41,464 nt of DNA from Comamonadaceae bacterium. GTDB taxonomy: Bacteria; Pseudomonadota; Gammaproteobacteria; Burkholderiales; Burkholderiaceae_C. Position numbers and translations under genes: made by a program. The first letter of the stretch is position 1; the number at the start of each line of letters is the position of its first letter. Shown here in pieces: positions 1 to 41,464 of the stretch. Location of the stretch: assembly GCA_027490555.1 (NCBI GenBank), contig JAIXXW010000300.1, positions 1-41,464 of the forward strand, written 5' to 3'. The notes below the pieces were generated by a model. The model was not told where the DNA came from, ran no database searches, and worked only from the letters and a program-made list of their open reading frames with translations.

Positions 1-2
1 TG

Positions 3-119
3 GACATCCAGCCCGGCATGACCGCATCGGTCGAGATCAAGATGGGCGAACGCAGCGTCTTGAGCTACCTGCTCAAGCCGGTGGTCAAAACCATGTCAGA
101 GTCCCTGGGCGAGCGCTGA
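3..119 (+). CDS. 3' end of HlyD-family type I secretion membrane fusion protein (partial, starts before window)
   Basis: Frame from nt 3 reads DIQPGMTASVEIKMGERSVLSYLLKPVVKTMSESLGER-stop (TGA 117-119). This is the typical HlyD/LapC C-terminus (PGMxAxVEIxxGxRxVLxYLLxP...xLxER). Not in the ORF track because it has no start in the window. Confidence 0.9.
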   Translation, partial: DIQPGMTASVEIKMGERSVLSYLLKPVVKTMSESLGER

Positions 120-125
120 GGGCGC

Positions 126-827
126 TCATCTGGGGCTGATGTTGATGGGTGAGTTCAGCCTGTAGCCATAGCCCTTGATGGCTTTGATCACGGAGTTCGG
201 GGCTCCGACATCGACCATTTTTTTCCGGACCCGGCTCAGCCGCACTTCCACGCTGGCTTTGCTGGGCAGGGATTCGGACTGTCCCAAATGTGTGGCCACT
301 TGCCACGACTGGAGTGTTTGCCCGGGTGCTCTAGCCAAAGCTTCGATGAGCTTGAGCTCACTGTGGGTCAGTGTGATCTCCCCCAGGGGGCCAGAAAGCA
401 GCGATTTGCCGGTGTGCAGGCAAATGCCGCTGGACGTGATGTCAGGGTTTCCCCTGATTCTCCGAGCCATGGCCTTGACGATCGAGCAGAGCTCGCTGGG
501 GTGGATGGGCTTGGTCAAATAAAGATCAGCACCGGTCTCGTAGCCTTGAAGGCGATCATTGATGTCCGTCATCGCGGTCAACAAAATGATGGCCGCTTCG
601 GGCTGGCTCGCCCGGATCCGCCGTGCCAAGCTGAAACCGTCTTCACCGGGCAGATTCAGATCGATCAAATAAAGATCGGGCGTCTGCTGCACCGAGTCTT
701 CGACATCCTCGGCACAGGCCAATCCTGTGCACGCATGGCCCTCACGCTGCAGGACGTCCACGAGTGCCTCACGAAGTGAATCATTGTCTTCAATGATCAA
801 AACAACCAAGGATTGCAGGGGAAACAT
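126..827 (-). CDS. OmpR/PhoB-family DNA-binding response regulator (orphan in this window)
   Basis: 233 aa. Receiver motifs IIEDN, LYLIDLNLPGEDG (phospho-Asp), LLTA, GADLYLTKP. C-terminal winged helix LTHSELKLIEAL...SVEVRLSRVRKK...IKAIKGYGYRL. Confidence 0.93.
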   Translation of the reverse strand: MFPLQSLVVLIIEDNDSLREALVDVLQREGHACTGLACAEDVEDSVQQTPDLYLIDLNLPGEDGFSLARRIRASQPEAAIILLTAMTDINDRLQGYETGADLYLTKPIHPSELCSIVKAMARRIRGNPDITSSGICLHTGKSLLSGPLGEITLTHSELKLIEALARAPGQTLQSWQVATHLGQSESLPSKASVEVRLSRVRKKMVDVGAPNSVIKAIKGYGYRLNSPINISPR

Positions 828-975
828 GGTCTGCTCGTTAAGAAAAGTTCAGGAATGATGTGACGGTTTTGATATTATGGTTGAGTAAAAGACCAAAAAT
901 GGATCCTATTCCTAATTTAGTCTTAAAAAAACATTTTTATCAATCATTTCAACTTCACAAACAAAGAGAGCGTTC
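828..975. promoter_or_regulatory. AT-rich divergent intergenic region; likely promoters for the regulator (-) and the secretion cluster (+)
   Basis: 148 bp, visibly AT-rich (e.g. ttaaaaaaacatttttatcaatcattt) between divergent starts at 827 and 976. No specific -35/-10 assigned. Confidence 0.6.
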
Positions 976-3480
976 ATGGACAAGTTTCGTTTCCCCCGTC
1001 GCGCTGTGGCCACTGCCGTTTTGTTGCTGTCCACCTACGCTGCCGCAGGTCAAGTCAATGACCTGAAAATCCAGGCCACCGATGCCGGCATCGAGTTGCA
1101 ACTGGATTCTGTGGTGGGCACTGTCCAGCGCACGGGCCTGTCCCGTGACGGACGCCACTTTGTCATTGAACTGACGGGCGTGAAGCCAGAGCAGGTGCAG
1201 GCCTTGGTGGCCAAAAATCCAAAGACTTCGGGCTTGTTGGCCGATGTCTTTGTGCGCCCCTTGGGTCAGGACGGCGCCCGTCTGGTCATTGGTTTGGGAG
1301 AAAGCGCGGCGGTTGACCGTGAAATGCTGGTCGCCAAAGGCGCGGGCCAGGTGCAAAAAGCCATCACCCTGACGCGTACCACCGTGCCTTTTGACCTCAC
1401 CGCTGCGAGCAGCCAGGTGGCCGGCAATGAGTGGCGCGCGCAGCTTCAGGGCGGGGCACAGTTCTCTGCGTCTGCGCAGCAATCCGCTGACAACAGCATC
1501 ACCCTGGTGATGGAGCAGATGACAGTGGCCCGTGCAGAGCGGGCTCTTGCAGGTCTGCGCTCTCAGGCCGACTGGGTCAAGTCTGTGGCCGTGCAGGCGC
1601 AGGGCCAGGGCGTTCGGGCGGTTGTCGAGTTCCAGCGCCCCATCGAGTTGGCCAGCACTGACCGTGCCGTGAGCCCCAATGGTGTCCAGCAGTCTTTGCG
1701 CGTGCGCAATGCCCCAGCCCTGGATGCCACTGGCATTGCCGGGGTGAAAGTCAAGGCCATTGAGGCCAGAGTGGGCAGCGGTGCGGCCAATGTGATGTTG
1801 GTCGGCGCGGTCGGTTTGGAGGCCAGAGCCTTGCCCGGAGCAACATCCCAAGAAGTACGCCTGAGCTTGCGCGGCGTGAACCGCAAGCGTGCCGATGAGC
1901 TGGTGGCCGATTTCCGTCCCACACATCCCGATGTCGTGGGTGCCACGGTCGTCTCGGGTGACCAGCGCTCCAGTGTCATTGCCATCCGTTTGGCCCGCCC
2001 GATGACGGGTGAGGCCGTGGTGCAAGCGCAAGCCAATGGCGATGTCAGCGTGCGCCTGGGCGCGCCCACGGCCATGGCCGCCAGAACAACTGCGGCCACG
2101 CCAGTGCCTCAGGCCGCTGCGCCCAGTGTTTCTGCCAAGGCCATCGTTTTGGCGCCCGTGGCTCCGCCGGATGCGCCTGCCTCAGCCGCTGCCGCTGCGC
2201 CCGCCAAAACCCTCGCTTTGATGGATGCATTGACCCTGGCCGAGGCCAAGGACCCCAAACTTTCTGCCGCCCGCAGTGAATTGGCCGCCAAGCTGGAGAC
2301 CAAAGCACAAGCGCGTGCCGGTTACATGCCTAAAGTGGTTCTGGACGCGGCAACCAACCGCGTTGACCAAAGTACGTCCCCCTTTGCCGTTTCCACCACT
2401 TCGCAGCGTAACTTCAACACCCGCAATGCCTCACTGACCATCACCCAGCCTGTCGTGCGTTTGGCCGCTGGTGTCCAAATCACCCAATCGGAGCGCATCG
2501 CTGAGCAGGCCCGACTGACTTTTGCTGCCAGTGAGCAAGATTTGTTGGTTCGTTTGTCGGCCGCCTACTTGAGCGTGATGGCGGCCCAAGATGGTGTCAA
2601 CGTGGCGCGCGCCGAGCGCGAAGCGTTGGAAAAGCAATACCAGTTGGCAGTGACCCGTCAACGCTCGGGTTTGGCCAACGTGACTGAAATCAGCGACACG
2701 GAAGCACGCTTCGCTGTCAGCAAAGCACGCGAAATTGAAGCTGCCAACAACTTGGCCGATGCCCGCATGGCTTTGCGCGAGATTGTCGGCACCGACATCG
2801 GTGAAATCAAAGCCGTGGTGCGCGAATTTGTCGCGGTCATGCCCACCCCCAGCGACCCTGAAGCATGGAAAGCCGCTGCCCTTCAGCAAAACCTGAATGT
2901 CATGGCCCGCCAGCGCGCCAGCGAAGTGGCCATGCTGGAAGTCCGCAAACAGCAATCTGCCTATGCCCCGACGGTGGATGTGGTCGCTTCCGCCAACAAC
3001 AGCCGTCAGGGTGACTTCTTGGCAGGCGGCTCCTTCACGGGTGGTTTCAGCTCGCAAGGCAATACCGTGGGTGTGCGCATGAACTGGCCCTTGTTTGAAG
3101 GTGGCATGACCCAGTCGCAGGTGCGTGAAGCCACAGCGCGGCTGAACAAGGCGGACCAGGAACTTGAGGCCGAGCGTCTGGCTGCAGAGCGTCAGGCTGC
3201 TTCTTCCTTGCTGTCGGTCAGTGCCAGCTCGCGATTGATAGAAGCCTTGCGCGCCTCTTTGACAGCCCAGGAGACCGCATTGGCCGCCAAGACCCGGGGC
3301 ATGGAGGCGGGCCTCTTCAGCGTCGTGCAAGTGGCCGATGCCTACCGTCTGATGTTCTCGGCCCAACGCGACTTTCTGAAGGCGCGTTATGACTATTTGC
3401 TCAACCGCGTCAAGCTCAAGCAATCCATTGGTGCCCTGACTCGCCAGGATGTCGCGGACATCGCTGAATTGATCAACTGA
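976..3480 (+). CDS. TolC-family outer membrane channel with ~400-aa N-terminal extension (three AMIN-like repeats + Pro/Ala linker)
   Basis: Sec signal MDKFRFPRRAVATAVLLLSTYAAA. C-terminal ~430 aa is TolC-like (LMDALTLAEAKDPKLSAAR, QARAGYMPKV, AYAPTVDV, GVRMNWPLFEGG, ARYDYLLNRVKLKQSIG). The N-terminal part has three ~110-aa units with AMIN-like strands (RHFVIELTGV...GARLVIGL; ITLVMEQM...GVRAVVEF; VRLSLRGV...SVIAIRL). Confidence 0.88.
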   Translation: MDKFRFPRRAVATAVLLLSTYAAAGQVNDLKIQATDAGIELQLDSVVGTVQRTGLSRDGRHFVIELTGVKPEQVQALVAKNPKTSGLLADVFVRPLGQDGARLVIGLGESAAVDREMLVAKGAGQVQKAITLTRTTVPFDLTAASSQVAGNEWRAQLQGGAQFSASAQQSADNSITLVMEQMTVARAERALAGLRSQADWVKSVAVQAQGQGVRAVVEFQRPIELASTDRAVSPNGVQQSLRVRNAPALDATGIAGVKVKAIEARVGSGAANVMLVGAVGLEARALPGATSQEVRLSLRGVNRKRADELVADFRPTHPDVVGATVVSGDQRSSVIAIRLARPMTGEAVVQAQANGDVSVRLGAPTAMAARTTAATPVPQAAAPSVSAKAIVLAPVAPPDAPASAAAAAPAKTLALMDALTLAEAKDPKLSAARSELAAKLETKAQARAGYMPKVVLDAATNRVDQSTSPFAVSTTSQRNFNTRNASLTITQPVVRLAAGVQITQSERIAEQARLTFAASEQDLLVRLSAAYLSVMAAQDGVNVARAEREALEKQYQLAVTRQRSGLANVTEISDTEARFAVSKAREIEAANNLADARMALREIVGTDIGEIKAVVREFVAVMPTPSDPEAWKAAALQQNLNVMARQRASEVAMLEVRKQQSAYAPTVDVVASANNSRQGDFLAGGSFTGGFSSQGNTVGVRMNWPLFEGGMTQSQVREATARLNKADQELEAERLAAERQAASSLLSVSASSRLIEALRASLTAQETALAAKTRGMEAGLFSVVQVADAYRLMFSAQRDFLKARYDYLLNRVKLKQSIGALTRQDVADIAELIN

Positions 3481-3554
3481 TCACCCGACAGCACCCATTC
3501 CAGCGCAATCGCAAACCACAACAACAAGAATCCATTTCCGATTTGGAGAACTGC

Positions 3555-6500
3555 ATGCCCCCCCACATCAATGACACTACACCTGCCCAAAGACTGCGCC
3601 GTCTGCTTGGCGTCAAGGACAAAAGCCACTCGCGCGCCTTGAAGCGCCACAGGCACGGTGTCAGGGTCGATGCGCTGGAGCCTCGCGTCATGCTCTCTGC
3701 GGAGTGGATGGCCTTGCCAGGCGCTCTGGACCGGCATCAAACCTTTTTGGTGGAGCCCAATTTCCACGCTGAAGCGTCCAACACCACGTTCATGCCCTTG
3801 ATCGATGGCTTGACGCGCCAAGAGCAGGAGACGAAGTCCAACGAAGTGCTGTTTGTGGATGCGGGGGTGCAAGACAGCCAGAAGTTGGTGTCTGATTTGC
3901 TGGCTTCACGCAACAACGGCGCATCGCCCACCTTCATGGATGTGGTGGTGCTCGATGCGGCCAGCGATGGTTTGACCCAGATCGGCCAGTGGTTGTCGCA
4001 ACGCTCGGACATCCGTGCTGTGCACGTGATCAGCCACGGCAGCGATGGTGTTTTGCAAATCGGCAATTCCTTGATCGATGCGCAATTGTTGTCGGAGCGC
4101 GCGGCGGATGTGGCCGCCTGGTCTGGCGCACTCACCCAGGATGCAGACTTTCTGATTTATGGCTGTGATGTGGCGAAAACCGCCCAGGGCCAATCGATGC
4201 TCGACCAACTGGCGCGTCTGACCGGGGCCGATGTGGCCGCCTCGGTCGATGTGACCGCAGGTGTTGCGGCCGACTGGGACTTGGAGTTCCATACCGGTCT
4301 GATCGAAGCGTCGGCGCTGTCGGCCTTGAGCTACCAGCCCACTTTGGCGATCGACGCCGCCGACCTCAAGCTCAGCAATGACGACGCCAACATGGCCAAT
4401 GACAACAGCCATGTCTCTTTGCAGGAGCAATGGCTCACCGCGCTCAATGGCTTGGAAGCCGTGATCGACCAGGCCCTGTCGGATGCCTTGATCAACCAGA
4501 AGTTGCCTGGCCTGAACATGAGCGTCAACGAGATGTTGCGCCTGGACACGGCCTCCAACACTTCCGAACAATGGCTCGATTGGCAACTTGCCCAAGCGGC
4601 CAATGCTTATTTTGTGGCAGCCGCCAATGAAGGCGGTGCCGATCTGGCTGGACTGGCCGAGGCCATCGAGACCCGCATCAAAGACTTGCTGCTGCCCACC
4701 GGCACCACCCAATTGCCGTGGGTGATCAATGTGTCTGCCCAAGTGGTGGACGCCAATGGCACGCCCACAGCCCGACTGACCTTGGATGTGTCGGTGCTGG
4801 TGAACGACAGCCTGCCTTTTGCCAAAGGCACGGCAGGCCAAGAGGGCGGTATCCCCACGATTGCCAACTTTGACGGCACCGAAATGGGTTCCTTGTCCAC
4901 CCGTGTCAGCGCAGTGCTGCTCACACGCATCGACATGGCCATGGCCAACTTGGCTTCCGGCGCAGCGGGCGCGAATTTTCTGTACGAGGGGCAAGCCAAC
5001 GGCACGGTGGCAGCCAACTTGGCGACCCGTTTGGTGTTGGAGCGATTTGATCTCGGCGTTCAGGCCAAAACCGGCGCGAATGCGGCCCAAGGTTTTGGCT
5101 ATGACCTGCAGGCAGGCGTTTCGGCACGCCTGCGTGCGGCTGACGGCAGCCTGGGAGTGACCCTGGCCGACTGGCTGGCCAACGGCAACAGCCGTCTGGA
5201 CATCGCCCACCAATCCAGCCTGGTCGGCAGTGCCGCCGCTGGCACGGGCAGCAACGACCTGACACCGCTGAAGACCGACACCCAGGGCCTGATCGGCGTC
5301 TGGCAAGAAGGCCTGCTCAGGGCCCAGACGGTCAACGACATCGCCTTGACGGGGCAAGTGCGCAATGCGTTCAACAACATCCTGGATGCCATGTCGCGCC
5401 TGGGGTCGCAGATCGATGGTCAGGCCGAGTTCAACGTCACCTTGCCGATGGCGGATCTGACCTATAACCAGTTGCTCACGCTCAACGATGGCCGCTCCTT
5501 GGGTGATGTGCTGGCATTCAAACTGGCCGGTGGTGGCAATGTGCTGACGGATTATCTGGCCCGGACCAATGCGCCCACGCTGACCGGCCTGCTGGATCGC
5601 ATGCGCCAGTACCTGTCGGGCTCGGGTGATTACTCTGGTCTTGAGGCGATGATGTCGGCCGAATTGGCGGCCAGCTTTTTGAGCGCCAGCGGTTTCACCG
5701 GCCAAACAGCGACCGTGCGACTCAATGGCACGCTCAGCCGCCAGTTCATGGCGCGTTTTGCTTTCAACGGCATGCTCGACGATGTGAGCCTGGCATTCGC
5801 CCTGGGGCAAGGCGTGCCCATGGAGCAGTCGGTCGGCATCGACATGCTGTGGGCGGTCACCCTGGACAACACGACCGCGCAGGCCCAGATCACTTCCAGC
5901 ACCGTCGAGATCAACACCTTGACCGTCAATGTCGATGCTGTCGGCTCCACGGTGGCCGATGCCCAGTATCGAACCACCTCCGGCAACGAGAACCGCCTCA
6001 ACGGCATGCCCGCGCCAGCAGTCAACAACCTGGACGCTCCCGTGGTCATTGGCATGCTCGATGCCCGTTTGCAAGGTACGCTCAATTTCCAAACCGACAC
6101 CGTGGTGATCAGCGTCAATGGTGGCAATGCCATGAACATTGCCGACATCTACAGCGTGGCGCAGATCAATGACAGCCGGGCTGACGACATTGTCAGCAAT
6201 GATCGCAATGCCTTCGTGTCGTTGGGCAATTCCACCCGTTGGAATCCTCAAATTGAGAACTGGGCTCAACATTCGTGGGGCGGGTGGTACATCGCCAGTT
6301 ATGGCAACTGGGAAAGCGGTGCACCTCGCGTTTACGCCTCTGCCGATCTGACCCTGGCTGGTGATCTGGCCGGTACCCCACTGAGCATCTTGGCCGGGGC
6401 CACACCGCGCATTGTGGCGTTCCACGATGCTTACCGCGATGGCTCGTCCAGCGATTCCCGCTACGCCTACGACTGGCAAACCCTGCGCACAGTCAACAGC

Positions 6501-9500
6501 GAAGCTCTGGTGCTGAACAAGACGGGCTTTGCTGGCCTGCAGAAATTTGCGGCCATCAATGCCACGGACCTCACCCAGCTGTATGGTGATGTCGGTTATT
6601 TCCTGGAGCTACTGCGCAAGACGGATCAGTTCACCACCGCCCTGCCTTTCACCGATGTGACCTTGGGCCAGGCCGTGGACTTCTCGGCCCTGATGAACCA
6701 GTTGATCAACACCCAGTTCAAGGAGGTGGTCAATTCAGGTGTTTCAGGTACTTCGCGTGTTTCGCCTGTACTGACCCGTGATCTGGGCTTTACCCTGCGT
6801 TTGCAGCGCGAGGGTGACGCCTTTGACACCGATGTGAACGTGGTCATCCGGGCCGCCGACACAGTGGGCTTCAACGATGTGCGCCAACTCGCGGCCCTGA
6901 TCGACAAGACCGTGGCGCAGGCCATGGGCGGCATCATGCTCTACAACGCCGACGGCGATGACGTTCCGCCCTCCGGGCCGAGTGCACAGGTCACTGAACA
7001 GGTGACCGGTGGTTTGTCTGTGGCCAATACGGTCAGCCATGAAGTGCAGAAAATCAAGCTGTACGCCAGCTCGGGGGAGTATCGGGTCAGCCTCAACGGC
7101 ACCGATTGGTCGGCCCCGATCGCTGTGCATGGTTCCACCAAGGCATTGCAAAACGCCCTCGAAAGCCTGCCCGGTGTGGGCAAGGGCAATGTGCTGGTCA
7201 CTGGTATCGGCAAAAACCTGACGGTCGAGTTCGTGGGAGAACTTGACGGCCGCAACATGGATTTGTTGCGGGTGAATTTCGAGAGCAACGCCACAGCAGG
7301 TGGCTGGCTCGATGTGATTGCCACCGATTTCCAGAGCAGTGGCACCCAGCTGACAGGCATGCTCAACTTCTTTGAGAGCGTGCCCAACACCTTCAGCAAG
7401 CTCGAAATCCGGCCTACAGCCGGTGTCGCCATCGATCCGGTGCAGGAGGGCAATGCCAGCAATGATGAGATCCAACGTGTGACCATCGTGAATGGCGGCG
7501 GCGGCAGTTTCACCCTCAGCGGCAGTTTCAAATCCAAGAATTTCACGACGCAGGCCATCTCCCTTGAAGGTGCGGGTGGCTGGAGTTCACGCATCGAGAC
7601 GGCACTGCGCGCCGCCCTCGTAGATGCTGACGTGTCAGAGGAAGACAGTCAGCTGGTTTCTGTCCTGCCCGCGGTCATCTCCTTGCCCGATGGCGTGCAG
7701 GCTTTTGATGTGCGCTTTGCCGAACGCGAAGACCAGTCGCTCATGACGGCCGACTTCTCGGCCATGCTGGGTCGCAGCGGCATTGGTTTTGCTGCTTACC
7801 AGTTGCAGGCGGCCAAGCCGGGTGTGGGCGATATGCCGGGCACCAACGAGGTTCAGCGTTTGGTCTTTGACAACGTCCGAGGTGGCTTTTTCAGCCTGAC
7901 ACTGGGCCTGGCCGAGAAATTTGTCCAGACCAACGACATCGCCTGGGTGGCGGCAGACCAAACCCGCAGTGAGGAGGATGCCGCCACGCAAATGGCGCAG
8001 ACCCTCCAGACCGAAATTTTCAAGGTGCTCAAGCAGGCCGATTCGGGCCTGACCAGCGACCAGATCGAAGTGGTTGCAGTGACCGGTCTGGCCGCAGGCG
8101 TCCGAGCTTTCGATGTGCGCTTCATTGGCACGCAGGGCTTCGGTTTCTGCAACTGTGAACTTCCCGGTGACACGCTCTATCGGGGAGATTTGCAAGGCGC
8201 GGACATGCCGCAGTTCGAGGTCAACACCTACGGTTTGACCGCCACAAATGCGCGCGCCGGTCAGCAATCCCTGACGGGGCTGGGTTTTGGCGCCGGTGGT
8301 GCTGAAAGCCAGCAGGGTGAAATCACGACCTTCAGTTCTTTGATGGAGGTCATGGGGCGCGTACAGACCTTTGTCAACGCCCATCTCCCCGAGGGCACCG
8401 AGTTCAACATCGATCCGCGTTACGACGTCCAGACGCAGAGCTTCATGTTCGACCTCCAACTGACGGACGAGCGTTTGCAAAGCGTGGCGCTGTCGCTGCC
8501 TGAATCGGTGGGCGATGCGGCCGGCGGTGAGGGTGTCAGCGGCCTCGACGCCAAAGGCAGTCTGGACCTGAGCACCCGAGCGGTGTTTGAAGCCACCATT
8601 GGCATGGATTTGAGGGAATTGCTGCCCTTCGATGTGGTCGCCTCAGGCGTGCCTGTGGGCATCATCCGATCCAGCCAGCTGATCGAGATTCCCAACGTTC
8701 TCAGTGCCTCCACCGAATTCGAACTCTGGCCCACCGACATCGCTTTTGACTTGCAGGTGGACAACCGGAGCTACGCCGTCAACACGGGTGGCGGGTATGT
8801 CACGGGCACGCGCCAGACAGGCCCTGTGGGCAACCAGACCACCTACTACAGAACGTCTCTCCAGGGCATTGTCAACCGCATCAATGCGGTGCTGGACGCT
8901 ACCAATCTGGCCGACTCGGATCCGCTGTATACCCAGGGTTTTCGCCAATTGGGTCAATTGGTCAATGCCAGCATCGAAACCTTGGGGTCGGGCCGCTTTG
9001 CCATCAAGTTCACCAGCAACGGCTCCATTGAACGGTTTGGTTTGACCACCAGCCGCGACAACCTGATGGCGGAGTTGCTGGGTTTTGACACCAACAACCG
9101 CGTCTACGTGCAAGCCCCCACGGGCACCATCTTGCCTGAGGACGGCGTTCTCAGTTCGGATGCGCATTTCTCCATCGTTTTCGATGTGAATGCCCCGGCG
9201 GTGAACGTCACTGTCGACCGGGAACGCACCCTGAACAACACCAGCCGCAACGATTTGATCGCGGACATCAACCAAGTGCTGGCGACCACCTCGGTCAGCG
9301 CCAATGCCTACTTGGGCCAGTCAGGCCTGGGCTTCAGCAAGTTGGGGGAGTTGGTCAAGGTCCAGTTGACCGTGAAAAATTCGGGCACCGTCGATCAGGT
9401 TTTGCTCGGTTTCATGACACAAAGCTCCCGCATTGCCAGCATGGACATCCGTTCGGGGGGCTTTTTCGACAGCGCGAGCCAGGAGCTGGGTCTTCGCGAC

Positions 9501-12500
9501 ACGCAAAGCGCCCAAACCCGTGGTGCCGAAATCTTCCTGCAGGATGCACGCGTTTCGGGTCAGTGGCAAACGAAGATGTACGACCTGACCCCCGACGACA
9601 GCACCGATGCCAACCTGAAGTACGAAGGCGAAGCTTCGCTGGGGATGTTGGCGCTGGATTTCGGCAGCATCCTTGTTGATTCGGCAGGTGCATTCAGTTT
9701 TGAGTTGCGCAACCCTGATGAAGTGCCGACCAGTGACCGCATGGTGCTCAACACCCTGTTTGACAAGGTGGATCTGCAAAGTGCCCAAATCGGTATGGGC
9801 TCGGCAGTCACTGTCAAGAACAAAGACGTGACGCTGGTCCTGCCCATCGTCGAGCAGGGACGCTTGAACACCGATGTGGCCCTCAAGATCGAAATGGGGG
9901 CGGGCACCGATGCACCGCTGACGCTGGATGTGGCGGTGCGCAAAGCCAGCACGGTCACCAACAATGGACGCGAAGATCTGGCGGCCGACGTGAATGCGGC
10001 CATCGTGGCGGCCTTGCGGGCCGCGCTGGATGAGCGTGCAGATGACAGCGCCTATGACATTTACGATGTCTGGCTGAACGATGGTGGCATGCCCCTGTTC
10101 GTGACATCCGAGAGCATCGCCAAGCCCTCGATGGATCTGGACCTGACCAACCCGGCACTGGACGATGCCAGCCGACCGATTGATGTGCTGGTGCTCAAGA
10201 AAGTGTCGGTGGGCTCGCAGGCGGTGAGCTGGAAGGTGACGCCATCCCGGCTGAGCAGCGAAATCATGACCGAGATCGAGTTCACCGGTGCCGATGGTGA
10301 AGGTGATCCGACCGCGGAGCTGACATTGGGCAGACTCAAGGCAAACGGCTGGTGGCTGTTTGAGGGCGGCCAGGAAAACGGCGAACCCTCCGAGGCCTAC
10401 GCCTTGAGGGATGCCAACACGGTGGTCAAGCTGCAGGTGGACAACATGGCTGCAGTTCTGGCGGGGGATCGTCCCATGGCCCTGCAATCGGTGATTCCAC
10501 CCAACGGACTGGGCATCTACACCCCGCTCAAGGATGTCAGCTGGAGCCGTGTGGCCGATCAGCTGGGCGCACTGGGCGACCTGTTCTCCGATTTGGGTGG
10601 CATGGGCGCCAACGGTGTTTTGGCGCAGGCCCTGCCCATGGTGAACGCCAACCTGAGTGAAATCTTCAACTTTGCCGACGCCTTTGCCGGTGTGCAGGAC
10701 CGACTGGCAGCCTACAAGGGCTTGCAGCTGCAGGACATCAAGGCCATGCTGATGGACGTTTTTGGCGTCACCGCCGAGGACATCCTGCTCAACATGGAAA
10801 CCGACAGCGAAGGTGTGACCACGGCCCTGCGCATTCAGTTGCCTTTTGCGGTTCAGGTGGACGTGACCGACCGTTTCCAGTGGCTCCTGGACCCCAAACT
10901 GCGCGCCCTGGTGGCCAACTTGCAGTTTGATGCCGATGGCGAGGAAGACACGCCAGAGACAGTGACCGGTGCGGCTTTCCTGGCCAATCTGTTGGGTGCC
11001 ATGACCGGCATGGGTGATGACAAGGGCAAGGCCCCCACGCGTTTGGTTGGCACGGCCCTGTTCCAGCTTGATTTCGGCATCGACCTCAGTGGCACCTGGA
11101 GAGACGGCACTGGAACACCCATAGCCTATGAGGATGTGGCAACCTCGACCAATACCCCGGTGGTGTTTGAAGGCAGCGAGCGCTTTGGCCAGGTCTTTCT
11201 GGTGGATCGTGAAGAAACATCCATAGGTCGGGAGGGAACCTTCCTGACGCTGGGGCTGAACAGCAACACATCGGGCATGACCTTTGACAGCAATATGGGG
11301 CTGTTCACTGCCCGGGTCAACAAGGGCAGTCTGGCGCTGGATGTCGATGCGGTTGTACGCATCGATTCGCAGGAGCTGCAAGACCCCAGCGACGAAAACA
11401 GTGCGGAAGTCACACGCACCTGGCTGTCGGATTACAACGACCTGGTCAATGAAGCCACTGCTTCCAGCAATGCCCGCACACGGGCGGTGCAAGAAGTGGC
11501 CACGCTGGTCAACACGGCAACCACCGATGCGGTGACAACGACGGTGATGCTGCCCATGGCCGTTGCCAACGGCGTGACCGAACTTCACCTGGTGGATGCC
11601 GATGGCGTGTCGCAGGGCACCCTGCTGCTGCAAGCCCACGACGGATTGCAGGATCTGCTCGGCCAATTGGCACCGGAAGTCCAGGAACAGCTCAGCCTCT
11701 CGCAAGCCGATGTGCTGAATCTGCGCTTGAACACCAAAGTGACCTCGCTGGCGGTGCTCAATGCCGCTGAGGACGGTCCGCAAGCCTGGCTGGACGAGCT
11801 GGGTCAACTGCAGGTCGAACGAGGCGCCAGTTTTCAGCTGACCTACAACTTCCGCACCAACGCCGGTTTGTTGCAGATGGCAACCGAAACCATCGATTGG
11901 TCCGAAGGCAGCAGTCTCGAAGACCTGTCATTCGCCTTGTTCCAGGCGATCAATTCGGCCCAGACGCAAGACGCCAATGTCTACAGCGGACCCGTGTTGA
12001 TGGTCAGCCTTCTGGGGCAAAACGCCCTGGTGCTGCGCATGCCCATCGATTGGACGGTGCAGACCCAGGATGTGCAGACTTTGCTGGTGGACCTCAGCCG
12101 AGACGGCCGTTTTGGCCTGACGGTGGACACCCCCAGCACCACAGCCACCGATGTGGTGCTCGAGAGTGTGGCGGACGCCAGCAGTGACGCCGTATTGGAA
12201 GATTTGCAAGCCGCTCTCGATGAGGCCGGTGTGAGCGAACTTCTGAGCCTGCAGCAGGTTCAGCTGTTTGCCCTGAAGATGCCCAACAACGTCACCATGA
12301 CCGGTGTCCAGGTGCAGTCGCTTGAAGACAGCGCATCCCTGAACCGGGCCTGGTTCGATGCCAATGGTGGCCTGAACGTCACAGGCGGATCGGACTATCG
12401 CTTGTCTTTCCAGCTGTCCACGCGCAATGACAGCAATGTGGTGGTGGTGAGCGATTTCACGACCGACTGGATCGCTGCGGATGCGAGTGCCTCGGACATC

Positions 12501-15500
12501 ACAGCGGCCTTGGCGGCTGCCTTGGACGACAGTGGCGACAGCTACTTAGCCACCGGCAACCGTGCCTTGACCGTGACTGCCGCCAGCGAGGCGGTGTACC
12601 TGCTGCGTGCGGCATCCGATGTGACAGTCAGCGCCATCAAAGGCCGCGATCTGGCCCAGGATGAAGTCGATGCCTACCGTGCAGACCGCCTGGCGGTCAC
12701 CCTGGACGGTTCCCTGCGGGTCGCATTGCCCATGTCTGTGATGTTCTCTTCGGGGCTGGCCAAGCTGGCCGAGCAGGCCCCCGAAGAAATGGGCTTGGGC
12801 AATTTCGTCAACCCGATGCCGATTGGCACCCTCGAGGCCGAATTCAAAGACCTGGGCAGCTGGATGGCTTACAAGGGTGGTGCGGCCTTCACCGGTACGA
12901 CCGAAGTGGGCAGCGACCCCAATGACACGATCCTGTCGGTTTACCTGGCCGAAGCTATTCCGCCGGATCCGAATGCCAGCGGCAATGGTGCGGGCGACCC
13001 GCCCGTGCCAGAGGGCACACCGGTGGACCAGGATTACGAAGACCAGTTGCGCCAGGTACAGCCTGACCCCTACCGAATCCTCAACAGCAATGGCGGAGGC
13101 CTGGTTGACGGAGGCGGTGGCAATGGCGGCAACAACGGCGGCGGAACGGACAACAACACGCCTGATCCGGATGTCTTTGACATCAGCCTGACCCTGCCGA
13201 ACTTCAAGCATTGGCAAGATGTGGCGGCCCAGTTGATCGCCTTGTCAGGCGCAGATGGTTGCGACCCCGACGAGCCCGAAAACCCTGGCCTGTTGATGCT
13301 GTTGCGTGACCCCGCTCAGGTGGTGGACACGATTGACCAGATCCTGGAGCAGATCCAGGTGCAGCTGAATAACCTGTTTGGCGACATTTCCCTGCCATTC
13401 ATCCAAACCCAACTGGCTGGGGCGATCGGCTTCATTGACGAGCTGCGCGTGGACCTGTTGGGCGCTCTGCGTGAGGCCATCGAGTCCACTTACAAGATCT
13501 ACGGTGGCGTGGACAATGCCTTGCGCATGTTCATGTTCGATGTGCTCACCACCGACATGAACGGCGACTGGGTCATCGATTCCACCGATACGGAAGACCC
13601 AGGCTACAACCTGTTCCTGAATTTCCTGCGTGACTTCAACGGCGACGGCATGGTGTCGGCCGACGACATCGTCATCGAGTACCTCTTGACCGCCGATTCC
13701 GAGGAAGATGAGGGGGAGGAGGAAGAAGAGGGTGAGGGCGAAGACACCGGCGGCGAAGACACGGGTGGCGAGGACACCGGCGGCGAAGACACGGGTGGCG
13801 AGGACACCGGCGGCGAAGACACCGGCGGCGAAGACACCGGCGGCGAAGACACCGGCGGCGAAGACACGGGTGGCGAAGACACGGGTGGCGAGGACACCGG
13901 TGGTGAAGACACGGGTGGTGAAGACACGGGTGGTGAAGACACGGGTGGTGAAGAGGAAGAGGAAGAAGAGGAAGAAGAAGAGTACGCCGTTGACATGGCG
14001 GATCTGAGCTGGAGCGCAGGTCGGCGCGCGGCCTGGGTGACTTCGGGCATGAACGAAGCCCTGCTGAGCATGGTCGAGACCGATGGCTCAGACTACGGCG
14101 ATGATTTTGAAGGCTTCATTGCCCAGGACGACGCCGAGGCGGAAGAACCGACACCGATCGAGGATGCCCAGGCCATCTTCAGTGTGCTGCAGGCACAGGA
14201 CTATGGTGACTACAAGCTGCTGTTGAAGGTCCCCTCGCTGGATGCCTATGGTCAGTTGGTGCTCGATGAGCACGGTGAGCCTGCCCTGACCGATGTGATG
14301 ACCCAGGAATTGGCCTTTGATGCCGATGCACAAACCATCCAGCAGGCCTTGATCCTGGCCCTGTCTGTGGCCTTGCCGGGCATCCAGGTGACTCAGGACG
14401 ATGTGGAAGTCATAGAGCTGGTGAATCCAGATGCCGATCCGGACAGCGAAGACGTGCCCGCGCGCATGTTTGCCATTCGTCTGGCAGAAGCGCTCAATGA
14501 GAAATTTGCCGACTACCACGCCCAGATGTTCGTGCCGGTCGAGGAGGGCGCTGTCTACGAACCGCTGGGTGACGAGCAGATCCTGACCGCCATGCTGGGC
14601 ATCGACTATGGCGACTCTTGTTACACCAACAGTGCCGGCAAGGTTGTGCTCGATGCATCGTTTGACGACAGCATCGAAGAAATGGCGGGCGTGTGGACCG
14701 GTTCAACCGGCCAAACCGACGATGAAAAAGAAGCGGCTGTCCGGCAGTCGGTGCGCGAGACAGTGCTGGAAGAGGCCAAGGCCATCCAGTTCCGTATGAA
14801 TTTGGGTCAAACCTACGAGTGGGCGCAAAACCTGTCCTTCGATCTGGGTCTGGATGCGATTCCCTTGGAGCTGTCCTTGTCAGGCGAACTGGTGCTTGAA
14901 GTCAAGTGGGACGTGTTTCTGGGCTTTGGTCTGGACCTGGACGAAGGGTTTTACCTGGTCACCCGGTCCATGGACCGGGCGGGCATTGGCGCGGTCACCA
15001 ACATCAATGCGCCCGATGGTTATTCCGAGAATGAGGAAGACGAGCACATCGCCAATCTCTGGCAAATCGAGGAAGAGGAAGAAGAGGATGAGGCCATCAG
15101 CCTCAACGACTTCAACATGGACAGTTTCCTGGGCCTGTTTGAGACGCCCGAAGAAGACCCTGAACTGCCCGAAACCGAGGAAATCATCATCTCGGCCAAC
15201 GTTTTCCTGAGGGGTCTCGATAGCGATGGCGATGGCGAGGAAGACACGCCAGCATCGCTCAGCGGACGTTTGTTGTTCCTGGGCGGTCAGCTGACCGACC
15301 TGTGGACCGACACCATCAAGAACACCGAAGCCGAGGACGTCGAGGTCAGTGAAGATATGGCGTGGGGTGAAGAAGGCAAGGGCAGCCGCACCCAGCTGTA
15401 CGCATTCTTCAAGATCGACATCACCGACGGTACTGGCGGTGATGACGAAGAGGAAGCTGCCGCAGATGAAGAGGAAGATACGGGCGGTGATGCCGGTGGA

Positions 15501-18500
15501 GACGAAGCTGCCGGTGGAGAGGAAGCCGCTGGTGGAGATGAAGCTGCCGGTGGAGATGAAGCCGCCGGTGGAGATGAAGCTGCCGGTGGAGATGAAGCTG
15601 CCGGTGGTGACGAAGCCGACGGAGGAGACGCAGGGGGCGATGACGCTTCAGCCGATGAAGAAGCCCCCGAGTTCGCTGACGATGGTCGCCTGACTTTCGC
15701 CAAATTCATGGAGGCCGATCTGAGCGATCTCTTCGAGATCAGTTGGAAGGCCTTGGCGCAGGTCAATCTGAACGCCAAGCTGGGTCTGTCGGTGGGCGCA
15801 CCGCTGGACTTCTTGCCGACTGTACAGACCGAATTCCATTTGTACTGGGGCATGGGCAGCGAAGAGGCCGAAGAGGATGAAAAAGAAGATCCAAAGAGCC
15901 AGATGGCCAAGTTGGCCGAAGGCTTGGGCTTTGAGTTGCCCGAGGGCGAAGAAGAGCCCGAATACTTTGATCTCTTCACAGACTCACCCACCATCTGGTT
16001 CAGCGATGTGCGCCTGGATCTGGGCACATTCTTCACCGAATTCATGATGCCGGTGGCCGATCGCGTGTTCCAGGTGATTGGACCGCTGATCCCCGTCATC
16101 AAGGCCTTGACCACACCGATCCCAGGTTTGTCCCAGTTGATGGGCAAGGACTACACCGCCGTGGATTTGGCGGTGGACATGGCCAAGTTGTTTGGCGGTG
16201 AGACCAAGGTTGAATTCATTGTGGCCGTGGTCAAGATGGTCCGCACCCTGATCGACATGTACGAGGATGTTTCGGCCAACGGTGGCAACTTTGCCATCCC
16301 GATCGCCGAAGTGCTCGTGTTGAGTTCTGCGGAAGATGATGAAGAGGGCGGTGGTGACGGCGACGACGAAGGCGACGGCGACGACAAACCCGATGTCGAA
16401 GAAAAAGGTGACAAAGAAGAAGCCTTGTCTGATGAAGAGAAGGATCTGCCCGAGGAGGGATCGGCCAAGGAAACGACAGATGACCTGGAGGACAACGCAG
16501 ACTCTCCAGGCAGCGCGCTGGCCTTCCCTTTCCTCGAGGATCTGTTTGGCACCACCATCGACCTGCTCCTGGGCAATCCGGTGGATCTGGTCACCTTTAC
16601 GCCACCCGATCTCGTTGTGGAAGTCAAGTTCCGTTTCGGGGCCAAGATTTTCTACATCTTCGAAGTGGGTATCGGGGGCAGTTTGAAGTTTGGCGCACGT
16701 CTGACTTTTGGCTATGACACTTTCGGCATCATGAAGTTCCTCGAGACCAAGCAGGTGCTCGACATCTTTGATGGCTTCTATGTCAGCGACAACGTCGTCA
16801 ACGGCGTGGACTTGCCTGAAATCTTCCTGGAGACCAAGCTGGGCGTGTACGTGGGTCTGGACCTGGGTGTCGTCAAGATTGGCATCATGGGCGGCATCAA
16901 GCTGACCGGTGGTATCAACCTGTGCGATCCGGACAAAGACGGCAAGATCCGCCCAAGTGAATTCATCCAGATGATCCAGGAGGATCCTGCAGCACTGGTG
17001 TCGGTCGAGGTCACCTTGGGTGCCTTCATCTTGTTCTACATCGAGGTGTTGTTCCTCAAGTTTGAGTTCACCATCGTCGATGTGGTGTTGTTCAAGTGGG
17101 AGTACAACCCCTGCGATCGCCAGCCAATCTTGGCGGTGATGGATGGCACCGATCTGGTGTTCAACACGGGCAGCGGCATTGGAGCCATCGATGGCAACGA
17201 GGGCATTCGCCAGACCGCCGAGGACCGCCGTTACCGTAACACGGATGATGGCGATGAGCAGTACACACTCACAGGCAACGATGGCGATATACGCATCGAT
17301 GCGGTGCTGCCCAATGGCCAGGCTTACAACCAGAGCTTCAGTGGTGTGCAACGCGTGCGCGGCTACGCAGGTGCTGGCAACGACGTTTTTGACGCCTCGG
17401 CCATCAACATCCCCGTCTATTTTGTGGGCGGCAGCGGTGACGATGAACTGATTGGCGGTTCGGGCGAGGACACCCTGGTCGGTGGCACCGACAGCAGCCT
17501 TTTGCAAGGCAATGAGGGCGATGACCTGCTGGTTGCGCGTGGTGGTGAGACCACCATGAAGGGCCAGGAGGGTGATGACACTTACCGCATGTTGCCTGGA
17601 TGGGGCGAGGCCACCATTCCGACCGACAGCAATGGCCGTAATGTGATCGACTTCACGGCCCAGCAGCTGGGCGTGACCATCGATGATGCTGAACACAACG
17701 CTTTCCAGGGTGACAACACCGTCAGCTGGACGGCAGCAACCACGGTCGATCAGATCTGGGGTGGCCAGGGCGATGACCGTCTGGACTTTTCCGGCAATGA
17801 AGCCAACTTGCTGGTCACAGTGACCGGCATGTCCCGCAATGCCCTGAACGTGAACAGCTACAGCCAGACACTGATGGACCGCGATGCTGGCTGGACTGTC
17901 GATGAAAAAACCAATGCGGGCTGGGTGACCAACGCCGCAACCGGCATGCAACAGTCGGGCTTAGCGGCAGGCAGTGAGCAGCGTGGTGTTGACGATGACG
18001 AAGGTTTTGGCTTCAAGTTTGTCGGGATCGAGAACATCATTGGCGGCCAGGGCAGTGACGCTTTCCGTATCCGCGATGGCGCCTCGGTCACCGGCAGTCT
18101 GCATGGCGACACGGCCACAGGTCTGTACCATGACAGTGGAACAGGCAACGAAAACGCCAATGCGCGCAACACCATCGATTTCTCGGAGTACACCGAGGGC
18201 GTGCGTGTGGACCAGGAAAACTACAGCGCCTTTGGCGTGGCCGGTGCCAGCCGCATCGTGGTGCGTGGCATGCACAACATGTTTGGTGGTCAGGTGTCCG
18301 ATTACCTTGCGGGTGATGGTCGCAACAACCTGATTGTGGGCAACGACGGTGCCGACACGCTAGAAGGTCGTTCGGCACATGATCTGCTGGTGGCCGACAA
18401 CTTCCTGACCTGGATGAACGTGCTGCCGCGCCCCATGAATGGTACGGTGGTGTCCAGCTATATCGCGCTGGAGGATGTGGGGCAGCGTGCCGATTTTGGT

Positions 18501-21500
18501 GGTGATGGCCGCCGCTGGGTGTGGCTGGGTCAGTCCGTGGAAAACCGGTCGCTGACCACAGCGGGTCAGACACTGCGTGGTGGTACCGGTAACGACATGC
18601 AGATGGGCGCCCTCGGCAGTGATTTGTTCAATGACGGCGGCACGGGCGAAGGCAACGATACCATCGTTGGCGATCTGGGACGCATGCGGGTGGACTTCAT
18701 CTACCGCACTCCCCTGTACGTCGAGTCCTTTGGCCGCCGCGGTGGTGGTAACGACACCATCAACTTGGGCACTGGCAGCAATATCGTGATCGCCGGGGCT
18801 GGTGACGATACGGTCAGTGGCAATGACAAGGCCGACAGCGTTAACATCGTCATGGGCGACAACGGCGCCATCAAGTTCCAGTCGGTTTACGCCAATGTGG
18901 GCGGCACAAGCAACAATTGGATCTTGCGTGCCAATTTGCAGGACCCGGATGCGCCCGGCTACAGCAACCACATGATCGAGTACATCCGCGCCGAGCAGGA
19001 CGAAGCGCCGGAAGACGGTCGCATCGACGATGTGCAAGTGGGTCAGGCTGGCAGGGACGTGATCAACCTGAGCAGTGGCTCGGGCGTGGTCTTTGGCGGA
19101 TGGGGCGCAGACACCATCACCTTTGGTGCCAAAGCTTCTGTCGAGTCCAACACCCGCTACATCGCCGGTGACCATGCCGAAGTGATAGGTGACGCCAACG
19201 GTGGCATCGTGGCCTTCCGCACGCTGGACACGGCGCGCGCCAATGGTGGTGACGATTTCATCCAGGTGGGTGACCAGAATGACAGCCTGGGCCGAGACCT
19301 GGGCCGCAACTACGTCATGGGTGGCATGGCCTCTGACACCGTGTTGATCTCGGCTGGTCTGGACGACGCGGGCGTGCTGCGCTTTGGCGCAGCCAGCAGT
19401 GAAGATGTGGTGGTGGGTGACAACGGTGAAATGCTGCGCACCGAGAGCATGGTGTCTGCACAGTTGATTCCCAACCTGATGCTGCGCTTGCAGACCATCC
19501 AAAACGACAAGGGCGATGGCGACCAGATTGCGCTGGGTCATGGCACCAAAGTGGTACTGGGCGGTGTGGACGGTGACACCATCGAGGCGCTCAATGGCGA
19601 TCACCTTGTGTTGGGCGACAACGGTCGACTGGACTATGACAGCGTGGCCGACAATGGTGTTTTGCGCACTGTGACCACGACCGACATCGTGATCGGTGGC
19701 GATGACCTGATCACCCTGGGTGAAGGGTATACCCTGGTGGCTGGCGGCAAGGGCAACGACACCATTGATGTCGCAGCCACCCGTGCTGGCGATGCCACAG
19801 GTTTGGCAGTACGCGACGAGCAAGGGCGTCTGCGCTATGTGGCGGGCGTCTTGGGCGTTGCAGCTGTGCGCGAAGTGCAGCGCGATCCCGCCATTGCACT
19901 TGACAACAGTGGACGTACCGGACGTTTCATCTCGGGTGACAACACCTTGATGTCCTTCGATGACCAGGGTGGCTTGATTGCCATGCTGACCACCGACCCG
20001 ATTGCGGCCACGGGTGGCTCCGACAGCATCCGCATTGGCATGGCCAACACGGCGGCTTTCGACCTGGGCTTGCAAGCGGTGGTGGGCGGCATGGGCAATG
20101 ACCGCATCGAAATCAGCCGGGATGGTGTCTCCAGCGATGTGATTTTGGGTGACAACGGCGACTACCGCCGCGGCACACGCACCTACGGTCTGACCCATGT
20201 GGTCAGCACACGCACCGAGGCTGGAGGCTCAGACAGCATCAGCACAGGTGCAGGTGACAAGATCATCCTGGGTGGCTTCGGTACGGATGTGATCTCGGCA
20301 GCTACGCTTGACAATGTCAACTTGTCCAGCGGCAATGGTGAGACAACAGCCACCCGGATTGATAACCGCAGCATCGTGATGGGCGACTCGGGTCAGGTTC
20401 TGTTCGACCTGTCGGGCTCAGGAGCCTTGTCAGAAATCACTTCGATCGCCTTGGCCATGGGCGGCAACGACCTTGTGTCGCTGGGTGATGGAGACATCAC
20501 CTTTGTGGGTGGAATCGGCAACGACCATTTGGTCGTGACACCCAGCAACTTGGACGCCAGCGCCATCCGCGTGGCTTTGGGTGACAACGCCACATTGCGC
20601 TTTGCGGGCATCACGGACAAGTCGGCCCAGGCGGAAAACTTGATCACTGCCCAAACCCTGGATCAGACGATCGCAACCGGTGGTTCAGATGTCATGACCG
20701 TGGGTCGTGCAGGTGCCACCATGGGCCAAGCCATCTTGATGGGTGGCATGGGTGCTGACAGACTCACGGTGTTGGGCAGCACGGCTGACAGTGTGATGGT
20801 CGGCGACAACGGTCTGGTCAATGTGGTTCAAGTGGCGAGCACACGCAGCATCACAGGCCAGCAGTCCATGTCCTGGATCAACCATCAGTCTTCGAACGGT
20901 GTGTCGATGCTCACCAGCGTCGAATCTCTCTTGCCTGAGCAAGGCACCGGGGACAGTCTGGCGACTGTGAACGGCAAGGCCATCATGGTGGGTGGCGCAG
21001 GTGCCGATCAAATCAGCGCTGGACGGGGTCAGGGCGTTGTCTTTGGTGACGGTGCACGCATCAGCTATGCCGACGGCGCTTTGCGCGAAGCGATCAGCTT
21101 TGGGCTGGCCAGTGGTTTGGGCGACCAGATTGAATTGGGCGCTGGCAGTGGTGCTGATGGTCACAAAGTGGTGGTGGGGGGTGCAGGTGCGGACACGGTC
21201 ACCGTGTCCTCCACACAAGGCACCAACGCATTGCCTTCCTTGCGCACCGAGCGTGTGGTCGCCGGAGACAATGCGACCTTGGGCTTTGACGATCAAGGAC
21301 GCTTGGTGAACATGGATACGCCAGATGCCGACATCGCCACATCGGGTGATGACGCGCTGACCGTCCTGATTTCAGGGGTCAATGTGGATCTGAATGCCGA
21401 TGCGGTGTTCATGGCGGGTGGTCTGGGCAATGACCGCGTGGTGGTCAATGCCAGTGGCAAGACAGTAACGGTGGCCAGCGGTGACAATTTGCAAGTGAGC

Positions 21501-24125
21501 CGCACTTCGGGTGACTACCGCTTGCAGTCGGCCATCGTCAGCCAAGCCTCCAAAGGTGGTAACGACAGCATCCGTCTGGGTTCTGGTCAGATCTATGCTT
21601 TTGGTGGCGTGGGCAACGACCAGATCGACGTGTCCTCCAAAGTGGGTGATCAGGTTGTTGCTTTGGGTGATGCCGGTTATGCCCTGTTTGAGGTCGGCGC
21701 TTCGGCCGAATGGCTCAACCAGATTGGCACCGCCATGGAGACCATGGGTGGCAACGACATGTTGTCTGTGGGTGCGGGCCGCGTGATGGCGCTGGGTGGT
21801 GCAGGCCGCGACAGCATCGCATTGCGTGCTGCCGACAATGCACAACGTGTGGTCTTGGGCGACACGGGCCAGATCGACTTTGCAGGTGGTGAAGTGCGCT
21901 TGGTGCAATCCACTCAAGACGATGCAGATCCGCTGCTCAACGGTGATACGCTGACCTTGCCTTCGGACGGCCGGAACATGGTCATCGGTGGCGCTGGACC
22001 TGACACCTTGTCGGCCATTGTGAACGGCGCCAGCCGTTACATGCCTGGCTCGGGCATGCTCGAGAGCACCCAGACAGGTTCTTTGAAAGTGGTCAGTGTG
22101 ACCGTCCTGGGCAATCCTGGTGAATTTGGCATGCGCATTGACGCCGATGGTGTGGGTGACTTCCCAGCCATTGCAGAAGACTACGAGTTGGTGCGCCGTG
22201 ACCCAGCCGCTGGCCAAACCGACGCTGGCACCCAAACGTTGGCCTTGACCTTGTTTGGCGAGGGTGAAGTCACCGTGGGTCAGAAACTCACGGCCGATGG
22301 ACGGATTGCTTACCCATCTCTGCGCAGCGGCCTGGCCACATTCGACCCCGTGTTGCTGGTCGGTACTTATGGCACGCTGGAACTGCGCAAAGATGGTTCC
22401 TGGGCCTATGCCCTGGCACCGGGCAATGAAGTGGGTTATGACGCTGAAAGCACCGAACAGCAGCGTGAAACCTTCTATGTGCAAACGACCGATGGCAGTG
22501 TGACCACTGTGGTGGTGGACGTGAAAGGTGCAGCCAAACGCCTGGTCGACTGGACAACGCCGGATGCCGCCGAGGCCACCGGCTTGGCCAACGACATCCC
22601 CGGAGTGGTCAGCGTGGGCCATGTGAGCCTGGTCACTGGGGCCAGCTTCAATGGTCAAGCCATCACCGGTTTGCCGGTTGGCAAGCATGTGGGCGATTAC
22701 GGCGTACTCTCCATCGACAGGAATGGTGTTTACACCTACACCGTGGATGAAGCCAAGGCCGATGAATTGCCCGAGGGTGTGGAAGTGATGGACCGCTTCG
22801 ATCAAGTGACCTTCACCTACACCAATGCCGATGGCGAGAGCAGAGTGACCAGTGTTTCGGTCAAGGTGCTTGGTGGCAACGATCGTCCTGAAATCATGAT
22901 GGGTTCAGGCTCCAGCACTTACACCGTCAATGCAGCGACACCCCAGTCCGTTTCGGGCAGTGTCGAGTACAAAGACGTGGACCTGGGCGACGATCTGAAT
23001 TTGTCTTGGGTAGTTGCTGCGGTTGTGGATCAGCGTGGTGAGCCTTTGCCTTTGAACGACTCACAGCGTCAACTGCTGGTTTCGGCCTTCAGCGCACAAC
23101 GTGTGAACGACGCTGGGGTGCGTTTGGTGGGTGACATCAACTGGCGCTTTGCACCGACAGCCGCAACATTGGCCATGATCCCTGCTGGACAGACTGTGAG
23201 CATCCGCTTCGAGTTGGTCTTGCAAGACCAACTCCAAGCTGAGCACCGCATGGCTGTGACTGTGCAAGCCCAGGGCGCCAACGAATCCTCCACCTTTGGT
23301 GGTGATCTGAACGCGTTCATGCGTGCTTCTGACGGACGTCTGACGGGCACTGCCACAGTGGTCGATGCCGATCTGGACGAAGACAGATTTGTTGCGCAAA
23401 CGGTACAGGGCCAGTTTGGTGTCTTGACGCTGCAGGCCAATGGCGAGTGGGTGTATGTGCTCAACGATGGCGTGGTGGTGCCTCCAACAGCCACCATCAG
23501 TGATCGCTTCGAGCTGGCCACACGTGACGATGCAGGTCAGGGACAGCGTCCCGTGGTGACGGTGTTCATCAAGGGACCAGATCTCGCGATCAGCGCCTCT
23601 GGCAATGCGCCTGCTGTCTTGACTGCGCCAGCGCCTGCCATCGCAGCGCCGACCGCTGGAACACCTGCAGGTCCTGCTCAAGCACCCGCAAGTTCTCCCT
23701 TGCAGGTCGCACCACTGGGGGCTGCTCCCGTGGAGGTGATTCTGGGAAATCTGAACCCCAACACGGCACCGGCTGGTCTTGGCGTGACTTTGCCTGGCGC
23801 AGGTGAAAATTTGAAGCGGCCCGATTCACCGAATGACCCCGCTGCGCAGTCGTCGGAGCCTGCGACACAGACAGCACCGCAAGCGGTGCAGCCTCAAGCC
23901 GCTGTCACAATCCAGCCCGTCGAACAAGCCATCTCCGGGGAAGCTGCACAAGAGCAACCAGAGCAGGTGTCTTTGTTGGACCAGTTGACCGATATGGCCG
24001 ATTCCGGGTCTGCCGCTTTGTCCGTGATGGGCATGGCAGCAGCAGTGGCAATGGGCAAAGGTCAGCGCATTCAATGGCAAGCACAAAAAGGTACGCAGCC
24101 TTCGCGCCAGCGTATCCAATGGTAA
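3555..24125 (+). CDS. Giant (~6,856 aa) LEPR-XLL / DUF4347 / RTX-like / VCBS extracellular protein (putative adhesin or surface protein)
   Basis: Uninterrupted 20.6-kb ORF. ATG 3555 follows GGAG (3545-3548) and is preferred to the TTG at 3543. ALEPRVMLSA at 3672-3701; DUF4347-like VLFVDAGV...HVISHG...FLIYGC...LTGADVAAS...DWDLE; GGxGxD repeats ~17360-22010; VCBS-like GTYGTL..DGSWAY, GDYGVL..NGVYTY, GQFGVL..NGEWVY ~22250-23580. Confidence 0.93.
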   Translation: MPPHINDTTPAQRLRRLLGVKDKSHSRALKRHRHGVRVDALEPRVMLSAEWMALPGALDRHQTFLVEPNFHAEASNTTFMPLIDGLTRQEQETKSNEVLFVDAGVQDSQKLVSDLLASRNNGASPTFMDVVVLDAASDGLTQIGQWLSQRSDIRAVHVISHGSDGVLQIGNSLIDAQLLSERAADVAAWSGALTQDADFLIYGCDVAKTAQGQSMLDQLARLTGADVAASVDVTAGVAADWDLEFHTGLIEASALSALSYQPTLAIDAADLKLSNDDANMANDNSHVSLQEQWLTALNGLEAVIDQALSDALINQKLPGLNMSVNEMLRLDTASNTSEQWLDWQLAQAANAYFVAAANEGGADLAGLAEAIETRIKDLLLPTGTTQLPWVINVSAQVVDANGTPTARLTLDVSVLVNDSLPFAKGTAGQEGGIPTIANFDGTEMGSLSTRVSAVLLTRIDMAMANLASGAAGANFLYEGQANGTVAANLATRLVLERFDLGVQAKTGANAAQGFGYDLQAGVSARLRAADGSLGVTLADWLANGNSRLDIAHQSSLVGSAAAGTGSNDLTPLKTDTQGLIGVWQEGLLRAQTVNDIALTGQVRNAFNNILDAMSRLGSQIDGQAEFNVTLPMADLTYNQLLTLNDGRSLGDVLAFKLAGGGNVLTDYLARTNAPTLTGLLDRMRQYLSGSGDYSGLEAMMSAELAASFLSASGFTGQTATVRLNGTLSRQFMARFAFNGMLDDVSLAFALGQGVPMEQSVGIDMLWAVTLDNTTAQAQITSSTVEINTLTVNVDAVGSTVADAQYRTTSGNENRLNGMPAPAVNNLDAPVVIGMLDARLQGTLNFQTDTVVISVNGGNAMNIADIYSVAQINDSRADDIVSNDRNAFVSLGNSTRWNPQIENWAQHSWGGWYIASYGNWESGAPRVYASADLTLAGDLAGTPLSILAGATPRIVAFHDAYRDGSSSDSRYAYDWQTLRTVNSEALVLNKTGFAGLQKFAAINATDLTQLYGDVGYFLELLRKTDQFTTALPFTDVTLGQAVDFSALMNQLINTQFKEVVNSGVSGTSRVSPVLTRDLGFTLRLQREGDAFDTDVNVVIRAADTVGFNDVRQLAALIDKTVAQAMGGIMLYNADGDDVPPSGPSAQVTEQVTGGLSVANTVSHEVQKIKLYASSGEYRVSLNGTDWSAPIAVHGSTKALQNALESLPGVGKGNVLVTGIGKNLTVEFVGELDGRNMDLLRVNFESNATAGGWLDVIATDFQSSGTQLTGMLNFFESVPNTFSKLEIRPTAGVAIDPVQEGNASNDEIQRVTIVNGGGGSFTLSGSFKSKNFTTQAISLEGAGGWSSRIETALRAALVDADVSEEDSQLVSVLPAVISLPDGVQAFDVRFAEREDQSLMTADFSAMLGRSGIGFAAYQLQAAKPGVGDMPGTNEVQRLVFDNVRGGFFSLTLGLAEKFVQTNDIAWVAADQTRSEEDAATQMAQTLQTEIFKVLKQADSGLTSDQIEVVAVTGLAAGVRAFDVRFIGTQGFGFCNCELPGDTLYRGDLQGADMPQFEVNTYGLTATNARAGQQSLTGLGFGAGGAESQQGEITTFSSLMEVMGRVQTFVNAHLPEGTEFNIDPRYDVQTQSFMFDLQLTDERLQSVALSLPESVGDAAGGEGVSGLDAKGSLDLSTRAVFEATIGMDLRELLPFDVVASGVPVGIIRSSQLIEIPNVLSASTEFELWPTDIAFDLQVDNRSYAVNTGGGYVTGTRQTGPVGNQTTYYRTSLQGIVNRINAVLDATNLADSDPLYTQGFRQLGQLVNASIETLGSGRFAIKFTSNGSIERFGLTTSRDNLMAELLGFDTNNRVYVQAPTGTILPEDGVLSSDAHFSIVFDVNAPAVNVTVDRERTLNNTSRNDLIADINQVLATTSVSANAYLGQSGLGFSKLGELVKVQLTVKNSGTVDQVLLGFMTQSSRIASMDIRSGGFFDSASQELGLRDTQSAQTRGAEIFLQDARVSGQWQTKMYDLTPDDSTDANLKYEGEASLGMLALDFGSILVDSAGAFSFELRNPDEVPTSDRMVLNTLFDKVDLQSAQIGMGSAVTVKNKDVTLVLPIVEQGRLNTDVALKIEMGAGTDAPLTLDVAVRKASTVTNNGREDLAADVNAAIVAALRAALDERADDSAYDIYDVWLNDGGMPLFVTSESIAKPSMDLDLTNPALDDASRPIDVLVLKKVSVGSQAVSWKVTPSRLSSEIMTEIEFTGADGEGDPTAELTLGRLKANGWWLFEGGQENGEPSEAYALRDANTVVKLQVDNMAAVLAGDRPMALQSVIPPNGLGIYTPLKDVSWSRVADQLGALGDLFSDLGGMGANGVLAQALPMVNANLSEIFNFADAFAGVQDRLAAYKGLQLQDIKAMLMDVFGVTAEDILLNMETDSEGVTTALRIQLPFAVQVDVTDRFQWLLDPKLRALVANLQFDADGEEDTPETVTGAAFLANLLGAMTGMGDDKGKAPTRLVGTALFQLDFGIDLSGTWRDGTGTPIAYEDVATSTNTPVVFEGSERFGQVFLVDREETSIGREGTFLTLGLNSNTSGMTFDSNMGLFTARVNKGSLALDVDAVVRIDSQELQDPSDENSAEVTRTWLSDYNDLVNEATASSNARTRAVQEVATLVNTATTDAVTTTVMLPMAVANGVTELHLVDADGVSQGTLLLQAHDGLQDLLGQLAPEVQEQLSLSQADVLNLRLNTKVTSLAVLNAAEDGPQAWLDELGQLQVERGASFQLTYNFRTNAGLLQMATETIDWSEGSSLEDLSFALFQAINSAQTQDANVYSGPVLMVSLLGQNALVLRMPIDWTVQTQDVQTLLVDLSRDGRFGLTVDTPSTTATDVVLESVADASSDAVLEDLQAALDEAGVSELLSLQQVQLFALKMPNNVTMTGVQVQSLEDSASLNRAWFDANGGLNVTGGSDYRLSFQLSTRNDSNVVVVSDFTTDWIAADASASDITAALAAALDDSGDSYLATGNRALTVTAASEAVYLLRAASDVTVSAIKGRDLAQDEVDAYRADRLAVTLDGSLRVALPMSVMFSSGLAKLAEQAPEEMGLGNFVNPMPIGTLEAEFKDLGSWMAYKGGAAFTGTTEVGSDPNDTILSVYLAEAIPPDPNASGNGAGDPPVPEGTPVDQDYEDQLRQVQPDPYRILNSNGGGLVDGGGGNGGNNGGGTDNNTPDPDVFDISLTLPNFKHWQDVAAQLIALSGADGCDPDEPENPGLLMLLRDPAQVVDTIDQILEQIQVQLNNLFGDISLPFIQTQLAGAIGFIDELRVDLLGALREAIESTYKIYGGVDNALRMFMFDVLTTDMNGDWVIDSTDTEDPGYNLFLNFLRDFNGDGMVSADDIVIEYLLTADSEEDEGEEEEEGEGEDTGGEDTGGEDTGGEDTGGEDTGGEDTGGEDTGGEDTGGEDTGGEDTGGEDTGGEDTGGEDTGGEDTGGEEEEEEEEEEEYAVDMADLSWSAGRRAAWVTSGMNEALLSMVETDGSDYGDDFEGFIAQDDAEAEEPTPIEDAQAIFSVLQAQDYGDYKLLLKVPSLDAYGQLVLDEHGEPALTDVMTQELAFDADAQTIQQALILALSVALPGIQVTQDDVEVIELVNPDADPDSEDVPARMFAIRLAEALNEKFADYHAQMFVPVEEGAVYEPLGDEQILTAMLGIDYGDSCYTNSAGKVVLDASFDDSIEEMAGVWTGSTGQTDDEKEAAVRQSVRETVLEEAKAIQFRMNLGQTYEWAQNLSFDLGLDAIPLELSLSGELVLEVKWDVFLGFGLDLDEGFYLVTRSMDRAGIGAVTNINAPDGYSENEEDEHIANLWQIEEEEEEDEAISLNDFNMDSFLGLFETPEEDPELPETEEIIISANVFLRGLDSDGDGEEDTPASLSGRLLFLGGQLTDLWTDTIKNTEAEDVEVSEDMAWGEEGKGSRTQLYAFFKIDITDGTGGDDEEEAAADEEEDTGGDAGGDEAAGGEEAAGGDEAAGGDEAAGGDEAAGGDEAAGGDEADGGDAGGDDASADEEAPEFADDGRLTFAKFMEADLSDLFEISWKALAQVNLNAKLGLSVGAPLDFLPTVQTEFHLYWGMGSEEAEEDEKEDPKSQMAKLAEGLGFELPEGEEEPEYFDLFTDSPTIWFSDVRLDLGTFFTEFMMPVADRVFQVIGPLIPVIKALTTPIPGLSQLMGKDYTAVDLAVDMAKLFGGETKVEFIVAVVKMVRTLIDMYEDVSANGGNFAIPIAEVLVLSSAEDDEEGGGDGDDEGDGDDKPDVEEKGDKEEALSDEEKDLPEEGSAKETTDDLEDNADSPGSALAFPFLEDLFGTTIDLLLGNPVDLVTFTPPDLVVEVKFRFGAKIFYIFEVGIGGSLKFGARLTFGYDTFGIMKFLETKQVLDIFDGFYVSDNVVNGVDLPEIFLETKLGVYVGLDLGVVKIGIMGGIKLTGGINLCDPDKDGKIRPSEFIQMIQEDPAALVSVEVTLGAFILFYIEVLFLKFEFTIVDVVLFKWEYNPCDRQPILAVMDGTDLVFNTGSGIGAIDGNEGIRQTAEDRRYRNTDDGDEQYTLTGNDGDIRIDAVLPNGQAYNQSFSGVQRVRGYAGAGNDVFDASAINIPVYFVGGSGDDELIGGSGEDTLVGGTDSSLLQGNEGDDLLVARGGETTMKGQEGDDTYRMLPGWGEATIPTDSNGRNVIDFTAQQLGVTIDDAEHNAFQGDNTVSWTAATTVDQIWGGQGDDRLDFSGNEANLLVTVTGMSRNALNVNSYSQTLMDRDAGWTVDEKTNAGWVTNAATGMQQSGLAAGSEQRGVDDDEGFGFKFVGIENIIGGQGSDAFRIRDGASVTGSLHGDTATGLYHDSGTGNENANARNTIDFSEYTEGVRVDQENYSAFGVAGASRIVVRGMHNMFGGQVSDYLAGDGRNNLIVGNDGADTLEGRSAHDLLVADNFLTWMNVLPRPMNGTVVSSYIALEDVGQRADFGGDGRRWVWLGQSVENRSLTTAGQTLRGGTGNDMQMGALGSDLFNDGGTGEGNDTIVGDLGRMRVDFIYRTPLYVESFGRRGGGNDTINLGTGSNIVIAGAGDDTVSGNDKADSVNIVMGDNGAIKFQSVYANVGGTSNNWILRANLQDPDAPGYSNHMIEYIRAEQDEAPEDGRIDDVQVGQAGRDVINLSSGSGVVFGGWGADTITFGAKASVESNTRYIAGDHAEVIGDANGGIVAFRTLDTARANGGDDFIQVGDQNDSLGRDLGRNYVMGGMASDTVLISAGLDDAGVLRFGAASSEDVVVGDNGEMLRTESMVSAQLIPNLMLRLQTIQNDKGDGDQIALGHGTKVVLGGVDGDTIEALNGDHLVLGDNGRLDYDSVADNGVLRTVTTTDIVIGGDDLITLGEGYTLVAGGKGNDTIDVAATRAGDATGLAVRDEQGRLRYVAGVLGVAAVREVQRDPAIALDNSGRTGRFISGDNTLMSFDDQGGLIAMLTTDPIAATGGSDSIRIGMANTAAFDLGLQAVVGGMGNDRIEISRDGVSSDVILGDNGDYRRGTRTYGLTHVVSTRTEAGGSDSISTGAGDKIILGGFGTDVISAATLDNVNLSSGNGETTATRIDNRSIVMGDSGQVLFDLSGSGALSEITSIALAMGGNDLVSLGDGDITFVGGIGNDHLVVTPSNLDASAIRVALGDNATLRFAGITDKSAQAENLITAQTLDQTIATGGSDVMTVGRAGATMGQAILMGGMGADRLTVLGSTADSVMVGDNGLVNVVQVASTRSITGQQSMSWINHQSSNGVSMLTSVESLLPEQGTGDSLATVNGKAIMVGGAGADQISAGRGQGVVFGDGARISYADGALREAISFGLASGLGDQIELGAGSGADGHKVVVGGAGADTVTVSSTQGTNALPSLRTERVVAGDNATLGFDDQGRLVNMDTPDADIATSGDDALTVLISGVNVDLNADAVFMAGGLGNDRVVVNASGKTVTVASGDNLQVSRTSGDYRLQSAIVSQASKGGNDSIRLGSGQIYAFGGVGNDQIDVSSKVGDQVVALGDAGYALFEVGASAEWLNQIGTAMETMGGNDMLSVGAGRVMALGGAGRDSIALRAADNAQRVVLGDTGQIDFAGGEVRLVQSTQDDADPLLNGDTLTLPSDGRNMVIGGAGPDTLSAIVNGASRYMPGSGMLESTQTGSLKVVSVTVLGNPGEFGMRIDADGVGDFPAIAEDYELVRRDPAAGQTDAGTQTLALTLFGEGEVTVGQKLTADGRIAYPSLRSGLATFDPVLLVGTYGTLELRKDGSWAYALAPGNEVGYDAESTEQQRETFYVQTTDGSVTTVVVDVKGAAKRLVDWTTPDAAEATGLANDIPGVVSVGHVSLVTGASFNGQAITGLPVGKHVGDYGVLSIDRNGVYTYTVDEAKADELPEGVEVMDRFDQVTFTYTNADGESRVTSVSVKVLGGNDRPEIMMGSGSSTYTVNAATPQSVSGSVEYKDVDLGDDLNLSWVVAAVVDQRGEPLPLNDSQRQLLVSAFSAQRVNDAGVRLVGDINWRFAPTAATLAMIPAGQTVSIRFELVLQDQLQAEHRMAVTVQAQGANESSTFGGDLNAFMRASDGRLTGTATVVDADLDEDRFVAQTVQGQFGVLTLQANGEWVYVLNDGVVVPPTATISDRFELATRDDAGQGQRPVVTVFIKGPDLAISASGNAPAVLTAPAPAIAAPTAGTPAGPAQAPASSPLQVAPLGAAPVEVILGNLNPNTAPAGLGVTLPGAGENLKRPDSPNDPAAQSSEPATQTAPQAVQPQAAVTIQPVEQAISGEAAQEQPEQVSLLDQLTDMADSGSAALSVMGMAAAVAMGKGQRIQWQAQKGTQPSRQRIQW
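13740..13949 (+). repeat. 15-bp coding tandem repeat, 14 copies, encoding (EDTGG)14, followed by 11 Glu codons (13950-13982)
   Basis: Unit GARGACACSGGYGGY counted directly; all differences between copies are synonymous third positions. Confidence 0.97.
15495..15620 (+). repeat. 18-bp coding tandem repeat, 7 copies, encoding (GGDEAA)-like units
   Basis: Units GGDEAA, GGEEAA, 4x GGDEAA, GGDEAD; consensus ggtggagatgaagctgcc. Confidence 0.95.
17360..22010 (+). repeat. RTX-like (hemolysin-type Ca2+-binding) repeat region of the giant protein, mostly long GDNG...GGxD variant units
   Basis: GGSGDDELIGGSGEDTL, GNEGDDLL, GQEGDDTY, GNDGADTL, GGTGNDMQ, then many units of form xGDNG...GGxDxIxxGxGxxxxxGGxGxDxI. 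Boundaries approximate. Confidence 0.85.
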
Positions 24126-24148
24126 TTTTTTAAAGGAGAAAGTAGCCC

Positions 24149-24454
24149 ATGGCAAAAGATGAAATGAACCCGATCCCCGGCACCACGGGGGCGATTGTGC
24201 AACCCAAGATTGAGTGGGATGACACCACCTCGACAACACATTACGCCAACATTGGCAGTGTGATGGGCCGCCGTGAAGAAATGATCATGGTTTTTGGCAA
24301 TGCCGAAAGCTGGAAGCAAGGCAGTGAGTCGATCAACGTCAAGGTCACGAACCGTGTGGTCATGAACCCCTTCACGCTCAAGCGCTTTTCCAGAATCCTG
24401 TCTCAGGGTGTTGAACAGTACGAGAGCCGTTTTGGCGAAATCAAACTCGATTGA
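24149..24454 (+). CDS. DUF3467-family small protein (possible secretion chaperone)
   Basis: 101 aa with IEWDD...HYAN...REEMIMVFG...RVVMNPFTLKRFSRIL...YESRFGEI, matching the DUF3467 pattern as I recall it. Strong RBS AAGGAG at 24133-24138. Confidence 0.85.
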   Translation: MAKDEMNPIPGTTGAIVQPKIEWDDTTSTTHYANIGSVMGRREEMIMVFGNAESWKQGSESINVKVTNRVVMNPFTLKRFSRILSQGVEQYESRFGEIKLD

Positions 24455-24489
24455 TTTGAGTGAACTCCATCCGTCTGCGATATCTTTGA

Positions 24490-26343
24490 ATGACCGTTCA
24501 ATCTGCCAAAGCCCAAGATAACAAGGCGACTGTGTCGCCCTTGTCTGAATGGGACCACCTTCGTGAGCCACAAGATGTGAGCCGGCACAGCCATGCCTGG
24601 CTCCATCTGATGGTGGAGGGCATGGGAGGGCCGGATGCGGTCTTAGAGGGCGTCGTGGTATTGGGACAAGCCAACCTGGGGCCATACCAGCCTCAGGCCC
24701 AGTGGCCCAGGGTGCAACCGGTTTCTGACGCTTTGGCCAGGGCGGCAGAGCAGGCTTTGGCCATTCGGGCTTCGGTTCAGGTTCCGGGTACCGCCTTCAT
24801 TTGGGCAGTGCCTCTGATTTCGGATGGTGATTTGTACGGTGTTGTGGCCGTGCGTTTCAACTTGCCGGCCATGCCCCCTCGGGCAGTGGCCTGGATGCGT
24901 TGGGGGCAAGGTTGGCTGCTGGCCAATGCCATGCGAGTTCATCAAGCCCAGTCTTCTTTGCAGGAAGACCTGATGTTTTTGGTGGACACCATCATGTTGG
25001 CCATGTCGGGTGACGACCTGAGGATGACGGTGCAAGCCGTGTTGATCGAGGTGGCACACCGGCTGAACGCCGAACGCATTTCTGTCGGATTGGCAGAAAA
25101 TTCAGGCAATGCCAAGCTTTGGTCGATCTCCCATGTCGGAGATTTTTCTGGAAGGTTGTCCCTGACACGTGGCCTTGAGTCGGCCATGGACGAGTCATTG
25201 GACCAGGCATCTGCCATTGATTACAGCCAGCAAACTGGCCTCCTGGCCGACGGCCAGATGCTGATCACCCGAGCCCACAAAGACTATCTCCAGATGTCGG
25301 GCAGTGGTGTGGTTTTGAGTATTCCTCACGCTGTGGACGCCAAGCTGTCCATGGTTTTTGTATTTGAATGGGCCGACGAAGCCACCATCCAGAACCAGCG
25401 CCATCTGGCTGCCGGTTTGGTGCCTGTCATGGCCAAAGTTTTTGCCGAACGTCGCCAGGCGGATGTGTCTTGGTTACGCCGTTTGGTGAACGACACCCGG
25501 GACGCATTGGCTTGGGTTGTGGGCCCACGCCATGCATGGTTCAAGATTCTGGGCTTGGCGGTCATTGCGGCCCTGGTGGCCATGTCTTTGCTGCGAATGC
25601 CCCTGGAAGTGTCTGCCGATGCCCGACTGGAGGGCGCAGTGGTGCGTCAGATCCACGCGCCGTTTGATGGTTTTGTGTCGCAATCCTTCCTCAGGGCTGG
25701 ACAAGAGGTGCCCAAGGGCGGTGTTCTGGCTTTGTTGGATGACCGTGATCTGAAGCTGGAGGTGGAGCGCTGGAACAGCGAACAGGCCCAGTTCCGTAAC
25801 CAGTATCAAGATGCACAGGCTCAAAAAAATCTGGCCCAAGTCCAGATCAATCTGGCGCAAGGGCGGCAGGCCCAGGCACAGAAGTCTCTGTCTGAATCCA
25901 ACTTGAGCCGCTCCCGTGTCAGCTCGCCCATGGCGGGGATCATTGTGTCGGGAGATTTGTCACAGCAACTCGGTGCACCTGTGCAGAAAGGACAGTTGCT
26001 GTTTGAAGTGGCGCCGCTCAACGATTACCGTGTGGTGTTGCAAGTGAACGAGCGTGACATCGATTTGCTGGAAGTCGGGCAAGAGGGTCGATTGATGCTG
26101 ACCGCCTTAGCGGGCAAGGAGATCCCGCTCAAGATCACTCAGATCACGCCTGTGACCGAGGTTTTCGAGGGCAGCAACCGTTTCCGAGTCGAGGCTTCGG
26201 TAGAGCCAGGCGAAGAGACCCTGCGGCCTGGCATGAAAGGGATTGCACGCCTGGACACTGGCGAGGCCCGCATTGTGTGGGTTTGGTTGCGCGGGTTGGT
26301 TGAGTGGTCCCGCTTGACTTTGTGGAAATGGTGGGGTCTGTGA
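24490..26343 (+). CDS. GAF-like domain / HlyD-family membrane fusion protein fusion
   Basis: 617 aa. N-terminal ~340 aa with GAF-like segments (AVPLISDGDLYGVVAV; ESAMDESLDQ...VLSIP), one TM (WFKILGLAVIAALVAMSLL), barrel-sandwich halves IHAPFDGFV...GGVLALLD and VSSPMAGIIV, coiled hairpin, beta-barrel end LRPGMKG. Confidence 0.87.
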   Translation: MTVQSAKAQDNKATVSPLSEWDHLREPQDVSRHSHAWLHLMVEGMGGPDAVLEGVVVLGQANLGPYQPQAQWPRVQPVSDALARAAEQALAIRASVQVPGTAFIWAVPLISDGDLYGVVAVRFNLPAMPPRAVAWMRWGQGWLLANAMRVHQAQSSLQEDLMFLVDTIMLAMSGDDLRMTVQAVLIEVAHRLNAERISVGLAENSGNAKLWSISHVGDFSGRLSLTRGLESAMDESLDQASAIDYSQQTGLLADGQMLITRAHKDYLQMSGSGVVLSIPHAVDAKLSMVFVFEWADEATIQNQRHLAAGLVPVMAKVFAERRQADVSWLRRLVNDTRDALAWVVGPRHAWFKILGLAVIAALVAMSLLRMPLEVSADARLEGAVVRQIHAPFDGFVSQSFLRAGQEVPKGGVLALLDDRDLKLEVERWNSEQAQFRNQYQDAQAQKNLAQVQINLAQGRQAQAQKSLSESNLSRSRVSSPMAGIIVSGDLSQQLGAPVQKGQLLFEVAPLNDYRVVLQVNERDIDLLEVGQEGRLMLTALAGKEIPLKITQITPVTEVFEGSNRFRVEASVEPGEETLRPGMKGIARLDTGEARIVWVWLRGLVEWSRLTLWKWWGL

Positions 26344-28490
26344 AAACAGTTTTCTCAGACGCCTGGTACCGTGCGGCCCCGCTCAAGCCGGTGTTGCGTG
26401 CGCAGGTGCGCATCCACCGCCATACCTACCGTGGCCAGCGTTGGCATGTGGTGCAGGATTTGACCACGGGCCAGTTTTTGCGTTTTGACGCCATGGCGTA
26501 CCGTGCCATCAGTCTGATGGACGGTGAACGTTCGGTCGACGACATTTGGCACATTTTGGTGCGTGGCCATGCCGACGAAGCGCCATCACAAGATGATTTG
26601 ATCAAGCTCATGACCCAGCTTTATCAGGCCAACTTGCTGCGAACAGACCAACGCGCCGACGTGACCGAACTGGTTGAGCGGGGCGAACGTAACCGGTGGA
26701 ACAAGCTCAAGAGCATGTTCATGAATCCTATGTCGGTGCGCTTGCCCTTGTTCAGCCCTGACCGAGAATTGTCGGTGCTGGTCAATGCCATGCCCGCTTG
26801 GTTCTGGAAATTGGCTCTGGCCCTTTGGGCTGTGTTGATCGGTGTGGGCGGATTCACTGTGGCCATGCATTGGCCAGCCCTGACCGATGACTTGAGCGCG
26901 CAGGTCTTCACGCCTGACAAATTGCTCTGGCTGGTTTTGATCTTCCCAGTGCTCAAGGCCATCCATGAGTTTGGTCACTGTCTGGCACTCAAGGCCTTGG
27001 GTGGTACGGTGCATGAAGTGGGGGTCATGTTTTTGATCTTTGTGCCCATCCCGTACGTTGAAGCTTCACAGTCGTACACCTTTGCGAACAAATGGCAGCG
27101 CATGCTGGTTGGTGCTGCGGGCATGGTCATTGAAATCGGTGTGGCAGCCCTGTGTGTTTTGCTGTGGGTGGATGCCTCTGCAGGCGTCTTCAAATCGGTG
27201 TTGCACCAGGTGATCATCCTGGCCAGTGTCACCACCGTGGTTTTCAATGCCAACCCACTGCTGCGTTTCGATGGCTATTACATCCTGTCTGATTGGCTGG
27301 AAATGCCCAATTTGGCTGCGCGAGCCAACAAGGTGGTTCAGTCATGGGTCAAGCGGCGACTTTTCGGAGTGGAAGAAAATCCGCCCCAGGAAACGGCCGC
27401 CGAGCTGCGCTGGCTCGTGCCTTATGCGTTCATGTCGCACATCTACCGCCTGTTTGTGACATTCACCATTGTCTTTCTGGTGGCCGAACATTATTTGGGT
27501 GTGGGTTTGGTGTTGGCGGGTTGGTCGATCTGGAACTCGCTGCTCAAACCACTTTACAACTACTTCCAGTACCTGGCGATGGACGTGGGTTTGCATGGCA
27601 GAAGGCAACGCGCAGTCGGTATCACGCTGTTGTCCTTCGTGGCAACGGGGGCCATGGCATTTGGGGTCCCAGTGGATTCGGCCACCAACGCACAGGGCGT
27701 GGTCTGGGCCTCCGAGCAATCCAAAGTGTTGGTTCCTGTGGCTTGCTTTGGAGACCGTCAATTCGTCAAGCCCGGTGAGCGCGTTCAGACCGGTCAGCCT
27801 TTGTTTGCCTGCATTGACCCCGAGTACCAATCCGAAGTGGTCAAAGAGCAGGCCCGGCTGGAGGAGTTCGAGCGCAAGACGGCCTTGGCCAGAACGTTGG
27901 ACCGTGTCCAATGGGCCACTGCCCAAAGCCAACAACAGCTTCAGGCCGAGAGGCTCAAGCGTGCGCGTCAACGCGCCAAGGAAACTGTGGTGGTCAGTCC
28001 GCACGACGGTTGGTTTGTGCCCGTATCGACCGCACTCATCGAAGGACGGTATTTGTCACGGGGTGAACTGATTGCGCATGTGGTGGACCAGGCGCATTTG
28101 ACCATGATGACGGTGGTGGACCAGGCGACGGTGGATTTGGTTCGGCAAAACACCCTGAACGTGGAGGTGAGACTGGATCAGAACATCTGGAAAACTTACC
28201 CCAGCCAGGTTTTGCGCGAAGTACCCTCTGGCCTGAGGGAGTTGCCCAGCATGGCATTGGCCATTGACGGTGGCGGTGAAATTGGCATCGATCCCAAGGC
28301 GGCCAATGACCAGAAATCACCCATTGCCGTCGACCATTTTTTCCAGTTTGAACTGCGGCCCCTTCAGGAGCTATTGCCCGAGAGCTTGGGTGGCCGGGTG
28401 TATGTGCGCTTTGAGCATCCCCCAGAGCCGATGGCCGTGCAGTGGTACCGCGTGGCGAGACAAATGTTCATGAAGAGGTTTGCGATATGA
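26340..28490 (+). CDS. PqqD-like domain / M50 (site-2) zinc metalloprotease / MFP-like fusion membrane protein
   Basis: GTG 26340 overlaps the upstream TGA (GTGA) and is preferred to 26304. HEFGH and NANPLLRFDGYY M50 motifs; several TM helices; N-terminal WHVVQDLTTGQFLRF...MDGERSVDDIW...LYQANLL PqqD-like winged helix; C-terminal FVKPGERVQTGQPL...VVSPHDG lipoyl-like halves. Confidence 0.88.
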   Translation: MKTVFSDAWYRAAPLKPVLRAQVRIHRHTYRGQRWHVVQDLTTGQFLRFDAMAYRAISLMDGERSVDDIWHILVRGHADEAPSQDDLIKLMTQLYQANLLRTDQRADVTELVERGERNRWNKLKSMFMNPMSVRLPLFSPDRELSVLVNAMPAWFWKLALALWAVLIGVGGFTVAMHWPALTDDLSAQVFTPDKLLWLVLIFPVLKAIHEFGHCLALKALGGTVHEVGVMFLIFVPIPYVEASQSYTFANKWQRMLVGAAGMVIEIGVAALCVLLWVDASAGVFKSVLHQVIILASVTTVVFNANPLLRFDGYYILSDWLEMPNLAARANKVVQSWVKRRLFGVEENPPQETAAELRWLVPYAFMSHIYRLFVTFTIVFLVAEHYLGVGLVLAGWSIWNSLLKPLYNYFQYLAMDVGLHGRRQRAVGITLLSFVATGAMAFGVPVDSATNAQGVVWASEQSKVLVPVACFGDRQFVKPGERVQTGQPLFACIDPEYQSEVVKEQARLEEFERKTALARTLDRVQWATAQSQQQLQAERLKRARQRAKETVVVSPHDGWFVPVSTALIEGRYLSRGELIAHVVDQAHLTMMTVVDQATVDLVRQNTLNVEVRLDQNIWKTYPSQVLREVPSGLRELPSMALAIDGGGEIGIDPKAANDQKSPIAVDHFFQFELRPLQELLPESLGGRVYVRFEHPPEPMAVQWYRVARQMFMKRFAI

Positions 28491-30481
28491 GCGCCTTGGC
28501 TTTGCATTTGATCTCTGATCCCTATCCCCAAAACAGGGATTGGGGCATTGCGCCGATGGCCGAGCGTGTGCTTGGACGTCTACAGTCTTGGGCGTGGTTG
28601 AGCCTGACGGACACGCGCTGGCATGCCAAACGGTTTGTTGGCAAGGTGCGTGCACGCTTGGCTGAAATTCAGACACTCCATGACGAAGAAGCGATCGAAA
28701 GATGGGCACAAAGTCGCCTGATGTCACGCAAGTACGGCCTCGCACATTTTGACCAGGTGGCTGAATGCTTTGCCTGGACATGCCTCAAATCCAAACAGAC
28801 ATTGGGTATCGAGCCGTTCGACACGCAAATCCGGGCCGCGTACAGTCTGATTCGGCAGCGTGCCGTTGAATTGGACACAGGCGAGGGTAAAACCCTGACA
28901 GCTGCACTTGCCGCGATTGCTGCTGCCCAGGCTGGTTTGCGTGTCCATGTCATCACCGCCAACGACTACTTGGCCCAACGAGATGCGGTGGAGTTGGCCC
29001 CGCTTTACAGGGCCATGGGCTTTGAGGTGAACTCCGTTCTGGAGGCCACCCCGATTCAGCAGCGGCCGACGCTCTACCAGAGCCCGGTTGTTTACTGCAG
29101 CAACAAGACCATCACGTTTGATTACTTGCGTGACAGGGTGATCTTTGCTGAACGGCTGGAGCCTTTGCGATTGGGTTTTGACAAATGGCTGGGACGTGGT
29201 GAGAGATCGAACTTGCCCGGCTTGATGTTCGCGATTTTGGACGAAGTGGACAGTGTTCTGGTCGATGAGGCGCGTACCCCTTTGGTGTTGTCACGCACAG
29301 TTGAAGACCCTGAGCACAAGATTTATGTGCGTCAGGCGGTGGTGATGGCGCGCATGCTGGAGCATGGGCGCGATTTCATCATGCACCCGGTATCCAAAAG
29401 ACCAGTGCTGACCGAAGCTGGGGCCAAAGGCTTGCCCGATCTGGTGGCCCAATTGGAGGAGCCGTCCATCATTTGGCGCAGTGTTTGGCGCACAGAAGAG
29501 GCCATGACACAAGCTTTGTACGCTTTGTACGGGTTGGTCTGCGATGTGGACTATGTGGTGCGCGACGGCAAAGTCATGATCGTGGATGAGAACACAGGCC
29601 GCACCATGGCTGACCGATCATGGGAAATGGGCTTGCACCAAATGGTGGAAGTCAAAGAAGGGCTGGAGATGACGGGCTCTAGGGAGACCATGGCCCGCAT
29701 CAGCTACCAACTATTTTTCCGTCGCTATTTGGGTCTTTGCGGTATGTCGGGCACTTGCAGGGAGTTGTCCAGCGAGTTTTTTGACATCTATGGCATGCCT
29801 TCCTTGCGCGTGCCACCACGCAATCCTTCGCGCAGGCGTGCGCTGGGTACGCGTTTGTACCGCAGCAGCCAGGAACGTTGGCAAGCTTGTTTGGCGGCCG
29901 TTGAACGTGAAGTTGCCCGCCGAAGACCCGTGCTTGTGGGAACCAAAACCGTGCGCGAATCCGAGATGCTGAGCAGTCTGCTGTCGCAAAACGGGATTGA
30001 CCACCAAGTGCTCAATGCCAAGCAAGATGAGGGCGAGGCGCTGGCGATTGCCGCTGCGGGTGCGAGTGGGAAAGTGATGATCGCCACGAACATGGCCGGG
30101 CGCGGAACAGACATCAAGCTCACCGATGAGGCACGACAGGCCGGTGGGTTGCACGTGATCATCACCGAAATGCACGACAACGCCAGGGTCCAGCGGCAGT
30201 TGATTGGGCGTTGCGCACGCCAGGGTGATCCGGGAAGTTGGGAGGCCATTTTTTCAGCCGATGATCCTTTTTTTGTACAGCAAGGTGAGGGCTGGAGCCG
30301 TTTGCTATCGGTTCTGGCTGTGGGGCAATCCTGGCGAGGTTTGCGCCATGGCTTGGCCATGCTGGTGGTGAAGTGGCTGCAAGCCAGCGTGGAGCGGCAG
30401 CACCGTCGCACCCGCATGCATCTTTTGGAGTCAGATTTGGACAGACGAAACGCGATGGGATTTACGGGGATTTCCGAATGA
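28487..30481 (+). CDS. Accessory SecA-like ATPase (664 aa, lacks the canonical C-terminal part)
   Basis: ATG 28487 overlaps the upstream stop (ATGA). SecA motifs TGEGKTL, HVITANDYLAQRD, DEVDSVLVDEARTPL, IVDENTGR...GLHQMVEVKEG, ISYQLFFRRY, GMSGT, VLNAKQ, IATNMAGRGTDIKL, GGLHVI, QLIGRCARQGDPGS. Confidence 0.93.
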   Translation: MSALALHLISDPYPQNRDWGIAPMAERVLGRLQSWAWLSLTDTRWHAKRFVGKVRARLAEIQTLHDEEAIERWAQSRLMSRKYGLAHFDQVAECFAWTCLKSKQTLGIEPFDTQIRAAYSLIRQRAVELDTGEGKTLTAALAAIAAAQAGLRVHVITANDYLAQRDAVELAPLYRAMGFEVNSVLEATPIQQRPTLYQSPVVYCSNKTITFDYLRDRVIFAERLEPLRLGFDKWLGRGERSNLPGLMFAILDEVDSVLVDEARTPLVLSRTVEDPEHKIYVRQAVVMARMLEHGRDFIMHPVSKRPVLTEAGAKGLPDLVAQLEEPSIIWRSVWRTEEAMTQALYALYGLVCDVDYVVRDGKVMIVDENTGRTMADRSWEMGLHQMVEVKEGLEMTGSRETMARISYQLFFRRYLGLCGMSGTCRELSSEFFDIYGMPSLRVPPRNPSRRRALGTRLYRSSQERWQACLAAVEREVARRRPVLVGTKTVRESEMLSSLLSQNGIDHQVLNAKQDEGEALAIAAAGASGKVMIATNMAGRGTDIKLTDEARQAGGLHVIITEMHDNARVQRQLIGRCARQGDPGSWEAIFSADDPFFVQQGEGWSRLLSVLAVGQSWRGLRHGLAMLVVKWLQASVERQHRRTRMHLLESDLDRRNAMGFTGISE

Positions 30482-31200
30482 AAAAGAAGAGACTCAGACA
30501 TGATTTGTTATGGGGTTTGGCACTGTGGCTGGGTGTGTCTGCGACGGGATGGGCGCAGGATTCGGGGTGCCTGATCGAGCCATCGGCTGATCTGAAACTG
30601 GGGGTGCCCGCTGACGGTGTGCTGGACCGCGTGACGGTCGAGCGTGGTGATGTGGTGCGCAAAGGGCAGTTGCTGGGTCGACTGAACATCGACCTGGAGA
30701 CCGCCCAAGCCAGGACGTTGGCCACGAAGCTGGCATTTGGCGAGCGCAAATTGGAGCGAAATCTGGAATTGCAGTCACAAAACATGATTGCGCCACAAGA
30801 GCTCGATGAAATCGCGACGAACCAGAAAGTGGCCGAGCTTGAGTTTGCCGAAAGCCAAGAGCGCATCAAGTTGCGCAACATCCACAGCCCGGTGGATGGC
30901 GTGGTGGTCGATGTCTACTACCAGGTGGGCGATCTCATCAAGCAAGAGAAGATTTTCAGGGTTGCCCGCTTGGACCCTTTGTATGTAGAGCTTATTTTGC
31001 CCGCAGCCCGTTTTGGCCAGATCAAGTCTGGCCAGTCGATGCGGGTAGTGACTGAATTAGGAGCCCGCGAACTCAGGGGCGATGTGGGGGCTGTCGACAA
31101 AGTCATCGACGCTGCCAGTTCGACCTTTCGCGTGCGCCTGATAGTTCCAAACCCAGACAATCGAGTGCCATCCGGCCAACGTTGTCGCATTCGATTTTGA
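30478..31200 (+). CDS. Periplasmic adaptor (MFP/RND-type) with cleavable signal peptide and short hairpin
   Basis: ATG 30478 overlaps the SecA stop (ATGA). MKKKRLRHDLLWGLALWLGVSATGWA signal; CLIEPS...VPADGVLDRVTVERGDVVRKGQLL, IHSPVDGVV, LDPLYVE, VDKVIDAASSTFRVRL, NPDNRVPSG. Confidence 0.88.
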   Translation: MKKKRLRHDLLWGLALWLGVSATGWAQDSGCLIEPSADLKLGVPADGVLDRVTVERGDVVRKGQLLGRLNIDLETAQARTLATKLAFGERKLERNLELQSQNMIAPQELDEIATNQKVAELEFAESQERIKLRNIHSPVDGVVVDVYYQVGDLIKQEKIFRVARLDPLYVELILPAARFGQIKSGQSMRVVTELGARELRGDVGAVDKVIDAASSTFRVRLIVPNPDNRVPSGQRCRIRF

Positions 31201-31209
31201 TACCTAACC

Positions 31210-33210
31210 ATGGACGCTTTGAGCATTATGAAAACACTTGAAAACTCATCTCCAATCCATCGAATCAATCGTGTGTCTGCAGTCTGGGGCCGATGCGCTC
31301 TGGCTGCACTCATGCCTTTGGCCGTCATGAACACCGCGTTGGCGCAATCCAGGGTCTCTGACGCAGATCTGGAAATTGCTTCGCCAGCGGCTGGCACACG
31401 CTTGGACATCAAGAACTTTGTCTTTGAAGACAACATCCTGGTGGATCAAGCTGCTCTGAGCAGGGCATTGGCCCCATGGTCTGGACGTGATCTGAATGCG
31501 GCCGATCTGGAAAAAGCCACGGCCGCTGCCGCAGAACATTTGCGCACGCAAGGCCATACCGGCGTCAATGTGAGCACCTCCCGCGAACGTGGGACTTGGC
31601 GTGTCCGGGTGACGGGTCTCAAGCCCACTGCAGCGGCCTACGCGGCTGTCCAGGCAGCGCAGCCCGTGGTCGACATCAAAGGCATCGTGGTTGAAGGAGC
31701 CACCCAGGTCAGTGCTGCGGACCTGCAAGCGGCTGTCAACCCTTGGGTTGGCAAAGCCCTGACTGTGGCGCAGCTGCAAGAGCCAGCCCGTGCTGTGACC
31801 GATTTGCTCAAAGCCCGGGGCTTCTCTTTGGCCCAGGCTTTTGTGCCTGCCCAAAATTTGCAAAATGGCCAGCTGCGTGTGCAAGTTGTGGAAGGTCTGG
31901 TGGATGCTTCGGTCGGTGTCTCCGGTGTGGTGGTCAAGGGCGTGCAGCGTACCGACACCGCCGTGGTGGCCAACATCATTGCCCCAGGTGCTGTGGCGGG
32001 TCAGCCACTGCGCGCCGCTGATCTTGAGTCGCGTCTGATGCTGGCCAACGAATTGCCCGGTCTGTCACTGCAAGCGTCCTTGGTTCCTGGCACCAAATTT
32101 GGTACCACTGCGGTCGAAGTGACTGCGCAAGAGGAAAAAGCCAGGAGCATCAACCTGTATGCCGACAACCACGGCAGCCGTTTCACGGGTCAGGCCCGTG
32201 TGGGTGCAGATCTGGACATTTTCAGCCCATCAAGGAAAGGTGACCTGATCAGTTTGGGTGGCGTGAAAACCCAAGACTCGGGTTCTTTCAAGATGGCTTG
32301 GTCAGTGCCCGTGGCATTCAGGGACATGCGCGTTGGTGCCTCTCTTTCGAGCAGTCAATCGAACATGAACCCTCAAAATGTGAATGTGAGATTTGATGGC
32401 AAAGCCAACCAGTCGAGCTTGTTTGCGCAAATGCCCTTGCTCAGACGGGCAGATGCCTCTGTCACATCGCAGGCATCGATCAACAACAAAAAGCTCAGCA
32501 ATAACTTTGAAGGCATGTTGTTTGACAAGCGCGATATCAACAGCCTGTCGGTGGGCCTGAGTGGCATGTACCTGTCTGATGATCGGCAGGGCCAAACACG
32601 GTGGTCATCGAATCTGACCACGGGCGATGTGAATCTGCTCGAGCGTGAGCAAAGCCTGAACCCACGACTGGACACGCAAGGCCGCTTTACCAAGTTGTCG
32701 GGTGACTACCGCATGGGTCGCCCCCTGGCAGCTGCTGGTGAAGCCAGCAAATGGATGTGGAACACACGGGCCAGCGCACAGATGCATTTGAACGGTGCCA
32801 ACCTGGACAACTCCGAGAAATTCTGGCTGGGTGGTCCCGATGGTGTGCGTGGCTACCCGGTGGGTGAGGGCTCGGGCGATTCGGGCTATTTGGTCAGCAT
32901 GGAATTCAGCCGCCCATTTGCCATGGAGCGCGTGCATGCCTCTCGGTTCTTCTTTTTCGTGGACACTGGCAGCGTCAGACGCAACCCGAACGCCGCACAA
33001 GCTGCAGAAGCATCCGACGGTATCCGCAACCAGTACAGCCTGCACAGTGCAGGTATTGGTCTGAAGCTGGACTTCACACCAACCACATTGGTTCAATTGA
33101 CGCTGGCCAGCCCATGGGGTAACAACCCAGCGCAGGTCAATGGCTTGAATTCCGATGGCCGGGGTCTGTCGCAAAGCCGTGTGTGGCTTTCCTTGAACAG
33201 CCGTTATTGA
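31210..33210 (+). CDS. TpsB (ShlB/FhaC/HecB family) outer membrane transporter with an extra POTRA-like domain
   Basis: Signal peptide ending ALA-Q. POTRA-like segments ~31396-31617, ~31666-31896 (AQAFVPAQNLQNGQLRVQVVEG), ~31927-32148; barrel start ADNHGSRFTG; loop-6 LDNSEKFWLGGPDGVRGY; terminal aromatic Y. Start may be 31228. Confidence 0.92.
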   Translation: MDALSIMKTLENSSPIHRINRVSAVWGRCALAALMPLAVMNTALAQSRVSDADLEIASPAAGTRLDIKNFVFEDNILVDQAALSRALAPWSGRDLNAADLEKATAAAAEHLRTQGHTGVNVSTSRERGTWRVRVTGLKPTAAAYAAVQAAQPVVDIKGIVVEGATQVSAADLQAAVNPWVGKALTVAQLQEPARAVTDLLKARGFSLAQAFVPAQNLQNGQLRVQVVEGLVDASVGVSGVVVKGVQRTDTAVVANIIAPGAVAGQPLRAADLESRLMLANELPGLSLQASLVPGTKFGTTAVEVTAQEEKARSINLYADNHGSRFTGQARVGADLDIFSPSRKGDLISLGGVKTQDSGSFKMAWSVPVAFRDMRVGASLSSSQSNMNPQNVNVRFDGKANQSSLFAQMPLLRRADASVTSQASINNKKLSNNFEGMLFDKRDINSLSVGLSGMYLSDDRQGQTRWSSNLTTGDVNLLEREQSLNPRLDTQGRFTKLSGDYRMGRPLAAAGEASKWMWNTRASAQMHLNGANLDNSEKFWLGGPDGVRGYPVGEGSGDSGYLVSMEFSRPFAMERVHASRFFFFVDTGSVRRNPNAAQAAEASDGIRNQYSLHSAGIGLKLDFTPTTLVQLTLASPWGNNPAQVNGLNSDGRGLSQSRVWLSLNSRY

Positions 33211-33237
33211 TCTGGTCAGCCATCTAGGACGAATCAC

Positions 33238-36200
33238 ATGAACACACAATCAGGAAACTCCATGAAATCCAAGCAATTCAAACGTGTCGCTGGTCAATCT
33301 TTTGCGCTGACGACAGTCGCTACCGTGGTGACAGCCTTGTTTTCACCGGTGCATGCCCAGCCCGCGGCCAATGCCTTGCCTACTGGCGCACAGGTGGTGC
33401 ATGGCTCTGCGGCCATCAACACCATCGGTGCCAGCATGCAGATTCAGCAAAACAGCGCCAAGCTGATCACCAACTGGCAGAACTTTGACATTGGCAGTGC
33501 GGCCAAAGTCGAGTTCGTGCAGCCCTCGGCTGCATCCGTTGCACTCAACCGTGTGACCGGTTCCGATGCTGCATCGCAGATTTTTGGTGTGTTGAACGCC
33601 AATGGCCGGGTGTTTTTGGTCAACCCCAACGGGATCTTGTTTGGCGCTACAGCCCGCATCGATGCCGGTGCACTGGTCGCTTCGACTTTGAACATCCGCG
33701 ATCAAGACTTTTTGTCGGGTCAGTACCAATTTGATCTGAACAACCCTGTTGGCCAAGTCAAAAACTTTGGTGAACTGGTCGCCAAGCAAGGTGGTTTTGT
33801 GGCCCTGATGGGTGCGCAAGTGGACAACGCTGGCCGTGTGGTGGCCACCGGTGGTCAGGCGGCATTGGCTGCCGGTCAGTCTGTGCGCATGCAAATTGGT
33901 GAAACCGGCTTGCTGGGCATGGATGTGGTGGCCGGCCAGGCCAACACCCAGGTCAGCAACAGCGGGGCGGTGATTGCCCATGGCGGCAATGTGCTGATGA
34001 GCGCACAAAGTGCCGCCGGTTTGATGTCCGGGGCCGTCAACCTGACGGGCCTGGTGCAAGCCAGCCGCATCGATGGTCAGGGTGGTCATGTCCGCCTGGA
34101 TGGCGGCGATGTGACGGTGACTGGCACGGGCCGCATCGAAGCCACTGGCCAGGGTACCGACGTGACCCTTTGGGCCGAGCGGAACACCCGCATGGACGGC
34201 ACCATCAATGCCCTGGGTGGCAAGGTCGACACGTCTTCCAAGGGCGAGCTGGGTATTCGCGGGACCGTCAATGCCCCCGAGTGGGTGCTCGACCCGCTGA
34301 CCCTGACAGTGGTCAACACGGTGCCCTCCAGCGGCAACGACATCAACGTGGACTTTTTCGTGGCGGCCAGTTCGATCCAGAACTACCTTAATGGCGGAGC
34401 CAACCCTGGCAATACCACGCAAGGTGTACCGGCCACGGTGGTTGTTGGCTTCAACGACACCGCACCCCGCACGCTGTCGCTGCTGGCGACCAATCAAATC
34501 AACATCAATGCCGACATTTCCAAGACTGCTGGTGGCGATGCAACCCTGGTGATGGGCACACAAGGCGGTGGCAATGCCGTCAATATCACAGTCAATAACC
34601 CGATTTCCTCCATCGCAGGAAGACTCAATCTGCAGTTTGGCGCCTCACCGAGCGACAATCTTGGGCGGGCCACCATCAATGCCCCTTTGGCGACCAACGG
34701 CGGTACAGTGACGTTCAACAAAGACGCTGTGCTGGCCCATGCCACACCCATTTCAACCAAAATCACCGAAAACAGCAGCGCGCAGTCTGGCAGCATCATT
34801 TTCGAGAAGAATGCTTTCTTGGCTGCTCCCGGTTATGCCGTGAGCCTGGACACCCAAGGACCGCAAAGCGGTGGTTCGTACACCGGCAAAGGTGGCAACA
34901 TCCAGTTCAAGGCTGACATCCTGTCGGCCCAGCCGACCAACCTGCCGCAATATGCGCAGGCTTTGACGCTGGACACCACCGGCTACAACAGTGCTGCTCC
35001 TTTGACCGGGCCCGGCAACATCATTTTGGGTACGAGCGCCACAAACGTGGTGGGCGGCTCCAACCTGTCTGCGGGTTCGGTGAACGCCCTCAAGAGTTTG
35101 ACTCTGCTGGGCGATACAGTGATTGACCTCAATGCCAGCACCGTGAACATCGTGTCCAGCAATGGTGATGTGATCACTGGCAGTTCACGCTTGGGCACGC
35201 CAACCCTCCAACTCAATGCCGACAACACCACCATCAACGTATTTGGTGACCGCCAAGGCAATCTGGCGGGCAACGTGGCAGGCTACACCGATTATGTTCA
35301 GTCGACTTTTGACATCGCAGGCGGCAAAACCACAGCACAGACATTGACCGTCAATTCTGATCGGGCCATCAAGATGGTCAACAGAAGCATCACTGCGGGT
35401 GGCGCGGGCGGGTTGGACGTGAACTTGAACCCGAACCAGGGCAATGGTTCTGGGGTGGGCGGTGTGGCCATGACCAATGCCAGCGTCAACACGCGTGGTG
35501 GGGACTTCATCGTGGCTGGTGCCGAAGGCAACGGTGGCGATGTGCAGTTGCTGACCGATGGTTTCTACGCTTCCAACTCCCAGATTCGCACGGAAGGTGG
35601 CGCATTGCGCATCACAGCCGAAGCGCCGACTGACACCGCAGCGGGCTCTGCCATTCGCTTGACCGGGGCCAGCACTGTTTTGTCTTCTGGTGCGGGCAAC
35701 ATGACGCTTGTGGGTTCGGTGAACAACTTCGCGGGCTCGGGCAACAAGGATGCCGTGGTCATTGGCGAAGGCGGCAATGCACGCGTGACTTTGACTGCGA
35801 CCACGGGTGAGATTTCCATCACGGGCAATGCCTCTGGCGTAGGTTCTGGAGATCTGGTGACAGGGGGCAGCCGTTACAACGGTGTGGTGATCTCCTCCAA
35901 GGCCTTGATCGAAACCACCGGTGTCGGAGCTGGCAACATCACGATCGTGGGTACCGGTGGCGGCGGCGACAAGGTCTTCATTGCCGAGAACCATGGCGTG
36001 CGTTTTGCCGATGCTGACACCAGCGTGGTCTCGACCACCGGCAACATTGCCATCGTGGGTGCCAGCGGTGGCAAAACCAAAGGAACCAGCGGGACCAACA
36101 GCTTCGGCATTTATGCAGAAGGCCAGAACATATATGTGGGTTCTGGTAGCGGTGCCTATGAAACGTCTGGCACCAACATTGGCCTTCTCAAGCAGGCAGG

Positions 36201-39200
36201 GCCTACAGCGACAGGACATGTCACTTTTGCTGCAGACTCCATGCAGTTTGTCAACACATCTGCTTCGCACATGAAAGCGGCTTCGAAAGGTGAATTGCGA
36301 ATCCACACACTGAATGCGGGTACGGCCATTGAAATTGGTGCCACAACCGGTGAGCTTGCCACAGCGCAAAATTCGCCGACGCAGTACTTGGGCAGTAATT
36401 GGTTCAATGGCACGCCCAATGCCATTTTCCAGCCAGGTTTCCGCGATGTGGTCATTGGCAATGCCCGATCCGGTGTGGACCATGAAAATGCCGAGGTCGC
36501 CACCGTCGGGTCCACCTCCACCATGAAGGTCACTGCAGCCACGACTTTCCGCGACAACCTTGTCCTGGACATGAGTGGTACAGGAGGTCGATTCGAGCTG
36601 GGTGCCAACGCGCCGCTGACAGTCTCGGCCAGCGCGGTGGGCACCCAAGGCAAGCCCAACAGCGACGGCCGTTCCTTGACGATTCAAACCCAAGCGGGAG
36701 CGACTGCCACACAGTCATTGTTGACCGTTGACCAGCTGCAAATTCTGGGTTCTGGTCCCCAAAACTTCAACAGGGCGGATGGCCATCAAATCAACACCTT
36801 GGCTGCACGTTTGACTGCTGGTGATTTGACCTTGAACAACAACCAGGATCTGACGGTGGGTTCGGTCAGTGTTTTTGGTGGACAGAATGACCTGCCGGTT
36901 GCGCACAACCAGAAAAACACATGGATGGACACGGTTGCTCGGGGCGCTAAAGGCCCTGGAGCCAGAACCGAATTGGTGGGCGCCAGTACCACGGTGCCCA
37001 CTGTGGGTATCGCTACGCCAGGCAATGTGGTCCTGAATTCTGAAAACGCCCATCTGACACAGACAGCTGCTGGTGGAATTCGTGCCAACCAACTCACTGC
37101 AACGGCCGCCACGTATGTGGACTTCTTCAAAGCAGATGGGGTAGGAACTCAATTCGAGGCCAACAATGTGGTCCATTTGGCTGGCGTTTCCAACAAAGGT
37201 GACTTTGCCTGGAAAGACATCAATGGTTTCAATGTGGAGAGACTCTCCACCTTGTCTACCCAAGGCGTGATCGCGCGCCCAGACGGTGCGCAGGGGCACA
37301 CTATCGATTTGCAAGCCTTGTCGGGTGACATCACTCAAAGTGCAAGTTTGCAAGCTCAAAACCTTCGCGCTCAAGCACAAAACAATGTGACCTTGTCCAA
37401 TGTGGGCAACCTCATTGACAACATCTCTGGGCAAGCAACCGTAGGCTCATTTGCCTATACGGATGCGGATTCTTTGAGAGTGGACTCGACCAAAGCAACC
37501 CGTTCTGCTGGCGTGGCAACGGATGGCGTGACAGCTGCTGTCACCATCGATCTGCGCTCGGTGGACGGTGCTTTGAGCCAGACTTCCGCTGGGCGTCTGC
37601 AGTCGGCGAATCTGCACGCCAGAGCTGCCACGGGTGTGGTGTGGGATACGGCGACCAACAACAACGTCACCAACATTTCAGGATCGGTGACAGGTGTTGG
37701 TGATTTTGTTTACAAAGACACCACTGGGTTGACTGTCGGAACGGTTGCCGGTGTGGCTGGTTTGACTGTCGCCCAAGGCAATGTGAGTCTGGTCTCTGGG
37801 GGGGTGTTGAACCAGACAGAGTCAGGTGTCATCGAAACTCGAGGTTTGCGTGCCCTGGCTACCTCTAGCGTCGACCTGGACAGTGCTGTCAACAAGGTGC
37901 AGACATTGGCTGGTCAAAGCACGGCCGACAACTTTGTCTTTAAAAATGCCGGCGGTTTCCTTGTGGGCACGGTGAAGGCGGATGCTGATCGCGTGGGCAG
38001 CGAAGGCATCTCCGCAGCCAATCAGGTGGACTTGCAGGCCAATGCCAGCAATATTGCTCAATCGGCAGCTGGTGGCATCACAGGTGCTTCTTTGCGTGCC
38101 GTTGCTCCTGGCGGCGTGTGGTTGGCGACTGCAGACGACAACAACGTTGCACAAATTGCCGGTCAGGCAAGTGCAGGCCATTTTGCCTTCAAGGATTCAG
38201 TCGGTGATCTCAATGTGAATGTGGCGGGTGTCAGAACCATCAGCAATGGTGTCTCGGCCAGGGATACGGTGGACCTGAACGTGGTGGGCGGTGCCTTGAG
38301 TCAAGGCCAATCGATCACGGGCAATGCGCTTCGCGCCCAGGCCAGTGGCCATGTCACGCTGAGCAATGCCAACAACCACGTGAACCTGTTGGCGGGTCGA
38401 TCCACCAGCGGTGACTTCTCCTATGTCGATTCAGGTTCTGTGTCTGTGGCGACCATTGCGGCTGCCCAGGATGGCCAGGTGCTGACAGCAGGTATCCAGG
38501 CCACATCGGCAGGGAAAACGGTGCATCTGGTAACAGCCAATCGGCTGGACCAGGAGGCCGGGGCTTCTGTCAAGGCGCCGAATGCGCTGTTGAATGCTGC
38601 CGTGGTCAACTTGAACGAGCGCAACAACGAAGTCAGCGTTTTGGCAGGTCGTTCCGATGGCAACTTCACCTTCTACAACACAAGCGATTTGTCCGTCGGC
38701 ACAGTGAAGACAGCCGCTGGCGTTGATCGCCGGGCTCCTGCCAGCACCGCGCTGGCCAAGGTCGATATCCAGACGCGTGGCAATTTGACGTTGAACGCTC
38801 AGGTTACAGGCCGTGCTGAAGGCAACGAGGCTCTGGACGAGGCTGTGGTCTTGCGTGCGGAAAAGCGTTTCCTGAACGAAACTTCGCTGCGCGACCAGGC
38901 CATCGTGGCCCATGATGGTCGCTGGTTGGTGTATGACAACAACCCCTTGTTGCTCAACAAAGACATGAATGGTCTGGCTTCTGAAACCTTCAATGTGACT
39001 TCAGACCGTGACTTCTTGTTGATCAACACACGTTTCCAAGACTACCCTCCAGCGGCTGTCTATGCCAGGGGCAATGGTTACATCACCACAGCCCAGGCAT
39101 TGAATCCCGAGGATGTGACGCGTGTGACCCAAGGTCATCAGAGCACGGCCCTGGGTCAGCAGACGCGTGAGGTCACGCCAGACCAGATTGAGCGCATGAG

Positions 39201-39528
39201 CAAGATGAACCAGTTGACGGGCGTGACACCATCCGTGTTCACAAGTCCACGTGGCTCTTTTGCCATGATCTCCTCGAGTACTGCAGTGCCTTTGCGTGTG
39301 GCGGTGCCGATGGGCCGTGCGTTCAAGCTGGATTTGCGTGACTTGGTGGGGCAGGGCCGTTTGAGCAGCATTGCTGCAGCGGACGGCTCGGCCACACCTT
39401 GGGTTTCGGCTGCAGGTCAAGCCGAGTTGATCGGCACGGCACCGCGGGCGACCGAACTGGTGCTTTCCATCACAGACCCTGGTCAAACCCAGCCTCGCAG
39501 AATCCGTTTGCAGTTGCAGGCGCTCTGA
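33238..39528 (+). CDS. TpsA filamentous hemagglutinin-like exoprotein (2096 aa)
   Basis: Signal peptide ending VHA-Q. TPS domain ALPTGAQVVHG...NWQNFDIG...QPSAASVALNRVTG...NANGRVFLVNPNGILFG (NPNG at 33622-33633); G/N/T/A-rich beta-helix; directly downstream of TpsB. Start may be ATG 33262. Confidence 0.93.
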   Translation: MNTQSGNSMKSKQFKRVAGQSFALTTVATVVTALFSPVHAQPAANALPTGAQVVHGSAAINTIGASMQIQQNSAKLITNWQNFDIGSAAKVEFVQPSAASVALNRVTGSDAASQIFGVLNANGRVFLVNPNGILFGATARIDAGALVASTLNIRDQDFLSGQYQFDLNNPVGQVKNFGELVAKQGGFVALMGAQVDNAGRVVATGGQAALAAGQSVRMQIGETGLLGMDVVAGQANTQVSNSGAVIAHGGNVLMSAQSAAGLMSGAVNLTGLVQASRIDGQGGHVRLDGGDVTVTGTGRIEATGQGTDVTLWAERNTRMDGTINALGGKVDTSSKGELGIRGTVNAPEWVLDPLTLTVVNTVPSSGNDINVDFFVAASSIQNYLNGGANPGNTTQGVPATVVVGFNDTAPRTLSLLATNQININADISKTAGGDATLVMGTQGGGNAVNITVNNPISSIAGRLNLQFGASPSDNLGRATINAPLATNGGTVTFNKDAVLAHATPISTKITENSSAQSGSIIFEKNAFLAAPGYAVSLDTQGPQSGGSYTGKGGNIQFKADILSAQPTNLPQYAQALTLDTTGYNSAAPLTGPGNIILGTSATNVVGGSNLSAGSVNALKSLTLLGDTVIDLNASTVNIVSSNGDVITGSSRLGTPTLQLNADNTTINVFGDRQGNLAGNVAGYTDYVQSTFDIAGGKTTAQTLTVNSDRAIKMVNRSITAGGAGGLDVNLNPNQGNGSGVGGVAMTNASVNTRGGDFIVAGAEGNGGDVQLLTDGFYASNSQIRTEGGALRITAEAPTDTAAGSAIRLTGASTVLSSGAGNMTLVGSVNNFAGSGNKDAVVIGEGGNARVTLTATTGEISITGNASGVGSGDLVTGGSRYNGVVISSKALIETTGVGAGNITIVGTGGGGDKVFIAENHGVRFADADTSVVSTTGNIAIVGASGGKTKGTSGTNSFGIYAEGQNIYVGSGSGAYETSGTNIGLLKQAGPTATGHVTFAADSMQFVNTSASHMKAASKGELRIHTLNAGTAIEIGATTGELATAQNSPTQYLGSNWFNGTPNAIFQPGFRDVVIGNARSGVDHENAEVATVGSTSTMKVTAATTFRDNLVLDMSGTGGRFELGANAPLTVSASAVGTQGKPNSDGRSLTIQTQAGATATQSLLTVDQLQILGSGPQNFNRADGHQINTLAARLTAGDLTLNNNQDLTVGSVSVFGGQNDLPVAHNQKNTWMDTVARGAKGPGARTELVGASTTVPTVGIATPGNVVLNSENAHLTQTAAGGIRANQLTATAATYVDFFKADGVGTQFEANNVVHLAGVSNKGDFAWKDINGFNVERLSTLSTQGVIARPDGAQGHTIDLQALSGDITQSASLQAQNLRAQAQNNVTLSNVGNLIDNISGQATVGSFAYTDADSLRVDSTKATRSAGVATDGVTAAVTIDLRSVDGALSQTSAGRLQSANLHARAATGVVWDTATNNNVTNISGSVTGVGDFVYKDTTGLTVGTVAGVAGLTVAQGNVSLVSGGVLNQTESGVIETRGLRALATSSVDLDSAVNKVQTLAGQSTADNFVFKNAGGFLVGTVKADADRVGSEGISAANQVDLQANASNIAQSAAGGITGASLRAVAPGGVWLATADDNNVAQIAGQASAGHFAFKDSVGDLNVNVAGVRTISNGVSARDTVDLNVVGGALSQGQSITGNALRAQASGHVTLSNANNHVNLLAGRSTSGDFSYVDSGSVSVATIAAAQDGQVLTAGIQATSAGKTVHLVTANRLDQEAGASVKAPNALLNAAVVNLNERNNEVSVLAGRSDGNFTFYNTSDLSVGTVKTAAGVDRRAPASTALAKVDIQTRGNLTLNAQVTGRAEGNEALDEAVVLRAEKRFLNETSLRDQAIVAHDGRWLVYDNNPLLLNKDMNGLASETFNVTSDRDFLLINTRFQDYPPAAVYARGNGYITTAQALNPEDVTRVTQGHQSTALGQQTREVTPDQIERMSKMNQLTGVTPSVFTSPRGSFAMISSSTAVPLRVAVPMGRAFKLDLRDLVGQGRLSSIAAADGSATPWVSAAGQAELIGTAPRATELVLSITDPGQTQPRRIRLQLQAL

Positions 39529-39532
39529 TATG

Positions 39533-39569
39533 TCCAATGCCGCTCCTCTCTATGGGGAGCGGTATTGGA
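39533..39569. terminator. GC-rich hairpin immediately after the tpsA stop
   Basis: tccaatgccgctcc (39533-39546) pairs with ggagcggtattgga (39556-39569), one G-U. No U-tract, so it may be a stabiliser rather than a terminator. Confidence 0.6.
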
Positions 39570-39571
39570 TT

Positions 39572-39607
39572 CATAAAAAATGCCACCTTGGGGTGGCATT
39601 TTTTATG
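39572..39607. terminator. Bidirectional rho-independent terminator
   Basis: Perfect 16-bp inverted repeat cataaaaaatgccacc-ttgg-ggtggcattttttatg with A6/T6 tracts, between convergent genes. Confidence 0.9.
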
Positions 39608-39624
39608 GGTGGCAGATGTTGAAT

Positions 39625-39981
39625 TTATTCAGTTGTTGGCCCGGTGATGGAGCCGTCATTCGTTCCGTGGGGCTGCGTGGACTGCCAGTAACTCAGCTGG
39701 ATTGGCCGCACGAGTGAATACAGCCACAGACCCAATGCCACCAGGCTTCCGAAAAACGCAGTCAGCAGCAGGGCCATCATCAAACCCACCAGGGGCGATA
39801 ACAGCAATCCGGACCAGCCTGTGAGTGCGTGTCCATTCATCTTCACGGCGCCCATGCCAAAAGTGGATAAAACTCCCATGAGCGTCATCAATGGCACCAA
39901 TGAGCACACGGTGCCGCATGCGACGAGTTTGTAAACAGAGCTGGTGGAAAGTTGACGGACTGAATGGCTGTGGAAGGTCAT
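39625..39981 (-). CDS. Small hypothetical membrane protein (2 TM)
   Basis: From ATG 39981 (MTFHSHSVRQLSTSSVYKL...); two long hydrophobic segments (LVACGTVCSLVPLMTLMGVLSTF; LLLSPLVGLMMALLLTAFFGSLVALGLWLY). Converges on the terminator. Confidence 0.75.
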   Translation of the reverse strand: MTFHSHSVRQLSTSSVYKLVACGTVCSLVPLMTLMGVLSTFGMGAVKMNGHALTGWSGLLLSPLVGLMMALLLTAFFGSLVALGLWLYSLVRPIQLSYWQSTQPHGTNDGSITGPTTE

Positions 39982-40108
39982 GGTGTCAGCCTGGTGAGGT
40001 GTTGGATGAATGTTCCACAATTTAAGCATTGTTTGGCTTGCAAAATGGTATGTGGATATATTTCAAATTGATTTTATCTTTGAGTGATATTTTTATCGTT
40101 TTGGAAAC

Positions 40109-40312
40109 ATGGAATCTGCCAAGTCGTCGACATGCTCTCAATGCCATTTCTTGATCAGAAATGATGAACCTCAGGATGTACTTCGGTGTGGATATGTTTA
40201 TTTGAGCTTGCCCGCAGGCCAGCGTCGGCCAGGTCGACTGGATACCTATCCGGTGGTGAATGCAGAAGATTCCTGTGATCAATGGCGTGCGTGGGACAGT
40301 CCGCGCAGTTGA
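40109..40312 (+). CDS. Small hypothetical four-cysteine protein (possible metal/Fe-S binding)
   Basis: 67 aa with CSQC-x14-C-x28-C-x2-W and YPVV before the last Cys. Fills the gap after an AT-rich patch and ends just before the convergent gntR stop. Confidence 0.5.
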   Translation: MESAKSSTCSQCHFLIRNDEPQDVLRCGYVYLSLPAGQRRPGRLDTYPVVNAEDSCDQWRAWDSPRS

Positions 40313-40324
40313 CAGCTTGGGTTC

Positions 40325-41047
40325 TCAAAGCCCCGCCAGGGGGCTGCTGCTGTCGATGTTGCTCAGCAGGCGCTCGCGCCCTTTGAGCACATGCCGCTCG
40401 GCGGTGGATTTGGCCTTGGCTTTGGAGCCTTTGACGATCGCCTCGTACAAGGTGCGGTGCTCGGCATTGGACTGGCGCATATTGCCCGGGGCGTTGAAAT
40501 ACTCGCGCCGGAAGAGGTGCATTTCCTTGATGATGTCGTCATACGCGGCCTGGGCCCTCTGGTTGTGCGCCAGCACCAGCACCAGGGCATGGAACTTCAG
40601 GTTCAGCTCGTAATAGAGGTTGGCGTTTTCGGTCTCGCAGGCCACATCCATGGCGTCCAGCAGGGCCTCGAATTGCTGCTTGTGGCTTTCGGTCACGTGG
40701 TCGGTGGCGCGTTCTGCAGCATAACCAAACACCAGCGCCCGCAGGTCGTAGAGCTCCAGCATTTCGCGCACCGACATCTGGCGTACAAACACCCCCCGGT
40801 TGAGCACGGCCTTGACCAGGCCCAGGCCGGTGAGCATGCGGATGGCTTCGCGCACCGGGCCCCGGCTGGTGCCCATGCGCAGGGCCAAGGCGGCTTCGTT
40901 CAGGCGCTCACCGGGCTTGAGCTCGCCGCTGTAAATCAGTTGTTTGAGTTGATCGGCCACAAAAGCGGGCAAACCCTGCTCGGGCCTTTCTAGGGGGGCG
41001 TTCATGGTCAATGGCGGTGGCTGGTCTGGTCTGTTCTGGGCGGTCAT
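40325..41047 (-). CDS. GntR-family (FadR/FCD) transcriptional regulator
   Basis: wHTH LKQLIYSGELKPGERLNEAALALRMGTSRGPVREAI...LNRGVFV; FCD domain ELYDLRAL...NLKFHAL...SNAEHRTLYEAI...H. Start may be 41005. Confidence 0.93.
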   Translation of the reverse strand: MTAQNRPDQPPPLTMNAPLERPEQGLPAFVADQLKQLIYSGELKPGERLNEAALALRMGTSRGPVREAIRMLTGLGLVKAVLNRGVFVRQMSVREMLELYDLRALVFGYAAERATDHVTESHKQQFEALLDAMDVACETENANLYYELNLKFHALVLVLAHNQRAQAAYDDIIKEMHLFRREYFNAPGNMRQSNAEHRTLYEAIVKGSKAKAKSTAERHVLKGRERLLSNIDSSSPLAGL

Positions 41048-41115
41048 GGGCCGAAGGCGGCCGCAAAGGCTTGCATTGATCCTAACTGAAGATGGCCGAA
41101 ATCATGCCTTGGGCG

Positions 41116-41178
41116 TCGCCAAAGTGTCAACAATATCGCCAAAGTGTTGACACTTTGAGGGTCGTCGTTCACACTTTG
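41116..41178. promoter_or_regulatory. Probable GntR operator array overlapping a TTGACA -35 element
   Basis: Direct repeat tcgccaaagtgt at 41116 and 41136; 13-bp inverted repeat caaagtgtcaaca (41120-41132) / tgttgacactttg (41145-41157); palindrome caaagtgt-tg-acactttg (41140-41157); extra acactttg at 41171-41178; TTGACA at 41147-41152. Confidence 0.7.
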
Positions 41179-41237
41179 CGTCCATTCGCCGGTGCATGCA
41201 TTGGCGCTGTACCTGCCCTTTTTGTTCGGAACTGCCC

Positions 41238-41464
41238 ATGCCGCACCAACCCGCCTCTGCCGCGCTGTCCCGTTTTCGGGTGATCGATTTGACCCAGGTG
41301 CGCGCCGGCCCCACGGCTTGCCGCCAACTGGCCGATTGGGGGGCGGACGTGGTGCAGGTGCAGATGCCCGAGCACATGCGCGGCGACGACACCCTGGGTG
41401 GGCAAGAGGGCTCGGACTACCAGTACACCCACCGCAACAAGCGCTCGATCACCCTCAACCTGAA
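41238..41464 (+). CDS. CaiB/BaiF (family III) CoA-transferase, 5' part (runs off window)
   Basis: MPHQPASAALSRFRVIDLTQVRAGPTACRQLADWGADVVQV...HRNKRSITLNL, the typical family III N-terminus (RVxDL...AGP...LADxGAxV...NKRSIxLxL). Confidence 0.92.
   Translation, partial: MPHQPASAALSRFRVIDLTQVRAGPTACRQLADWGADVVQVQMPEHMRGDDTLGGQEGSDYQYTHRNKRSITLNL

What the first reader, a model, noticed from the sequence alone, without database searches (positions are those of the whole stretch)
976..31200. Candidate non-canonical secretion system: TolC + three MFPs + M50 protease + truncated SecA, no ABC transporter, next to a giant LEPR-XLL substrate
Seen: one co-directional cluster tolC - giant protein - DUF3467 - GAF/MFP - PqqD-like/M50/MFP - secA-like - MFP, with the last four genes coupled by 4-nt stop/start overlaps (26340, 28487, 30478). 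Known: classical T1SS needs an ABC ATPase with MFP and TolC; none is encoded in this cluster. Inference: the SecA paralogue is the motor, the polytopic M50 fusion is the inner-membrane conduit and leader peptidase, the MFPs bridge to TolC, and the 6.9k-aa protein is exported N-terminal leader first. From memory, an association of secondary SecA_DEAD proteins with T1SS-related genes was reported bioinformatically (Kamneva et al. 2015; please verify), and I know of no mechanistic characterisation. The gene association may therefore not be new, but the mechanism appears open.
Basis: partly seen in the sequence, partly recalled or inferred. Interest (0 to 1): 0.92.

Follow-up and report, generated by a model that had tools for sequence, protein, structure and literature searches.

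The report
Leader-reading exporter for giant proteins
This gene cluster encodes an outer-membrane channel, three periplasmic adaptors (one fused to a leader-binding domain and a membrane protease) and a shortened SecA motor beside a 6,856-residue protein, and it likely exports such giants by recognising their N-terminal "LEPR-XLL" tag, with the SecA motor probably an optional booster because a sister form of the cluster has none.

Summary
The cluster is real and as described. It is the locus of Kamneva et al. 2015, who already proposed SecA as ATPase and M50 as pore but named no cargo. This scan also reported it on other DNA.

Tested here:
- LEPR-XLL proteins track the RRE-M50-MFP gene: 44 of 49 LEPR-positive genomes among 251 relatives, and 12 of 12 in another phylum, where the tagged genes lie scattered.
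- The PqqD-like domain is modelled as a leader-binding RRE fold. Zinc-protease motifs are intact in 69 of 69 homologues.
- A sister clade (27 tree rows) keeps TolC, three MFPs, M50 and a tagged giant but has neither SecA paralogue nor ABC nearby. Its leader sub-motif differs (FD[GA]A versus L[SA]AD). SecA is therefore not the defining motor.
- Five near-complete genomes carry the module and LEPR proteins with no canonical HlyD found.

Export direction is open, because the cargo also has C-terminal RTX repeats and clade-specific tails.

The parts
976..3480 (+). TolC-family outer-membrane factor with AMIN-like N-terminal half (834 aa)
   Evidence: TIGR01844 260 bits, over cut-off; OEP x2 and AMIN; same AMIN-OEP build upstream of the giant in L084
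3555..24125 (+). Giant putative cargo, 6,856 aa, very acidic, no hydrophobic N-terminal signal peptide
   Evidence: ORF and ribosome-binding site; domains; the only hydrophobic stretch found is at residues 4481-4499
3669..3704 (+). LEPR-XLL leader motif (D-A-L-E-P-R-V-M-L-S-A-E, residues 39-50) after a basic stretch; SecA-clade sub-motif
   Evidence: NF012209 over cut-off; alignment of 40 leaders; sub-motif counts
3846..4316 (+). DUF4347 domain (residues 98-254)
   Evidence: Pfam E 3.8e-44
17427..22013 (+). RTX-type Ca2+-binding repeat region, 16 GGxGxD repeats (residues 4625-6153)
22359..22538 (+). Best of three VCBS repeats
   Evidence: TIGR01965, 95 bits
24066..24122 (+). Trp-containing C-terminal tail (RIQW twice) after a Pro/Ala-rich linker; Trp-rich tails mark the SecA clade
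   Evidence: 20 of 22 SecA-type tails have Trp in the last 45 residues, against 5 of 14 SecA-less tails
24149..24454 (+). DUF3467 protein, 101 aa; optional, and SapC takes a similar place in other loci; inferred chaperone or adaptor
   Evidence: Pfam E 1.5e-18; in 5 of 40 SecA-type loci, SapC in 8 others, never both
24490..26343 (+). GAF-MFP: cytoplasmic GAF-like region, one TM helix (350-368), periplasmic adaptor
   Evidence: in 39 of 40 SecA-type loci; second GAF homologous to that of the SecA-less clade, hhalign 85%
26340..28490 (+). RRE-M50-MFP fusion, the core marker: RRE (residues 15-102), site-2-type metalloprotease with HEFGH (209-213) and NANPLLRFDG (303-312), periplasmic adaptor (444-714)
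   Evidence: model pLDDT 91; VIA-align Z 10.5 to lasso RRE 6jx3, 9.5 to RseP 9j83, 14.4 to MexA 1vf7; PqqD 3g2b E 6e-8; motifs intact in 69 of 69
28487..30481 (+). Short SecA paralogue (664 aa): both nucleotide-binding domains and preprotein-binding domain intact; ends 84 residues after motif VI, with no wing domain or two-helix finger
   Evidence: aligns to solved SecA 3jux only to residue 649 of 822; no SecA_SW; motifs and 78-96-residue tail in 30 homologues
30478..31200 (+). Stand-alone MFP, 240 aa, with an apparent Sec signal peptide (read from the sequence, no predictor run)
   Evidence: TIGR01730 122 bits, over cut-off
3..119 (+). Context, not part of the module: 3' end of a canonical T1SS HlyD
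31210..39528 (+). Context, not part of the module: TpsB/TpsA two-partner secretion pair in the same direction
   Evidence: POTRA_2, ShlB and TPS domains; TpsB seen only in the two nearest relatives, L001 and L064

Best explanation
The cluster likely encodes an ABC-free, envelope-spanning exporter in which the RRE-M50-MFP protein would bind the giant protein's N-terminal LEPR-XLL leader and would cut it, three different adaptors are predicted to form the periplasmic tunnel to a TolC channel, and the short SecA likely feeds the chain in only one of two subtypes. Shown here: gene order, intact catalytic motifs, modelled domain folds, tight coupling of leader to RRE-M50-MFP in two phyla, two clades with different leader sub-motifs, and absence of SecA from one clade. 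Inferred: leader binding; cleavage near LLS/AD; a channel built from the TM helices of the M50 and GAF proteins; N-terminus-first threading; ATP-driven feeding by the SecA paralogue for the longest cargo; and pulling by Ca2+-driven folding of the RTX region outside. The energy source of the SecA-less clade is unexplained (housekeeping SecA, proton motive force or a folding ratchet).
For: Coupling: among 251 related genomes, 44 have both M50-MFP and LEPR-XLL, 14 only the former, 5 only the latter (marginal hits of 17-21 bits in ORFs of 145-903 aa) and 188 neither; 52 of 68 LEPR hits lie within 60 kb of an M50-MFP gene on the same strand. In the phylum of G547, 12 of 12 LEPR-positive genomes have M50-MFP and 0 of 76 M50-negative ones have LEPR; there up to 17 tagged genes lie scattered, which co-inheritance of one operon does not explain. 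The N-terminal domain superposes on leader-bound lasso RREs and PqqD. The best NCBIfam relative, matched by all 51 members, is the daptide RRE-protease, reported to remove a leader with motif ELExMEAP; 36 of 38 SecA-clade leaders read hydrophobic-E-x-hydrophobic-E. The leader sub-motif splits with the clades: S/A at +7 in 38 of 38 against D in 18 of 18. Five genomes 99-100% complete have the module and LEPR proteins and no canonical HlyD, all candidates scored. LEPRxLL giants of Chlorobium chlorochromatii are reported as excreted with no known signal, and that organism carries the Kamneva genes.
Against: No binding, cleavage or export was measured or modelled. RTX repeats and conserved tails at the C-terminus fit C-first export, which the Chlorobium preprint proposes; it also reports periplasmic residence. 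No ATPase is linked to the SecA-less clade. 52 of 57 module-bearing genomes also have a canonical HlyD, against 43 of 60 without the module, and one such system is next door here. A TolC gene lies in only about 10 of 40 SecA-type clusters. The clade-by-motif split can arise from co-inheritance alone, and kin are not independent. 13 of 25 M50-positive genomes in the second phylum had no NF012209 hit.
Confidence: 0.5

Rival explanations
1. The same machine exports the giant C-terminus first, using the conserved tail as signal; the LEPR-XLL leader leaves last and is a cytoplasmic tether held by the RRE until the M50 protease releases the adhesin, a counterpart of the LapA/LapG retention switch.
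For: C-terminal RTX and VCBS repeats as in T1SS cargo; tails differ by clade (Trp-rich in 20 of 22; an [FL]S-x-Q[LF]-type helix in 8 of 14 against 0 of 22); C-first export is proposed for the Chlorobium LEPRxLL giants.
Against: The leader is far better conserved than the tail. Many short LEPR-tagged proteins occur in the second phylum (some frames are cut by contig ends), which suits a targeting signal more than a tether. SecA motors normally take N-terminal signals (recalled).
Confidence: 0.25
2. A canonical ABC-type T1SS, here the one directly upstream, exports the giant through its RTX and C-terminal signal; the M50/MFP/SecA module only processes, anchors or senses it.
For: Complete OMF-ABC-HlyD operon upstream; RTX repeats; canonical HlyD in 52 of 57 and 27 of 30 module-bearing genomes.
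Against: A T1SS ABC lay in only 3 of 40 core loci and 0 of 20 upstream stretches. No canonical HlyD in G146, G086, G280, G297 or G325, and no T1SS ABC over cut-off there (for G146 and G086; only part of the candidates were scored). The upstream system has its own OMF and an RTX gene of its own. Background HlyD frequency is already 43 of 60.
Confidence: 0.1
3. Two-step route: a SecA (paralogue or housekeeping) pushes the giant through SecYEG after the leader is handed over, and the MFP-TolC part handles only the outer-membrane step from a periplasmic intermediate.
For: SecA keeps its preprotein-binding domain and ATPase motifs; periplasmic residence is reported for the Chlorobium proteins; this would explain the missing ATPase of the SecA-less clade.
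Against: The leader has no hydrophobic core. The paralogue lacks the wing and two-helix-finger region that engages SecY (recalled). TolC channels are closed to the periplasm unless opened by adaptors (recalled).
Confidence: 0.1
4. The module is a signalling or turnover device (regulated intramembrane proteolysis with a GAF sensor) that monitors the adhesin and does not transport it.
For: GAF and M50 domains are typical of signalling; Kamneva found only the GAF gene expressed in one organism.
Against: Three adaptors plus an OEP gene in most SecA-less loci, and no conserved sigma or anti-sigma gene among 80 neighbours scanned; genomes without any other T1SS still carry the giants.
Confidence: 0.05

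Closest known systems
Secondary SecA_DEAD / T1SS-related locus (Kamneva, Poudel and Ward 2015, PMC4452313; parts 1, 3, 4, 5 of 7 read, two supplement searches, file 15)
   Same: Same four genes (GAF-HlyD, M50-HlyD, SecA_DEAD without SecA_SW, HlyD), sometimes OEP, no ABC; same proposal of SecA as ATPase and M50 as pore.
   Different: In the parts read it names no cargo, no LEPR-XLL leader, no RRE domain, no SecA-less sister clade and no experiment. Three supplementary figures are pictures and could not be read.
Type I secretion of giant RTX adhesins (HlyBD-TolC; LapBCE/LapA)
   Same: TolC channel, MFP fold, giant acidic cargo with RTX and VCBS repeats and no Sec signal.
   Different: No ABC transporter; three RND-like or divergent adaptors in place of one HlyD (all far below the TIGR01843 cut-off); conserved N-terminal leader; built-in intramembrane protease.
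RRE-fused site-2 proteases of RiPP pathways (daptide MpaP/DapP, NF041824; epipeptide EpeP)
   Same: RRE + M50 architecture; best NCBIfam match for 51 of 51 members; similar acidic-hydrophobic leader (ELExMEAP); EpeP is thought to both cleave and export.
   Different: 166 bits against a cut-off of 300; fused to an MFP; the partner is a multi-thousand-residue protein and there are no modifying enzymes.
Canonical SecA and accessory SecA2
   Same: Walker A (TGEGKT), DEVD, TNMAGRGTD, motif VI and preprotein-binding domain.
   Different: No wing, two-helix finger or C-tail; no SecY2 in the locus; below all SecA and SecA2 cut-offs.
Giant symbiosis proteins Cag_663/Cag_665 of Chlorobium chlorochromatii (bioRxiv 10.64898/2026.03.19.712371; passages read)
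   Same: LEPRxLL N-terminus, neighbouring tolC and sapC, a recently acquired secA and hlyD, and reported excretion.
   Different: The authors propose C-first export through SapC-TolC-HlyD; the word 'peptidase' does not occur in the main text, and in the passages read the leader is not linked to an exporter. Its supplements were closed and may bear on this.

Membership tests
Kamneva secondary-SecA locus | SecA_DEAD protein lacking SecA_SW | tested here: met
Kamneva secondary-SecA locus | Adjacent M50-HlyD, GAF-HlyD and HlyD genes, no ABC in the locus | tested here: met
   a separate T1SS lies upstream
Kamneva secondary-SecA locus | SecA falls in their phylogenetic clade | not tested
   no SecA tree was built; assigned by domain content and gene order
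Canonical type I secretion system | Dedicated ABC transporter (HlyB/PrtD/LssB) in the operon | tested here: not met
   none at 976-31200; 3 of 40 homologous core loci have one nearby
Canonical type I secretion system | HlyD-type MFP over the family cut-off | tested here: not met
   TIGR01843 scores 45, 36 and 28 bits against 209
Canonical type I secretion system | TolC-family outer-membrane factor | tested here: met
   TIGR01844 over cut-off
Canonical type I secretion system | Cargo with RTX repeats and an uncleaved C-terminal signal | tested here: inconclusive
   RTX repeats present and tail conserved by clade; signal function not testable
M50 site-2 protease | HExxH and NxxPxxxxD zinc ligands in a polytopic fold | tested here: met
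   69 of 69 homologues; RseP match Z 9.5, rmsd 4.2 over 164 residues
M50 site-2 protease | Proteolytic activity on the leader | not testable with these tools
   needs an assay
RiPP recognition element | PqqD-like three-strand, three-helix fold | tested here: met
   (6jx3: Z 10.5, rmsd 2.7, 84 aligned); also in the SecA-less clade, hhalign 92.7%
RiPP recognition element | Binds a leader peptide | not tested
Daptide protease DapP (NF041824) | Score over cut-off and a daptide gene cluster | tested here: not met
   166 against 300 bits; no daptide enzymes in the window
Accessory Sec (SecA2/SecY2) | Full-length SecA2 with scaffold and wing, with or without SecY2 | tested here: not met
   below all SecA2 cut-offs, no SecA_SW, no SecY in the window

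The most novel reading that the evidence does not exclude
A distinct class of Gram-negative secretion system whose inner-membrane core is a RiPP-type leader reader and site-2 protease fused to an adaptor. It recognises LEPR-XLL as a general N-terminal export signal, comes in two subtypes with orthogonal leader codes (L[SA]AD with a truncated SecA motor; FD[GA]A with no linked ATPase), and exports the largest bacterial proteins known, including the 36,800-residue Chlorobium symbiosis protein.
Probability: 0.45. Interest if true: 0.92.

Novelty: new variant of a known kind. Interest (0 to 1): 0.68.

Why it matters
How proteins of 7,000-36,000 residues without a known signal leave the cell is open; the 2026 Chlorobium preprint reports that two LEPRxLL giants are excreted and says they lack known transport signals. 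The marker gene was found in 58 of 251 genomes of this family, 88 of 301 of the phylum and 25 of 101 of another phylum, so the route would be common. The results name a specific signal, a specific receptor domain and natural variants with and without SecA, which makes the question testable with a peptide-binding assay and a few deletions. If true, an intramembrane protease and a RiPP leader reader replace the ABC pump of type I secretion.

Tried and rejected
DUF3467 fold from a single sequence: pLDDT 46, not used; the Atlas returned only DUF3467 clusters; the Atlas search for the GAF region did not complete. RNA runs: none listed. Promoter and terminator scan of 23500-41464: at shuffle level, 6 against 4.9 and 21 against 20.2. 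Foldseek against PDB listed only MFP matches; the wide VIA-align search was needed for RRE and M50. The first gene-calling scripts were confused by shadow ORFs and were replaced by HMM searches on all ORFs. The threshold missed some short SecAs, so PF07517 was used. The careful tree did not finish; the quick IQ-TREE tree without bootstrap, midpoint-rooted, was used; L014-L043 (short duplicates) and frameshifted L050 were left out. The apparent M50-SecA fusion in L079 was not used because it may be an assembly frameshift. The canonical secA was not found in the own genome (84% complete); I take this as an assembly gap. Walker-A scan within 7 kb of 28 SecA-less M50 genes: no recurring ATPase. 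Paper searches: SecA_DEAD + secretion, 4 hits; LEPR-XLL, 2 listings only, not read (14); LEPRxLL, 1 (113); DUF3467, 1 listing only (15); M50 + HlyD + SecA + type I secretion, 2 reviews, one checked by passages and irrelevant, one listing only; DUF4347, 5, one checked by passages; two further term sets gave nothing specific. None describes a test of this module; subscription literature is not covered. The Omnitrophota giant-gene preprint (passages) describes wingless SecA domains inside giant proteins, a different arrangement.
Full report
Observation. The window is the whole contig C14 of an 84%-complete, 395-contig genome. The seven genes of the finding are present, co-directional and carry the named domains; the three 4-nt overlaps are real. 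The giant starts at ATG 3555 behind a GGAG site and is 6,856 aa long, with the LEPR-XLL motif at residue 41 after a basic stretch, DUF4347, 16 RTX-type repeats at 4625-6153, VCBS repeats and a tail with RIQW twice; it has no hydrophobic N-terminal segment. No ABC gene lies in the cluster. Two things were left out of the finding. A TpsB/TpsA pair follows at 31210-39528, and TpsB was seen only in the two nearest relatives. A canonical T1SS lies upstream: the window starts with a HlyD tail, a close metagenomic relative shows OMF-ABC-HlyD-regulator before this TolC, and own contig C288 matches that part.

Anatomy. The 716-aa fusion folds with high confidence (pLDDT 91). Its residues 15-102 superpose on leader-bound lasso-peptide RREs and PqqD (Z 10.5, 10.3, 9.3), 193-387 on RseP (Z 9.5) and 446-694 on MexA (Z 14.4); the first two scores are middling, but a sequence profile also finds PqqD (E 6e-8). 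HExxH and NxxPxxxxD are intact in 69 of 69 homologues. The SecA paralogue keeps Walker A, DEVD, TNMAGRGTD, motif VI and the preprotein-binding domain, but aligns to solved SecA only to residue 649 of 822 and stops 78-96 residues after motif VI in all 30 homologues where the motif was matched, ending in a conserved basic helix and F-x-G. It therefore lacks the wing and two-helix finger, whose role in SecY engagement I recall rather than tested.

Distribution. In 251 genomes of the family, 58 have the M50-MFP gene and 49 have LEPR-XLL over cut-off; 44 have both, 14 only M50-MFP, 5 only LEPR and 188 neither; 52 of 68 LEPR hits lie within 60 kb of an M50-MFP gene on the same strand (two extra pieces of one frameshifted gene were merged, 84 rows to 82 places). 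The 5 LEPR-only hits are marginal, and two of the 14 M50-only genomes have a leader below cut-off. The marker is in 88 of 301 genomes of the phylum. In the phylum of G547 (reached through locus L012, titled Phycisphaeraceae) it is in 25 of 101; all 12 LEPR-positive genomes are among these and none of the other 76 has a hit, and tagged genes are scattered, up to 17 per genome. That pattern suits a signal acting in trans. The other 13 M50-positive genomes there had no NF012209 hit.

Two subtypes. At 50 of 53 strong places SecA follows M50-MFP; the other three are cut by contig ends. In 40 fetched loci a GAF-MFP was found in 39 and a T1SS-type ABC nearby in 3; none was in 20 upstream stretches. 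DUF3467 was in 5 and SapC in 8, never together, and an OEP gene in about 10. The weaker hits form a second type: in 19 of 20 fetched loci (of 29 places; the twentieth is a frameshifted SecA type) the build is MFP(s)-GAF-like MFP-M50-MFP, mostly with an OEP gene and a giant alongside, with no SecA, no ABC exporter and no recurring P-loop protein nearby; eight further loci from the phylum sample agree. Sixteen family genomes with only this type have a single, canonical SecA_DEAD, as do 22 of 30 hand-picked near-complete phylum genomes, six of them single-contig. Their RRE and GAF domains are homologous to those of the SecA type. A tree of the RRE-M50 part gives a 27-row SecA-less group and a 49-row group of 48 SecA loci plus one, G526, which has the module and a tagged giant but no second SecA (SH-aLRT 100; quick tree, midpoint root). 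Leaders split the same way: hExhEPRxL[LY][SA]AD (S/A at +7 in 38 of 38, hExhE in 36 of 38) against LEPRx[ML]FD[GA]A (D in 18 of 18, hExhE in 0 of 18); genomes holding both types carry the matching leader beside each. Tails also split. SecA-type cargo frames are longer (median 6,335 aa, n=43, maximum 15,379, against 3,123, n=9, maximum 4,385; truncated frames included). Co-inheritance alone could give these splits, so they are leads, not proof of recognition.

Canonical T1SS as exporter. Canonical HlyD is in 52 of 57 module-bearing family genomes and 43 of 60 without the module. G146, G086, G280, G297 and G325 (99-100% complete, 3-70 contigs) have none with all candidates scored, no T1SS ABC over cut-off among those scored, and LEPR-tagged ORFs. 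This makes the upstream T1SS an unlikely obligatory route.

Mechanism. I commit to leader-first export through an RRE-M50-MFP core (0.5). The nearest characterised architecture, the daptide RRE-protease, is reported to remove a leader with motif ELExMEAP and is the best NCBIfam match of all 51 members, though below cut-off; the related EpeP is thought to cleave and export. The SecA paralogue is best read as a feeder for one subtype. The main rival (0.25) uses the same machine C-first with the leader as a releasable tether; RTX repeats, conserved tails and the Chlorobium model favour it. Export by a canonical T1SS (0.1), a two-step Sec route (0.1) and pure signalling (0.05) follow. Binding, cleavage, stoichiometry, direction and the energy source of the SecA-less type are all untested, and the complex prediction could not be run.

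Prior knowledge. Kamneva et al. 2015 describe the four-gene locus, the missing ABC and the SecA-ATPase/M50-pore idea, without cargo in the parts read. Their supplements list Chlorobium chlorochromatii CaD3 twice in the SecA tree, in three cluster trees and in the heat map. A 2026 preprint reports that this organism's two LEPRxLL giants are made and excreted, sit beside tolC and sapC, and lack known signals. Ten searches found no test of the module and no paper linking the leader to it. Earlier AI notes of this scan reported the system and the leader link on other DNA, one of them without an ATPase; I had found both subtypes before reading them.

Verdict. A real, widespread, untested T1SS-like module, already noted by computer in 2015. 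The cargo link, the RRE reading and the SecA-less sister clade with its own leader code go beyond that paper and make it testable. Novelty: new variant of a known kind. Interest 0.68; 0.92 if it proves to be a separate class of secretion system (probability 0.45).

Noticed in passing
window 31210-39528: TpsB/TpsA pair 9 nt behind the last MFP; with two canonical T1SS and a Calx-beta-like giant of more than 7,395 aa on own contig C288, which joins upstream, the region is an island with three kinds of protein-export system.
   Followed up: partly
window 976-2200: The TolC has a roughly 400-residue N-terminal extension with AMIN-like domains, also seen in L084; it may tie the channel to peptidoglycan (inferred).
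   Followed up: partly
window 126-827 (- strand): OmpR-family response regulator without a kinase, between the canonical T1SS and the cluster; TPR/BTAD regulators, GGDEF/EAL proteins and kinases occur upstream of giants in several relatives.
   Followed up: no
window 13737-13954 and 15491-15628: Perfect 15-nt (GEDTG, 14.5 copies) and 18-nt (7.7 copies) coding tandem repeats flanked by poly-Glu runs in the giant; likely variable-length acidic linkers.
   Followed up: no
L070, L071, L072, L074, L080 (SapC) and L065, L066, L001, L013 (DUF3467): SapC and DUF3467 occupy the same slot between giant and GAF-MFP and did not occur together, which suggests interchangeable chaperones.
   Followed up: partly
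L142 (G526): SecA-clade module with tagged giant but no SecA paralogue in a two-contig, 100%-complete genome: a natural SecA knock-out.
   Followed up: partly
G587, G607, G548: Genomes with 9-17 scattered LEPR-tagged ORFs, many in frames under 700 aa, and a single M50-MFP gene: a possible general secretome of this system.
   Followed up: no
window 39625-41047 (- strand): Small hydrophobic protein without family match and a GntR-family regulator; unrelated to the module.
   Followed up: no
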